Shown: positions 1 through 64,000 of the stretch, piece after piece
Layout: each line of letters starts with the position of its first letter
Numbering within the stretch: the first letter of the stretch is position 1
Assembly: GCA_016714535.1 (NCBI GenBank)
Contig: JADKDR010000007.1
Coordinates: forward strand, 1,022-65,021
Direction: 5' to 3'
From: Bacteroidota bacterium
GTDB lineage: Bacteria > Bacteroidota > Bacteroidia > AKYH767-A > OLB10
Length of the DNA stretch: 64,000 nucleotides
The notes under the pieces: generated by a model
Told to the model about the DNA's origin: nothing
The model's input: the letters and a program-made list of their open reading frames with translations, nothing else
Databases searched by the model: none
Made by a program: the position numbers and the translations under genes

Positions 1-1260
1 TATGGTTTTGCATTCCTCGGGATTGTACACTCTGTTATCTTTTCGTTTTTAGCAATAAAAAATAAAAATACTGCCGACTTAATCATCACCTTTTTTCTAC
101 TAGCTCAATCAATTATCATTCTCGAATACGTTTTCTTCTGGACGGGATTGCAAGAACAATATCATCAGTTATGCAACATAAGTTTAACCATTCAGCTTTT
201 ATTTGGCCCTTTATTATTGATTTATGTTGATTATGTTTTTTCGGAAAACAAAAAGAAATCGAAATATATTTTCCACTTCATTCCGGCTATCGCTATTTTT
301 ATTTTCATGCTGCCTTATTATTTAAGCACTGCCAATCTTAAAATATATCACTATAAGATGATAAAATATTTTGTGCTCGATTTGCAGTATGTAACCTATC
401 TTATCATGGCTCACATGACGGCTTATTTTATAGTGATACTTTTAAAAATCAAAAAAGAAAAACGCATAGGTCATATTAACAACTGGCTTTTAATAATTGT
501 GGGGCTATTTGGTTTTTACACTGCTTGTTACATTTCATACTTCATCATGGTGCGCCAATCGTGGTTTACATTGACAACAGATTATTTCGTTTCCACCGGA
601 ATGTGTGTAAGCATTGTTTCAATAATTTATATGGCCTACGGCAAGAAAAAAATTCTTGATGGCTTTCCTGTTACAGAATCATTAAATCTTGAAAACATTT
701 ATTTCTCTTACAAAGAAAATATTGCAGAAAGCAATCCTGACAAAAAAAAAGATCATACTTTAGTTTATGATTATACGGCAAATATTAAAATAGGCCAGCC
801 TGAAGAAAATGTTTTCATTGTTCCCAAAACGGAAGAATTAACTGAACCGGAATCTTTTAATGATTTGGGTTCTGTAAAATACAAAAATTCAGGACTCACT
901 GCTGATATAGGTAATGAATTAGCGGAAGCCCTTAAGCAATTGATGTTGAATGAGAAACTTTACCGGGAGAGTGAATTGAAATTAGAAACGCTTGCTATAA
1001 AACTAGGAGTTGCCAAACATTATGTTTCACAAGTAATCAATCAGTATTACAAAGTAAACTTTTTTGAATACATCAATATGTTACGCATTGAAGATGCTAA
1101 ACAATTGCTGCTCGATTCAGATAAAAAATCAATGAACATTATTGAAGTGGCCTACACCGTTGGCTACAATACAAAGAATACATTTAATACCGCCTTTCGC
1201 AGAATTGTGGGAGTAACTCCAACAGCTTACCGCAATCAAAACAAAATCAGATTGAATTGA
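1..1260 (+). CDS. AraC-family transcriptional regulator with N-terminal multi-pass membrane domain (5' end runs off the window)
   Basis: The reading frame is open from base 1, so track ORF 148..1260 is only the part after an internal TTG. The N-terminal half is hydrophobic. The C-terminal ~100 aa carry the AraC double helix-turn-helix signature (LAIKLGVAKHYVSQVINQ ... IIEVAYTVGYNTKNTFNTAFRRIVGVTPTAYR). Confidence 0.75.
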   Translation, partial: YGFAFLGIVHSVIFSFLAIKNKNTADLIITFFLLAQSIIILEYVFFWTGLQEQYHQLCNISLTIQLLFGPLLLIYVDYVFSENKKKSKYIFHFIPAIAIFIFMLPYYLSTANLKIYHYKMIKYFVLDLQYVTYLIMAHMTAYFIVILLKIKKEKRIGHINNWLLIIVGLFGFYTACYISYFIMVRQSWFTLTTDYFVSTGMCVSIVSIIYMAYGKKKILDGFPVTESLNLENIYFSYKENIAESNPDKKKDHTLVYDYTANIKIGQPEENVFIVPKTEELTEPESFNDLGSVKYKNSGLTADIGNELAEALKQLMLNEKLYRESELKLETLAIKLGVAKHYVSQVINQYYKVNFFEYINMLRIEDAKQLLLDSDKKSMNIIEVAYTVGYNTKNTFNTAFRRIVGVTPTAYRNQNKIRLN

Positions 1261-1326
1261 GTAATACTTTATCGGTGATGACTTAAGTTAAATTTATCAC
1301 ACATTATTTTGCTGAAAAATAAGGGT

Positions 1327-3060
1327 ATGAAAATTAAATATGTCTTCTTCTTGTTTGCAATAATCCAATTTTTAAATTGTATGCTTGCAAATGCACAAGG
1401 CGGGTTTACAAAAGTTATAAATGGAACAAACCCTGTTACAACTTTTACGTCAAACGGAATTTACAAAGGTGCGGCCTGGATTGATTTTGATAACGATGGT
1501 GATATCGATTTGTTTGCTTATCCTAATAAACTTTTCCGTAACGATGGCAACGGTAGTTTCACGGCACTTGCTGATTTGCCTTACACACCGTTAGAGCCAC
1601 AAGGTGGCAGCAGCTGGGCCGATCTGGATAATGACGGTGATATAGATTGTATCATATCAGAAAAACCCTCTGGTGCTTTTTTGAATGATGGAGCAGGAAC
1701 ATTTACAAACATCTCTGCACAGATTGCAAACCTTAATGCTTTTCCTTCGTGGGGTTGCGCTATTGGAAATTGGAACAACGATGCCTTCCTCGATTTTATT
1801 TACGCTCACGCTGCGGCTTTTCACACGGCAGGTCCGTTTCCTTGCAAACTTTATTTAAACACAAATAATTCTGTAACTCCACAAAACATTATTGGTTATG
1901 CAATTACTGACATTACCGATACATATACCGTTCCTTATTGGAGCGATTATGATTTAGATGGCGACATGGATTTGTTTATTGCAAGCGGACCCGGAGGCAC
2001 ACCTGGCTTCGATTACTGTTATAAAAACATGAAAGTGGAAACCGGTTTGGATACACTTCAATTAATGACTACAGAATTATTTGCAACTCAGCAGCAGGAC
2101 GGGCAGTGTTATAATTTTATTGATGCTGATAACGATGGCGATTTGGATTTATGTCTTACAAATTATGCAGGTGCGCAAACCAGATTGTATGAAAACACCG
2201 GGGGTGCATATCTTTCGCATATAGCTCCTTTTACAACCACTACACAAAATCTGACCAACTGCTGGGGCGATTATGATAACGATGGCGACCTTGATGTTGT
2301 AATTACTGCCGATGCATCCACATCAAAATTGTATTTAAACAATGGTAGTCTGGCTTTTTCTCCGGCAATAAGTATAGGGAGCATTAGTAGTTGCGGAGTA
2401 ACCAACGGTGATTATGATAATGATGGCGATCTCGATTTATTTTTTCATGGACAAAATGCAGGACGCGCTTTGTTTGAAAATACTTCCGGCAATTCAAACA
2501 ATTGGGCAAATATTAAATGCAACGGTTTTGCTTCCAATAAATCTGCAATAGGAACCATTGTAAAATTAAAAGCGGTCATCAATGGAAATCCGGTTTGGCA
2601 ATTAAGAGAAATAAATGCTCAAAATAGTTTTCAAAGTCAGAATGATTTGCGTGTGCATTTCGGTCTTGGAAATGCAACGCTAATTGATTCTGTTATTTTT
2701 ATATTCTCAAGCGGACAAACTGATGTGATTACAAATGTTTCGCCTAACCAATTTTATTGTCATGATGAGGGCAGCAACAACTTGTGCCTGGTAACAGGTG
2801 TGAACGAAATTCGTCAAGACAATATTTTTGCCATATTTCCAAACCCAACAGAAAATTCGATTAGCATTCAATCTAAAAATGAATCTCAAATAATTGACGG
2901 TTGGAGCATAATTGATGAAACAGGAAGAATAATTCTTTCATCAGAACAAAAATCTATTGGAGCAATAAAAATAGATGTTCAAAGAATTGGTGCCGGAAAA
3001 TATTGGATAAACTTAATGAGTGAACATAAAATTTCGAGTGTAGCTTTTTTAAAGCCATAA
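1327..3060 (+). CDS. Secreted FG-GAP/VCBS-repeat protein with ASPIC/UnbV-like region and T9SS C-terminal sorting domain
   Basis: Signal peptide MKIKYVFFLFAIIQFLNCMLANA. Six DxDxDGDxD repeats (DFDNDGDIDLF, DLDNDGDIDC, DYDLDGDMDLF, DADNDGDLDL, DYDNDGDLDV, DYDNDGDLDLF). UnbV-like stretch AIGTIVKLKAVING...RVHFGLG. C-terminal IFPNPTENSISIQ... tail. ATG 1327 is preferred over the track TTG 1309. Confidence 0.75.
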   Translation: MKIKYVFFLFAIIQFLNCMLANAQGGFTKVINGTNPVTTFTSNGIYKGAAWIDFDNDGDIDLFAYPNKLFRNDGNGSFTALADLPYTPLEPQGGSSWADLDNDGDIDCIISEKPSGAFLNDGAGTFTNISAQIANLNAFPSWGCAIGNWNNDAFLDFIYAHAAAFHTAGPFPCKLYLNTNNSVTPQNIIGYAITDITDTYTVPYWSDYDLDGDMDLFIASGPGGTPGFDYCYKNMKVETGLDTLQLMTTELFATQQQDGQCYNFIDADNDGDLDLCLTNYAGAQTRLYENTGGAYLSHIAPFTTTTQNLTNCWGDYDNDGDLDVVITADASTSKLYLNNGSLAFSPAISIGSISSCGVTNGDYDNDGDLDLFFHGQNAGRALFENTSGNSNNWANIKCNGFASNKSAIGTIVKLKAVINGNPVWQLREINAQNSFQSQNDLRVHFGLGNATLIDSVIFIFSSGQTDVITNVSPNQFYCHDEGSNNLCLVTGVNEIRQDNIFAIFPNPTENSISIQSKNESQIIDGWSIIDETGRIILSSEQKSIGAIKIDVQRIGAGKYWINLMSEHKISSVAFLKP

Positions 3061-3097
3061 ATTAAATACAAAATTACGCTCTTGTTAAAACTCATAC

Positions 3098-4306
3098 ATG
3101 AAAAGAAATAATAAATTGTGGATTGCTTGTTTAATGAATTTATTTTCATTGAATACCTTTTGCCAATGGACTCCTCAAATCAGCAACACAGCAGAAACTT
3201 TGCTTGGTGTTTCTTTTACAAGCAATCAAAATGGTTTTGCGGTTGGAACAAACGGAGTTATTAAGCATACCGCAAACGCAGGATTAAACTGGACATCACA
3301 AACTAGCGGCACCACTCAATTTTTACGCGATGTGTTTTTTGTTGATTCATTGCATGGTACTATTGTTGGTGAAACCGGATTGATATTGCACACTGTAAAT
3401 GGTGGACTTAACTGGACAAATCAAACAAGCATTACAACCGAACATTTGGTTCATGTTCATTTTAATGATTCGCTTAATGGAATGGCATCAGGACAAAATG
3501 GATTAATCATCACCACAACTGATGGTGGTGCTAACTGGGTTTTACAAAACAGTAATGTTACTGTTGAGTTAGCGGGCATTATAATGATAGATAATTCTAT
3601 TGCTTTTGCTGTAGGTTTTAACGGAACTATTTTAAAAACTATTGATAGTGGAAGTAACTGGGCACCACAAATAAGCGGCACAACAAATGAATTGCGGAGT
3701 GTATCATTTGTAAATGCCGACACAGGATATGTTGTTGGTTACGGTGGCTTGATTTTAAAAACAATGGATGGCGGCAACAACTGGCTGATACAAACAAGCG
3801 GTACAACAAACGATTTATTTGCTGTACATTTTACAACTTCAGAAATTGGCAATGCTGTTGGCACAGGAAAAATTATCAGAACAATTGATGGAGGAAATAA
3901 CTGGATAAATCAACCCGTTACTTTCACAGGCGATTTGTATGATGTTTGTTTTGCAGATAATGTATGCGGCTGGTCAGTTGGGCAAACGGGTAAAATTTTT
4001 TTTACCAATAATGGAGGCGGGCTAACAGGAATTATTGACCCTCATTTTGTCAAAAATATATTTACTTTAAATCCCAATCCAGCACGTTCGATAATAAACT
4101 TATCATGCAACCAGGAAGTGAAAAATCACATCTCCATTCTGATATATGATAATCTTGGAAATGAAGCACAACTAAATTCTATAAATAATTCTTATACAAG
4201 TACAGACAACATTTCTATTGATATTTCAGATTTAACAAATGGAGTTTATTTCTGTAAAATTAAATCGAATAAAAATTTACAAACTATTAAATTGATTAAA
4301 AATTAA
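3098..4306 (+). CDS. Secreted BNR/Ycf48-like beta-propeller protein with T9SS C-terminal sorting domain
   Basis: Signal peptide. Repeated blade motif xxDGGxNW (NAGLNWT, VNGGLNWT, TDGGANWV, IDSGSNWA, MDGGNNWL, IDGGNNWI). C-terminal LNPNPARSIINLS...GVYFCKIK tail typical of T9SS cargo. Confidence 0.65.
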   Translation: MKRNNKLWIACLMNLFSLNTFCQWTPQISNTAETLLGVSFTSNQNGFAVGTNGVIKHTANAGLNWTSQTSGTTQFLRDVFFVDSLHGTIVGETGLILHTVNGGLNWTNQTSITTEHLVHVHFNDSLNGMASGQNGLIITTTDGGANWVLQNSNVTVELAGIIMIDNSIAFAVGFNGTILKTIDSGSNWAPQISGTTNELRSVSFVNADTGYVVGYGGLILKTMDGGNNWLIQTSGTTNDLFAVHFTTSEIGNAVGTGKIIRTIDGGNNWINQPVTFTGDLYDVCFADNVCGWSVGQTGKIFFTNNGGGLTGIIDPHFVKNIFTLNPNPARSIINLSCNQEVKNHISILIYDNLGNEAQLNSINNSYTSTDNISIDISDLTNGVYFCKIKSNKNLQTIKLIKN

Positions 4307-4310
4307 AATC

Positions 4311-6010
4311 ATGAATAAATTATTTACCATTTTATTTTCAGGAATTATTCTGTCAATAACTACTCCTCATAATCTCAATGCACAATCAATTCAATGGATT
4401 CGTGATGCCGGTTCAACACCATTCAGTTCAAACGAAAATGGCACCGCTGTGGATGCCGACTCAAATAGTAACGCCTATGTAATCGGACATCTTGCAATAG
4501 ACAGTTACTTCTCCGGGCTTTTTGTTCCTGCTCAGCAAGATGGATGCCTTGCAAAATATGATGCTGCCGGTATTGTGCAATGGGTGCGAACATTTGGCGG
4601 TCCCGGCTTTGTGGATATTCAGGAAGCATCGGTGAAGGTGTCTGTTGCCGACAATGCAGTATATGTGTGTGGTGCATTCCGAACACAAATCGCTAACCCC
4701 ACGGTCACCTTCGATACAATTTCATATACGTATCCCGGTAACAGCCGTCATGGTTTTTGGCAAAGTATGATTTGAATGGAAACATTCAGTGGATGAAACA
4801 CGGTGGCGGCACAGGTTTGGGTGCTGGCTTCAATGATATTGACATAGATGACCAAGGACGCATTGTTGTTGTGGGAACTGTAGATGGAACTAACATTTTC
4901 GATACGCTATCCTTAACTTATGATGGCGGAATTTTGCTTCGTTACCTTCCTGATGGAACACTCACAGACCTCATTCAGCTAAATGATGTTAGTGCCATCC
5001 ATCAGGAGGCGAGAGAAGTTGAAGTAGCATCCGGCTCCGGAAATATTTATGTAGGCGGAGCATTCTTCGACAACATTTCACTCAATGGTTTTACTGCCAA
5101 CGCATCGGTATTTAATGTTTTTGAATTGAAGCTTGATACTAACCTCACTTGCCAGTGGCTAAGCAATGGTGGAGGCACTAACGGAACCTGGATTAATGGC
5201 TTGGCAATTGATGCCAGCGAGAATAGTTATATTACGGGTCATGCCAGTGGAGATACTGTGCAATTCGGTTTGCAATATTTTAATGGATACACCATGTTCG
5301 ACCATGAAGTAATTACGTTGAAAGTAAATGCTGTCGGCACTCCTCTGTGGCTTCGTCATGGTGGAAGCCTTGTGAATGATGAAGCCTGGGACATCATCGC
5401 AGATGCAAACGGCAATACAGTGATAACAGGTTTTCTTGGAGGCAATGTTTTGTTTGCAAATTTCGATAACATTCAAGTGCCAATCTTCACTCAAAGCGCG
5501 CATTGTTTTATTGCACGCTATGACTCCAATGGGCTTATAGCTTACGCTCGTGTTATGGGAGGCGGTTCTGATGATGCCGGTTTAGGACTTGCTTTAGCAA
5601 ACGACAGCACCTTTTATCTTACAGGCACAGCACAAAGCTCTGCACCATGGGACACCTTACTATATGTGCCATGCTGCCTTAATCCTAATTTGATAGTGGC
5701 AAAATTCAGCGATACATTCAACAACATTAACACAGGTATTTACGATAGTCCAACAACGGAATTTTCCGTATTCCCAAATCCATTTTCTGCTACAGTAACT
5801 TTAGAATTTAATTTATCAGCAACAAAAAATATTTCTATTTCAATTAATGATGTGACGGACAGAGAAGTAAAAACAATTTCAACAACAAATCTTCAACCTG
5901 GTAAAAATAAAATCAGCATTGACTTAGATAAATTAAATAGAGGAATTTATTTCTGCAAAATAAATTCTAATGAAAATTTTAAAACTGCAAAATTGATTAA
6001 AGGTAATTGA
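4311..6010 (+). pseudogene. Secreted SBBP-type beta-propeller T9SS cargo, split by a frameshift in a T5 run (pseudogene or homopolymer miscall)
   Basis: Track ORFs 4311..4775 and 4757..6010 overlap in different frames. The first contains ...CLAKYDAAGIVQW. The second starts (TTG) with AKYDLNGNIQW, the same repeat unit. One extra T in ttttt (4754-4758) gives a continuous ...HGFLAKYDLNGNIQW. The C-terminus VFPNPFSATVTLEF...GIYFCKI is a T9SS tail. Confidence 0.6.
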
Positions 6011-6188
6011 GGAGATTTTGAAACAAAATCATAAAATAATGAAAAAAACAATATGCTTATTTCGTATCTTCTGTTAGCAGATTATTTATGTTTAAGCTAA
6101 ACAAACCATAAAGCAACTTTGATGGAATTACTTGTTAAACTAACAACAAAGGTGCTTAGGAGTTCTAATAATAATTAAATACAGAGTT

Positions 6189-7238
6189 ATGATAACTAGC
6201 TTAAAAACATTCAACTTAATAATGATATTGGTATGTATGGCTTTAGTTTCGTGCAAGCATGAGTATAATACAGAAACCCTTCAATATAATATTGGACAAA
6301 CTCGTTTCACCGGCACATTTTACAAGCCGTTAACACCACCGCCATACCCTCTTATCGTGCTTGCCCATGGCTCCGGAAAAGGTGTGAGAAGCTCATTTTA
6401 TTATACGCCCTATGGGGAGTATTTTTCAAAAAACGGGATAGCTGTTTTTATTTTTGATAAACGAGGTGTAGGCGATTCGGAAGGAATCTATGATGAAAAC
6501 CCTGATTTTAATTTACTTGCCTCAGATTTACAAGCAACGTATAAGTTTATAATTAATCGCCCCGACATTGACAAAAGCAAGGCAGGAATATTAGGAATAA
6601 GTCAGGCAGGGTGGGTTGTACCGATTGCCTTACAGCATCTGGATAATGTGTCATTTACGGTTTGCACTTCTTGTCCTTTAGTGCCGCCTTATCAATCAGA
6701 TTTATTTCAAAAAGGAAGAGAACTTGCTGAATCGGGATATGCAGTAAATGATATTGAAGAGATTCTCAATTATAATCGCTCCATAACTGAATATGTTGCC
6801 ACATTTGAAGGAAGAGAAAAGGTTATCCTGTTAAAACAAAAATATAAAGACCGTAAATGGTTTAAAGATTTTGATTATAACCCCGAACTTTTACCGGAAG
6901 ATTCACTCAAGAAACCGATGTTCAATCATTATCGTAAAAGTGTTTTTGAGCCCATCCCTTATTGGAGAAATCTAAGTGTTCCGCTATTGTTTATTTATGG
7001 TGAAAAGGACTCTCACATTCCTGTTGAACAATCTATTTTACAATTGAATGATTCGCTTAAAACCACAGCTTTTTTTAGAATCCATCAGTTCAAAAATACA
7101 GGTCATCTAATCCAAACCGTTGATGATTCTGTTGAATTGTTGAACTTCAACTTACTCAGTTTTATCAAGGGTAAACCGAAGCCAATTCCGGAGTATTTGG
7201 ATTATGTAAAAACCTGGATTCTGGAGCCAAAAAAATAA
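6189..7238 (+). CDS. Alpha/beta hydrolase (S9/dienelactone-hydrolase-like), exported
   Basis: N-terminal signal/lipoprotein-like segment (LVSCKH). HGSGKG oxyanion region. GISQAG nucleophile elbow (GxSxG). Late GEKDSHIP and NTGH fit the Asp/His of a catalytic triad. Confidence 0.65.
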   Translation: MITSLKTFNLIMILVCMALVSCKHEYNTETLQYNIGQTRFTGTFYKPLTPPPYPLIVLAHGSGKGVRSSFYYTPYGEYFSKNGIAVFIFDKRGVGDSEGIYDENPDFNLLASDLQATYKFIINRPDIDKSKAGILGISQAGWVVPIALQHLDNVSFTVCTSCPLVPPYQSDLFQKGRELAESGYAVNDIEEILNYNRSITEYVATFEGREKVILLKQKYKDRKWFKDFDYNPELLPEDSLKKPMFNHYRKSVFEPIPYWRNLSVPLLFIYGEKDSHIPVEQSILQLNDSLKTTAFFRIHQFKNTGHLIQTVDDSVELLNFNLLSFIKGKPKPIPEYLDYVKTWILEPKK

Positions 7239-7388
7239 ATTTCAATTGACAACTATGCTGAGTTTCGAAAATAAATATTACTTAAAGTTGAAGCTAAAAT
7301 ATTTTATGAAAAAGCGTTGCTTGCATAACCTGATTAATTAAATACTAAAAAGGGAAAAAAATTATTGAACAATTAAAAACTTACAAGT

Positions 7389-8846
7389 ATGAAACTCAAC
7401 TTAATATTTCTAATATTCTTTTCGCTTTCCTTATCCTCCCGTGGACAAAAGAAAGATATCATAAAAGAAATTTATTCTGTCGAAGAATTAAAACAGGACT
7501 TTGATGTATTCAGAACTTCTTTGGAAGAAGGGCATCCCGGGCTTTATTTGTTTAAATCAAAAACTCAAATGGATTCCATATTTGAGGCGACTTCCTCTTC
7601 TATTACACACCAAATGACAAATAGTGAATTGATGATTGTGCTTTGCAAAGTTGTAGCACAAATTGGTGACGGGCATTTAAAAGTAGTTCCTCCAAAAGTT
7701 AAATTGGATTCATTAGACGAAGGTGCCACTGCCATTCCGTTCAGGGTTTATTATGCTGACGATAAATTATATGTCCAACGGAATTATTCAACACTAAGTG
7801 ATAAAGAATTTTTGGGGGCACAAATCATTGCTATCAACGGACACTCCATAACGGATTTTATCAAAGAATTTCTTTTGATATTTCCGTCAGATGGAAATAA
7901 TGTAACTCATAAATATCGCTTGCTTTCGAGCTCCCGTTATTTTACAAGATATTTTTTTATGCTTTATGGCTATTCTGAAACTTATGAGGTGCAATACATT
8001 TCGCAAAATGAAACCACTGTTAAAACAAGTAAGCTGCAAGGATTATTTTTTGACAAACTAAATGAATTAAGAAAAGAGCGCTATCCGGAAATTGATGCAC
8101 AGAAGCCTGCGGAATTTAGCATGAGTGAAGATAAATCTTCTGCCTATTTAAGAATTACAACTTTTGATAAAGGAGAGTTTAAAAAACACAAAATGGATTA
8201 TGAGAAATTTCTAAAAAAGTCTTTTGAAGAGTTGGACGCAAACCATATTTCAAATTTAATTATTGATGTTCGTGATAACGGAGGCGGAACAGACGAGTAC
8301 GGCAAAATTTTGTTTTCCTATTTTATCAATCATGAGTTTGATTACTATAAATCTTTACGAATGAATAAAGAAAGTTTTAATTTTTTTCAATACACCAACA
8401 GGCCCGACATGAAAGCGCCAAAAGGAATGTTGAAAGCAAATAGTGAAGGAACATTTGATAACATACAACATCCCAATGTAGGTATTCAACATCCTTCCAT
8501 GCCAACATTCACAGGTAATATTTATGCATTGATAAACGGGTGGTGTTTTTCTACCACAAGCGAATTTTTATCGCTTCTTCAATTTCACACCAAAGCAATT
8601 TTTATAGGCGAAGAAAGCGGAGGCAATTATTATGGCAATTGTTCAGGACCTACACCGGATTTTACATTACCCAATTCCAAAATAAGAATTGAAATTCCTT
8701 TAATGAATTATCGCATAGCAGTAAAAGATTATCAATACACAGACAGGGGAATCATTCCAAATTATACCGTGCTGCCAACTGCAATGGATAAAATAAACAA
8801 TGTTGATTTGGAATTGGAGTTTACAAATAAATTAATTAAAAAATAA
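7389..8846 (+). CDS. Peptidase S41 family protein (paralog 1)
   Basis: Signal peptide. LIIDVRDNGGG motif and downstream FSTTSEF / GEESGG segments typical of S41 (tail-specific protease-like) enzymes. Collinear with 8848..10533 and 17735..19231. Confidence 0.7.
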   Translation: MKLNLIFLIFFSLSLSSRGQKKDIIKEIYSVEELKQDFDVFRTSLEEGHPGLYLFKSKTQMDSIFEATSSSITHQMTNSELMIVLCKVVAQIGDGHLKVVPPKVKLDSLDEGATAIPFRVYYADDKLYVQRNYSTLSDKEFLGAQIIAINGHSITDFIKEFLLIFPSDGNNVTHKYRLLSSSRYFTRYFFMLYGYSETYEVQYISQNETTVKTSKLQGLFFDKLNELRKERYPEIDAQKPAEFSMSEDKSSAYLRITTFDKGEFKKHKMDYEKFLKKSFEELDANHISNLIIDVRDNGGGTDEYGKILFSYFINHEFDYYKSLRMNKESFNFFQYTNRPDMKAPKGMLKANSEGTFDNIQHPNVGIQHPSMPTFTGNIYALINGWCFSTTSEFLSLLQFHTKAIFIGEESGGNYYGNCSGPTPDFTLPNSKIRIEIPLMNYRIAVKDYQYTDRGIIPNYTVLPTAMDKINNVDLELEFTNKLIKK

Positions 8847-8847
8847 A

Positions 8848-10533
8848 ATGAAAAAAATAAAACTTAAAACAATTCTATTCGTAGTAATTTGTTTGTTAGT
8901 GAATTATGCACAAGCCCAACAAACAAACGCAAATCATTTACAAGAAGATTTAAAATATTTAAAAACCACCATTCACACAAAATATTCAAATCTGTTTTAC
9001 AACATCACAGCTGATGATTGGGATAAACAGGCCGATGAGTTGAATAAACAGTTGCCCTCTATGAGCAATGAACAGGCATTAGCAGGTTTTGTAAAACTTA
9101 TTGCCTTGTTTCACATTGGACATACGCAGGTTAATACTTTCAACCTGCATCAACATGGAAGCTTGAGCAATGAAAAGGCGCCCGGTACGATTTCACTTTT
9201 GCACCGTTATCCATTCGAGTTGTATTGGTTTAGTGATGGCCTTTATATTAAAAGTGCTGATAAAGGCTATGCAGGTTGCATCTGAGGAAAAGTAACCATG
9301 ATTGGAAACATGAAAACAAATGATGCAATAGAAGCTGTCCGGCCATTGGTTTCTTATGAAAACGAGCAGGGATTTAAATCCAATTGCCCTTTCTTTTTAC
9401 AAATTCCTGAATATTTAGAAACTCAAAACATAACTACTAATGCTGATGAGGTTACTATAAAATATTTAAAAGACGGTAAGGAAGCAAGTGTTGTTTTTAA
9501 AAAAATAGATTTTGAATATTCGGGCATGACAGGGCTTGAAGCTACTGATGAGTGGATGGAAGCGCGAAAAAATAATTCCACGCCCTTATGGATGAAAGAA
9601 CCTGATGCTTATCGATATATGGAATACTTGCCTGAAAGCAAAACGCTTTATGTACGGCACAGTGTTATATCAAATGACGGAAAGAAAACGATAGCAGACT
9701 TTTTTAAACGCATGGTAAATTTTATTGACAGCAATAATGTGCATCAGCTAATTCTAGATGTGAGGATGAACGGTGGCGGAAATAATTATCACAATAAAGA
9801 AACTGTTACCAGCATTATAAAATCAAGAAAAATAAATGAGAAGGGAAAATTCTTTTGCATCATTGGCAGAAGAACTTTTTCTGCTTGTCAAAACCTGGTA
9901 AACGCATTAGAAAAATATACCGAAGTAATTTTCGTGGGCGAACCCACATCCGAAAATATTAATTTTTATGGCGATACAAAAACAGAAACTTTGCCTAACA
10001 GCAAGTTGCAGGTAAACCTTAGCTGGTTATGGTGGCAGGATTTTGATGCACGCGATAAACGTAAATTCACATCACCCGAACTGGCCACCGATATGAGTTT
10101 TGATGATTTCTATAACAACATTGACCCTGCAATGAATGCCATTTATAATTACCAAAAAGAAAAACCATTATTGGTTTTTTTAAATGAACTTTTAGAAAGT
10201 GGAAAAAATGAAGAAGCATTTCAATATGCCAACGATTATAAAAACAATCCATTACATCGTTATGTACACGACCAGTTAGAAGTTACTATTAATGCTGAAG
10301 CTTACCGCATCATGCTAACAAATTTGAAAACAGCAAGTTTCATGTTAGAGCTAAACATGAAACTGTTTCCGGAGTCGGCAAATACCTACGACAGCTATGC
10401 AGAAAGTTTAATGAACATAGGTAAAAAAGAAGAAGCAATAAAATATTATGAAATGGCAATTGCAAAAGATAAGAATGGATTTATAGCGGAAAATTCGAAA
10501 AAGCAGATTGATAAAATAAGGAAGAAGCAATAA
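8848..10533 (+). pseudogene. Peptidase S41 family protein with C-terminal TPR (paralog 2), interrupted by an in-frame TGA
   Basis: Track ORFs 8848..9285 and 9298..10533 are in the same frame and separated only by TGA 9283-9285 (...GYAGCI*GKVTMIGNMKTNDAIEAV...). The joined product is collinear with the other S41 paralogs (LILDVRMNGGG, FSACQNL, GEPTSEN). Confidence 0.6.
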
Positions 10534-10554
10534 ATTGAAAAATTGGTTGCGATT

Positions 10555-10760
10555 AAAAATGTACTGAATCCAATGCCAACAATGAAGCCCATGTTGGACA
10601 ACATGCATCGACCGTAGTGTCGGTGGAACCTTTGCTGGATCCTGCAGTGAGTATGCCCTAACTGTTCGCAAAGGTGGTATCGAATTTTTGTTTTGAGGTT
10701 TGCGGGTTGCTATAGGAGATCGCGTAACTATGAGTGTATACTTAGTTGTGTTGTTTACAT
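10555..10760 (-). mobile_element. Repeat-family copy B (partial; 5' two-fifths of the plus-strand consensus)
   Basis: Aligns by eye with copies A and E: gtgtcggtggaa, ctgttcgcaa, gaatttttg, ggtttgcgggttgctatag, taactatgagtgtatac. Starts ~22 nt after the stop of the S41 pseudogene. The strand given is that of the transposase relic present in fuller copies. Confidence 0.5.
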
Positions 10761-11005
10761 AAGTAATGTTTTTGTCTCTCATACTCTATTAATAACAAAA
10801 ACAAATGAAGACCCTAAAGCGACTCAGGTTTATGAATCCACAAAATGTTTATCTATATTTTACAGAAAATAGTTTTCGCGTTTATTTTCAATACTTTTGT
10901 TGCGCAATGAAAAGTACATGCGTAATTGGAAAGGCCCCTTTTTATTAATTATCAGCCATAATTGCGCTCTGAACAAACAGCATTACCGTTTAAAATTGAC
11001 AAGCT

Positions 11006-11566
11006 ATGTATTCACTTTACGAACGAACTCCTGACGCGACACAATTGCGACTAAAGTTTAAAGAGCATATAAAACTTGCAGGATGTAATTGGGGTATAAT
11101 TCCTAACCTTCTTGCTGACAAACTAAAACCTACAGACAATCCTCCAATCGGTTGGACACTTGATGTATCGGAGTATTACAATAAAAATAACGAATCAATT
11201 ATCATTGATATCACACCTAAAAATAAAACAGCTGAAGTTTTTTTATGTGAACTGGACAAGGTAATTGGTTTTACTTATGACGCGTGGACACCGATAATGT
11301 ATCGTTTAAATATTTTATTTAACGGCATTCAATCTAATGGAATTGATAAAATTTCTTTTGTTTATCTTGACAAGACAGAAGCAATTTATACAATGTTATA
11401 TTTATATGGCTCTTTTAAAAATGGAGAACTGGTCGGCACTTGGAATTATCCAGGGCCAAGTCCAACAAATGCACTTCTGTTATGGAGCGAATCGTTGACT
11501 TTCTTCACACAACAAGTAAGTTTCTTTGACCGTGACTTTCTTAAAGAAAACATCAAAACAATTTAA
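11006..11566 (+). CDS. Hypothetical protein (no recognisable domain)
   Basis: Clean 186-aa ORF with ATG start. No motif I can assign. Confidence 0.45.
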   Translation: MYSLYERTPDATQLRLKFKEHIKLAGCNWGIIPNLLADKLKPTDNPPIGWTLDVSEYYNKNNESIIIDITPKNKTAEVFLCELDKVIGFTYDAWTPIMYRLNILFNGIQSNGIDKISFVYLDKTEAIYTMLYLYGSFKNGELVGTWNYPGPSPTNALLLWSESLTFFTQQVSFFDRDFLKENIKTI

Positions 11567-11587
11567 CAACTCTAAAACTATTTCAAT

Positions 11588-11763
11588 ATGATAGTGGAAT
11601 TATCAGACAGAGTTATCGTTGAGCAAAATGGTTCTCAAATGAAGTATGAGAAAAAATGCGAGAAGTATGGATGGTTGACAACTCAGAATATTTAGGAAGA
11701 GCTCCGAATAAAGGTGCAATTCTAAAATCGACTTTATCTTGTCCGAAATGTAGAACCATTTAA
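11588..11763 (+). pseudogene. Possible decayed small zinc-ribbon-like ORF
   Basis: ATG 11588 opens MIVELSDRVIVEQNGSQMKYEKKCEKYGWLTTQNI*. A second frame continues GRAPNKGAILKSTLSCPKCRTI*. The C-x2-C at the end and a single Cys earlier hint at a broken zinc ribbon. Weak. Confidence 0.25.
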
Positions 11764-11816
11764 AAATTACAGATGTAAGGAACTTGAAACTTATTGATTT
11801 GTGGCGAAAGTATAAA

Positions 11817-12195
11817 GGCAGATATCAGACAAGACTTCGTGCCATGCGAGGCACAAGATCCCGTTGTATAGGGATTACACTGCCTGCCCCGACCATTGTG
11901 TCGGTGGAATCTTCGAAGGTGCTTGTGATGAATATTCCCGCACTGTTCGCAAGTGATGTGCAGAAATTTTTGCTATGTGGTTTGTTGGTTGCTATAGTTA
12001 GGCAAGCAACTATTGCTGTTTATGTGTTGGCGCTTTCAGTAATTCAAAATAACATACCAAGTATTACTTCTTCAAATTTCAATTTTACTAAATCGAGCTT
12101 ACATACAAAAGCATCAATAAAGCGTACAACATTTTCAACATCGATATTGCAATCTAAACTTGATATTTCCATTTGATTACTCGAAATCGAAAACT
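11817..12195 (-). mobile_element. Repeat-family copy A (with intact 42-codon transposase-N-terminus mini-ORF on the minus strand, 12044..12172)
   Basis: Shares ggcagatatcagacaag (end motif), a hairpin at 11835-11857, ctgttcgcaa, caactattgctgtttatgtgttgg, ttcaaatttcaattttactaaatcgag, atcaataaagcgtacaac and tgcaatctaaacttgatatttccat with the other copies. The minus-strand translation is MEISSLDCNIDVENVVRFIDAFVCKLDLVKLKFEE. Confidence 0.6.
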
Positions 12196-12332
12196 TCTTT
12201 GAGCTTACAACCGTATACGTCACCATTTGTAATAATGCTAACTTTGAACTGATTGCAACAAGCGAACAGATAAAAACATAACTTTGACGACTTGGACAAA
12301 ACTAAAATTATATGTGAATAAGCAAACAGAAT

Positions 12333-14324
12333 ATGAAAAAACTATTTCTCACCATCCTCACTTTTCAATTTACACTATTGAGTGTTCACTCTCAAGACCC
12401 CCAGCTCGTTGACTCTTTAGAAACTGCGCTCAAAAACCACAACGCCCGCAAGCCGGAGTTGAAGATTAAATCACCTTCGCAATACGATACCACAGCAGCT
12501 AATATTTTAATTAAACTCTCCATTGCCTTTTGGAACAGTAACCCCGACAAGGCAATGGACTATGCCAATCAATGTTTGGCATTATCAGAACAAATAGGTT
12601 ATGAAAAAGGAATAGGCAATGCTTATAATAGTTTGGGTACTATCAATAATATGAAAGGAGATTATCTACCTGCTCTTGAATTTTATAAAAAAGCATTGAA
12701 GGTTAGGGAACAAACCGGGGATAAAAGAAGCATAGCAGCTTCTTATAACAACATCGGCCTTGTTTATACTGCCCGGGGCGATTTCCCCGTAGCGCTGAAA
12801 AATCTTTTTACCTGTTTGAAAATAAGTGAAGAAATAGGGGATAAAAAAAACATTTCATCTTCTTATATAAACATCGGAAACATATATACTAAACAGGGCA
12901 ATAAACCGGAAGCGCTCAAAAATTATTTTGCCGCTTTAAAAATAGTTAAAGAAATAGGGTATAAAAGAGGCATTGCAGGTGCTTATGACGGCATCGGTAT
13001 TATTTATAGGAACCAGGGCAATTACCCCGAAGCGCTGAAAAATCATTTTGCCTCTTTAAAAACGAGGGAAGAAATGGGGGACCAACAAGGGATTGCATAT
13101 TCTTATAGCAACATAGGTGAGGTTTATGCCCTTCAGGGCAATTATCCCGAAGCTCTAAAAAATTATTTTGCATATTTAAAAATAAGTGAAGAAATGGAGG
13201 ATAAAAACAGCATTGCATATTCATTTGTCAATATTGGAAATGTTTATACGAAACAGAATAAATATAGCGAGGCTTCTGACTTTTTGAATAAAGGTTTGTC
13301 TCTTTCAAAAGGGATTGGGAATTTGCAATCCATTCAAGAAAGTTATGAAGGATTGGCGTCATTGGATAGTGCACAAGGTAATTTTAATAAAGCATTGGAG
13401 CATTATAAACTTTATATCATCTATCGAGACAGTATTGCGAATACAGAAAACGCTAAGAAAACAGTGGCACTGCAAATGAACTACGATTTCGGCAAAAAGC
13501 AAGATTCACTTAATGTGGTGCAGGCAGGTAAAGACATGCTTGCACAAAAAGAATTGCAGAAACAAAAACTCGTTCGCAACGGATTTATTGGTGGCTTTGC
13601 CATAGTGTTGCTTTTTGCAGGTGTGTTTTTCAGACAACGCAATAAAACCAAAAAAGAAAAACTAAAAGCAGAAGAAGAAAGAAAGCGAAGCGAAGATTTA
13701 TTGCTCAACATTCTCCCTGCCGAAGTAGCCGAAGAAATAAAAGCAACAGGTACAGCCAAAGCAAAAGCGTTTACAATGGTAACGGTTATGTTTACTGACT
13801 TCAAGGACTTCACCACCGTAAGCGAAAAAGTAAGTGCCGAATTATTGGTGGAAGAAATACATGCTTGTTTCAGTGCATTTGATAACATCATAAATAAAAA
13901 TAAAATAGAAAAAATAAAAACCATTGGAGATGCCTATATGTGTGCAGGCGGATTACCCGTATCCAATTACACCCATGCTACAGATATGCTACAAGCAGCC
14001 TTTGAAATAAGAGACTATATGCTGCAACGCAAAAAGGAAAAAGAAGCAAGAGGAGAAATTTCTTTTGTATTGAGAATTGGTATTCACACCGGTCCGGTTG
14101 TAGCGGGAATAGTTGGAGTAAAAAAATTCGCTTATGACATTTGGGGCGATACAGTAAACATTGCTTCTCGCATGGAATCAAGTGGTGAAGCAGGAAAAGT
14201 AAACATCAGCGGCAGCACTTATGAATTGGTGAAAGATAAATTCAATTGTATTCATCGTGGAAAAATTGAAGCAAAGAATAAGGGGGAGATTGATATGTAT
14301 TTTGTAGAGCGCATTCCAATTTAA
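12333..14324 (+). CDS. TPR-repeat sensor fused through one TM helix to a class III adenylate/guanylate cyclase domain
   Basis: Signal peptide. About eight 40-aa TPR-like units (GNYPEALKNxFAxLK...). TM segment GFIGGFAIVLLFAGVFF. Cyclase domain motifs VTVMFTDFKDFT, KTIGDAYMCAGG and YDIWGDTVNIASRMES. Confidence 0.8.
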   Translation: MKKLFLTILTFQFTLLSVHSQDPQLVDSLETALKNHNARKPELKIKSPSQYDTTAANILIKLSIAFWNSNPDKAMDYANQCLALSEQIGYEKGIGNAYNSLGTINNMKGDYLPALEFYKKALKVREQTGDKRSIAASYNNIGLVYTARGDFPVALKNLFTCLKISEEIGDKKNISSSYINIGNIYTKQGNKPEALKNYFAALKIVKEIGYKRGIAGAYDGIGIIYRNQGNYPEALKNHFASLKTREEMGDQQGIAYSYSNIGEVYALQGNYPEALKNYFAYLKISEEMEDKNSIAYSFVNIGNVYTKQNKYSEASDFLNKGLSLSKGIGNLQSIQESYEGLASLDSAQGNFNKALEHYKLYIIYRDSIANTENAKKTVALQMNYDFGKKQDSLNVVQAGKDMLAQKELQKQKLVRNGFIGGFAIVLLFAGVFFRQRNKTKKEKLKAEEERKRSEDLLLNILPAEVAEEIKATGTAKAKAFTMVTVMFTDFKDFTTVSEKVSAELLVEEIHACFSAFDNIINKNKIEKIKTIGDAYMCAGGLPVSNYTHATDMLQAAFEIRDYMLQRKKEKEARGEISFVLRIGIHTGPVVAGIVGVKKFAYDIWGDTVNIASRMESSGEAGKVNISGSTYELVKDKFNCIHRGKIEAKNKGEIDMYFVERIPI

Positions 14325-14445
14325 TCGGGATGCCCAAAATGATGACTATGAAACGTACCGGCACGGAAACTTTCTTGTAATATAATTTATGTAAATCATG
14401 TTTATAAAACATGATTTGCATAAATATAAAAGTTATACTTTCACG

Positions 14446-15601
14446 ATGAAAATTAAAAGAGAAGTACAATCTCATCTGATATAACTATCAAAAACTTTCA
14501 GGGCAGTGGCAGTTGTTGGTAAACGGCAGAGTGGCAAGTCAACATTGGTGAAGGCATGTTTTCAGGACGAACCCAATCTTTCATTTGAAAACATCACCAC
14601 GATTAATCAATTTAAAAATGACCCTGAGCTTTTTATTCACCGTTACCATGAGGGCTGCATCATAGATGAGGTTCAAAGAGCGCCTGAAATATTTTCCTAT
14701 TTGCAAACAGAAATTGATAAGTCAAATAAAAAAGGTAGATTTATTCTAACAGGTTCTAGCAATTTCACACTCGTGCAATCGGTAACACAAACATTTGCAG
14801 GCAGGATGGTGTTTTTAGATTTATTGCCTTTGAGTATGGGGAAAATAAATTCTTCAAAAAACGATATGTACAAAAACAAGTAGGAGCAATTTGTTTGGAG
14901 AGGTGGATACCCTGAACCAGCGCAACTAAAAAGCAACCTGAATAACTAGTTTGACGCTTACTTGCGAACTTATGTAGAGCGCGACATCAGGCAATTGAAA
15001 ATGATTGACAACATTCCTGCTTATTAACGTCTCATTTATTTATGTGCGGGAAGAGTTGGGCAGCAGTTAGATTTTGCAAATGAAGTGGTGTAAATGCTAC
15101 CACAGTGCATAGCTGGCTTGATGCTTTTCAAAAAATTATGTAATCTATTTTCTCAAATCATATTTCAATTGGTTTAATAAACGAGTTATTAAAGCGCCCA
15201 AATTATATTTTAATGACACTGGCTTGGCATGCTGGCTTTTATCCATTCATAAGCCTGACCAAATTGACACAGTGAGTTTATACAAAGGCGCATTGTTTGA
15301 AAATTTTGTGATTAACGAAATGATAAAATATCGTTTCAATAGAGGACTAAAAAATAACCTCTATTATTTCAGAGACAGCAATGCCAATGAAGTAGATGTG
15401 ATTATTGATAACGGAAAAGAACTCATTGGCGTAGAAATTATATCGGCAAGAACACTGGCAAACGATTTTTTTAAAGGACTTGACTACTGGAAAAAACTAT
15501 CAGGTCAAAAAAAGAGTTTGTTATTTTATACCGGCTTCGATGAATTTAAATACAGTAACGGAAATCAGGTAATTAATTGGAAGAATATTGCGGGCATTTA
15601 G
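14446..15601 (+). pseudogene. AAA-family ATPase with DUF4143-type C-terminus (COG1373-like), heavily decayed
   Basis: ATG 14446 then in-frame TAA at 14482-14484 (MKIKREVQSHLI*LSKTFRAVAVVGKRQSGKSTL, Walker A). Family-typical pieces (WRGGYPEP, YLRTYVERDIRQL, CAGRVGQQLDF, KLYFNDTGLACWLL-like) lie in different frames with stops between 14884 and 15223. The C-terminal piece is 15224..15601. Confidence 0.7.
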
Positions 15602-15659
15602 CGGTAAAAATAAATTTAGTAATGCTTCTGTTATTTTTTCTCTTAAAGAAACGTGTTTA

Positions 15660-15757
15660 TATTGGCTGGAGATACATTCAATTGCAATTATCGCTGAAAA
15701 ATTCAAGCGAAAAATAAAGGGGAGATTAATATGTATTTAGTTGAGAACAAAATGTAA
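15660..15757 (+). pseudogene. Relic of the last ~30 codons of a second adenylate-cyclase paralog
   Basis: ttcaattgcaattatcgctgaaaaattcaagcgaaaaataaaggggagattaatatgtatttagttgag closely matches the 3' end of the intact cyclase (ttcaattgtattcatcgtggaaaaattgaagcaaagaataagggggagattgatatgtattttgtagag, 14250-14320). The relic has TGA where the intact gene has GGA. Confidence 0.55.
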
Positions 15758-16064
15758 TAACATTTTGGGCGAGATCTCGATTTTTCATTAGGATTGAAGC
15801 AATTTCATAGGATGAATTGCACATCTGATATCCTGCCCTAAAGAGAAAGAAAGGCTTTATTACAAGTTTTCACAACTTTTCAATCATCATTTCTTTGAGG
15901 AAAAAAGCGAGTGCGCTTCTTTCCTCTAACTTCTTTTAATTTATATCAGTCAGATTGTGAAAAAATATCTATTCATGTTCTTTATATCCAACCAACTTTA
16001 CGAAAAGTTTTTTGTTTAGGAGATTGTCGGAAGATGAATTAAAGTATTTTCACAGGCTGAGGTT
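15757..16064 (-). mobile_element. Repeat-family copy H (internally deleted or degenerate; both end motifs recognisable)
   Basis: Begins taataacattttgggcg (compare copy F gttaacattttgtcggc and copy D gctaacatttagccg) directly at the stop of the cyclase relic. Ends ttttcacaggctgaggtt (16047-16064), 17 of 18 identical to the right end ttttcacaggctgacgtt of copies C and E. Confidence 0.4.
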
Positions 16065-16118
16065 ATGGACAAGTTAAAAGGGGCCTAATAGCTATTTAAC
16101 AATTGAGCATTTAAATTT

Positions 16119-17543
16119 ATGAAAATTCTACTCACGGGAGTAACTGGATATATAGCACAAAGGCTATTGCCTGTTTTATTAAAAAGCGGGCATGAGGTTG
16201 TCTGTTGCGTGAGAGACATTAATAGATTTAATATTAATAAATATGCTACTTCAAACATCTCGGTAATAGAAGCCGATTTTCTAAATAAAGAAAGTTTGAA
16301 ACTTATTCCCAATGCTATTGATTTGGCCTATTACCTTATACATTCAATGTCAACCCAAAGTGGCGATTTTAGAAGTCTGGAAGAAGTATGTGCAACAAAT
16401 TTTCGAAATTGCATTGAACATACAAATGCTAAACAAGTTATTTATTTGAGTGGTATTAGTAATGCTGAAGAATTATCAAAACATTTATCATCAAGAAAAA
16501 ATGTGGAGTCTACCTTATCAAGCACCAACTATGCACTCACTACACTCAAGGCAGGAATTATAGTAGGTTCTGGAAGTGCCTCTTTTGAAATTATTCGAGA
16601 TCTGGTTGAAAAATTACCTTTTATGATTACACCACGTTGGCTAAATACTAAATGTCAGCCTATAGCTATTCGCAATGTAATTGAGTTTTTAGTTGGCGTA
16701 ATTGCCCAAACTGAAACCTATAACCAAAACTACGATATTGGTGGGCCTGACATTTTAACTTATAAGGAAATGCTGTTGCGCTTTGCTAAAGTTAGAAGAT
16801 TAAAAAGACGAATTATTATTGTTCCTGTAATGACTCCAAGAATTTCATCATACTGGCTATATTTTGTTACGTCCACTTCCTATGCATTGGCTAAAAATTT
16901 AGTAAACAGCATGAAAGTTGAAGTGATTTGCAAACCCAATAATTTATCTACCACACTTGGCATTACGCTTATTGATTATGAAAAAGCAATACAATTAGCT
17001 TTTGATAAAATAGAGCAAAATCAAGTGCTTTCCAGTTGGAAAGATGCACAAACAAGTGAAATATTTAAAGAAGGTTTTTCCAAATTTATTGAAGTTCCTA
17101 TTAACGGCTGCTTTAAAGACATTCGGACACATGAACTAGAAAACACCACTAGTTCATTAGAGAAAATATGGCGCATTGGAGGGAAAACAGGTTGGTATTA
17201 CGGAACCTGGCTTTGGGAAATAAGAGGGTTTATAGATCAGATTTTTGGTGGTGTTGGTATGCGAAGAGGCAGAAAAAGTGATACCGAATTAAACACGGGC
17301 GATACACTTGATTTTTGGCGTGTAATGATTGCCAATAAAGAAGAGAAACGGTTACTGTTGTATGCCGAAATGAAACTACCCGGTGAAGGTTGGTTAGAAT
17401 TTAAAATCAATAAAAATAATATCCTTACACAAACAGCAACGTTCCGACCGATTGGGTTGCTGGGAAGATTTTATTGGTATTCTGTTTTGCCATTTCATGG
17501 ATTGATTTTTAAAGGAATGATAAATAAACTTGCTGTAAGATAA
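16119..17543 (+). CDS. NAD(P)-binding SDR/NmrA-like protein fused to a DUF2867-like C-terminal domain
   Basis: N-terminal Rossmann motif MKILLTGVTGYIAQRL. The long C-terminal extension (GWYYGTWLWEIRGFIDQIFGGVGMRRGR) is as I recall it from DUF2867 fusions. Confidence 0.65.
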   Translation: MKILLTGVTGYIAQRLLPVLLKSGHEVVCCVRDINRFNINKYATSNISVIEADFLNKESLKLIPNAIDLAYYLIHSMSTQSGDFRSLEEVCATNFRNCIEHTNAKQVIYLSGISNAEELSKHLSSRKNVESTLSSTNYALTTLKAGIIVGSGSASFEIIRDLVEKLPFMITPRWLNTKCQPIAIRNVIEFLVGVIAQTETYNQNYDIGGPDILTYKEMLLRFAKVRRLKRRIIIVPVMTPRISSYWLYFVTSTSYALAKNLVNSMKVEVICKPNNLSTTLGITLIDYEKAIQLAFDKIEQNQVLSSWKDAQTSEIFKEGFSKFIEVPINGCFKDIRTHELENTTSSLEKIWRIGGKTGWYYGTWLWEIRGFIDQIFGGVGMRRGRKSDTELNTGDTLDFWRVMIANKEEKRLLLYAEMKLPGEGWLEFKINKNNILTQTATFRPIGLLGRFYWYSVLPFHGLIFKGMINKLAVR

Positions 17544-17734
17544 ACAGAGAAGTGAAAAAAAATAAAATCTATATATTACAGCACGTTTGCAATAGGCGAA
17601 GTTTTCCTGATGAAAAATCGGGAAAGGCAGTGCTCCGAAGACCCCGCATTATTGCGGGATGACGAAAAAATAGCCTATTACAAAGCTGCATATTGTTAGA
17701 AGATTTGTTGACTAAAATATAACAAAATAAAATT

Positions 17735-19231
17735 ATGAATATGAAATATAAAGCCATTCTTTTTACACTAATACTATCACTAGTATTTTCAAATAAATCA
17801 AAGTCGCAATCCATACCAAGTTCAAAAACCTTTACGTCTATAGAACTGCTTAAAGACTTTGAAGTATTGAAAGGCGTTTTACAAAATTATCATCCAGGGC
17901 TTTACAGGTTTCAAGACAGCACAACGGTGGCAAAGCATTTTGATAATCTAGAGCAGCAGTTGAAACAAGACTTAACACTTGCTGAGGCTTACTTAGTGTT
18001 TTCCAGGTTTTCGGCAAGCTTAAAATGCGGACATACTTTCTGTAGCTTTTACAATCAGAGTGGTTCCACTAGAGATAGTCTTTTCAATAAAAAAGATAAA
18101 GTTCCGTTTAATTTTTTCCTGTTTGATAAAAGAATGTTTGTTGAAAAAAATGTTTCAAACAATGAAGAACTAAAGGAAGGATCTGAAATTTTAGAAATTA
18201 ATAATGTGCCTGTTGCTACTATTATTGATACGTTAATACAATATGTGAAGGGCGATGGAAATAATAATCTCAAAAGACTAAATGACCTGAATCTTTCGGG
18301 GCTTGGAAAGTTTGAAGCCTTTGATATTTTTTATCCATTAGTATTCCCACCTATTAATAATTCTTATTCCCTTAAAGTTAAAGGACCTGACAACGCGAGT
18401 ACCTTGACAATTAATGTTAATCCTATTAGTCGTGCTGAACGTTTTGGACTAATTGAAAATAAATATGGAAAACAGCCTTCAACTTTAGATGATTTATGGA
18501 GTTTCAAAATATTAAATAATGAAACCGGCTATTTAAAAATTGGCACTTTTGTAACCAATAAATTAACCATTGACTGGAAAAAATTTTTAAATAATGCATT
18601 TGATGAATTGGCTGAAAAAAAAATTCAAAATTTAATTATTGATATACGCGGAAACGAAGGTGGTAATGATGAAGTAAATCTTGTGCTTGGAAATAAGTTA
18701 GCTAAAAAGCAGATTGAATTTCCTGCATTTAAAGAACTGCTTCGGTATGAAAAAGTTTCTGATGAATTTCGCCCTTACCTAAATACCTGGGACAAGAGTT
18801 TTTATAACAGAAGCGGACAAGTAATAAAACAAGAAAATGGCTTTTATACCTGGAAAAAAAATAGAGGCAACTCAGTTATAAAGAAAAATAACAATGCTTT
18901 TCAAGGAAACACCTATTTACTTGTGGACGCAGCCAATAGTTCGGCAACCTTTTTCCTCACGGCTGGCTTAAAGCAAAACAAGATTGCTACTATAGTTGGT
19001 TCTGAAACAGGAGGTAATCTAAAAGGAACCAATGGAGGTCAACTGTTTTTTCTTTGGCTACCCAATTCCAAAATAGAAATTGATGTTCCGCTGATAGGAT
19101 ACTACCCATTAACAGAACAACCAGATAAGGGCATAAATCCAGATATTGAAGTTGTGTTGACAATTTCAGATATTTTTTCCGGAAAGGATAAGGTCTTAGA
19201 TAAAGCAATAGAATTAATTAAGGCAAAATAA
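17735..19231 (+). CDS. Peptidase S41 family protein (paralog 3)
   Basis: Signal peptide. LIIDIRGNEGGND, SSATFFL and GSETGGN motifs. Collinear with 7389..8846. Confidence 0.7.
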   Translation: MNMKYKAILFTLILSLVFSNKSKSQSIPSSKTFTSIELLKDFEVLKGVLQNYHPGLYRFQDSTTVAKHFDNLEQQLKQDLTLAEAYLVFSRFSASLKCGHTFCSFYNQSGSTRDSLFNKKDKVPFNFFLFDKRMFVEKNVSNNEELKEGSEILEINNVPVATIIDTLIQYVKGDGNNNLKRLNDLNLSGLGKFEAFDIFYPLVFPPINNSYSLKVKGPDNASTLTINVNPISRAERFGLIENKYGKQPSTLDDLWSFKILNNETGYLKIGTFVTNKLTIDWKKFLNNAFDELAEKKIQNLIIDIRGNEGGNDEVNLVLGNKLAKKQIEFPAFKELLRYEKVSDEFRPYLNTWDKSFYNRSGQVIKQENGFYTWKKNRGNSVIKKNNNAFQGNTYLLVDAANSSATFFLTAGLKQNKIATIVGSETGGNLKGTNGGQLFFLWLPNSKIEIDVPLIGYYPLTEQPDKGINPDIEVVLTISDIFSGKDKVLDKAIELIKAK

Positions 19232-19235
19232 AAGC

Positions 19236-19676
19236 ACATCAGCTAAGTTAACATTTTGTCGGCTATACAAAACCCCATTCGAATGCAGCAAACTAAGATG
19301 TTTACGTATAGACAGCTTTCAGCAACACGAGCCGCGGTGCGGTTAGTATTCACTATAGCCACTTAAGTATATAAGTATACTTGTATCGGAGTGCGGTTTG
19401 GATTATACTGTTTGTAACAGGGGGTGTATAGGTTACTTAGAAAGCAATCAGCAACTAATGCTTGTATGCAAGGAATCAATAAAGCGTACAACATTATTTG
19501 CTTCTATGCTGCAATCTAAAATTGATATTGCTATTCTGGTTATCCAGCTAGCTAGTATGTGCTTCATAATTATTTTTGCTTAGTCAGGTCTATCATGTTG
19601 TTGTAATTTCTATTCTTGCTGCATGCTGGTAACGGGTAGCTTTGGGCATTTGGTTTTTTACAGTTGCCCTTTATTG
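19236..19676 (-). mobile_element. Repeat-family copy F (near full length, degenerate right end)
   Basis: Starts ~5 nt after the S41 stop. Shares ttcagcaacacgagcc, ttgtatcggagtgcggtttgg, tttgtaacagggggtgtatagg, atcaataaagcgtacaac, tgcaatctaaaattgatatt, gttgttgtaatttc and tagctttgggcatttggtttttta with the other copies. Confidence 0.6.
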
Positions 19677-19752
19677 GCATCCGAAAAAAGCAATCAACTG
19701 TAACAATATCAATATGAAATCATCCTTTCAATAACACCTACAACATTTGCCA

Positions 19753-20634
19753 ATGACATTAAAAATAAATAATCTCTCAAAAACTTATCCCAATGGTGTA
19801 AAAGCCTTGGACAATCTTACATTGGAAATAAACCAAGGTATGTTTGGTTTGCTTGGGCCAAACGGTGCAGGCAAATCTTCACTTATGCGGACACTTGCGA
19901 CTTTACAAAACCCTGATGAAGGTTCAGTATTTTTTGAAGACCTAGATGTTTTGAAAAACCCAATGGATTTGCGAAAGATATTAGGATACTTACCGCAAGA
20001 GTTCGGGGTGTATCCCAAAATGTCCGCAATAGACTTGCTGGATTATTTAGCAACGCTTAAAGGTATAGCTTCGAGACAAGACCGAAATAAATTGATACAG
20101 CAAGTATTGGAAATTACAAACCTATATGAAGCTCGGAAAAAAAATGTTGACGGTTATTCGGGCGGAATGAAACAACGATTTGGCATTGCTCAATTGCTAC
20201 TCAACAATCCCAAATTGATAATTGTAGATGAACCTACCGCTGGCTTAGACCCTGCTGAACGAAACCGCTTTTTGAATGTTTTACGAGAAATTGCCAGTAC
20301 TAATATCATCATTTTTTCAACCCACATTGTAGATGACATTAAAGATTTGTGTAATGATATGGCAATAATGAACGGAGGTAAAATTTTAAAAATAATAAAA
20401 CCATCAGTAGCAACAAAAGAATTAGAAAATAAAATATGGACAAATAATATTGACAGAGCTATACTTGAAGAAATGGAACAAAGTTATTTAGTTCTTTCTT
20501 CCAAATACAACCAGGATAATTCAATAAATATTCGGGTTTATGCTAATGAACAACCATCATCAAATTTTGCATCAGCAACGCCAACTTTGGAAGATGTTTA
20601 TTTTGTTGCTTTAAAAAACAACCTCGAAAACTAA
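19753..20634 (+). CDS. ABC transporter ATP-binding protein (ABC-2 subfamily type)
   Basis: Walker A GPNGAGKSS, signature YSGGMKQR, Walker B LIIVDEPTAGLD, H-loop FSTHI. ATG 19753 is preferred over TTG 19747. Confidence 0.85.
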   Translation: MTLKINNLSKTYPNGVKALDNLTLEINQGMFGLLGPNGAGKSSLMRTLATLQNPDEGSVFFEDLDVLKNPMDLRKILGYLPQEFGVYPKMSAIDLLDYLATLKGIASRQDRNKLIQQVLEITNLYEARKKNVDGYSGGMKQRFGIAQLLLNNPKLIIVDEPTAGLDPAERNRFLNVLREIASTNIIIFSTHIVDDIKDLCNDMAIMNGGKILKIIKPSVATKELENKIWTNNIDRAILEEMEQSYLVLSSKYNQDNSINIRVYANEQPSSNFASATPTLEDVYFVALKNNLEN

Positions 20635-20639
20635 AGCAA

Positions 20640-23600
20640 ATGTTTTTTGCAATTTTTAAATTTGAAATAAAGTATTGGCTAAGAAACTGGTCGTTTTACA
20701 TTTACTTATCCATTTTCTTTTTACTTGCATTGCTAAGTATGGCAGGTGCTGCCGGAGCATTTGGCGAAGGAAGTGCTGCTACAGAAAATATGGCTAATTC
20801 GCCAATGAGCATTTATGGGTTTACCATCTTCTTCAATAAATTTCTTTTATTCCTTATTCCTGCCATTGTTGGCAATACAATTTATAAAGACTACAAAAGC
20901 AACTTTAACAGCATATTGCATACATATCCATTTTCAAAAAAGGATTACTTATTAGCAAAGTTTACAAGTGCTTTTTTGATAGTTTGTTTAATTGCATTTT
21001 CGGTGGAGCTAGGTTTAATACTCGGCACAAAACTACCAACCGTGAATCCAAAACAATTACTTCCTTTTAATACGATGACTTATGTGCAATCGTTTTGTAT
21101 TTATTTAATTCCCAATTTATTGTTGTTCAGTATTGTTGTTTTTTCAATTGTGTTGCTTAGTAGAAATATTTACAATGGTTTTATTTCCATTGTTTTGATT
21201 TGGCTTCTAAAAGAAATAGGTGTTCGACTGTTGGGCGCTGATGGCATAGCAAGTATGGTGATAGATCCTTTTGGCGAAAGTGCAGTGCAATACTTTACCC
21301 GATACTGGAATTTAGCTGAACAAAATATTCTTTCCCTTCCCTCGCAACCAATTATTTTAATCAATAGGCTTGTGTGGCTATTTATAGGGTTAACTATTTT
21401 TATTGCAACATATCGCTGGTTTTCATTTAGCCAAAATCCATTTTCGTTTGGTTTGAAATCTAAAAAAATTGAAAGTGTCACTAAAGACAATTTTAGAAGC
21501 ATTCTCAAAATCGATTTAATTAAATTGAAATTTGATTTTTCGTTTTTCCAGCAAATCAAAACTTCGTGGAAATTATCACAAACTGATTTTATTTTTATTA
21601 CCCGAAATGGTGCGTTTATAAGTATTGTTATTGCCGGTATTTTATTTATTGCTGCACTATTGCTGCAAATGAACCCACAAACAGATACGAAAATACTACC
21701 AGTGACCTGGCAGATTTTAGGCTTTCCAGTTTTCTTTTTTTCTTTTCTTATTCAAATCCTCACATTTCTTTACGCAGGTATTTTAGTTCATCGTGCAAAA
21801 AATTCACACATTTCAGATCTGATTTCAGTTACTGCTGTTCCAAATTGGGTGCTGCTATTTTCAAAATTTTTAGCATTAGTGAAAATGCAACTAACATTAC
21901 TTTCATTAATCATGATTGTAGGTATTGCAATTCAAATAAACAGCAATTATTACCATTTCGAAATTGGACATTATTTATTCGATTTGTTTGCTATCCATCT
22001 TATAGGTTTTATGATTTGGGCTTTCCTTTCTTTGTTTGTTCAATCCATGTTTAGCAATATTTATTTGAACTTATTCCTTCTTATTTTGATTGCACTAGGG
22101 ATTTCACAACTGCCTTCTTTGGGCATAGAAAATTTTGTGCTTAGATTTAATGACAGTCCAAATGCTAATTTTTATTTGAAATATTCAGATATGAGCGGAT
22201 ACGGAAATTCGCTAATTCCTTACTTCTTGTATAAATTGTATTGGTTTGTTTTCGGAATGTTTTTGTTTAGCATCACGTTACTGGTATGGCAAAGAGAACG
22301 CACAAATTCTATTCTTGAAAGATTTAAAATTGCTAAAAAACGTTTTGTTGGCAAGTTGGCATTTATATCAATTGTATTAATGACGAGTTTTCTATGCTTT
22401 GGTTTTTATCTTTTTCAAAAAGAAAACAACCCTGAAAACAAAATTCTATCTGAAAAAAACGAGACTAACTTATTAACTCAATTCCAAAACAAATACAAAA
22501 AATACGAGCATACTTCACAACCAAGAATTACGTCTGTCTTTATTAAATTAGACATTTTCCCCGAAACTAATTCATTCATTGCAAAAGGAAATTATACACT
22601 CATAAATAAAAGTGAACATACAATTGATACGCTTTTAATAAAAAAGGGGTTTGATGAAATAACTACGCTTTACTTTGATACCAATGCTACTTTAATTGAA
22701 GAAGACACCATCTTTAAATTTTGTATCTATAAACTTGATAATGGCATTGCACCCAATGACAGCATCAACTTAAACTTTACAATTAAAAATCAAAAGAATA
22801 CGCTGTTAACTCAAAATTCAAACATTTTAAAAAATGGAACTTTTCTAAAATCTGACATTTTTCCCCGATTAGGATATTTTGCTGAAACAGAAAAAAAGAT
22901 GCCCAACGACAGTACTGCATTTGCAAATCATTACCAAGGCAATGATGCTGATTTAGTAAATTTTGAGGCTATTGTTAGTACAAGCCCTAAGCAAATTGCA
23001 ATAACATCGGGCAATTTAATAAAGGAATGGTCAGAAGATGGTAGAAGATACTTTCATTACAAAATGGACATACCCTTCAAGTTTGTTTTCGGCTTTAACT
23101 CGGGCGAATTTGCGGTATTGAAAGAAATCTATAAAGGAGTTGATTTGCGGGTTTATTACCACCCAAAACATATATATAACATCGAACAAATGATGGATGG
23201 TTTAAAAGCTTCATTAGATTACAATGTGTTTCATTTTGGTCCTTACCAACACAAGCAAGTTCATATTATTGAATTTTCAAGGTCTGAAGGTTCTTATGCA
23301 ACCACGGCAGGTAACTGTATCCAAACTTCAGAAATCCGTTTTATCAATGATACACGTAATTTAAAAGAAGGTGGAATTGACCTTTCCTTTTACGTAGCTG
23401 CACACGAACTTTCGCATCAATGGTGGGGCAATCAAGTAAGTCCTGCTGATGCATTAGGTGCCACAATGATAACAGAAAGTATGGCAGAATATATTACTGC
23501 AAAAATTTACGAAAAGAAATACGGTAAACAAGGAGCCTTAAAGTTTTTGAAAATCCAGCGTATCCGATATTTATCGGGCAGGGCAAATGAAACAGAACAA

Positions 23601-23909
23601 GAACCGCCCTTGTACTTAGTAAATCCTGAACAATCCTATATTTCTTATGGAAAAGGGGCTATTGCACTCTATACACTAAGTGAATTTATTGGTGAAGAAA
23701 AACTAAATAAAGCTTTAAAAGAATACTTGGATAAAGTAAAATTCCAACCACCGCCCTATACAACATCTATAGAAATGCTTGATTATTTAAAAAAAGCAAC
23801 ACCAGACAGTTTACAATATTTAATTGTAGATATGTTTGAAAAAAATGATAAAGAAAAGACGCTGTCGCACTTTGATGAAATAGTTAAGCGTAAGTCTTCT
23901 AGCTACTAG
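20640..23909 (+). CDS. Fusion protein: polytopic ABC-2-type permease region (about 590 aa) plus M1-family zinc metallopeptidase domain
   Basis: The N-terminal ~590 aa are many hydrophobic helices. The C-terminal ~500 aa contain the gluzincin motif HELSHQWWGN followed by ITESMAEYI (HExxH-x18-E). The start lies 5 nt after the ATPase stop, which suggests one operon. Confidence 0.75.
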   Translation: MFFAIFKFEIKYWLRNWSFYIYLSIFFLLALLSMAGAAGAFGEGSAATENMANSPMSIYGFTIFFNKFLLFLIPAIVGNTIYKDYKSNFNSILHTYPFSKKDYLLAKFTSAFLIVCLIAFSVELGLILGTKLPTVNPKQLLPFNTMTYVQSFCIYLIPNLLLFSIVVFSIVLLSRNIYNGFISIVLIWLLKEIGVRLLGADGIASMVIDPFGESAVQYFTRYWNLAEQNILSLPSQPIILINRLVWLFIGLTIFIATYRWFSFSQNPFSFGLKSKKIESVTKDNFRSILKIDLIKLKFDFSFFQQIKTSWKLSQTDFIFITRNGAFISIVIAGILFIAALLLQMNPQTDTKILPVTWQILGFPVFFFSFLIQILTFLYAGILVHRAKNSHISDLISVTAVPNWVLLFSKFLALVKMQLTLLSLIMIVGIAIQINSNYYHFEIGHYLFDLFAIHLIGFMIWAFLSLFVQSMFSNIYLNLFLLILIALGISQLPSLGIENFVLRFNDSPNANFYLKYSDMSGYGNSLIPYFLYKLYWFVFGMFLFSITLLVWQRERTNSILERFKIAKKRFVGKLAFISIVLMTSFLCFGFYLFQKENNPENKILSEKNETNLLTQFQNKYKKYEHTSQPRITSVFIKLDIFPETNSFIAKGNYTLINKSEHTIDTLLIKKGFDEITTLYFDTNATLIEEDTIFKFCIYKLDNGIAPNDSINLNFTIKNQKNTLLTQNSNILKNGTFLKSDIFPRLGYFAETEKKMPNDSTAFANHYQGNDADLVNFEAIVSTSPKQIAITSGNLIKEWSEDGRRYFHYKMDIPFKFVFGFNSGEFAVLKEIYKGVDLRVYYHPKHIYNIEQMMDGLKASLDYNVFHFGPYQHKQVHIIEFSRSEGSYATTAGNCIQTSEIRFINDTRNLKEGGIDLSFYVAAHELSHQWWGNQVSPADALGATMITESMAEYITAKIYEKKYGKQGALKFLKIQRIRYLSGRANETEQEPPLYLVNPEQSYISYGKGAIALYTLSEFIGEEKLNKALKEYLDKVKFQPPPYTTSIEMLDYLKKATPDSLQYLIVDMFEKNDKEKTLSHFDEIVKRKSSSY

Positions 23910-24338
23910 TACTAAGACATCTTTACGAAACCCCCACTCTACTTAAGCAACACAAAGGACTTTTGCACAGATCGCATTCAGCGACATGAGCCTCTATGCG
24001 GCTAGCATGCACTTCAGCTTTTTAATTATATAGGTGTATTTGTATCGGATTGCTTTTGGGTATATAATATTTGTAACAGTGGCTGTATATGTTTCACTTA
24101 AAGCACCTACCTAGCCTATATTACGTGCGAGGCATCAATAAAGCGTACAACAATTTTTGCACTAGTGCTGCAATCTAAGCTTTATATCTCCATCAGACTT
24201 CGGCAGCATGCAAGTAAATGATTCAATATTAATTCCTTTTTTTTGAATTATGCCATAAGTGTCGTTGTAATTTTTATTTTTAACACAGGTTATTAACGTG
24301 TAGCTTTGGGCTGTTGGGTTTTTTCACAGGCTGACGTT
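23905..24338 (-). mobile_element. Repeat-family copy C (near full length)
   Basis: Begins at or over the TAG stop (23907-23909) of the M1 fusion gene. Shares ttcagcgacatgagcc, ttgtatcggattgcttttggg, tttgtaacagtggctgtatatg, atcaataaagcgtacaac and tgccataagtgtcgttgtaatt. Its last 31 nt gggctgttgggttttttcacaggctgacgtt (24308-24338) are identical to copy E 28820-28850. Confidence 0.65.
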
Positions 24339-24720
24339 ACCAGCAAGCGTAAAAATCGACACAAAAACCATAAACTTGATTGTTAGACATTAAATCTTTA
24401 GAAATAAATACAGACCAACGGGCTGACTTTTTGCCGACACGACAGCCGAGCGCTTCATGTTTTAATTTTTCCACGACCGCAGAAAAAAAAATCTAATTTT
24501 AGCCGACCAACAATTGCCACATTTGGCTTTGCCCCAACCACTAGCCGACAAGTAAAACTATTTAAAATTTCAGTTTTTCGCTGACCTTATTTTTTAAAAC
24601 TATTTGCAATTTATTTATTACTAAATAATAAATATGTTTTATGGATTATATAATTAATATAAATAAATGTTTATGAATAAAATTTCTCAATTTTGCAACG
24701 TCAAACAAAAAAATAAAAAA

Positions 24721-25476
24721 ATGATAAAAGAATTATTCAAGGTTGCCGCTTTAGCAATAACAGTTCAAGCTTTTATTGGATGTAATCCAAGCACAAAAAA
24801 TGAGAACCCTCAAACAACTTCGGAAACTCAAAAGACAACTTACAAGAATCGTCATGTAATGACTAAAGCCGAGCAAGACTCTCTAACCCCTGGCCAAGTT
24901 TTGCAAGAATTCAAAGATGGTAACGAACGCTTTAACTCTGGTAACGTAACCCAAAGAGAGCATTCTGAAGAAATCAGAAAGGCTGCAACTGGTGGTCAAT
25001 TTCCAAAAGCAATGGTTTTAAGTTGTTTGGACAGCCGAGTGCCAGTTGAAGATGTATTTGACCAAGGTATTGGAGACGTTTTTGTAGGCAGGGTTGCAGG
25101 CAACTTTGTTAATACTGACCTATTGGGGAGTATGGAATTTGCTTTTAAAGTGGCAGGAGCTGCACTAATTCTAGTGATGGGGCATCAGCATTGTGGGGCT
25201 GTTAAAGGAGCTATTGATGACGTGCATTTAGACAACATAACATCAATGCTTGCCAATATAAAGCCTGCAGTAGAAATGAGCAAAACTTTTGAAGGCGAAA
25301 AATCTTCTAAGAATGTAGCTTTTGTAAAGTTAGTGGCGCAAAATAATATCAGAAATACGATAGCACAAATTTGAGCTAAAAGTGAAATTTTAAAAGAAAT
25401 GGAAGCTAAAGGGGAAATAAAAATAGTTGGAGCGTTCTATACTTTGAGAACTGGAAAATTAGAGTTCATTGACTAA
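24721..25476 (+). pseudogene. Beta-class carbonic anhydrase, predicted lipoprotein, with an in-frame TGA 34 codons before the natural end
   Basis: Lipobox AFIGC. Beta-CA zinc ligand motifs SCLDSRV and HQHCGAV. Track ORF ends at TGA 25372-25374, but the same frame continues AKSEILKEMEAKGEIKIVGAFYTLRTGKLEFID* to 25476, the usual conserved beta-CA C-terminus. Confidence 0.7.
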
Positions 25477-25508
25477 TATCTTATCACTAATCAAATAATC
25501 AAACAAGA

Positions 25509-26474
25509 ATGAATTTCAATTTACTCATAGAGAATCTAACCAATCCGGCACTATTGTTCTTTGTGCTGGGCGTTATAGCAGTTTATGTAAAAAGCGATTT
25601 GGAGATACCACCTAATTCATCAAAATTTATTTCTCTCTACCTATTATTCTCCATAGGTTTTAAAGGGGGACAAGAACTGTCGCATGAAACATTTACAATT
25701 GAAATCGGATTTTCTATGTTATTTGGTATCTGTATTTCAGCAATCATACCATTATATACTTTTTTTATACTTAAAAGAAAACTGAATGTGTTCGATGCAG
25801 GAGCTATTGCCGCAGCTTATGGCTCTGTAAGTGCAGTTACTTTTGTGACGGCTGTCTCCTATTTAGAAAGTCAACAGATGAGTCTTCATGGACACATGGT
25901 AGCAATAATGGCATTGATGGAATCTCCAGCTATTATAATAGGTTTAGTATTAATTTCTTTATTCAATAAAGATGAATCAACAGCAAAAATTAAAATTCCA
26001 GCGGTGATAAAACATTCCTTGACAAATGGCAGTGTTTTATTAATTCTGGGAAGTTTGGTAATAGGCTTTATGGCAAATGCAAAACAAGCTGAAGGTATTA
26101 AACCATTTACCAATGACTTATTTAAAGGTTTCCTTGCTATTTTTCTATTAGATATGGGGATTACAAGTGGTAGAAAGTTAAAATCATTCTTCTCTTATGG
26201 AATATTTCCGATGGCTTTTGCCATCATTATTCCGTTAGTAAATGGATGTCTTTTTGCCATATTAAGTGGATTTGTAACAACAGATATCACCAACAGATTT
26301 ATCTTTGCTGTCCTAGCTGCAAGTGCATCTTACATAGCAGTGCCAGCCGCAATGAAGATAACAGTTCCTAAAGCGGACCCTGGACTATATCTTCCGATGG
26401 CTCTTGCGGTAACTTTTCCTATAAATATAACGGTTGGTATGCCCATATATTTCCTAATAGTGCAACATTTCTAG
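25509..26474 (+). CDS. SbtA-like sodium-dependent bicarbonate transport family permease (DUF897/Sbt_1 type)
   Basis: About 10 TM helices. The N-terminal PALLFFVLGVIAVYVKSDLEIP...LLFSIGFKGG matches my recollection of the family signature. Adjacent to a carbonic anhydrase. Confidence 0.65.
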   Translation: MNFNLLIENLTNPALLFFVLGVIAVYVKSDLEIPPNSSKFISLYLLFSIGFKGGQELSHETFTIEIGFSMLFGICISAIIPLYTFFILKRKLNVFDAGAIAAAYGSVSAVTFVTAVSYLESQQMSLHGHMVAIMALMESPAIIIGLVLISLFNKDESTAKIKIPAVIKHSLTNGSVLLILGSLVIGFMANAKQAEGIKPFTNDLFKGFLAIFLLDMGITSGRKLKSFFSYGIFPMAFAIIIPLVNGCLFAILSGFVTTDITNRFIFAVLAASASYIAVPAAMKITVPKADPGLYLPMALAVTFPINITVGMPIYFLIVQHF

Positions 26475-26552
26475 TAAAGCTGAAAATAGCAAACAATATG
26501 TTCTTCAAGACAGAATAAAATGTTACTTAAGTATAAACTGGGCGACAAACAA

Positions 26553-27074
26553 AACGCCAGCCGCTAACATTTAGCCGTATAGACGAAAGCCCCCGGGCGA
26601 GTCGAATACGAGGGGCTTTTGTCTATTAGGCCTGCCCTGTATTCTCTAACGGGGTGTTAAGCGACACCGGCATGGGTTGTCGTCATAATTGAGTGGTTTT
26701 GTTGGGGGGGGAGCGTGCTAAATTGCTTAGGTGTAATAGTAAGCAATTTTTGTTTTTTGCTTTTGTTTAACTATGGCTGTATACGATTTGTGGCGTTTTT
26801 AGTTCTTTAATATATCAGGCCAACATTCCTCTTTCAAATTTCAATTTCACGAAATCGAGTTTACAACCAAAAGCATCGATAAAGCGTACAACATTTTCAG
26901 TATCGATGTTGCAATCTAAACTTGATATTTCCATCTGTTGCCGGCAGTGCTTTGCTATGTGATGTGTATTTATTTTTTTTGAAGGTGTGTCAACAGTGTC
27001 GCTGCAATTTTTATTTTTACCACTTGTTATTAACGTGCAGCCTTGGGCAAGTTTGTTTTTCAGAGTCTGACGTT
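26553..27074 (-). mobile_element. Repeat-family copy D (most complete: both terminal inverted repeats plus intact 39-codon transposase-N-terminus mini-ORF 26815..26934)
   Basis: The left end is aacgccagccgctaaca. The reverse complement of the right end is aacgtcagactctgaaa. Hairpin at 26586-26619. Contains taactatggctgtatacg, ttcaaatttcaatttcacgaaatcgag, atcgataaagcgtacaac and tgcaatctaaacttgatatttccat. The minus-strand translation is MEISSLDCNIDTENVVRFIDAFGCKLDFVKLKFERGMLA*. Confidence 0.65.
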
Positions 27075-27142
27075 GTGGGCTACCAATAGGTGGCTGTACT
27101 AACCCGAAAAGTTGTGCAAGAAACAAATGACAAACAACGCAG

Positions 27143-28285
27143 ATGAAACAAAATTATTTGATTTGGCTTTTATTCTTTGTAGCAGAAATGGCCACATCGT
27201 TTCTTTATGGACAAAACAGACCTAACAGAATTCCATTTTATGAAAGTGGTATGTATGGAATTTGTGATTCTAATTTCAATATAATAGTCCATTCCAAGTT
27301 TTTGGCAACTGGAACTTATGAATTCGGAGTTATAAAAGTTGGAATGTAAGAAAAAGATAATATCATTTTCAACTTTCTTGACTTGAATGGTAAAGAACTA
27401 TTTAAAGATTATATGTATGGTTTGCCAAGTGATTTTCACGAAGGTTATGCAACCATTCAAAATGGTAATGGACAAAGTGGAATAATTGACACTTTAGGTA
27501 ATTTGGTTTTGCCATTTAAATTTGTTAGAGTAAATTCTTTTCAAGAGCAACTTGCAACTGTTGCTTGTGACTTTTGGAGTTGGGGAGTTGTGAATTTGAA
27601 AGGCGAAGTAATTATTCCCTGCACCTATGACGACATAGGTTTCTACTTTAAAAATGGATTGAATCGTGTTGGAAAAAAGCAAGAGGCGGCTGATTGTAAA
27701 TATGCTTTGATAGATACTTTAGGGAAATTAGTTACCCCATTTCTCTATGATGAATTAGGTGAAGAACATTATTCATCATTGACAATTTACAAAAACATTA
27801 TGCCAGCGAAAAAAAATGGAAAGTGGGGGTTCATCAATACAGAAGGTAAGGAAACTATTCCATTTCAATATAAATTTGTATCACAGTTTAGAAACGATAA
27901 TGCGGTTGCAGAAGTGGACACTCTATATGGAATGCTCAATTTAAAAGGTGATACTCTTGTTCCATTTACTTATGAATTCATTGACATCATGAGTGATTCA
28001 ATCTATCCAGCAAGAAGAAATAACAAATATGGATTTATCAATTCTCAAAATGAAATTATTATCCCTTTTGAGTATGAATATGTAGCCGGCTTCAATGAAG
28101 GGTTAGGGTTTGCATGTAAGAACGGATGTTGTGGTTTTATTAATTATTCTAATCAGGTAATTATTCCATTCCAGTTTGAAGAAGAAGGATACGGCCCAAA
28201 TAAATTTTGGGACGGCTTAGCTTGGTTAAACTATAATGGTGTTTGGTGCTACATTGACATGTCAGGTAAAATATATAAGCGTTAA
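27143..28285 (+). pseudogene. WG-repeat (KWG-type) protein with signal peptide, interrupted by an in-frame TAA
   Basis: Track ORFs 27143..27349 and 27383..28285 share one frame and are split by TAA 27347-27349 (...GVIKVGM*EKDNIIFNFLDLNGKELF...). Repeated units include KNGKWGFINTEGKETIPFQY, NNKYGFINSQNEIIIPFEY and CCGFINYSNQVIIPFQF. Confidence 0.6.
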
Positions 28286-28371
28286 AAGGAAATGTCAGAA
28301 ACAAGAAAAGACGACAATGCATTGCACAACCTTTGGTGCGAGCCTCCAATAGTTGTACTCCGAATGAATAG

Positions 28372-28850
28372 AACGGCAGCAGATAACATACAGGACTTCG
28401 TGGGGCACGAAGTGCCCACCATGACAACCACGTTGCACAGAACCTTCGGTGCAGTCCCGCAATATGTATTCAGCGCTGTTCGCAATGCTGTGTAGAAATT
28501 TTCGCTATGGGCTTGGCGGTAGTTGACGAGGGTATGTACGGGTGACCATATACGATTAGCAGAACTTTTAGCAATTAGAAATATCACAACTATTAAAACT
28601 GTTACAAATTTTAATTCCATTAAATCGAGCTTGCAAGCAAATGCATCAATAAAGCGTACAACATTTTCTGTATTGATGTTGCAATCTAAACTTGATATTT
28701 ATATTTGATTACTGCAAACTGCGTGTTTGTGATGAATAAATTTTTTCTTTTTTGCTAAGGTTTGCCATAAGTGTTGTTGTAATTATTAATTTTACCTCAT
28801 GCTGTTAACATGCAACTGCGGGCTGTTGGGTTTTTTCACAGGCTGACGTT
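28372..28850 (-). mobile_element. Repeat-family copy E (full length, transposase relic decayed); an extra partial fragment lies just upstream at ~28290-28371
   Basis: The left end is aacggcagcagataaca. Perfect 8-bp hairpin at 28395-28413. Contains ctgttcgcaa, taaatcgagcttgcaagc, atcaataaagcgtacaac, tgcaatctaaacttgatattt and tgccataagtgttgttgtaatt. The right-end 31-mer is identical to copy C. The relic start ATG GAA has become ATA TAA. 28318-28348 (ttgcacaacctttggtgcgagcc) duplicates 28431-28457 (ttgcacagaaccttcggtgcagtcc). Confidence 0.65.
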
Positions 28851-28900
28851 AGGCGCGAGATTAACAGAAGACAAACATCATCACAAATTCAGAGACACGA

Positions 28901-29704
28901 ATGGAATTATTGCCAATTAAAGAAATAAAAATTAATCAAGCCAAAATTGATAAAATCGACCATCTTGTAAAGTCAATTTATAGACTAATTATTTATAGTC
29001 GACATCATTTGGATGACGACCTTTTAGACACATATTTGACAAGTGTACAAGAACTCCAAGAACTTCTTAGTTTGAAAAATGCACAAATGGAAGCCCAAAA
29101 CGAAGAGGAAGCAAAAGAATATTTAAAAAACTTAAAAATATCGTTAGACTTTGTAATTGAGGAGATAATAACACACAATAATTTTGAAAAAGAATTACAA
29201 CTTTTTCAACTTCTTAGATTAGTTTCTCCTGAAACAAATGCAATTCATCCTAATCGTTACAGACAAACATTAGTTCAGGTTGGAGGACATCTTTGTCCAG
29301 ATAAGGAGGATGTTCCTGTGTTAGTATCCGAGTTATTTTACCAAATGCAAAACATAGCCAACCCCATTATAAGAGCAATTTATTTTCATCACGAGTTAAT
29401 TAGAATACATCCATTTGCAGACGGAAATGGTCGAGTAACAAGAATTGCGAAAAACTGGATGTTGATGTTTGATTTATATCCACCAATTTTTATCAATGAC
29501 GCTCCGCAGAAAAAAGAATACATTACCACACTTTCAAAAAGTTTTAAAGATCTGAATAATTCACCAAAAAAGTGGAACGAACACACTGAAGCATTTTTTG
29601 AACAAGAGCTTGACCGCTTATTAGTGAATGCGAATTTACTTTATGATACGGTAAATAGAATTGGATTAGAGAGAGAAAAATCAAGTAAAAGTAATAGCAA
29701 ATGA
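28901..29704 (+). CDS. Fic/DOC family protein (canonical AMPylation-type active-site motif)
   Basis: HPFADGNGRVTR matches HxFx(D/E)GNGRxxR. The preceding helices are typical of the Fic core. Confidence 0.8.
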   Translation: MELLPIKEIKINQAKIDKIDHLVKSIYRLIIYSRHHLDDDLLDTYLTSVQELQELLSLKNAQMEAQNEEEAKEYLKNLKISLDFVIEEIITHNNFEKELQLFQLLRLVSPETNAIHPNRYRQTLVQVGGHLCPDKEDVPVLVSELFYQMQNIANPIIRAIYFHHELIRIHPFADGNGRVTRIAKNWMLMFDLYPPIFINDAPQKKEYITTLSKSFKDLNNSPKKWNEHTEAFFEQELDRLLVNANLLYDTVNRIGLEREKSSKSNSK

Positions 29705-30204
29705 ACCCTTCAAAAATTCAAATTATAGAAACAGTTTTGGTATTAGTTGGTTACCTAACCAGCTACTTCGTAACAAAGACACTTATTAACAACACGCTTA
29801 AAAACACTCACTTGCAGCGAGGCAGAAGAAAAATAATTGTAAAAGCAGTACACCTTTTTTCTTTCATGATCTTAATAATTCTATTATCAGCAGTATGGGG
29901 CCTTGAACAAAGTGAAATCGCTGTTTTCGTTGGAACAATTTTAACCGCATTAGGTATTGCTTTTTTTGCTCAATGGTCATTACTTTCAAATGTTACTTCA
30001 AGCTTGTTATTGTTTTTTAACCATCCCATAAAGATTGGAGATAGAATAAAGGTATTAGATAAAGATTACCCATTTGAAGGAGAAGTCTCGGATTTGACCT
30101 CTTTTTTTGTACATCTTAAAACTGAAAGTGGAGAGATAATAACAATACCAAATTCACTATTATTGCAAAAATCTGTATCGATTTTTGAAAATAAAAAAGT
30201 TTAA
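29701..30204 (+). CDS. Small MscS-like mechanosensitive channel family protein
   Basis: Three TM helices followed by an MscS-type beta domain (IKIGDRIKVLDKDYPFEGEVSDLTSFFVHLKTESGEIITIPNSLLLQKSV). The ATG overlaps the Fic stop (ATGA, 29701-29704). Confidence 0.6.
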   Translation: MNPSKIQIIETVLVLVGYLTSYFVTKTLINNTLKNTHLQRGRRKIIVKAVHLFSFMILIILLSAVWGLEQSEIAVFVGTILTALGIAFFAQWSLLSNVTSSLLLFFNHPIKIGDRIKVLDKDYPFEGEVSDLTSFFVHLKTESGEIITIPNSLLLQKSVSIFENKKV

Positions 30205-30212
30205 ATAATACT

Positions 30213-30935
30213 ATGAGACAAGCATTTTCAATAATTATTATTCTTATACTATCAGCAAACAGAATGTATGCTCAAAACTTTGATTTAGGCAGTTGGAACA
30301 TCCTAAATTTAAAATACAACCATAGTGACAAACTCAGCTTTTTTGGAGAAGCACAACTACGTTCATTAAAATTTTACAGCAACTTTCACTATTACGAATA
30401 TAAGGGCGGTATTAACTACAAAGCTCACAAAAACATTAACCTGACCTTGGGTGCAGGTAGTTATCAAACCTACAAAGAAGGTGGCGATTTTGTTTTACCA
30501 AAAAACAATGACGAATTTAGGCTTTGGCCACAACTAATATTTTTTCAATCAATAGGGAAGTTGAAAATTGAACAACGCTATCGTGCAGAGTCTAGATTTA
30601 CAAGTAATGGCTATCGTAACCGTTTTCGTTACAGACTTGGCGTTTCTTATGCATTTGGAAAGGAGCGAAATAATTATAAACCTTTTCAAGTTAGTGCAAG
30701 TAACGAAATTTTTTTCACGGACAAGGAAGCATACTTTGAGAGAAACCGATTATTATTTGCGTTCAATTACAAACCTACAAAAGCAGCCGCTTTGCAGATT
30801 GGCTATTTACATCAGTTCGACTACAAAATAAATGATGAAACTGGTCGTGACTTTCTGGTAATAGGCTTTTACTTTGACATTTTCAGGAAATCAATTTCGA
30901 AAAAGGAGAACGATAATGAAATTAAAGACAATTAA
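30213..30935 (+). CDS. Predicted outer-membrane beta-barrel protein (DUF2490-like)
   Basis: Signal peptide MRQAFSIIIILILSANRMYAQ. Alternating amphipathic strands rich in Y/F/R. The family assignment is from memory only. Confidence 0.45.
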   Translation: MRQAFSIIIILILSANRMYAQNFDLGSWNILNLKYNHSDKLSFFGEAQLRSLKFYSNFHYYEYKGGINYKAHKNINLTLGAGSYQTYKEGGDFVLPKNNDEFRLWPQLIFFQSIGKLKIEQRYRAESRFTSNGYRNRFRYRLGVSYAFGKERNNYKPFQVSASNEIFFTDKEAYFERNRLLFAFNYKPTKAAALQIGYLHQFDYKINDETGRDFLVIGFYFDIFRKSISKKENDNEIKDN

Positions 30936-30943
30936 TTACGCAG

Positions 30944-31300
30944 ACCGCCAGCTGCTAACATTTAGTCATCTATTCATAACCCACAATCGAGTAAAACAAA
31001 CGAGGAGGTTTTCGTATATATAGTATTCAGCAACATGAGCCTCGATGCGCTTAGTATGAGCTGCAGCCTGTCGGGTGTATAGGTGCATTTATTTCGGAGT
31101 TTTGCGGGAAATTTAACGATTGCAACAGTAGGTATATACGTTGTTGGTTTATTACCTTTAAGAAAAGCATAAAGTAGCCCCTACCCGCTATTCATGTATT
31201 TTTTTTGAGTGTATTTGTTTTCCTTTTTGTTTTCAAGGTGAAGAGATTTTGCTATTGTTGGAGAGCTGCGGTTGCGCAATTCTTCTGCATATACTAATCG
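30944..31300 (-). mobile_element. Repeat-family copy G (transposase relic mostly deleted; right end degenerate)
   Basis: Starts 8 nt after the stop at 30935 with accgccagctgctaacatttag (compare copy D). Shares ttcagcaacatgagcc, atttcggagttttgcggg and ttgcaacagtaggtatatacgttgttgg. Then aaaagcataaagtag jumps to gctattcatgtattttttttgag (compare copy D gctatgtgatgtgtatttattttttttgaag). The end point is uncertain. Confidence 0.5.
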
Positions 31301-31605
31301 CTATTAAAATATTTGTAAGTTTCTCAAAGAACCAATTTGGCTATAACCGGCACGAGCATTCTGCTCGTGCTTCGTGAGCGTATGGATACTAAAGCCTAGA
31401 CTTTAAGAATAATGCAGATTAGAAATAGAAATAATAAATTTACGTACGGTACCAACTGCAAACTAATTCCAGTAAAAGCAACTAGATGCGTTTAGTTCGT
31501 TTTAAAATGAAATTAATAGAAGGCGAATCTGCCTTATAACCAAGGACGCATGAACAAATTTTTTATAAACTGAAGTTTATAAATGCAAGAATTGAGGATT
31601 GTAAA

Positions 31606-32238
31606 TTATGCATGATCAAACATCCATATAATTTCGGCCATCATCATGGCTGTTGCTCCCCATACAATATGGTCGCCTATTTGGTAACAAGGCACTTGCC
31701 TTATCATGCCGCTTTTTACAGTTACCTTAGTTTCTATTTTATTAGCAGGATTTAAAAATTCAAGAAAAGGCAGGAGCAAAATTTCCTTTACCTCGTTATC
31801 ATCTTTTTTTAGTTTAGGTATTTTATTTCCAAACGAGATAAATGGATGTACTGTAAATTTACTTACGGGAATATGAACCCTCGACAACATGCCGGCAATT
31901 TCTATCTCGCTTTGTGCAATGCCTACCTCCTCATTGGCTTCTCGTATAGCGGTATATTCAAAATTTGCATCTGCATTTTCAAACTTCCCTCCTGGAAAAG
32001 AAATCTGACCACTGTGCACCCCATCGTAATCACTACGTTTAATAAACACGATATGTGGACTAGCATTGCTTTCAAAAATATGGATGAGCACAGCACCTTG
32101 CCTGTAGGTTTGAACTTCGTGTTGAATATTTTCGTAGGCTGCACGGCCTACCGGAGCCATTAGTTTTTGCAACTCAATACCTGGCAGCGGTAATTTTATT
32201 TTCTCCGTAACAATCTCCTTTATTTGTTCGATTTTCAC
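31606..32238 (-). CDS. Nudix hydrolase, CoA pyrophosphatase-like
   Basis: Nudix box GGKFENADANFEYTAIREANEEVGI (Gx5Ex7REUxEExGU). The size and the upstream motif fit the NudL/CoA pyrophosphatase subgroup. Confidence 0.7.
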   Translation of the reverse strand: MKIEQIKEIVTEKIKLPLPGIELQKLMAPVGRAAYENIQHEVQTYRQGAVLIHIFESNASPHIVFIKRSDYDGVHSGQISFPGGKFENADANFEYTAIREANEEVGIAQSEIEIAGMLSRVHIPVSKFTVHPFISFGNKIPKLKKDDNEVKEILLLPFLEFLNPANKIETKVTVKSGMIRQVPCYQIGDHIVWGATAMMMAEIIWMFDHA

Positions 32239-32477
32239 TTGTCAAATCTTCTATCAGTTTTTTTTACACAAATTTCTTCCTTACGTAAGTCTACAATAAC
32301 ATGGTTTAATATAAATGAGTCCGTTTATTAAAGCAAGATAATGCTAACCTAATCATACTCGAATAGTTAAAACATAAACTAGCACCTAACTAAAACGATA
32401 AGATAAATCTTAAACAGTCTCATAAATTATGATGTTATATGTATTCCTTAACGCAGGTACTTACCTTGAGCCTATAA

Positions 32478-34283
32478 TTAAAAGCAGTACTCACCTGCTT
32501 CGGTCAGCGCCTTAGCTATTGCTCTGCGCGCATCACGTGTGTTAATCGGGTTGGCTTTGGTAAATCGTTTTAAACCTAACAACAACAATTGCATTTGATC
32601 ACCATCGCTCATCGATACGATTGCGTTTTTACCTGCGCTATTTATTTTTTCGGCACTATCGTAAATATAAAGTTGCAGCAATTGACTATGCAAAGCAGTT
32701 GCTTTGCCTTCCATCGACAATTTATGTACACGCAGCAGGATGGACTCTGCCACAAACACATACATTGCCATATCGGCTATGTTCATCAATATCTCTTGCT
32801 CGGTGGCAAGTTTCATCATGTATTTTTGTACCGCACTGCCAGCTACCATCAGCACACATTTCTTTAATTGCTCTATGGTTTTATATTCTGAGGCAAAAGG
32901 TATATCGTCACCGTTACTACCAAAATCAGGAATTTCCATCAATTCTTTTTGCACATTTGTAGCGGGAGTCATAAGGTCGAGTTCTCCTTTCATAGCACGT
33001 TTAAGCAACATATCAACCGTTAGCAAGCGATTAATTTCGTTGGTGCCTTCAAATATGCGATTGATGCGCGAGTCGCGGTATGCTCGATCCATAGGATAAT
33101 CGGCACTAAAACCATAGCCTCCATATATCTGCACTCCTTCGTCCACCACATAGTCGAGCACTTCGCTTCCATATACTTTGAGCATGGCGCATTCCACCGC
33201 ATATTCCTCAGCGGCACCCAGCAATGATGTTGCATAGTCCTTGCCGGCCTGCTGCAGGTCAAGTTGCTTTTGCTCTATTAAATAACTGATTCTGAACAAG
33301 GCACTTTCACAAGCGAAAATGCGCATGGCCTGCTCAGCGAGCTTGTATCTGATGGCACCAAACTTAGCAATGGGCATCTTAAATTGTTCGCGTGTTAATG
33401 CATAATCAATCGATTTTGTGCATACCTTTTTTGATGCACCAAGCGCAGCCGCTGCAAGTTTTGCCCGCCCAATATTTAAAATATTAAAAGCTATTAAATG
33501 CCCCTTGCCTTCTTCGCCCAAAAGATTTTCTTTTGGAATAATGCAATCCTGAAAAAAGACTTGACGGGTGCTGCTACCTTTTATACCCATTTTATGTTCC
33601 TCATTGCCCAGCGACAACCCGGGGGTTTCGCGCTCTACAATGAAGCCTGTAAATCCGGGCTTTTCAGCCGGAAATTTTTCTGAATGCAATTGTGCAAATA
33701 CAATAAACAAGTCTGCAAATCCGGCATTGGTTATCCACATTTTTTGCCCGTTTAATATGTAAGACTTGCCATCCTTACTAATTTCAGCTTTTGTTTTAGC
33801 TGCCAATGCATCGCTGCCACTTCCCGGTTCGGTAAGACAATACGATGCTTTCCATTCACCGGTTGCAAGTTTGGGCAAGTACTGTTGCTTTTGCGTTTCA
33901 TTGCCAAAGTATAATATAGGCAACGTACCAATACCTGTATGCGCTGCCATGGCCACACTAAATGAATGTCCAGCCCCAAGAGCCTCCGTCATTAGCATAC
34001 CGGTAATAAAATCTTTGCCAAGGCCACCATATGCTTCGGGTACCGAAACTCCAAGCAAACCAAGTTCGCCAGCCTTGTCTACCAGCGATTCCATCAACCC
34101 CTCCTCCATGGCATCTATACGGTCAAGCACCGGTGTTACTTCCTTATCAAGAAAGTCATTGGCCATTTCCCACATCATACGATGCTCTTCGTTCAAATGT
34201 TCTGGTATAAACGTATTTTCTGGTGTTGAAGGTTTTATCAGAAATTCGCCACCCTTCAAAGTAGCTTTTGTAACGGTATCCAT
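32478..34283 (-). CDS. Acyl-CoA dehydrogenase (long, ~600-aa FadE-like form)
   Basis: ACAD N-terminal, middle and C-terminal domain motifs (CLTEPGSGSDA, GQKMWITNAG, YGGYGFSADYPMDRAYRDSRINRIFEGTNEI) plus a C-terminal extension. Confidence 0.85.
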   Translation of the reverse strand: MDTVTKATLKGGEFLIKPSTPENTFIPEHLNEEHRMMWEMANDFLDKEVTPVLDRIDAMEEGLMESLVDKAGELGLLGVSVPEAYGGLGKDFITGMLMTEALGAGHSFSVAMAAHTGIGTLPILYFGNETQKQQYLPKLATGEWKASYCLTEPGSGSDALAAKTKAEISKDGKSYILNGQKMWITNAGFADLFIVFAQLHSEKFPAEKPGFTGFIVERETPGLSLGNEEHKMGIKGSSTRQVFFQDCIIPKENLLGEEGKGHLIAFNILNIGRAKLAAAALGASKKVCTKSIDYALTREQFKMPIAKFGAIRYKLAEQAMRIFACESALFRISYLIEQKQLDLQQAGKDYATSLLGAAEEYAVECAMLKVYGSEVLDYVVDEGVQIYGGYGFSADYPMDRAYRDSRINRIFEGTNEINRLLTVDMLLKRAMKGELDLMTPATNVQKELMEIPDFGSNGDDIPFASEYKTIEQLKKCVLMVAGSAVQKYMMKLATEQEILMNIADMAMYVFVAESILLRVHKLSMEGKATALHSQLLQLYIYDSAEKINSAGKNAIVSMSDGDQMQLLLLGLKRFTKANPINTRDARRAIAKALTEAGEYCF

Positions 34284-34289
34284 ATATTA

Positions 34290-34739
34290 TTAGTATTTTT
34301 TTTGTTCCAGCACTGAAGTTCCATCATCAAATAGGGTTACAATATAGAGATTATCATACTCATCGAGCGGAATTTCACCAACATTAAAGTTAATTCCTAA
34401 AGCGCGTATTAGCATAGGTACGTTATCGCTATGCCCACCTATAAGTACTTTGTAATAATCATCATCACTAATTATTTTATGTGCCAATCCCACCACATCG
34501 CGATAGTTATAAAACTCTACCAAAGCAAACTGGTCTTCGGCAGTTGGCCTTATAGTATTCAGAGTGCGCGGTAAATCGGTAGAAAAAACATGGTCAATGG
34601 TTTCGTGTTGAAACAGGTGTGCAAGTTTCTTAGCTCTGCCATGGCCGGCAGTACTTAAGTCAGAATCAAAAAAACTGCTTTCTTTTTCGGCATGACGAAC
34701 AAGATATAATACCTTTACTTTTCTGCGGATGTCACTCAT
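34290..34739 (-). CDS. Histidine phosphatase family protein (SixA-like)
   Basis: N-terminal LVRHAEK (RHG-type motif) and distal GGHSDN. Confidence 0.65.
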   Translation of the reverse strand: MSDIRRKVKVLYLVRHAEKESSFFDSDLSTAGHGRAKKLAHLFQHETIDHVFSTDLPRTLNTIRPTAEDQFALVEFYNYRDVVGLAHKIISDDDYYKVLIGGHSDNVPMLIRALGINFNVGEIPLDEYDNLYIVTLFDDGTSVLEQKKY

Positions 34740-34924
34740 TCGATTAGTCTGGCTATCAAAAGTAATTTTACAAAGGTGCTTTATTTTTTATTTGTATATC
34801 AAAAAGTAAAAAATATATTTGCAATGCTTTTCTGCATCAATTAAACATGATTCTTTTAAAAATATTAAAAAATTAATTCAAATTTTCAAATAAAAAATTC
34901 TAATTCTTAATAATCGTAACACTT

Positions 34925-36763
34925 ATGAAAAAAAACTTACTCTTTGTATTAATGCTTTTTACTGCTGCGTTTAGTTTAAATGCACAAACCAGCGGTGGTC
35001 CCGACACCTATGGCTATATGTGGTATGACAGTAACGACCCCAACGGCCCTGCCTACAATTGGATAGACGTTACTACGCTTCCAGGTGTAAATCAGGTTAA
35101 AGATCTTGCCGATGATAATGTAGTTGGTCCATTTCCGATGGGTTTCGACTTTCACTATTACTGGTATGATGTAAGTTCTTACCGTATTGGTAGTAACGGA
35201 TACATCACTTTCTCCAATGGAAACCTTGCTGTTCCTTTCCCCCCCATCCCGCAAGCCACCAACCTCAACACTTATATCGCTGCTTTCGCATGTGATTTGA
35301 ATTTTGATGGAAGCGGCAACTTGGGGGAATGCTACAGCTGGATATCCCCTACTCTTGATACCTTAATCGTATCCTATGTTGACGTTCCTTTTTGGGAGCC
35401 TGGAATTAACTTCCAGGGTGAAAACTCTTTTCAAATAATTTTATCAGCAGTTGATAGTTCTATTACATTTCAATATGAAGAACAAATTGGCACTTACAAC
35501 GGTACATTTGCTAATTTCCTCTCTATTGGAATCGAAAACAATTCGGGCAATATAGGGCTGCAACATTCTTACGACATTTACCCTCCGGTTGGTTATGCCG
35601 TTAAGTTTGTTTACCCTCAAACTGTTACCTATCAGGCTTATGATGCAAGTACCGAATGGGTAGGTACTCCCGGAAGCGGTGGCGAGTTTCTTCTTAAAGG
35701 CGCACCTTACGAAATGAAGGTATCAGTTAATAATACCGGCAATCAAGTTTTAAATCCATTTAATTTATTTTCAGAGATCAAATCTGGATTTACCCAAGTT
35801 AACAGTGCTACAGGAACAACAGACACCTTGCAAGTTGGTGCATCTCAATTAATTACTTATCCAAATAATTTGTGGACACCGGCCACTGCAGGAACATTCT
35901 CGTTTATCAACACCACACAGTTATCTAATGATGTTGTTGCCTCAAACAATAAAGATACAAGCGAATTGGTAGTTATAGATACGGTTGTCAATCAAATTCA
36001 ATGGCTATCATTTGACAATGGAGTTCCTGCAAATGCTGCAGGTTTGAGTTGGAATGGCGGTGGCCCAGGAGAAGGAGTTGGTATGGAGTTTCCGTTACCA
36101 TATTATCCATGCCGCATTAATGAAATGAGAGCTTTTGTTGTTGCCAATGCAACACCCGAAGGTATGGCTCTTAAACTTTATGATGATGATGGCTTTATGG
36201 GTGCCCCTTATACGTTGCTTGACTCTGTTTGGATTGACCCTTTCAGTGTGCAGGTTGGCACCTGGACTACCGTGCCGCTTACCGTACCACTGGTAATTGA
36301 TTCAGGAAGTGTATTTATGATGTGGGAAATGGGAGGCGGTGGCATTGGCATCGGACAAAATGTGGTTCGCCCTATTTCTGAACGTGCTTATGAAGTATTA
36401 GGTGGTGCATGGTCTATTTACCGCGACCGTGGCAACGAAGATTTTATGTTGAATATCTCCATTTCAACACCTACTCAATCTGTTAATGAGCTAAGCAACT
36501 CTTCCATTTTCGGAAATTTGTATCCTAATCCATCTTCTAATTTTGCTTCTATCGAATATAATGCAATAAACCGAATTGCAGATTTGCAGGTTAATATTTA
36601 CTCAATAGATGGCAAACTAGTTAGCAATCAACAATATAGTGCTGGCTTATCTGGAACCGGAAGCATCAAGATTATTACTCAAAACCTGAGTAATGGTGCA
36701 TATACTTGCGAACTAATTGCCGATGGCAAAAAATCAGCTTATAAATTAATGATAGCGCACTAA
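34925..36763 (+). CDS. Secreted protein of unknown function with T9SS C-terminal sorting domain
   Basis: Signal peptide MKKNLLFVLMLFTAAFSLNAQ. C-terminal LYPNPSSNFASIEY...GAYTCELI tail. Confidence 0.6.
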   Translation: MKKNLLFVLMLFTAAFSLNAQTSGGPDTYGYMWYDSNDPNGPAYNWIDVTTLPGVNQVKDLADDNVVGPFPMGFDFHYYWYDVSSYRIGSNGYITFSNGNLAVPFPPIPQATNLNTYIAAFACDLNFDGSGNLGECYSWISPTLDTLIVSYVDVPFWEPGINFQGENSFQIILSAVDSSITFQYEEQIGTYNGTFANFLSIGIENNSGNIGLQHSYDIYPPVGYAVKFVYPQTVTYQAYDASTEWVGTPGSGGEFLLKGAPYEMKVSVNNTGNQVLNPFNLFSEIKSGFTQVNSATGTTDTLQVGASQLITYPNNLWTPATAGTFSFINTTQLSNDVVASNNKDTSELVVIDTVVNQIQWLSFDNGVPANAAGLSWNGGGPGEGVGMEFPLPYYPCRINEMRAFVVANATPEGMALKLYDDDGFMGAPYTLLDSVWIDPFSVQVGTWTTVPLTVPLVIDSGSVFMMWEMGGGGIGIGQNVVRPISERAYEVLGGAWSIYRDRGNEDFMLNISISTPTQSVNELSNSSIFGNLYPNPSSNFASIEYNAINRIADLQVNIYSIDGKLVSNQQYSAGLSGTGSIKIITQNLSNGAYTCELIADGKKSAYKLMIAH

Positions 36764-36792
36764 GCTCGAAGAAATATATCTGCCCCTTTATT

Positions 36793-36841
36793 CCAGGAGT
36801 TAAAAAATGAAAACTCATTTTTTAAACTCCTGGTTTTTTTA
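36793..36841 (+). terminator. Rho-independent terminator
   Basis: Long near-perfect hairpin ccaggagttaaaaaatga / tcattttttaaactcctgg followed by a T run, 30 nt after the stop at 36763. Confidence 0.6.
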
Positions 36842-36957
36842 TGGTAAACTAAAAATCTGGCAAGGTTTTTTGTTGAAAAAAAAGCGCAAGTTATACCCCA
36901 TACCTAATGAATGTTATAGCTTTGCACCTTCATTGTTAATTAGAAAAAAGTACAGTT

Positions 36958-37833
36958 GTGATACATACTCATAAACCAAAAGGGAAATTAATATCCATAG
37001 GCGGGGCAGAAGATAAAGGAACCGATGCAGAACCTAATTTTACACAAAAAAATAATCTCAACTTTTTTGAACTTCAGATTTTACAACGCATCGTACAAGA
37101 AACCGGTGGCACCGAAAAGCATATTGAAGTTATTACTACTGCGTCTTCTATACCTGAAGAAGTTGGCGATGGTTACCTCCGCGCATTTGGCAAATTAGGG
37201 TGCAACAATGTACAATTGATGCACATTAAAAATCGTGAGCATACAGCCAACCCGGAATTTATTGAACGCATACAAAAGGCTGATGGAATAATGATGACCG
37301 GGGGCAACCAACTTCGTCTGTCTACTATCATTGGCGGTACCAATATTCATAAAATAATGAGTAATCGCTACATGGAAGAAAACCTGGTAATAGCCGGTAC
37401 AAGCGCTGGAGCAATGGCCATGAGTAACACCATGATCTATCAGGGTAGTAGTAGTGAAGCACTCCTCAAAGGCGAAGTTAAACTTACAACTGGCCTCGGA
37501 TTATTGCGCGATGTTATTATAGACACACACTTTGTAAAACGCGGACGATTTGGCCGCTTAGCCGAAGCGGTTGCCAGCAATCCTTCTTGCATAGGTATTG
37601 GTCTTGGAGAAGATACCGGTTTGCTAATAAGCGAAGGCACTGTTATGGAGGCCGTTGGCTCAGGCCTTGTAATTATTATTGATGGGCATAATATCATGTT
37701 TACCAATATTGCAGATGTGCAATATGGCTCTCCAATTTCTATCGAAAACCTGGCAGTACATGTCTTAGCAAAAGGCAACTGCTTCGACCTCCATACACGC
37801 AAATTCTTTGCTGATGTAGAAGAAGTAAAATAG
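36958..37833 (+). CDS. Cyanophycinase (peptidase S51)
   Basis: LISIGGAEDKG, MMTGGNQLRL and AGTSAGAMAMS (nucleophile Ser) motifs. GTG start. Confidence 0.8.
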   Translation: MIHTHKPKGKLISIGGAEDKGTDAEPNFTQKNNLNFFELQILQRIVQETGGTEKHIEVITTASSIPEEVGDGYLRAFGKLGCNNVQLMHIKNREHTANPEFIERIQKADGIMMTGGNQLRLSTIIGGTNIHKIMSNRYMEENLVIAGTSAGAMAMSNTMIYQGSSSEALLKGEVKLTTGLGLLRDVIIDTHFVKRGRFGRLAEAVASNPSCIGIGLGEDTGLLISEGTVMEAVGSGLVIIIDGHNIMFTNIADVQYGSPISIENLAVHVLAKGNCFDLHTRKFFADVEEVK

Positions 37834-37921
37834 AATATAAGATTACTTTTTTCGTCCGCTTGCTTGCCCCTTTCTGCATAAAAAAGATTAAATCATATTG
37901 CTTTAAATAAATAAAAATAAA

Positions 37922-39118
37922 ATGGTAAAAACACTTCTCTGCATATGTTCAATAATTTCAATTTTGCTTACGCAAAATTGTTCGGAACAAACACAACCTG
38001 CCAACAACCACAAAAAAAATAACAAGGGCAATTCGCAACCACAAAAAAATAATGGTGAAATAATTATCAATAAGACGCCACTTATAAGCACTGCAGATCC
38101 ACGAGGAATCTATGTTGCAACAGAGTGGCAACGTCCCGTACCTGAACATGTATTTCAAAATAAAGACGTTGATGGAGTTTTCTTTCGTTTAAAATGGGCG
38201 CCTTTTAATCCAGCTAAAGGCAAATACGACTTTAGCTTTCTCAATGGGGAATTAGACAAAACTATTGCGGCTGGCAAAAAATTTTCAATAGGAATAACTG
38301 CAGGTTCAGAAACCCCGGAATGGGTCTACACGCAAGGATGTAAGAAATTGCGGTTTATCGAAATCCCGCTTCAAGGCAAAGCAGAGAAAGCAGTGGAGGC
38401 TGACATACCCGTTGTTTGGGATCCGGTATTTTTACAGTCTTGGAATGATTTTATTGATGCACTTGCTGCTAACCTCAAATCCAATCCTAAATATTACAAC
38501 GCGCTAACAATTGTAAAAATGACCGGCATCAATTTCCACACTGCCGAAATACGATTGCCAGCACAAAGAGAAATAAGTAATGGCAAGGCTAAAAGCACGG
38601 ATGCCGTGAAACTGTGGCAATCCGTGGGCTATAAACCATCAAAAGTGCTTTCTGCCTGGAACTCAATAGTTGATAATTACAACAAAAATTTTCCGGATAA
38701 ATATTTGAGTTACGCGATGATTCCGGATCGTGGCTTCCCTCTTATCGATGAAAATGGTCAGGCCTTTACAAAAGGAGAAAACGAAGATTTCACGCCAACA
38801 CTGATTGACGCAGCAAGAAAAAAAATAGGCAATCATTTTTGTGTACAGTTTAATGCATTAAATGAAAAACGAGGTACTGTACCCTATGTAAAAGATGCTG
38901 CTAAAGCAGGCATTGTATGCGGTTATCAGCTAGAACAAGTTAAATTAAACAATCCCCCTTGCTTACAAAACAATTCTCCCTGTGATGAAGAAATGTTTAA
39001 AGCAGTGTTGGATAATGGCATTAATAATGGTGGAATGTTCATTGAAATATTCACCAAAAATGTACTGGCCTATCCTAAGGCAATAAAGTATGGTCATAAT
39101 AAATTATTCAATTTGTAA
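37922..39118 (+). CDS. Hypothetical lipoprotein (possible TIM-barrel glycosidase-like fold, unassigned)
   Basis: Lipobox-like LLTQNC and a low-complexity linker. No confident motif. Confidence 0.4.
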   Translation: MVKTLLCICSIISILLTQNCSEQTQPANNHKKNNKGNSQPQKNNGEIIINKTPLISTADPRGIYVATEWQRPVPEHVFQNKDVDGVFFRLKWAPFNPAKGKYDFSFLNGELDKTIAAGKKFSIGITAGSETPEWVYTQGCKKLRFIEIPLQGKAEKAVEADIPVVWDPVFLQSWNDFIDALAANLKSNPKYYNALTIVKMTGINFHTAEIRLPAQREISNGKAKSTDAVKLWQSVGYKPSKVLSAWNSIVDNYNKNFPDKYLSYAMIPDRGFPLIDENGQAFTKGENEDFTPTLIDAARKKIGNHFCVQFNALNEKRGTVPYVKDAAKAGIVCGYQLEQVKLNNPPCLQNNSPCDEEMFKAVLDNGINNGGMFIEIFTKNVLAYPKAIKYGHNKLFNL

Positions 39119-39127
39119 TACTGCTGT

Positions 39128-41263
39128 CTACAGATTGGTTTCAAAATAACCCTGCTTGTATACGTTGTAAAATTTTACTTTCTTCTCAGACAACAATTTC
39201 TCCATTCTATCAGATTGATACCTGCTATTCGATTTGTCAATTATAACCAATTCTGGAGAAGTATTATCAAGAGTGTTTTTTAAACCATAAAAAGCGTTAT
39301 TGCTCACTATGCAATAATCAATTCTTTTTGTTAAACTTATTTTATCCTTATTACTTCTAATTTGATAAATCAATTTGTTAGCAGTTGCACACAAGTTGTC
39401 GTTTTTTAGCAATAAATCGCTTTTAAAGTTTTCATGCATTGGCAATAGTTGTTCCTGTGTTCCAATAGCCCACCAATGATGGTAGATGTGAAAAAGCAAC
39501 CTGCCCTTATCAGCCAATAGATTGCTATCAGCAATAAAAATATGTTTGCGGCTATTTACTATTTGATAGGCACTGTGCTTATTCACAGCATACACCATAA
39601 ACTTGCGTTGATTCATCTGCTCAAAGGATTCGTAAACCTGCAATACCAAAAAAAGAAGTGAAAAAGCAAGTCCATAAACCAGGTATTTCATTTGCTTACT
39701 TACCCACACTGCTATCAGAAGAATCATAATCAAATAAATCAGCCAGGTCTCACCAATATTAATAGTGATTTTATTAAGCACCGCTCCAGGTATTCGATCA
39801 ATAAAAAATACGATTTCATTCGTTACCGAAAGCAAGGCGCTAATTACCAATCCTGCATAGTTGGCAATTACTGCAATTGGACTTATAACCAACAAAACCA
39901 AGCATGCATAGATTATTATTGTGGTTAACGGAATAACTAAAAGGTTACTTACCACAAACAGCAAAGGAAACTGATGAAAGTATAATAATCCCAAGGGAAA
40001 AGTTGCCAATTGGGCAGCAAGCGAAACTGCAGTTATAGTCCATATTTGTTTCAACAACCAATTAGATGGTGTCCACCAATTACTAATTTTAGGATGAAGA
40101 TATACTATTCCAATTACCGCAAGGTAACTTAGTTGAAATCCTACTTCAGTAATAATAAAAGGATCAAACAACATTAAAAAGAATATCGAAACGCAAATTG
40201 TATTGAAAGTGCTTGTGTTTCGAGTAGTCCATTGGGCCACAATGATAAAGTTAAACATCACTACTGCCCGCAACACAGAAGGTGTATATCCCGTAATCAA
40301 TGCATAACACCAAAGAAAAATAATTGCAATAGTAAATTTAATCCAATCATATTTCCTATTCACTAATATTAGCCCAAGAAGCATCATAAGCAACTGATAC
40401 ATTAGCGCCACATGCATTCCACTAACACTTAATACATGCAAGGCCCCGGCACTTGCAAATGCTTGAATCAGACTATTGTCTATTTCATCATCATATCCAA
40501 CAACTAGTGCTGACGCAACCGCATTGTTGCGTTTTTCTGGAATATATCGTTTTAAAAGCTCAACCAACTTCATTCTCATGCTTAAGGCAAAAGACAATAT
40601 TGGAGAACCTGTATCATGATTAATAACTTGATAACTGTCAGACTTTAGATAAACCTGATGATAAATCTGATGAAAGTATAAATAGCGCTTATAATTAAAC
40701 TCTTCTGGGTTTTGCGGGCCTTCTATTTCATTTATTGTTGCCTTAATAACCAACTGGTCACCATAATTCAACTTTGCAGATAAAGAGTCCTTCTTAAGGT
40801 AGCATAAACACTTTCCCGAAACAGGAATCAATTTCCCGTCTTGGCTTCGCCATTGCATTGCTAATGTAGTTTTATACGAAGTTGCCTTTTCAAACAACGG
40901 ATCATCAACTCTTACAATATAAACGGATTTCGGGTCGTCAATTTTGGCAAAATGATTTGGTCTATTCTCCTGTGTCTTCAAATAGGTGAACGCCCCTCCC
41001 AAATTAAACATCAATAAAACTACTCCTACTCCATTAATCCATGCGTAAGAAAAAGAAATTCGAAGTAGTAATATTGCCTCAAACAAAATAAGTGTTATCA
41101 TACAAACACTAAAACCCGCCACAAACCAACCTATCTCAAGGCGCACAAAAATCTCAAATAAAACGCCACCTATAAAACCTAACAACAATCGTAAAAAAGG
41201 CATTTGCACATAAATATGCCTATCAATAAGTTTTTTCTTTTTTACTACGTTTTTCTGGGGCAT
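39128..41263 (-). CDS. comEC: ComEC/Rec2 family DNA internalisation channel protein (no metallo-beta-lactamase domain visible)
   Basis: N-terminal DUF4131-like region. Competence domain signature ASALVVGYDDEIDNSLIQAFASAGALHVLSVSGMHVALM. Many TM helices. Confidence 0.8.
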   Translation of the reverse strand: MPQKNVVKKKKLIDRHIYVQMPFLRLLLGFIGGVLFEIFVRLEIGWFVAGFSVCMITLILFEAILLLRISFSYAWINGVGVVLLMFNLGGAFTYLKTQENRPNHFAKIDDPKSVYIVRVDDPLFEKATSYKTTLAMQWRSQDGKLIPVSGKCLCYLKKDSLSAKLNYGDQLVIKATINEIEGPQNPEEFNYKRYLYFHQIYHQVYLKSDSYQVINHDTGSPILSFALSMRMKLVELLKRYIPEKRNNAVASALVVGYDDEIDNSLIQAFASAGALHVLSVSGMHVALMYQLLMMLLGLILVNRKYDWIKFTIAIIFLWCYALITGYTPSVLRAVVMFNFIIVAQWTTRNTSTFNTICVSIFFLMLFDPFIITEVGFQLSYLAVIGIVYLHPKISNWWTPSNWLLKQIWTITAVSLAAQLATFPLGLLYFHQFPLLFVVSNLLVIPLTTIIIYACLVLLVISPIAVIANYAGLVISALLSVTNEIVFFIDRIPGAVLNKITINIGETWLIYLIMILLIAVWVSKQMKYLVYGLAFSLLFLVLQVYESFEQMNQRKFMVYAVNKHSAYQIVNSRKHIFIADSNLLADKGRLLFHIYHHWWAIGTQEQLLPMHENFKSDLLLKNDNLCATANKLIYQIRSNKDKISLTKRIDYCIVSNNAFYGLKNTLDNTSPELVIIDKSNSRYQSDRMEKLLSEKKVKFYNVYKQGYFETNL

Positions 41264-41763
41264 GCAGCTATAGTTTATAATGCAATTCCAAATATAATAA
41301 GAATCTATTTAACTGAAACGCAGGAATACTTTTTTTATAAAATCAAACGTAATCTAATTCAACAATTCTTGAAATCGGCTCAAACAAAACTATTAATCAA
41401 TCTTGAATTATTTAATCTAGAATCGACTGAAAGACAAAATCTCAGTGGGAAAATTAGTTTTTTATTCAATTCAACACCCTCAACCTACTAACATTAATTA
41501 ACTAACCTGGTTTTAAGACATCTGCTCGTCAAATTATTTTTATGACAACGCAAATAGATTTACTTCATAAATAATCATGCATTAGATCAATAATTTCATC
41601 ATTAATAGCATCAGTATTCATTAAAAAGCCAAATCCGCAATTTGATTTTCACGAAACCAACACATTACAACTAACAATTTTCAAAACTTTAGAATCAAAC
41701 AAAGCTTCTAAATAGAGCGTTTCAAGCCAAATCATGTATTGTTAAAAATAAATTCAAAAAAAA

Positions 41764-41794
41764 TTTGCATGAAATAAAAACGGTTGTACATTTG
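41764..41794 (+). promoter_or_regulatory. Candidate rRNA operon promoter P1 (Bacteroidetes -33/-7 type)
   Basis: TTTG (41764-41767), then 19 nt, then TACATTTG (41787-41794). This matches the -33 TTTG / -7 TAnnTTTG consensus described for Bacteroides sigma-A promoters. Confidence 0.4.
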
Positions 41795-41880
41795 CACTCC
41801 CAATTTTTTGACAAACAGGACTAAAATTCACATTAAGAATTAAATACTGAAAAAAAATCAAAAAATTTTTTAAAAAGGTG

Positions 41881-41910
41881 TTGCAGAATAAAAAAGAGTT
41901 CTTACCTTTG
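41881..41910 (+). promoter_or_regulatory. Candidate rRNA operon promoter P2
   Basis: (G)TTG (41881-41883), then 19 nt, then TACCTTTG (41903-41910), ~165 nt upstream of the 16S 5' end. Confidence 0.4.
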
Positions 41911-42074
41911 CAGCCCGAAAAAAAGAAGTTATTTATCTCAATATACTTAACTACGTTCTTTGAAGAAATGAAGAAAGGAAATAGCAAGCCAATGATTAAT
42001 TTCAATTAATCATTAATTAAGAATTAAATCCTAGAAATTACCCGATCCCCGATCGGGAAAAAATACAAAAATTT

Positions 42075-43598
<1,524 letters not shown>

Positions 43599-43734
43599 GG
43601 AGATATTTAATTCTCTTGCTATTTCCCTCTTTCTTCAAATTTCATACCGTACGAGCCAAATACGGCTCTCACCTTCGAGCAGGGTTAGCAGTACCCGGCA
43701 TCAGCCTAAGCTCTGCCACACTGCTACACTACAA

Positions 43735-43809
43735 AGTCCCGTAGCTCAGTTTGGTTAGAGCACTACACTGATAATGTAGGGGTCAGCAGTTCAAATCTGC
43801 TCGGGACTA
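43735..43809 (+). tRNA. tRNA-Ile (anticodon GAT)
   Basis: Folded by hand: acceptor agtcccg/cgggact, D arm gctc-agtttggtta-gagc, anticodon arm ctaca-ctGATaa-tgtag, T arm agcag-ttcaaat-ctgct. No encoded CCA. Confidence 0.9.
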
Positions 43810-43829
43810 CTATAATCTAAAGCTCGCAC

Positions 43830-43903
43830 GGGGAATTAGCTCAGCTGGCTAGAGCACCTGCCTTGCACGCAGGGGGTCATCGGTTCGAATCCGTTATTCT
43901 CCA
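43830..43903 (+). tRNA. tRNA-Ala (anticodon TGC)
   Basis: Acceptor ggggaat/attctcc with the G3:U70 alanine identity pair. Anticodon arm cctgc-ctTGCac-gcagg. The T arm atcgg-ttcgaat-ccgtt has one U-U mismatch. Confidence 0.9.
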
Positions 43904-43994
43904 CTTCTTCAGTTTCATGATCTTCGGTATTTTTAACCGAAAAAGTTCTTTGACATATTGAAAGAAAACAAGAATTAAAATTAACTAAAAATAA

Positions 43995-46865
<2,871 letters not shown>

Positions 46866-46923
46866 TATATATGTTGATTTTAATTTTTTGTTTTCTTTCA
46901 TTTATATGTCGTTAATAAAGATA

Positions 46924-47036
<113 letters not shown>

Positions 47037-47040
47037 ACAT

Positions 47041-47069
47041 AAAAGGCTGCCTTAGTGCAGCCTTTTTTT
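47041..47069 (+). terminator. Rho-independent terminator of the rRNA operon
   Basis: Hairpin ggctgc-cttagt-gcagcc followed by ttttttt. Confidence 0.6.
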
Positions 47070-47155
47070 ATTTAATTTTTGCAAAAAAAACATACTATTT
47101 TTATACTACAAAAGATTCATCTTTTTTCTATAATTACAGCAATTTTAAATCAATT

Positions 47156-48741
47156 TTGAAATCAAGGTCTATAGTTTATTTAATACTAAATTTGCTTTGC
47201 TTGTTTCATTTTTCAAAAGGGCAAAATAGCTCTACCTTTAAAACAATTTTCACAGATTCCCTTTTAATAAGACCAAATTTCTCGTTTAATCTAATTAGCC
47301 ATTTCAAAGGAATAGATTACATATCAGGCGATAGCCGTTTTTTAGGAAGGCAACACCTTTTATATGCGCATAGTTCAGACTTATTATATTCAGGCATACG
47401 AAATTCAATTTCTATATTGGACTTTTTTGAGCCAGACTTGACATCAGGTTTGGATACTATTAAAACTACGCTTAGATATTACCGTGCTACCAAGAAGGAA
47501 AACTACTTATTTGTGAATCATTCACAAACAGTTACAAGAGGCTTTGAGATTGGCATTATTTGGACAAGCATAATTTCTCCTGGATTCTTTAGAAATCAAA
47601 GAATTGACAGGCGGAAACTCTATACATTTTGCAAGTATGAATCAAAAAACGCTCGTTTTCAGGCAACAACAATTTATTCAACGGATAGAAATTTGGCAGG
47701 AGAAAATGGTGGTGTTGCTGATAGTGTGCAATTAGATGGATTGGTAGTTAGAGATTTCAGGACTGTTAAAGTAAATATTGATGATGGCAATAGCGTTACA
47801 AAGTCGAAGGATATGGGAGTTAATCTTGCTTATAGATACTTTTCGAATAAGAGAATAGCGGCTAAATTAAACTACAAATTGCTGTATCAAATTGATAAAT
47901 TTGAGTTTACTGCTACTGATTTGCAGTCCTTTGATAAAATTAACTATGATTCAACGAGAACCGATGATTCAACTTTTTTTGGGACACTTAAAAATCAAGC
48001 CTCCTCTACTCTATCATATACACAAGGAAAAAACTGGTTAAATACTGAAGCCGGGCTTTGCTTTTCTGCTATTAATTACTCTGTATATTTTATGAAAGCA
48101 AAGAACGGTTAACACCCTTAAATTATGCGTACCAACTTTCGAATCACTTTTACTGGATACTTACGCCAAAGATATTTAAGCATCAAAATTTACAAATAAT
48201 GCTTACCAACAAATTCTTTAATCTATGGACTAGAATGGATTTTTGGGATAAATATTATTTTATTGATTCCCTATTACAACCTGCTTCTTCAAGTAAAGTT
48301 TTTTCAACCAACTTGTTATTAGACAAACAATTAACTTACAGACACCTTCGCCTTGCTCCCTTTGTTAGAGGAACTATTTCTAATAAACAAGATTTATGGC
48401 TACTACCTAAAGTTGTTCCGGGATTAAATTTAGGTTTACAACATATGCTTAAAAAACAAAAATTAACTTTAAGCTATAGCATTTCGTATATGTATATACC
48501 GACACATTTGGCGTTTGGGTTTCAACCAGGATTGAATATGTTTTATACTAAATCTAATTCAACATTGCCTGATGTGCACTATTTGGATTTCATTGCATCA
48601 GGTGCAATCAAAAGTTTTACTTTTTTTATTGAAAGTGATAATATTCTTAATGGACTGGTGGGACAATATTATGCACTGGCCGATATTCCAATGCAAAGGA
48701 GAACCATAAGGATGGGAGTAAACTGGACTTTTAAGAATTAA
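47156..48741 (+). pseudogene. Outer-membrane beta-barrel (putative-porin-like) gene, apparently split into two frames
   Basis: TTG 47156 gives MKSRSIVYLILNLLCLFHFSKGQ (signal peptide). The track's longer N-terminus overlaps the 5S gene and is spurious. The first part ends at 48112. The second part, 48199..48741, is in another frame and ends RTIRMGVNWTFKN, an aromatic-rich C-terminal strand typical of beta-barrels. Confidence 0.4.
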
Positions 48742-49795
48742 TTGGGGTGGTTTTCTTCCTATACCAATCATTGAAATTAATGGCCAGTGTAAACTGGTTT
48801 GTTGCTGCGGATAAATGATAAACGCTTCTGGCATAATCCAAATAAAATTTACTCACTTTTATACCTGCGCCAAAACTAAATCCAACTGTTCCACGTTTTG
48901 TAGGCTGCGCAAGCTCGTACCTTCTAAGGAAATGATAAGAACCCCTCAGGTGAAAATTCTTAGATAACAAGATTTCTATACCAGGTACAAGATGAAGTAC
49001 GGCCTTTTTGAAAAAGGTTGCTTTTTTAGGACTATCCTCTGCACTTACCTGATCAATATCATTTTGATTGAATTTAGATTCGTATGTTAAATCAAAGGTT
49101 TGTAATTGCACCAAGTTAAGATTAAATCTAATTGGAGCATTTCCTAGCTTTTTTGAAAATCCGAACTGTATTTCGAAAGGTAGTTTTTCTTTTGTTTGGG
49201 TAAATGTCTTTACCTGTCTTCCAGCATTCTTTATTAATAAAGATGCGGTTATATTCCTCTTTTGATTCTGATAAGCGATGCCTGCATCAGCAGCAACAGC
49301 ATATGAAGAATATTCAGCAAGATTTGATGCAATACCTTTAACAGTAATACCATAAGTAAATGAACTATCGAAAAACGGACGTCCAAAACTGATATTGAAA
49401 TTAAAATCTGTTGCATTAAAAGTACCAGTTTGGTTCGCAAACTCATCACTTAAAGTGAATGTTCCGTAATCAATATATTTAAGAGAAGCGATAAAAGTAC
49501 CAGTGTTTTTAAACGATCTGGCGTATGCCGCAGTGCCAAATTTTATATCACTAAAATAATCCGCTATGCTAAGATTGAGTTGTTGATGGTGTTGATGATT
49601 GATTAGTGCAGGATTCTGCAAAGCAGAACTTATATCATTATCATAAACAGAAATAAAGTTTCCACCCATTGATGCAGTTCGTGCATCTGCAGAGATGTTA
49701 AGAGATTGAAAAGCAGTTTTGCCACCAGACTGTGATTGTGTTTCAAATACAATCGTTAATGAAACATAAAGAGTAAAACAAAAGTAACGCACCAT
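48731..49795 (-). CDS. PorQ/PorV-like T9SS-associated outer-membrane beta-barrel protein
   Basis: Signal peptide from MVRYFCFTLYVSLTIVFETQSQ (internal Met preferred over the track start 49831). N-terminal FQSLNISADARTASMGGNFISVYDNDISSALQNPAL resembles the motif I recall for PorQ/PorV-type proteins. Beta-strand-rich. Confidence 0.45.
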   Translation of the reverse strand: MVRYFCFTLYVSLTIVFETQSQSGGKTAFQSLNISADARTASMGGNFISVYDNDISSALQNPALINHQHHQQLNLSIADYFSDIKFGTAAYARSFKNTGTFIASLKYIDYGTFTLSDEFANQTGTFNATDFNFNISFGRPFFDSSFTYGITVKGIASNLAEYSSYAVAADAGIAYQNQKRNITASLLIKNAGRQVKTFTQTKEKLPFEIQFGFSKKLGNAPIRFNLNLVQLQTFDLTYESKFNQNDIDQVSAEDSPKKATFFKKAVLHLVPGIEILLSKNFHLRGSYHFLRRYELAQPTKRGTVGFSFGAGIKVSKFYLDYARSVYHLSAATNQFTLAINFNDWYRKKTTPINS

Positions 49796-49985
49796 GTGAC
49801 TATATCTAATATTAACGAATCTCCGAAACATTTTTAATCCAAATATTACTTACTAAATTCTAAATCCCAAATAAAGCATGTTTCAAAATTGTCCTTGCTT
49901 TTTTTAAAACTGGAATGCTAAGCTTACATAATTTACTATTAAAAGGGCAAAAAGGTAAACGCTCTTAACTCGTGTTTATTGTCGC

Positions 49986-51257
49986 TTAATACAGTTTGAA
50001 CTTTTGCATCATTTTATTAACTTCCTTTTTGACTAATGCAATTTCTGTCAAGTTACCAGATTTGGTAATTACCTTATCAATTAATTTAACCGATTTAATA
50101 GCATCTTTTTCTTTGAACCCACGAGTGGTCATTGCTGCAGCCCCTATTCGAATGCCGGATGTAACAAAAGGAGATTTATCATCAAATGGAACCATGTTTT
50201 TATTTACGGTAATATCAGCCTGAACCAGAGCTTGTTCTGCATCTTTTCCAGTAATTCCTTTACTGCGCAGGTCAATCAACATCATATGATTATCTGTTCC
50301 TCCCGATATTACTTTATATCCAAGACTTATGAACGCATTAGCCATGGCTCTTGCATTTTTTACAACCTGAAGGCAGTAACGCATATAGTCATCAGACAAT
50401 GCTTCGTGAAAGGCTATTGCTTTGGCTGCAATAACATGCTCAAGTGGTCCGCCTTGTGTGCCAGGAAAAACAGCGCCATCCATAAGTGAAGTCATGCTTC
50501 GTATTTCTCCTTTTAGCGTTTTAATGCCATATGGATTAGCAAAGTCATTACCCATAAGAATCATTCCGCCACGAGGACCTCTTAGTGTTTTATGCGTGGT
50601 AGTAGTAACTACATGGCAATGTGGTACAGGGTCATTTAAAAGTCCTCGAGCTATAAGACCTGCCGGATGAGAAATATCTGCTAGAAGTATTGCACCAATA
50701 TTGTCAGCTATTTTTCGAAATTTAATATAATCCCAATCGCGGGAATATGCTGAAGCTCCGCATATAATAAGTTTAGGCCTTTCCTTTTTTGCTTTTGCTT
50801 CAACCAGATCATAATTAATCAATCCAGTACTTTGATCTACACCATAGAAAGATGGTTTGTATAATTTTCCAGAAAAATTAACCGGGCTTCCATGCGTAAG
50901 ATGCCCTCCATGTGATAGGTCAAAACCGAGGAGCTTATCGCCTGCATTTAATGTAGCAAGCATTACTGCTGCATTAGCTTGTGCGCCACTATGTGGCTGC
51001 ACATTTGCCCATTTTGCATTAAATAATTCTTTAGCCCTATCAATAGCCAATTGTTCTATAACATCTACCACTTCGCAACCTCCGTAATATCTTTTACCCG
51101 GAAGTCCTTCTGCATATTTGTTTGTAAGACAAGTACCCATAGCCGCCATCACATCTTTGCCAACAAAGTTTTCTGATGCAATTAATTCTATTCCATGTCT
51201 TTGTCTTGAAAGCTCCGCTTTAACCAGGCTCCAAACCTCAGTATCCTTTTTTATCAT
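49986..51257 (-). CDS. glyA: Serine hydroxymethyltransferase
   Basis: [24 protein letters not shown], the PLP-lysine region [14 protein letters not shown] and [12 protein letters not shown]. Start taken at MIKKDTEVW; the 30 upstream codons in the track ORF look non-coding. Confidence 0.9.
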
Positions 51258-51499
51258 AAATCTAAATTTAAAAAAAATGTGCCGCAAAGTAATACAAAAT
51301 TTGAAAGTTACAGTTGCAACAAAATAAGCTAATCTAACCCCGTTCAAAACCTAGCTACTAAGCATTGTAGTGATAAACTTTATAGTGTTTTATAACTAAC
51401 ACTTTTATCGTTCAACATTAATGAGATGAGCTTATGTAACTATTATACGAAAGAAAATGAATATAGCGACTTTTATGGGGCTGATGAAATTCTCTCTTT

Positions 51500-52103
51500 T
51501 TAAAACACCGGATTCATTAATTTTTCCAGGAATTCAAAAATAGCAGTTGGTTTGCTAAGAAACATAAAGGCAATACCGAATAATCCTCCCCAATAGTGTG
51601 CTTCATGATTTATGTTATCATGGGTGTTTTTGCTTGCATAGTGCTCGTAAGCCAGATATATAACACCAAAAATTATTCCGGGAATTATTCCCCAAATTTT
51701 GATGCCCCACGGTTGAACAATGATTGTAGCGAATACTACGGCAGTAACCATTCCCGATGCTCCAAGCGAACGATATGTTAATGAATGTCGCTGTTTGATA
51801 TAAGTAGGGAGCACCGAAGCCACTTGCCCACCCAGCAACAAGGCACCATAAAAAAGGTAGTAATTTTCAGGATAGGTAAACTTAAAATACATTTCGAGAT
51901 ACTGTCCGAAGGAATAAAAAAGCAATGAGGTTAAAAGCAAGGTGTGGCACATCGGCATGTACAAAAGCACACGAAATCAAGCGATATAACTGATTTTTCT
52001 TGTGTGCCATATAGGGGTCAAGAATTAGCTTGTTGACTAATTCTGCATTATTAAATCCCAGAATGCTTGTGATGGCTATGGCAATACAGATAAACTGAGT
52101 CAT
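51500..52103 (-). pseudogene. Rhomboid family intramembrane serine protease, split by a frameshift in a 6-nt homopolymer
   Basis: Track ORFs 51882..52103 (...FVHADVPHLAFNLIAFLFL) and 51500..51970 (...LLFYSFGQYLE..., GASGMV catalytic Ser, HYWGGLFG) overlap in different frames. Removing one T from the minus-strand T6 (plus-strand A6 at 51916-51921) yields HLAFNLIAFYSFGQYLE, the usual HxxxN...G...E rhomboid motif. Confidence 0.6.
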
Positions 52104-52206
52104 ATTATTATGTTTATGAAGGGCAAATATACTTAAGAAGAATTACTGGCATGGTTTAATTAAGATTCAAAATTTAGAAATAATAAAATAATTTTGCGGG
52201 CTCAAT

Positions 52207-54041
52207 ATGGCAGATATAATAAATGTATTACCCGATTCGGTTGCTAACCAGATAGCAGCCGGTGAGGTTATTGTTCGCCCTGCTTCGGTAGTCAAAGAAT
52301 TATTGGAAAATAGTGTTGACGCAGGTGCTACGGATGTTAAGTTAATTATTAATGATGCAGGAAAGACTTTAATACAAGTAATTGATAATGGCAAAGGCAT
52401 GAGCGAAACAGACGCACGTCTTTGTTTTGAAAGACATGCAACAAGCAAGCTTCAAAAGATTGATGACCTTTATGAATTACTTACGAAAGGTTTTAGAGGT
52501 GAGGCGCTGGCTGCTATAGCAGCTGTTGCGCAGGTAGAACTAAAATCGAGATTACAGGATGCAGATGCGGGTACTTATATTGAAATAGAAGGTAGTGTTT
52601 GCAAAAAACAGGAGCCAATTGCTTGTGCAACTGGAACGAGTATAGCTGTAAAAAATTTATTTTTTAATGTTCCAGCAAGACGAAATTTTTTAAAATCAAA
52701 CAATCTTGAAACCAAACATATAATTGAAGAACTAGAACGTTTGGCATTGCCACATTATAACCTAAGCTTTTCATTTATGCATAATGGCATTGAGGTCTAC
52801 AATTTAAGACCTGGTAATTTGCGTCAACGCATTTGTGCATTGTATGGAGCCGCCTATAACGAACGGTTAGTGCCGGTAAATGAGGATACTTCAATTATTG
52901 CGGTTACAGGTTTTATTGGTAAACCAGAGTTTGCAAAGCGCAAGCGAGGTGAGCAATACTTTTTTATTAATGACCGATTTATTCGCAACGCCTTTCTGCA
53001 TCACGCTATAAATGCAGGCTTTGAAGATCTTTTGCCGAAGGAAACTTTTCCTTCGTATTGGTTGAACATTACAATAAATCCTGCAACTATCGATATAAAT
53101 ATTCACCCGACTAAAACAGAAATTAACTTTGAAGATGAGAAATCTGTATACAGCATATTACGCGCAGCAATAAAACAGGCGTTAGGAAAATATAGCATTT
53201 CCCCTACTCTCGATTTTGACCAGGAAAAAGTTTTGAAATCCCTTTGAGTAAGTTGCAAAGTATACCACAAGCTCCTCAATTAATAGTGAATAAGGACTAC
53301 AATCCATTTAAGTCTGATAACTATGTTGCTCCCCCTAAGCTAAGTACCTTTGAACAACATACTAATGTTACTAAAAGCTGGGATATCTTGCAACGTGAAT
53401 TAACTAAAAGCGGAAATGAACCTGTGCTTTCGCGCAGTGCATTTGAACAAGAACATTTTAATTCTCATGAGCACTTTGATTTTGCGCAATTGCAAAACAG
53501 TTACATCGTAATACGCAATCCGCTGGAGTTGCTCCTTATAGACCAACAACTAGCTCATGAAAAAATAATTTACCACCGAGTACTAGCCCAGCTAAATGCT
53601 GAGCATACCGCGATGCAACAAAAATTGTTTCCTACAACGTTAGAACTCACGGCACAGGACACTTTGGTCTTGCAGGAACTTATGCCTCAATTACAAAAAA
53701 TAGGATTTGAAATAAATGAGTTTGGTGGAAATTCGTTTGTGGTAAATGGAATGCCATCCTATTTCAATTATGATGGAGAACAAAATGTAATTGAAAAAAT
53801 AATTGAGCAGTATAAAAATAACAGTACCGAATTCAAACAACAGGCTCAATCGAGGCTGGCCATTTCTGTAGCGCTGGGCTTGAGTATTAAACGAGGAAGC
53901 CTTTTAAGTAAAGAGGAACAAAAAAAAATATACAAAGACCTGCTTGCATGCCCAAACTATGAAACTACCAATACCGGTAAACCAATTGTAATTAGGTTAA
54001 ACAAGGCTATGGTGCAAGGGCTATTTGATAGAAAAATCTAA
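52207..54041 (+). pseudogene. mutL: DNA mismatch repair protein MutL, N- and C-terminal halves in different frames (frameshift in an A5 run)
   Basis: The N-terminal GHKL ATPase motifs are IAAGEVIVRPASVVKELLENSVDAG, DNGKGM and GFRGEAL. The C-terminal dimerisation domain is in ORF 53244..54041. Adding one A to aaaaa (53225-53229) joins them as ...DFDQEKSFEIPLSKLQSIPQ. The combined length of ~611 aa is normal for MutL. Confidence 0.85.
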
Positions 54042-54892
54042 TGAACTCATATCGCTCATACAACCCTTATGCCATGACTCCGGTAGTCAAGTGGCTGTTC
54101 ATTGTTAATATATCTGTTTTTGCTTTGTCATGTTTGTTATACTTCCAATTCAACTTTGATTTGAATACAGTTCTCGGTTTGTATAATTATGAATCTGAAA
54201 ACTTCAGGCCATGGCAATTTATTACCTATGCCTTTGCACATGCTTATGTTGGTCAATATGGTAATGTTAGTTTTATGCACTTACTGGCAAATATGTTTGC
54301 ACTATATATGTTTGGTGGTATGGTAGAACAACGGCTAGGTTCGAAGAAGTTTTTTATTTATTACATGATTTGCGCGCTTGGAGCTGTGCTGTTGTATTGG
54401 GGCTATACCAATTATCAGGCTTATGCATATCAAATTGAAATTAGTGAATTAATAAGAGATATAACACCATTCGATTTTTACAACTACATTCTAAAGTATA
54501 AGCACATGCTTAATGAAAATGCGCTTCCACAGATAGAACGTTTTTACACTGAATGGAAAGAAAACCCCGACTCAGCTGTGCACATAACTGAAGCACGAAA
54601 AATTCTCATCATGTTTACTGATGGGAAAAATTATAGCAGTATTGTTGGTGCTTCTGGAGCAGTCTATGGAATACTTCTAGCATTTGGATTACTTTTTCCA
54701 GAGCAAGTACTCCTATTATTTTTTGTTTTACCCATAAAGGCCAAATACATGGTCCTATTGTATGGTATAATAGAGTTTTTGTTTATGCAACAATTTATAC
54801 CGGGCGATAATGTTGCGCACCTTGCCCACCTGGCAGGTATGGGGGTTGGCTGTATTATATTATTATGGTGGAAGAAAAAAGGGCTTGTATAA
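54041..54892 (+). CDS. Rhomboid family intramembrane serine protease
   Basis: HLLANMFALYMFGGMVE, catalytic GASGAVYG and HLAHLAGMGVG. The ATG overlaps the mutL stop (TAATG). Confidence 0.75.
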   Translation: MNSYRSYNPYAMTPVVKWLFIVNISVFALSCLLYFQFNFDLNTVLGLYNYESENFRPWQFITYAFAHAYVGQYGNVSFMHLLANMFALYMFGGMVEQRLGSKKFFIYYMICALGAVLLYWGYTNYQAYAYQIEISELIRDITPFDFYNYILKYKHMLNENALPQIERFYTEWKENPDSAVHITEARKILIMFTDGKNYSSIVGASGAVYGILLAFGLLFPEQVLLLFFVLPIKAKYMVLLYGIIEFLFMQQFIPGDNVAHLAHLAGMGVGCIILLWWKKKGLV

Positions 54893-55198
54893 ATATGCAT
54901 CTTAAAAATGGTAAAGACCATTTTTTAAAACTCCCTCTTAATTATTGCTCTTCAAAAACATGTGCCGTTTGTATTCGATATATACCTAATTATATGAAAA
55001 TATTCGTGGTGCCTAATTTTCAAACATTTTACTTCTGCTGGGCTAAAATCTTTGCATAAATAAAGTTGAATGATAGAGACTATGTAAGAGTTATCCAATT
55101 TTTTTCTTATGTTAAAAAAATAATTCAACCAAGTATTCGAAATCATTGTTATGGAGCTATATAATTTGCAACTTTGTTTTCTAATCTAACATTAAAGA

Positions 55199-56092
55199 AT
55201 GGGCAAATTACGTAATGAGTGGAATACAACTTTTCATGGTGGTAATATGACCATGAAACTTCTACTCATTAATTGCATTATATTTTTAGCCTACAATATT
55301 ATTCTGGCTATATTCATACTAAGTGGTGTTGGCGATGTTTTAATCTCCTATGCCCATAGGTACCTTTGCTTACCGTCTAATTTAAGACTATTAGTATTGC
55401 AACTGTGGAGCATGTTTACTTACATGTTTTTTCAAACCGATGTGTTGCACATATTATTTAATATGCTTGCATTGTACACCTTTGGTAATTTATTTGAAGA
55501 GTACCTTGGCAGGGCCAAACTTTTGGCCTTATATTTATGTGCAGGACTTGCAGGTGGTATTCTTTACCTTCTTGCGTATAATACCCTGCCTTATTTTAGT
55601 AATGCTGATGCTTTGGTTAAAGGTGCAAGTGGTTCTATAGTGGGTATCATGGTTTCTACTGCTGTGCTTTTGCCTGGTCATGAATTACACTTACGGCTTA
55701 TAGGTCCTGTTAAACTAAAATGGATTGCAATAATCTTCTTCTTCCTGTTTGTTATAAACTCATGGGGCAGCAATGCAGGAGGCGAAATGGTGCACATTGG
55801 AGGTGCAGTGTTTGGCTTTATTTATATGGTACAACTTCAAAAAGGTAACGACTTAACGTTATGGCTTCAAAAAATAATTGCAAAATTAAGTGGCAAAAAA
55901 GGTTCTCCGCATATGCGAGTTGTTCGCAACAAGCGAACAGAATCAGACGAACAATTTAATATACGCAAGAAAACCAAACAAGAAGAGGTAGACGAGATTC
56001 TTGATAAAATAAATAAGAGTGGCTTTAACAGCTTGAGTGAATCGGAGCGCCAAATACTATTCAAAGAAAGCAACCGCAAAGGTGGCGGATAG
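55199..56092 (+). CDS. Rhomboid family intramembrane serine protease with charged C-terminal tail
   Basis: HILFNMLALYTFGNLFE, GASGSIVG and VHIGGAVFG. Confidence 0.75.
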   Translation: MGKLRNEWNTTFHGGNMTMKLLLINCIIFLAYNIILAIFILSGVGDVLISYAHRYLCLPSNLRLLVLQLWSMFTYMFFQTDVLHILFNMLALYTFGNLFEEYLGRAKLLALYLCAGLAGGILYLLAYNTLPYFSNADALVKGASGSIVGIMVSTAVLLPGHELHLRLIGPVKLKWIAIIFFFLFVINSWGSNAGGEMVHIGGAVFGFIYMVQLQKGNDLTLWLQKIIAKLSGKKGSPHMRVVRNKRTESDEQFNIRKKTKQEEVDEILDKINKSGFNSLSESERQILFKESNRKGGG

Positions 56093-56573
56093 ATTTTCCA
56101 CTTTCAAAATTGGTCTAGTTAGTATATACTGCCTTAGTTCAATTACCATGTTTATTTACCTGCCGGCTCTCTTCTTTTAGTTGAATCTAAGCGTGTTGAA
56201 GTTAATTTTGTTGGTTGAGCAGTGCATAGATCTAATTCTATGATGCACTATATTTAAGGCAATACACCTTATAGCCCCTTCCATTCTATTGCAAGCAAAT
56301 GCATATGTTTAAAAATAACCCACTTGGCATTGAATCATAGATTCAATGTTTGGAGAGAATTTAATATAAACCGATTTAACTAACTACGGCCCTTCAAGGT
56401 CTTTTACTCATAATGCCAAAAAAAAATATTTTTAAACAATACGAAACAATAGTTAATTGAGAATTATTACAGGCCCCTATCTATTATTGCAGCTAAAACC
56501 TAATATGAAAATTGAATGATAGATGACTAAATAATAGTTAACTCGCTTGCAATAATGATAGTATTACTATTAC

Positions 56574-56585
56574 ATTTGTACAAAT
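56574..56585. promoter_or_regulatory. Perfect 12-bp palindrome ATTTGTACAAAT overlapping a TAnnTTTG box: candidate TetR operator/promoter
   Basis: atttgtacaaat is its own reverse complement. It overlaps TACATTTG (56571-56578), with TTG 21 nt upstream (56547-56549). It lies 9 nt before the TetR start codon. Confidence 0.3.
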
Positions 56586-56594
56586 TAAAGTTCA

Positions 56595-57269
56595 ATGCAG
56601 ACTAACCTATCAAAAATAAAATTCCATTTAAACACATCGCTGTTTAGAAAAGACCCGGAAACCTCCGACTTGGGGCGCAAACTAATAATGCATGGTATTG
56701 ACATGATAGCTGAGTTGGGCTTTGATGATTTTACGTTTCGAAAATTAGCGATAGCAATTAACTCAACCGAGGCTTCAATATACCGGTATTTTGAAAATAA
56801 ATACAAGTTCTTGATATATATTACATCCTGGTACTGGGAATTTATCGACTTCCAACTTGGGCTTGAGTTAAACAACATACCCTCACCTACAAAGCGACTC
56901 GAAAAATCGATTCAAATTCTAACAACGCCAATCGAAACAAAATGGGAATCGGGATATATCAATCTTAGCAATCTTCATAATATTATAGCTAATGAATCTC
57001 AAAAGTCTTTTCTTATAAAGGATGTAGACAAGGAAAACAACCTGGGAGCATACTTTGCTTACAAGCAAGTAGTAGCGCGAGTAAGCGATATTATTTTAGA
57101 GATAAACAAGCGATATGAATACCCAAACATGCTGGCCAGCACGATGATAGAAGGCGCACATCTTCAAATGTTTTTTGCAGAACACCTACCCCGGCTAACC
57201 AACACAAAAAAAGTAAATATGATTACAAAGTTTTATACAAATCTGATTTTTAAAGCCATTAAAAACTAA
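56595..57269 (+). CDS. TetR/AcrR family transcriptional regulator
   Basis: N-terminal HTH (GFDDFTFRKLAIAINSTEASIYRYFENK). The size and helical C-terminus are typical. Confidence 0.75.
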   Translation: MQTNLSKIKFHLNTSLFRKDPETSDLGRKLIMHGIDMIAELGFDDFTFRKLAIAINSTEASIYRYFENKYKFLIYITSWYWEFIDFQLGLELNNIPSPTKRLEKSIQILTTPIETKWESGYINLSNLHNIIANESQKSFLIKDVDKENNLGAYFAYKQVVARVSDIILEINKRYEYPNMLASTMIEGAHLQMFFAEHLPRLTNTKKVNMITKFYTNLIFKAIKN

Positions 57270-57277
57270 TCCTAACA

Positions 57278-58930
57278 ATGACTCCTATCAAACGATTCTG
57301 GCTACTGTTGCATGAGGACAGACGCGAAATTAACAGCATCTATATTTATGCGATTTTTAGTGGTATTATTAGCCTTACACTACCCTTAGGCATACAGTCT
57401 ATAATTAACCTAATACAAGGTGGTCGGATTTCATATTCCTATGTACTACTGGTGGCAGTGGTGCTTGTTGGTTTGGCTTTTAACGGAGTTTTGCATATTA
57501 TGCAAATGCGTATTATCGAAGATATTCAACAGAAAGTATTTGTAAGGTCGGCCTTTGACTTTACCTTTCGTATTCCAAAAATATCGCCAAAGGCCATGGA
57601 AAGCGTATATGCTCCTGAGTTAATGAACCGATTTTTTGATACACTAACGCTTCAAAAAGGATTACCGAAAATTTTGATAGAGTTACCTTCTGCAGCTATA
57701 CAGATTTTGTTTGGATTGGCATTATTATCATTCTATCATCCGGTATTTATTCTTTTTAGTGTTTTGCTAATTATAGTAATGTGGACCATTTTTAGATTTA
57801 CATTTAAAGAAGGTTTACGAACAAGTATTATTGAAAGCAAATACAAATACAGGGCTGCAGCATGGCTCGAAGAACTTGCACGCACACGCGACTTGTTCAG
57901 GCAAGCCTTGTTTTCAGCATTGCCTCTGCGCCATACCGATTCCAATACCGGCACCTACCTATGGGCTCGCGAAAAACATTTTTCTATTCTTAGAAAACAG
58001 TTTTATCTATTCGTTGTATTTAAAATATTTATAGCTGCTGGGTTACTTATCATTGGTGGATTGTTAGTATTAAATCAGAAAATAAACATAGGACAATTTG
58101 TTGCAGCCGAAATCATAATTCTTCTGGTATTAAATAGTGTTGAAAAGCTGGTTTTATATTTAGAAAGCATTTATGATGTGCTTACCTCGCTTGAAAAAAT
58201 TGGCGAGGTGATGGATATGCCTATCGAAATTAAGGAAAAGAGCGACCTCACTTTTAATAACCCACTTACAAACCTAATAATCGAGTTCAATAATGTTAGT
58301 TTTAAGTATAGCAATCAAACAAAAAATGTACTCAATAATATTAACATAAATCTCTCTACCAACAGTATTATAAACATTGATGGTAAAAGCGATAGCGGAA
58401 AGTCAACATTTCTACACTTGCTTGCTGGCATGTTAAACCCAACCGAAGGTAACATTACGATTAACTCTATTCCGTTATCAGTGTTTAAGTATAACCAAAA
58501 CTATAGCATGACTTTTAATAGTTATGCCCATGGAAAATTATTTGAAGGCACTATACTTGAAAATATAACACTTGGTGAAAAAATCGACTATGAAGAAATA
58601 GTAGAACTAAATAAAAAATTGTTTTTGCAAGATTATATAAACCAACTGCCAAATGGCATAGAAACGCAATTGATGAGCGAAGGAATTGGTCTTAGCAAAA
58701 GCAACATTCAAAAGATATTGCTTGCACGCAGTATTATTTGCAAGCCACGCATTCTTATGCTGGAACACTGCCCTGAACATATTTCAATTGCAGAACGTGC
58801 AGAAATATACGAATACATTACCTCAAAAGAACATAGCTGGATTGTAATTACTGCTAATGCTGATGAATTACTGGCAAGGATGTGCACTAAAACTATAAAG
58901 TTACAAGATGGTCAGGTTAGTATAGCTTGA
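57278..58930 (+). CDS. ABC exporter half-transporter (TMD-NBD fusion) with degenerate catalytic motifs
   Basis: Six-helix TMD. Walker A GKSDSGKST is present. The signature is LSKSN instead of LSGGQ. Walker B is RILMLEH instead of hhhhDE. The H-loop position reads ITANAD. Confidence 0.75.
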   Translation: MTPIKRFWLLLHEDRREINSIYIYAIFSGIISLTLPLGIQSIINLIQGGRISYSYVLLVAVVLVGLAFNGVLHIMQMRIIEDIQQKVFVRSAFDFTFRIPKISPKAMESVYAPELMNRFFDTLTLQKGLPKILIELPSAAIQILFGLALLSFYHPVFILFSVLLIIVMWTIFRFTFKEGLRTSIIESKYKYRAAAWLEELARTRDLFRQALFSALPLRHTDSNTGTYLWAREKHFSILRKQFYLFVVFKIFIAAGLLIIGGLLVLNQKINIGQFVAAEIIILLVLNSVEKLVLYLESIYDVLTSLEKIGEVMDMPIEIKEKSDLTFNNPLTNLIIEFNNVSFKYSNQTKNVLNNININLSTNSIINIDGKSDSGKSTFLHLLAGMLNPTEGNITINSIPLSVFKYNQNYSMTFNSYAHGKLFEGTILENITLGEKIDYEEIVELNKKLFLQDYINQLPNGIETQLMSEGIGLSKSNIQKILLARSIICKPRILMLEHCPEHISIAERAEIYEYITSKEHSWIVITANADELLARMCTKTIKLQDGQVSIA

Positions 58931-58948
58931 TATAAAAAATAATACAAC

Positions 58949-60307
58949 ATGTTGAACATAGGTAAACAATCAATAGTAAACGAGATAAAGGTTAATGAAC
59001 TAAAGACATTAACTTATGTTGGAAAACTGACGAGGCGAAAAACACTACCTCGTATATTAATCGCTTTAGCAATAGTGATAGTACTATTTCTTTTTCTGCC
59101 ATGGACTCAAAATATACGATCAAGTGGTGCAGTTACAGCACTGAAACCGGAACAACGCCCGCAAGCCATTAATGCAGTAATAGCAGGAAAAATAGATAAA
59201 TGGTATGTGCGCGAAGGCGACTTTGTGCAGAAAGGAGATACGATTGTATATATTACTGAAATTAAAGAACAATACTTTGATCCAAACCTGATTCAAAATT
59301 TGAGTAAACAAATTCAGAATAAACAATCGGGCATAGGTTCCTATACCAGCAAGATTGGTGCACTAAGCTCACAGATTATGGCATTGCAAAATGCTCAGGT
59401 AATTAAATTGGAACAAGCACGTAACAAAGTACTACAGGCAGATTTCAAAATTAAAATTGACAGTGCCGACTTTACCAATGCAACAATTGCGCATCAAATT
59501 GCTGAGCAGCAATTTCAGCGAATGAAAGAAATGTATGACAAAGGATTGAAATCGCTGACAGATTTAGAAACCCGCAGTTTAAAATTGCAGGAAACGCTGG
59601 CAAAAAAAGTGAGTGCTCAAAACAAATTTGAAAACACAAAAAATGAATATACAAATGCACAAATAGAGCTTAGTTCAATTAATGCAGATTACAATGAAAA
59701 AATATCAAAGGTACAATCGGACCAGGCAACAGCCTTTGGGGCTATGTATGATGCCGAAGCCGATGTTACCAAGATGTATAATCAATTGGCTAATTACAAT
59801 ATTCGCAATAAATTTTATTATATCACTGCGGCACAAAATGGATTTATTACCAAAGCTGTTAAATTTGGAATTGGCGAAGTGGTTAAAGAAGGAGAAGAAC
59901 TTATTACCATCATGCCTTCTGATTTTGAACTGGCTGTAGAAACGTATGTCAATCCGATTGACTTACCACTTGTTTCAATAGGCACTGCTGTTCGTGTTCA
60001 ATTTGATGGATGGCCGGCAATTGTATTTTCGGGATGGCCCACTATTTCATATGGTGCATATGGTGGTGTTGTGGTATCAATGGATAAGTTTGTGAGCCCC
60101 AACGGTAAATACCGAATACTAGTTGCCGCGGACCCCAAAGAACATGCTTGGCCTAATGCTTTGCAATTAGGTGCTGCAACACAAAGCTTAATGATGTTAA
60201 AAAATGTTCCGGTGTGGTACGAGATATGGCGGCAGTTAAATGCCTTCCCACCTGATTACTATGTTAGCCAGGCAAAAAATACAAAAACAGAAAATTCAAA
60301 AAAGTGA
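58949..60307 (+). CDS. HlyD-family membrane fusion (periplasmic adaptor) protein
   Basis: N-terminal TM anchor, a long coiled-coil central region and beta-barrel C-terminus. The lipoyl-like motifs are GKIDKWYVREGDFVQKGDTIVYI ... GFITKAVKFGIGEVVKEGEELITI. Confidence 0.8.
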   Translation: MLNIGKQSIVNEIKVNELKTLTYVGKLTRRKTLPRILIALAIVIVLFLFLPWTQNIRSSGAVTALKPEQRPQAINAVIAGKIDKWYVREGDFVQKGDTIVYITEIKEQYFDPNLIQNLSKQIQNKQSGIGSYTSKIGALSSQIMALQNAQVIKLEQARNKVLQADFKIKIDSADFTNATIAHQIAEQQFQRMKEMYDKGLKSLTDLETRSLKLQETLAKKVSAQNKFENTKNEYTNAQIELSSINADYNEKISKVQSDQATAFGAMYDAEADVTKMYNQLANYNIRNKFYYITAAQNGFITKAVKFGIGEVVKEGEELITIMPSDFELAVETYVNPIDLPLVSIGTAVRVQFDGWPAIVFSGWPTISYGAYGGVVVSMDKFVSPNGKYRILVAADPKEHAWPNALQLGAATQSLMMLKNVPVWYEIWRQLNAFPPDYYVSQAKNTKTENSKK

Positions 60308-61716
60308 TTACGATAATGAAAGCCTTGTACATTTCTTTTTGCCTATTACTTGGTGCGCTTTATAATTGCAAAGCCGATACGACCATGGTACTGAAATATT
60401 CAGACTTCATGCAAATGGTCATTACAAATCATCCGGTTAGCAAAGCAGCAAGGTTAATGGTAGATAGAGGTGCCATGGCCGAACAACAAGCGCGTGGAAA
60501 TTTTGACCCTAAACTCTTTGGTGTTTACGATCAGAAATTTTTCGAGTCGAAAAATTATTTTGCCCTGTTGAATAGTGGCTTAAAAATTCCAACATGGTAT
60601 GGTATCGAATTTAAAGGTGGCTATGAAACTAACAATGGCGTTTTTTTAAATGATGAAAACACCACACCCTCATCAGGCCTTTGGTATGCCGGAATATCGA
60701 TTCCCGTTGGGCAAGGATTGTTTATAGATGAGCGCAGAGCGGCATTGCGCAAAGCTAAACTGATAAATCAGGCATCGCTATCACAACAAATTCTGGCGCA
60801 AAACGAATTATGTTACGATGCGGGAAAAGCTTACTGGGATTGGTTTTTGGCCTTCAATCAACAACGAATTGCTATAGAGGCTTACAATGCTACCAACCAA
60901 CGCTTGCAGGCTGTAGTTGAAAGCGAACGCGCGGGCGACCGCAGCAAGGTAGATACACTTGAGGCTTCTATACAAATGCAGGAGCGTTATGTAAGCATGT
61001 TACAAAGTCGCATTGAACTAAACAATAAAACACTTTGGCTTAGCACGTTTATTTGGAACGACAACGATGAACCCTTGCAAATTAATGATAACCTGGTAGC
61101 ACCCGACTATGCAGCTGCCGAACAGGAATTTGACAAAATGCTGCCGCCCAATTTGAATGATACCGGAGCTATAAATAATCATCCCCTGATATATTATTAC
61201 CAGGTAGAACTGCGTAAATTAAGGATTGATCAGGAGCTAAAATCAGAAAAACTTAAACCGGTGGTTGATCTCAATTACAATCTATTACAAAACAATGCGA
61301 ATATTAATAACCTGAATACTGAAAACTACAAATGGGGTGTATCTGTAGGTTTCCCGATATTTATTAGAAAGGAACGTGCAGAATTAAAACTTGCGAAAAT
61401 CAAGGTGAAGGAAGTAGAGCTTGACTTAGAAAACAAACGTGTGCAACTTAATAACAAACTGCAGATGGGTGTTCGCGAATTAGAAATTGTAACCGATCAG
61501 GTAAACTTTTACGGCAAAACACTCACCGATCAGATGTCGCTGCTTAATGCTGAACGCTCGCTATTTGATGCAGGCGAGAGTAACTTGTTTATGATTAATG
61601 CTCGCGAATCTGCTTATATTAATGCATCAAATAAATATGTTGACCTGATTTCGAAAAAATATAAAGCAGCATTATTTACTGCATACTCATTGGGTATGAT
61701 ATCTCAAATGAAATAG
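60304..61716 (+). CDS. TolC-family outer-membrane efflux protein
   Basis: Signal peptide. Two-fold repeated coiled-coil/beta structure typical of OEP family proteins. Overlaps the HlyD stop by 4 nt (alternative ATG at 60316). Confidence 0.8.
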   Translation: MITIMKALYISFCLLLGALYNCKADTTMVLKYSDFMQMVITNHPVSKAARLMVDRGAMAEQQARGNFDPKLFGVYDQKFFESKNYFALLNSGLKIPTWYGIEFKGGYETNNGVFLNDENTTPSSGLWYAGISIPVGQGLFIDERRAALRKAKLINQASLSQQILAQNELCYDAGKAYWDWFLAFNQQRIAIEAYNATNQRLQAVVESERAGDRSKVDTLEASIQMQERYVSMLQSRIELNNKTLWLSTFIWNDNDEPLQINDNLVAPDYAAAEQEFDKMLPPNLNDTGAINNHPLIYYYQVELRKLRIDQELKSEKLKPVVDLNYNLLQNNANINNLNTENYKWGVSVGFPIFIRKERAELKLAKIKVKEVELDLENKRVQLNNKLQMGVRELEIVTDQVNFYGKTLTDQMSLLNAERSLFDAGESNLFMINARESAYINASNKYVDLISKKYKAALFTAYSLGMISQMK

Positions 61717-61805
61717 CTAAACTAAAACGTATGTTTGCTTGTATAATTAAAAACAAAAAAATGCATCAGATCAAGAAAAAAAAACAACCTCTAACAATAT
61801 AAAAA

Positions 61806-63038
61806 ATGAGAATAGCTTATATCCTAATTTTATTAATGGCATGCAGTGCCACTCTTACAGCGCAATCTGCTAACCGCATAGAAGCAATCCGATTGGTTCA
61901 AGAAGGAGACAACAGGATTAGGACAGGTGATTTATTTAATGCCATATTCAGTTACACCCATGCCATACAAACGGATGTAACTTTTGCCGATGCCTATATT
62001 AAGCGAGCCTTGCTTCACGAAAAAATGGGAAATTACAATCAGGCATCCAAAGATTTGACGATTGCTTTGGATATCAACCCTTACTCATTCTATATTTATG
62101 ACAAACGTGCAAAATTAAAAATACTGGCAATGGACTATAAAGGTGCTATTGATGATATAAATAAGGCGATTGCATTGGAGGGTTTGAATAAGTCGGAGCA
62201 AGAACAGTTGGTTGAAGATTATATACTTGCCCAAAATTTTACATTGGCTGTTTCGCTGGCTGATTCTTTGTCTAAAACCAATAAAAATGATTCGTACAGT
62301 TTACTCCTGCTTGCTTTATCTAATTATAATGCTGCGGAATATAATGCAGCCGAAGAACAAGCCAGGAAACTTGTAACTGACGATTCATTGGGTGCAATGG
62401 CCAACAATATTTTAGGATTGATAGCAATGAAGCGAAATAATTTTTCAGAAGCCATAAAATATCTGAACACCTCATTAGCCTTAAACCCGGGCTTTGAACA
62501 GGCATACTACAATCGTTCTATTGCTTACAGGATGAGCGACAAAAAAGATTTAGCACAAAATGACTTAAACAAAGCCATTGAGCTCAGTAAAGAAAACTCA
62601 AAGATATATTTTGCACGAGCGTTGGTACGTAAAGAATTAGGCGACCTGCAAGGAAGTTTAAGCGATTATGATATGGCCATAAAAAACGCACCCCAATACA
62701 GCGATGCATTGTATAACCGCGCTTATTTAAAAAAGTTTATGGGCGATTATAGTGGGGCCATCGATGACATCAATACGGTTATTTCTCAAAACCCTGCAGC
62801 TGCCGAAAATTATAATATGCGTGGAAACATTCAACTTTTATTTTCCAATTATAAAGAAGCTATTGACGACTATAGCAAGGCAATTAGTTATAAAAGTGAT
62901 TATGCCGAAGCCCATTACAATCGTGCTATTGCATATGTAATGCTTTACCGGATTAATGAGGCCTGTCAGGATTTTGATTATGCAATCATACTTAACTATT
63001 CGCCTGCCGAATTGCTCAAACAAAAATTCTGTAATTAA
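61806..63038 (+). CDS. Tetratricopeptide-repeat protein, exported
   Basis: Signal peptide MRIAYILILLMACSATLTAQ. About 9 TPR units (AYIKRALLHEKMGNYNQASKDLTIALDINP and similar). Confidence 0.75.
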   Translation: MRIAYILILLMACSATLTAQSANRIEAIRLVQEGDNRIRTGDLFNAIFSYTHAIQTDVTFADAYIKRALLHEKMGNYNQASKDLTIALDINPYSFYIYDKRAKLKILAMDYKGAIDDINKAIALEGLNKSEQEQLVEDYILAQNFTLAVSLADSLSKTNKNDSYSLLLLALSNYNAAEYNAAEEQARKLVTDDSLGAMANNILGLIAMKRNNFSEAIKYLNTSLALNPGFEQAYYNRSIAYRMSDKKDLAQNDLNKAIELSKENSKIYFARALVRKELGDLQGSLSDYDMAIKNAPQYSDALYNRAYLKKFMGDYSGAIDDINTVISQNPAAAENYNMRGNIQLLFSNYKEAIDDYSKAISYKSDYAEAHYNRAIAYVMLYRINEACQDFDYAIILNYSPAELLKQKFCN

Positions 63039-63282
63039 TTTATCATGATATATAACCGATTTATTGGGCGGTTGCCTTTCGGTTTAATTTAATGAACCTG
63101 TATGCTGCGCAAATAGGTTTATAAAAAAGGATCTATTTTCAAATTTTAAGCAACCAAAATAATTTTCTTGTTGCTGTCAGGAAGAAAAATACTAATTCTT
63201 CTTCTAATAGAAACTTATAGAAGCTAAAACTATTTACAGGAAAACTGTTGTAGATACTTGAAGGTCAAATAACTTAGCTGAA

Positions 63283-64000
63283 CTAATTGGTAAGTTGACT
63301 TATTGCCTTTTGTAAAATTTCAAAAGTATTTTCAGCCATTAAGTTTTCTTTATCGAGAGTTGGGTTTACTTCTGCAATTTCAAAACAACAAACTTTTTCG
63401 TTTTGAATAAGTCTTACCAACAAGCTACCTGCTTCTTTTTCAGTTATGCCATTGCGCACCGGTGTTCCTGTGCCTTTGGAAATGCTGCTATCCATACAAT
63501 CAACATCAAATGATATATAAATATGGGTGCAGTGATTGAGGTGAGACAAGGTATCGCGGGCAATTTTTTCAACTCCGTTGCGCTTGAGCTCGGCAGTTGT
63601 AATTACTTTAACTTTGTTTTTCTTTATGATAGATGTCTCTTCCGGTTCCACATCTCGCAACGAAATAAATATCAAATCATTATAATCAAACTTTGGCCCT
63701 GCACCACCTATACTCTTAAGTTTATTCCACATATCGACCGTTTCTTTGTCCGGCTTATTTATCTTATTAGGAATATTGTCTTCATTCAATACCACAGCCA
63801 ACGGCATTCCGTGCATATTGCCCGATGGTGTGGTGTAAGGCGAATGAAGGTCAGCATGGGCATCTATCCATATTACCCCAAGTCTGCATTTTGGAAAGGC
63901 AGTCTTGATGCCACAGATAGTTCCACCTGATGTGCTATGATCGCCCGCCAGCACTACCGGAAATATTTTGGCCTTTAGTGTGCTTGCTACTTCTTTAGCC
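63283..64000 (-). CDS. Arginase/agmatinase/formimidoylglutamase family ureohydrolase (N-terminus beyond the window)
   Basis: Mn-binding motifs GDHSTSGG, IWIDAHADLH and SFDVDCMD. The frame stays open to base 64000. Confidence 0.75.
   Translation of the reverse strand, partial: AKEVASTLKAKIFPVVLAGDHSTSGGTICGIKTAFPKCRLGVIWIDAHADLHSPYTTPSGNMHGMPLAVVLNEDNIPNKINKPDKETVDMWNKLKSIGGAGPKFDYNDLIFISLRDVEPEETSIIKKNKVKVITTAELKRNGVEKIARDTLSHLNHCTHIYISFDVDCMDSSISKGTGTPVRNGITEKEAGSLLVRLIQNEKVCCFEIAEVNPTLDKENLMAENTFEILQKAISQLTN

Follow-up and report, generated by a model that had tools for sequence, protein, structure and literature searches.

Within the 64,000-nt stretch of Bacteroidota DNA analysed here (the window), the region from 10.5 to 31.3 kb consists of plus-strand gene modules separated by repeated sequence. 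Several of the modules are large, multi-gene and operon-like, including a 4.2-kb ABC transporter module and a carbonic anhydrase gene paired with SbtA. The first-pass annotation placed every ORF of the region on the plus strand, which holds for all sizeable, non-overlapping ORFs; the minus-strand ORFs that are also listed there sit within the repeats or overlap larger plus-strand ORFs. As it also reported, housekeeping genes on the minus strand (NUDIX and acyl-CoA dehydrogenase) come after the last repeat, copy G.

Self-BLAST and repeat finding recovered repeated DNA in all eight gaps in which it had been noted by eye (B, A, H, F, C, D, E and G), always in the plus orientation and always with a plus-strand stop codon 0-88 nt upstream. 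Copies with a close downstream gene had been described as stopping shortly ahead of its start. This holds for H, F, D and E, in which the 3' end is recognisable 50-85 nt from the next start codon (at 16119, 19747, 27143 and 28901, respectively); copy C, with a recognisable 3' end 329 nt from the next start, is the exception. We found a ninth site at 17566-17705 that had been overlooked and that divides what had been taken for a single module of SDR/DUF2867 and S41 peptidase genes. Pairwise identity among copies is 67-82%, and these are not copies of one repeat, as had been proposed, because different copies have different segments in common: one 5' module is common to B, A and E, another to F, C, G and partly D, and a central or 3' module to A, F, C, D and E. 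Copy H is reduced to the last 22-35 nt of the repeat, and copies B and G have no sequence in common.

Each junction comprises two things, a 100-145-nt imperfect palindrome just 3' of the stop codon and an adjoining decayed MITE (Table 1). The repeats thus combine a hairpin recombination site of integron style, which closes a gene module, with what is left of a small transposon, and the region therefore resembles a decayed gene-cassette array. Such a likeness had been noted with the objection that attC sites are several times shorter than these elements; this objection falls away once the surplus is recognised as an IS1182-family MITE or IS remnant lying within an attC-like hairpin. Junction H additionally holds a cyclase gene relic, which is what remains of an earlier cassette ORF.

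Table 1 Features at the junctions between gene modules (positions in the window).
Junction	Position	Strand	Feature	Details
B	10609..10740	+	Degenerate hairpin-family module (variant as in A and E) and MITE right-end remnant	No IS left end; 73% identity to 11890-11997; 10683-10740 matches 11965-12022 (repeat family D9); fold z-score -1.7
A, 5' part	11890..12030	+	Degenerate attC-like hairpin module and MITE right-end remnant	Conserved 3' arm ...CTGTTCGCAA..., a homologue of the A2-family L' arm, (C/A)TCGC(C)AA; AAC triplet mutated
A, 3' part	12043..12177	+	IS/MITE left-part fragment	Minus strand encodes transposase N-terminus MEISSLDCNIDVENVVRFIDAF (ORF translation); stops short of terminal inverted repeat; 88-92% identity to JADKFV copies, 90% to IS positions 1514-1621
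H	15670..15745	+	Cyclase gene 3'-end relic	83% identity to the TPR-cyclase gene end (14234-14309)
H	16043..16066	+	IS/MITE left terminal inverted repeat (IRL) only (reverse complement) and adjoining GTTA	AACCTCAGCCTGTGAAAATACT; 3 mismatches to IRL; 54 nt to the 16119 start codon
Ninth site	17566..17705	+	Unoccupied attC-like palindrome, SDR/DUF2867 gene to S41 peptidase gene	ACAGCACGTTTGCAATAGGC ... GCCTATTACAAAGCTGCATATTGTTAGAAG; arms resemble JADKFV family
F, 5' part	19249..19434	+	Degenerate type-2 hairpin module (TAAC ... GTTAGTA) and spacer as in C and G	70% identity to sequence from 23928 and to 30956-31142; in alignment A3
F, 3' part	19460..19682	+	MITE left part, terminal repeat decayed	~65-85 nt upstream of the 19747 start; 70% identity to IS positions 1541-1768
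C, 5' part	23901..24093	+	Degenerate type-2 hairpin module	AAC triplet mutated; overlaps permease-M1 gene stop codon
C, 3' part	24132..24342	+	MITE left part, perfect terminal repeat GGTTTTTTCACAGGCTGACG then GTTA	IRL at 24317-24338, 0 mismatches; 74% identity to IS positions 1555-1765
D, 5' part	26553..26665	+	Best-preserved attC-like hairpin (type 2)	R''-like GCCGCTAAC, long imperfect stem, then GTTAAGCGAC; DNA fold -24.6 kcal/mol, z -3.2, matched by none of 200 shuffles; TAAC base-paired to GTTA; MAG JADKFV has eight homologous copies, 78-95% identity
D, 3' part	26666..27076	+	MITE remnant: right-end piece 26768-26801, left part 26835-27074	Left part carries transposase N-terminus on minus strand; ends ...CTGACGTT, 68 nt upstream of the 27143 ATG; 83% identity to IS positions 1517-1764; internal deletion breakpoint 94|1517, that of intact MITEs
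E, 5' part	28372..28500	+	Decayed attC-like hairpin (variant as in A and B)	GCAGATAAC ... CTGTTCGCAATGCTGTG; fold z -1.8; arms homologous to A2 consensus arms (by eye)
E, 3' part	28536..28852	+	MITE remnant: right-end piece 28536-28570, left part 28605-28850	Perfect terminal repeat and GTTA at end; IRL at 28829-28850, 0 mismatches; 50 nt to the 28901 start; 79% identity to IS positions 1517-1759
G	30944..31142	+	Degenerate type-2 hairpin module (ACCGCCAGCTGCTAAC...) and spacer as in F and C	No IS left part; last site ahead of minus-strand housekeeping genes

The central module encodes, on the minus strand, the N-terminus of an IS1182-family transposase (MEISSLDCNIDxENVVRFIDAF). A transposase relic is therefore present in the window, although, in line with the earlier statement that there is no integrase, recombinase or intact transposase, Pfam searches of all sizeable ORFs found no intact transposase or recombinase ORF. 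This central or 3' module is the left end of a 1.76-kb IS with 22-bp terminal inverted repeats, full copies of which in MAG JADKFV encode DUF772 and DDE_Tnp_1_6. A protein 98% identical to the IS transposase (P0001) scored 351 bits against the NCBIfam IS1182 model, for which the cut-off is 270 bits. Full IS copies and intact MITEs, the latter being 280-365-bp internal-deletion derivatives of the IS, were found in relatives only; copies D, E and A in the window have the same deletion breakpoint as the intact MITEs. In the relatives, the insertion point lies at the 3' base of the hairpin (the R' side), within ~2 nt of GTT, such that the right terminal repeat lies against the hairpin and the left one points towards the following cassette, with the transposase always antisense to the cassettes. 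The right-repeat side abuts the palindrome in 10 of the 11 IS/MITE copies that have both ends, and unoccupied palindromes end in ...N GTTA exactly at the IS start position.

The palindromes of the window belong to repeat families that have the anatomy of integron attC sites in related Bacteroidota MAGs. An alignment of 12 sequences showed no variation in AAC and almost none in GTT; 86% of cells were paired and 19 of 23 R and L helix pairs had compensatory changes; none of 500 shuffles matched this pairing, and slid controls reached 28-40%. The middle region contains conserved (A/T)TTTGTG motifs. A covariance model of the family (R1) identified arrays of co-oriented palindromes, sited after ORF stops, in JGI metagenome contigs as well as in four other MAGs. 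In a class 1 integron, its top match was the aadA2 attC site with the R box in register, although not significantly (E 1.4). For at least 10 cassettes in the relatives, consecutive sites showed exact GTT+7 complementarity, the first bases after G|TT being reverse-complementary to the R'' extension in the cassette's own downstream site. Such end complementarity is the trace that circular cassettes leave when they recombine at G|TT.

In the window, this signature is eroded. Most of the hairpins are degenerate, those of copies G, F and C fold no better than shuffles, no R1 match reached significance and no cassette-end complementarity was found at the junctions. The hairpin of copy D does fold in attC-like fashion (z -3.2), and this copy shares 90-95% identity with JADKFV copies. 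The ninth site was the second-ranked R1 match in the window (12.1 bits, E 0.76, not significant) and the only top match to extend over the full model free of large internal deletions; among the intergenic sequences, nhmmer gave it an E value of 0.017. Neither the window nor any related locus examined yielded an integron integrase. The tyrosine recombinases seen were of two kinds: a Ymh fusion that is carried by a cassette and apparently inactive, and a component of an IS91-like element. The weak R1 matches and folds, the lack of end complementarity and integrase, the large multi-gene modules, which are atypical of cassettes, and an L helix with 1x1 mismatches in place of clear extrahelical bases all count against reading the region as a fossil array.

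We nevertheless consider it likely that the region from 10.5 to 31.3 kb is a fossil integron-type cassette array, CALIN-like in having no integrase in the window, with sites that mostly carry a decayed MITE. Homology to the relatives carries more weight for this reading than the window does; the resemblance to a cassette array suggested by the first-pass annotation is supported mainly by the arrays with integron-type boundaries that the same repeat families form in relatives. The gene modules are separated by imperfect palindromes that are attC-like and fall into two related sequence families. Most of these palindromes carry a decayed MITE, an internal-deletion derivative of the IS1182-family IS, the same cassette recombination and IS/MITE insertion having presumably occurred here as in the relatives. 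The co-orientation of the eight copies would then follow from the polarity of the sites in the array combined with orientation-specific insertion. Random insertion of MITEs had been doubted earlier, rightly in that the co-orientation would not be due to chance, although the elements are in part MITEs.

A rather unlikely alternative is that this is an ordinary chromosomal gene cluster without any integron history, in which an IS1182-family MITE that targets hairpins entered terminator-like ones 3' of plus-strand genes; co-orientation would then arise because terminators share polarity in a unidirectional gene block. Members of the same family, IS1272 and TnSha1, do insert into terminator hairpins (PMC4923244), the D hairpin resembles an intrinsic terminator (a GC stem followed by TTTTGT), and both the absence of end complementarity in the window and the resemblance of its modules to normal operons fit such a cluster. 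However, the hairpins belong to repeat families and are not gene-specific terminators, unoccupied copies of them exist, and in relatives the flanks of consecutive composites are inverse-complementary across a whole cassette, which transposition cannot yield. In some versions of this alternative, the MITE brings its own subterminal hairpin and the composite 'D-type' unit is the mobile element, consistent with the maintenance of that composite as a 0.5-kb unit in nine copies (78-95% identity) across two genomes. Yet its 5' edge is a variable RYYYAAC-like box rather than a terminal repeat, conservation among D-type copies starting at TAAC, and hairpin and MITE identities are only loosely coupled (0.89 against 0.62 for L006a versus L006b).

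The proximity of elements to downstream genes could also indicate a mobile promoter or 5' leader, with 250 nt conserved for driving or regulating the next gene, as IS elements of Bacteroides activate cfiA. The 50-85-nt distance to a co-oriented start recurs in relatives, in which ~22 of 26 copies have a co-oriented ORF within 350 nt downstream, and outward promoters have a precedent in attC-inserted elements, namely group IIC-attC introns (PMC3001079). We regard this as very improbable: such proximity is expected anyway at a cassette boundary, the conserved stretch is the left end of the IS and carries the beginning of the transposase gene on its other strand, and its constant length is accounted for by a single ancestral MITE deletion. 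Moreover, an outward Bacteroidetes-type -7 motif (TAnnTTTG) was absent from the last 130 nt of ~28 left ends, one chance case aside, and no Rfam family matched. Directly oriented, IS-derived copies between gene modules also recall the arrays formed by IS26, of the IS6 family, in which translocatable units (an IS copy and adjacent DNA) are added beside an existing IS by co-integration or homologous recombination. A comparable origin here seems extremely remote, as the IS belongs to the IS1182 and not the IS6 family, the copies are MITE derivatives with one common internal deletion that occupy a defined position in a separate hairpin repeat, and neither unoccupied sites nor the cassette-end complementarity of relatives is predicted.

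The first-pass annotation could name no described system with this layout, but CALIN-type arrays, attC-targeting mobile elements and hairpin-targeting IS1182-family elements together provide a framework. Clusters of attC sites without an integrase are known as CALINs (Cury et al. 2016, PMC4889954), and these and integron attC sites share with the present sites the ~100-145-nt imperfect palindromes with AAC/GTT triplets, R and L helices and a variable middle, the co-oriented position directly 3' of ORFs with no integrase nearby and, in relatives, cassette ends complementary across G|TT. They differ in that the host here is an uncultured member of Bacteroidota, a lineage in which integrons are barely documented (PMC9024848), in the 1x1 mismatches and (A/T)TTTGTG motifs, and in the multi-gene modules of up to 4.2 kb and mostly MITE-split sites. 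IS1111-attC elements and group IIC-attC introns likewise target attC sites (PMC3001079, PMC11187229) in a site-specific manner and in one orientation, lengthening inter-cassette spacers, whereas the element here is a DDE IS1182-family IS with its MITEs, not a DEDD IS110/IS1111 element or retro-intron, and has no guide RNA or reverse transcriptase. Closer in transposase family are IS1272 and TnSha1 of staphylococci, which also insert at the stem base of DNA hairpins without clear target duplication (PMC4923244, PMC5678879); IS1272, however, inserts into a variety of terminator hairpins, in both orientations and with partial deletion of the target, whereas here a single attC-like hairpin family is entered at one position and in one orientation, and short MITEs dominate. 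In Acinetobacter dif modules, IS1202-family elements sit at pdif sites (PMC10132070), again in fixed orientation and within a few bases of the tyrosine-recombinase site at the border of mobile gene modules, but the IS family is different, the target is a 28-bp XerC/D site as opposed to a folded 130-nt palindrome, and the modules follow a logic of alternating site orientation.

If the region is indeed a fossil cassette array, the insertions would have put 0.3-0.5 kb between R' and the rest of each site, and the cassettes are therefore probably frozen. Later decay of the array may then have produced the pseudogenes, the mutated AAC triplets and the loss of end complementarity.

Self-comparison of the window recovered repeats in all eight gaps in which the first-pass annotation had placed them, every one on the + strand and with 67–82% identity. 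Its description of these as copies of one repeat needed revision, as they are composites that share different modules. Copies B, A and E have a 5′ module in common; copies F, C and G share another, to which D is more distantly related; and a central/3′ module of ~210–250 nt is common to copies A, F, C, D and E. Copy H retains just the last 22–35 nt of the repeat. The repeats begin 0–88 nt past a stop codon and their 3′ ends, where recognisable, lie 50–85 nt ahead of the next start, copy C (329 nt) being the exception. The uniform gene polarity reported for the region also stood: sizeable non-overlapping ORFs at 10.5–31.3 kb are all on the + strand, and the minus-strand ORFs there are inside repeats or overlap larger + strand ORFs. 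Likewise, Pfam detected no recombinase or intact transposase among the sizeable ORFs of the window, as had been claimed, and Rfam matched rRNAs and tRNAs alone, the repeats corresponding to no known RNA family and no intron. The window (36.5% G+C) contains an rRNA operon, and several of its proteins have sorting tails for type IX secretion; on these grounds it is bacterial and resembles Bacteroidota. The flanking acyl-CoA dehydrogenase had its nearest homologue at only 76% identity, in a locus that was not syntenic, and no close relative of the source genome was present in the collections searched. Separate from these repeats, the TPR-cyclase gene contains a periodic repeat that represents TPR units, and three S41-peptidase paralogues, one inside the array, are encoded in the window, with residual DNA similarity between the first and third.

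On the minus strand, the central module encodes MEISSLDCNIDxENVVRFIDAF, and the transposase relics of the window comprise the first ~20–40 codons only. The short minus-strand peptides of the repeats were too short for assignment by Pfam, and the family identity of the relic was taken from full-length copies in relatives. When genome collections were scanned with a 19-mer taken from the central module, many copies were found in MAG JADKFV01 (‘Bacteroidetes bacterium Ribe_18-Q3-R11-54’, hereafter JADKFV) and in two other Bacteroidales MAGs. Four full-length JADKFV copies, mutually 95–98% identical, encode a transposase with DUF772 and DDE_Tnp_1_6/DDE_Tnp_1 domains (Pfam); a database protein (P0001, 513 aa, 98% identical) scored 351 bits against NCBIfam NF033551 ‘IS1182 family transposase’ (cut-off 270). 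The IS ends in 22-bp inverted repeats (left, AACGTCAGCCTGTGAAAAAACC; right, AACGTCAGGATGTGAAAAAACC), of which the left faces the next cassette. Multicopy, non-coding MITEs of 280–365 bp with both repeats intact were found in two comparison loci (L018 and L008) and consist of IS positions 1–94 joined to 1517–1761. The deletion breakpoint of these intact MITEs recurs in window copies D, E and A, which therefore derive from one MITE, not from independent decay of full elements. The left repeat is perfect in copies C and E and mutated in D and H, and no right repeat was recognisable in any window copy. Judged from their sequences, the window copies are MITE remnants, and we are confident that the repeats combine a site of the hairpin family with an IS1182-family MITE remnant. 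The IS end offers no support for an outward promoter: no TAnnTTTG (the Bacteroidetes −7 motif) faces out.

All four full-length IS copies adjoin, on the right-repeat side, an imperfect palindrome of ~125 nt. Conservation of these palindromes between copies is only 70–80%, so they are target DNA and not part of the IS. The insertion lies at the base of a palindrome in 10 of 11 IS or MITE copies having both ends; the sole exception is a full-length copy in a housekeeping region of locus L023, whose right end adjoins no palindrome. Unoccupied palindromes also exist, terminating in ...N-GTTA exactly at the point where the IS starts, and in occupied sites GTTA recurs directly past the left repeat. 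IS and MITE copies occupy a defined position in a single orientation. The insertion junction is ambiguous to ~2 nt (possibly CG), with no longer target duplication. Hairpin targeting without clear target duplication by the IS and MITEs of the relatives is as in IS1272: both IS1272 and TnSha1 are IS1182-family elements whose insertion into hairpins leaves no target duplication (PMC4923244, PMC5678879).

We aligned twelve sites from four MAGs (alignment A2), with occupied sites rebuilt by removal of the IS. The 5′ (T)AACA is invariant and the 3′ GTTA nearly so, and three helices are formed: an 8-bp R box including AAC/GTT, a 9-bp L box and a 6-bp inner stem, around a variable middle of ~75 nt. 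In total, 86% of cells were paired and 19 of 23 pairs had compensatory changes; none of 500 shuffles was as good, and slid controls reached 28–40% pairing. The rebuilt sites take part in the R-box covariation, so the pairing partner of R″ is now located on the far side of the IS. The overall anatomy is that published for integron attC sites (PMC4889954). Taking attC sites to be imperfect palindromes of 57–141 nt that fold as single strands with R″-L″...L′-R′ architecture, we found this architecture in the relatives by covariation and in the window by the fold of copy D. The L helix has regularly spaced 1 × 1 mismatches and no clear bulges; in attC sites, extrahelical bases in the L box set strand choice. 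The middle contains, for example in locus L018, two or three direct copies of (A/T)TTTGTG(C/G)T, which is unusual for attC and might be a protein-binding site.

A covariance model (R1) built from A2 revealed co-oriented arrays right behind ORFs in a Chitinophagales MAG (L024), in four further loci (L015, L022, L008 and L030) and in JGI metagenome contigs. In the window and the related loci alike, the sites are co-oriented and 3′ of ORFs, and the next ORF follows soon past R′. When a class 1 integron was searched with R1, the top match was the aadA2 attC, aligned in register at the R box, at a non-significant E value of 1.4.

The arrays of the relatives also carry a footprint of recombination: the 7–12 bases past the GTT of one site are exactly reverse-complementary to those ahead of the AAC of the next site (for example GTTAGGCGTA...TACGCCTAAC, GTTATGCGCA...TGCGCATAAC and GTTGGCGGTA...TACCGCCAAC). 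This was observed for at least 10 cassettes of 0.4–1.7 kb in four MAGs, with a chance expectation of ~6e-5 per pair. Such complementarity is the footprint of circular cassettes linearised at G|TT and is not producible by transposition. It was undetectable at any window junction, where matches were at chance level alone. One half of a 10-nt GTT...AAC inverse-complement pair lies in the conserved 3′ arm of copy A and the other 3 kb downstream, within the decayed ATPase gene; with 15 such pairs window-wide, this one is probably a chance match and not a cassette footprint.

Within the window, the best-preserved hairpin is that of copy D, which belongs to a second family. Eight relatives in JADKFV are 78–95% identical to it and are conserved from TAAC on, behind a cassette-specific, RYYYAAC-like prefix; a metagenome scan found D-type hairpins in three short contigs only. 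Copy D is 90–95% identical to a segment of L018, which comes from a different genome (JADKFV) with genes that lack DNA similarity to the window; the D composite was, by implication, recently active or transferred, whereas the other window copies are much older. In a Mantel test of co-inheritance, the hairpin and MITE parts gave r 0.42 (p about 0.15). Copies F, C and G are 67–70% homologues of D that fold no better than shuffles. In copies B, A and E the shared hairpin is decayed, and its arms by eye resemble those of the first family (fold z −1.3 to −1.8). R1 and sequence HMMs from the relatives gave nothing significant on the window save a weak match to a candidate ninth site, for which the statistics are weak and the arm sequences convincing. 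AAC/GTT triplets are present in copies D, E, G and F and in this ninth site, and mutated in A and C.

Coordinates of sites, genes and mobile elements in the window and in comparison loci
Feature	Location	Strand	Details
Copy D hairpin, second family	window 26553-26665	+	−24.6 kcal/mol, z −3.2; TAAC paired to GTTA
Copy D segment shared with L018 (JADKFV)	window 26562-27074; L018 324-833		90–95% identity
Candidate ninth site, unoccupied, first family	window 17566-17705		between SDR/DUF2867 and S41 peptidase genes; R1 E 0.76; nhmmer E 0.017 (intergenic set)
GTT...AAC inverse-complement pair, probably chance	window 11945-11954/14960-14969		GTTCGCAAGT / ACTTGCGAAC
Periodic repeat, TPR-cyclase gene	window 12589-13308		120-nt period, 5 copies, 61–74% identity
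S41-peptidase paralogues	window 7389-8846; 9298-10533; 17735-19231
Residual DNA similarity, first and third S41 paralogues	window 8205-8296 vs 18581-18672; 8668-8698 vs 19059-19089
Split MutL	window 52207-54041		N- and C-terminal parts in adjacent ORFs
Split Porin_10	window 46937-48741		adjacent ORFs
Split WG-repeat protein	window 27143-27349 with 27383-28285		adjacent ORFs
Split AAA_14/DUF4143 ATPase	window 14506-15601		adjacent ORFs
Site with direct motif copies	L018 4191-4335
Full-length IS1182-family copy	L023 9910-11650		housekeeping region
Tyrosine recombinase–Hypoth_Ymh fusion	L024 11776-13044	−	420 aa
Tyrosine recombinase–Hypoth_Ymh fusion	L030 ~10115-11383	+	420 aa
IS91-type element with tyrosine recombinase	L035 326-2446	−
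IS91-type element with tyrosine recombinase	L036 446-1144	+

No integron integrase was found among the window ORFs or in the related loci. As no IntI with attI was found at the array head, the array is compatible only with the status of a CALIN, a cluster of attC sites without an integrase. Two recombinases found in related loci were considered as the array integrase and rejected. One is a tyrosine recombinase fused to Hypoth_Ymh (TIGR02391), which is encoded by an array cassette with matching ends and, in L024, neighbours an IS. Its closest solved structure is VchIntIA, and the family has ~25 members in Bacteroidota metagenomes; it is itself a cassette, has no IntI-specific insertion and, in an alignment with IntI1 inspected by eye, lacks the catalytic residues Arg I and HxxR. 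The other, an Xer/IntI-like tyrosine recombinase, precedes an IS91-type Y2/zinc-finger transposase, antisense between attC-like sites; it accompanies that transposase and also has no IntI-specific insertion. With this IS91-like element, the arrays house two kinds of mobile element.

Taken as an integron cassette array, a likely but unproven reading, the window array would have arisen via integron-type recombination. Later insertions would have shifted R′ 0.3–0.5 kb from L′ and so inactivated the sites, and the co-orientation of all eight copies would be the product of site polarity and orientation-specific insertion. Undetectable end complementarity, split genes, a cyclase relic in copy H and the mutated AAC of copies A and C make the array appear old and immobilised. 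Adjacent ORFs split a single gene in four cases in the window, and since a housekeeping gene, MutL, is split too, some ‘pseudogenes’ may be long-read assembly frameshifts and not real decay. An alternative to which we give little credence is an integron-like system without a canonical IntI, in which the hairpin::MITE composite (TAAC...GTTA) is the working recombination site or a unit added to new cassettes. It would explain why 0.5-kb composites that are 78–95% identical across cassettes and genomes occur alongside perfect end complementarity. 

As a CALIN-type array with an attC-targeting coloniser, the system resembles arrays colonised by IS1111-attC elements and group IIC-attC introns (PMC3001079, PMC11187229), although the coloniser here is a DDE IS of the IS1182 family with its MITEs and has neither a DEDD transposase nor a reverse transcriptase and ribozyme. 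Integrons have barely been recorded in Bacteroidota (PMC9024848). If the reading as a cassette array is true, integron-type arrays would be common, and hitherto scarcely documented, in uncultured Bacteroidota of activated sludge and soil (Chitinophagales-like MAGs), and attC-targeting mobile DNA would gain a third independent lineage, the DDE IS1182-family element with its MITEs, alongside IS1111-attC elements and group IIC-attC introns. Annotation should then treat the repeats neither as a new system nor as regulatory RNA. By lengthening attC sites to ~0.5 kb, the insertions would hide such arrays from attC-spacing heuristics; they would probably also immobilise the cassettes, providing a plausible path from an array to a fossil in an ordinary-looking chromosome.
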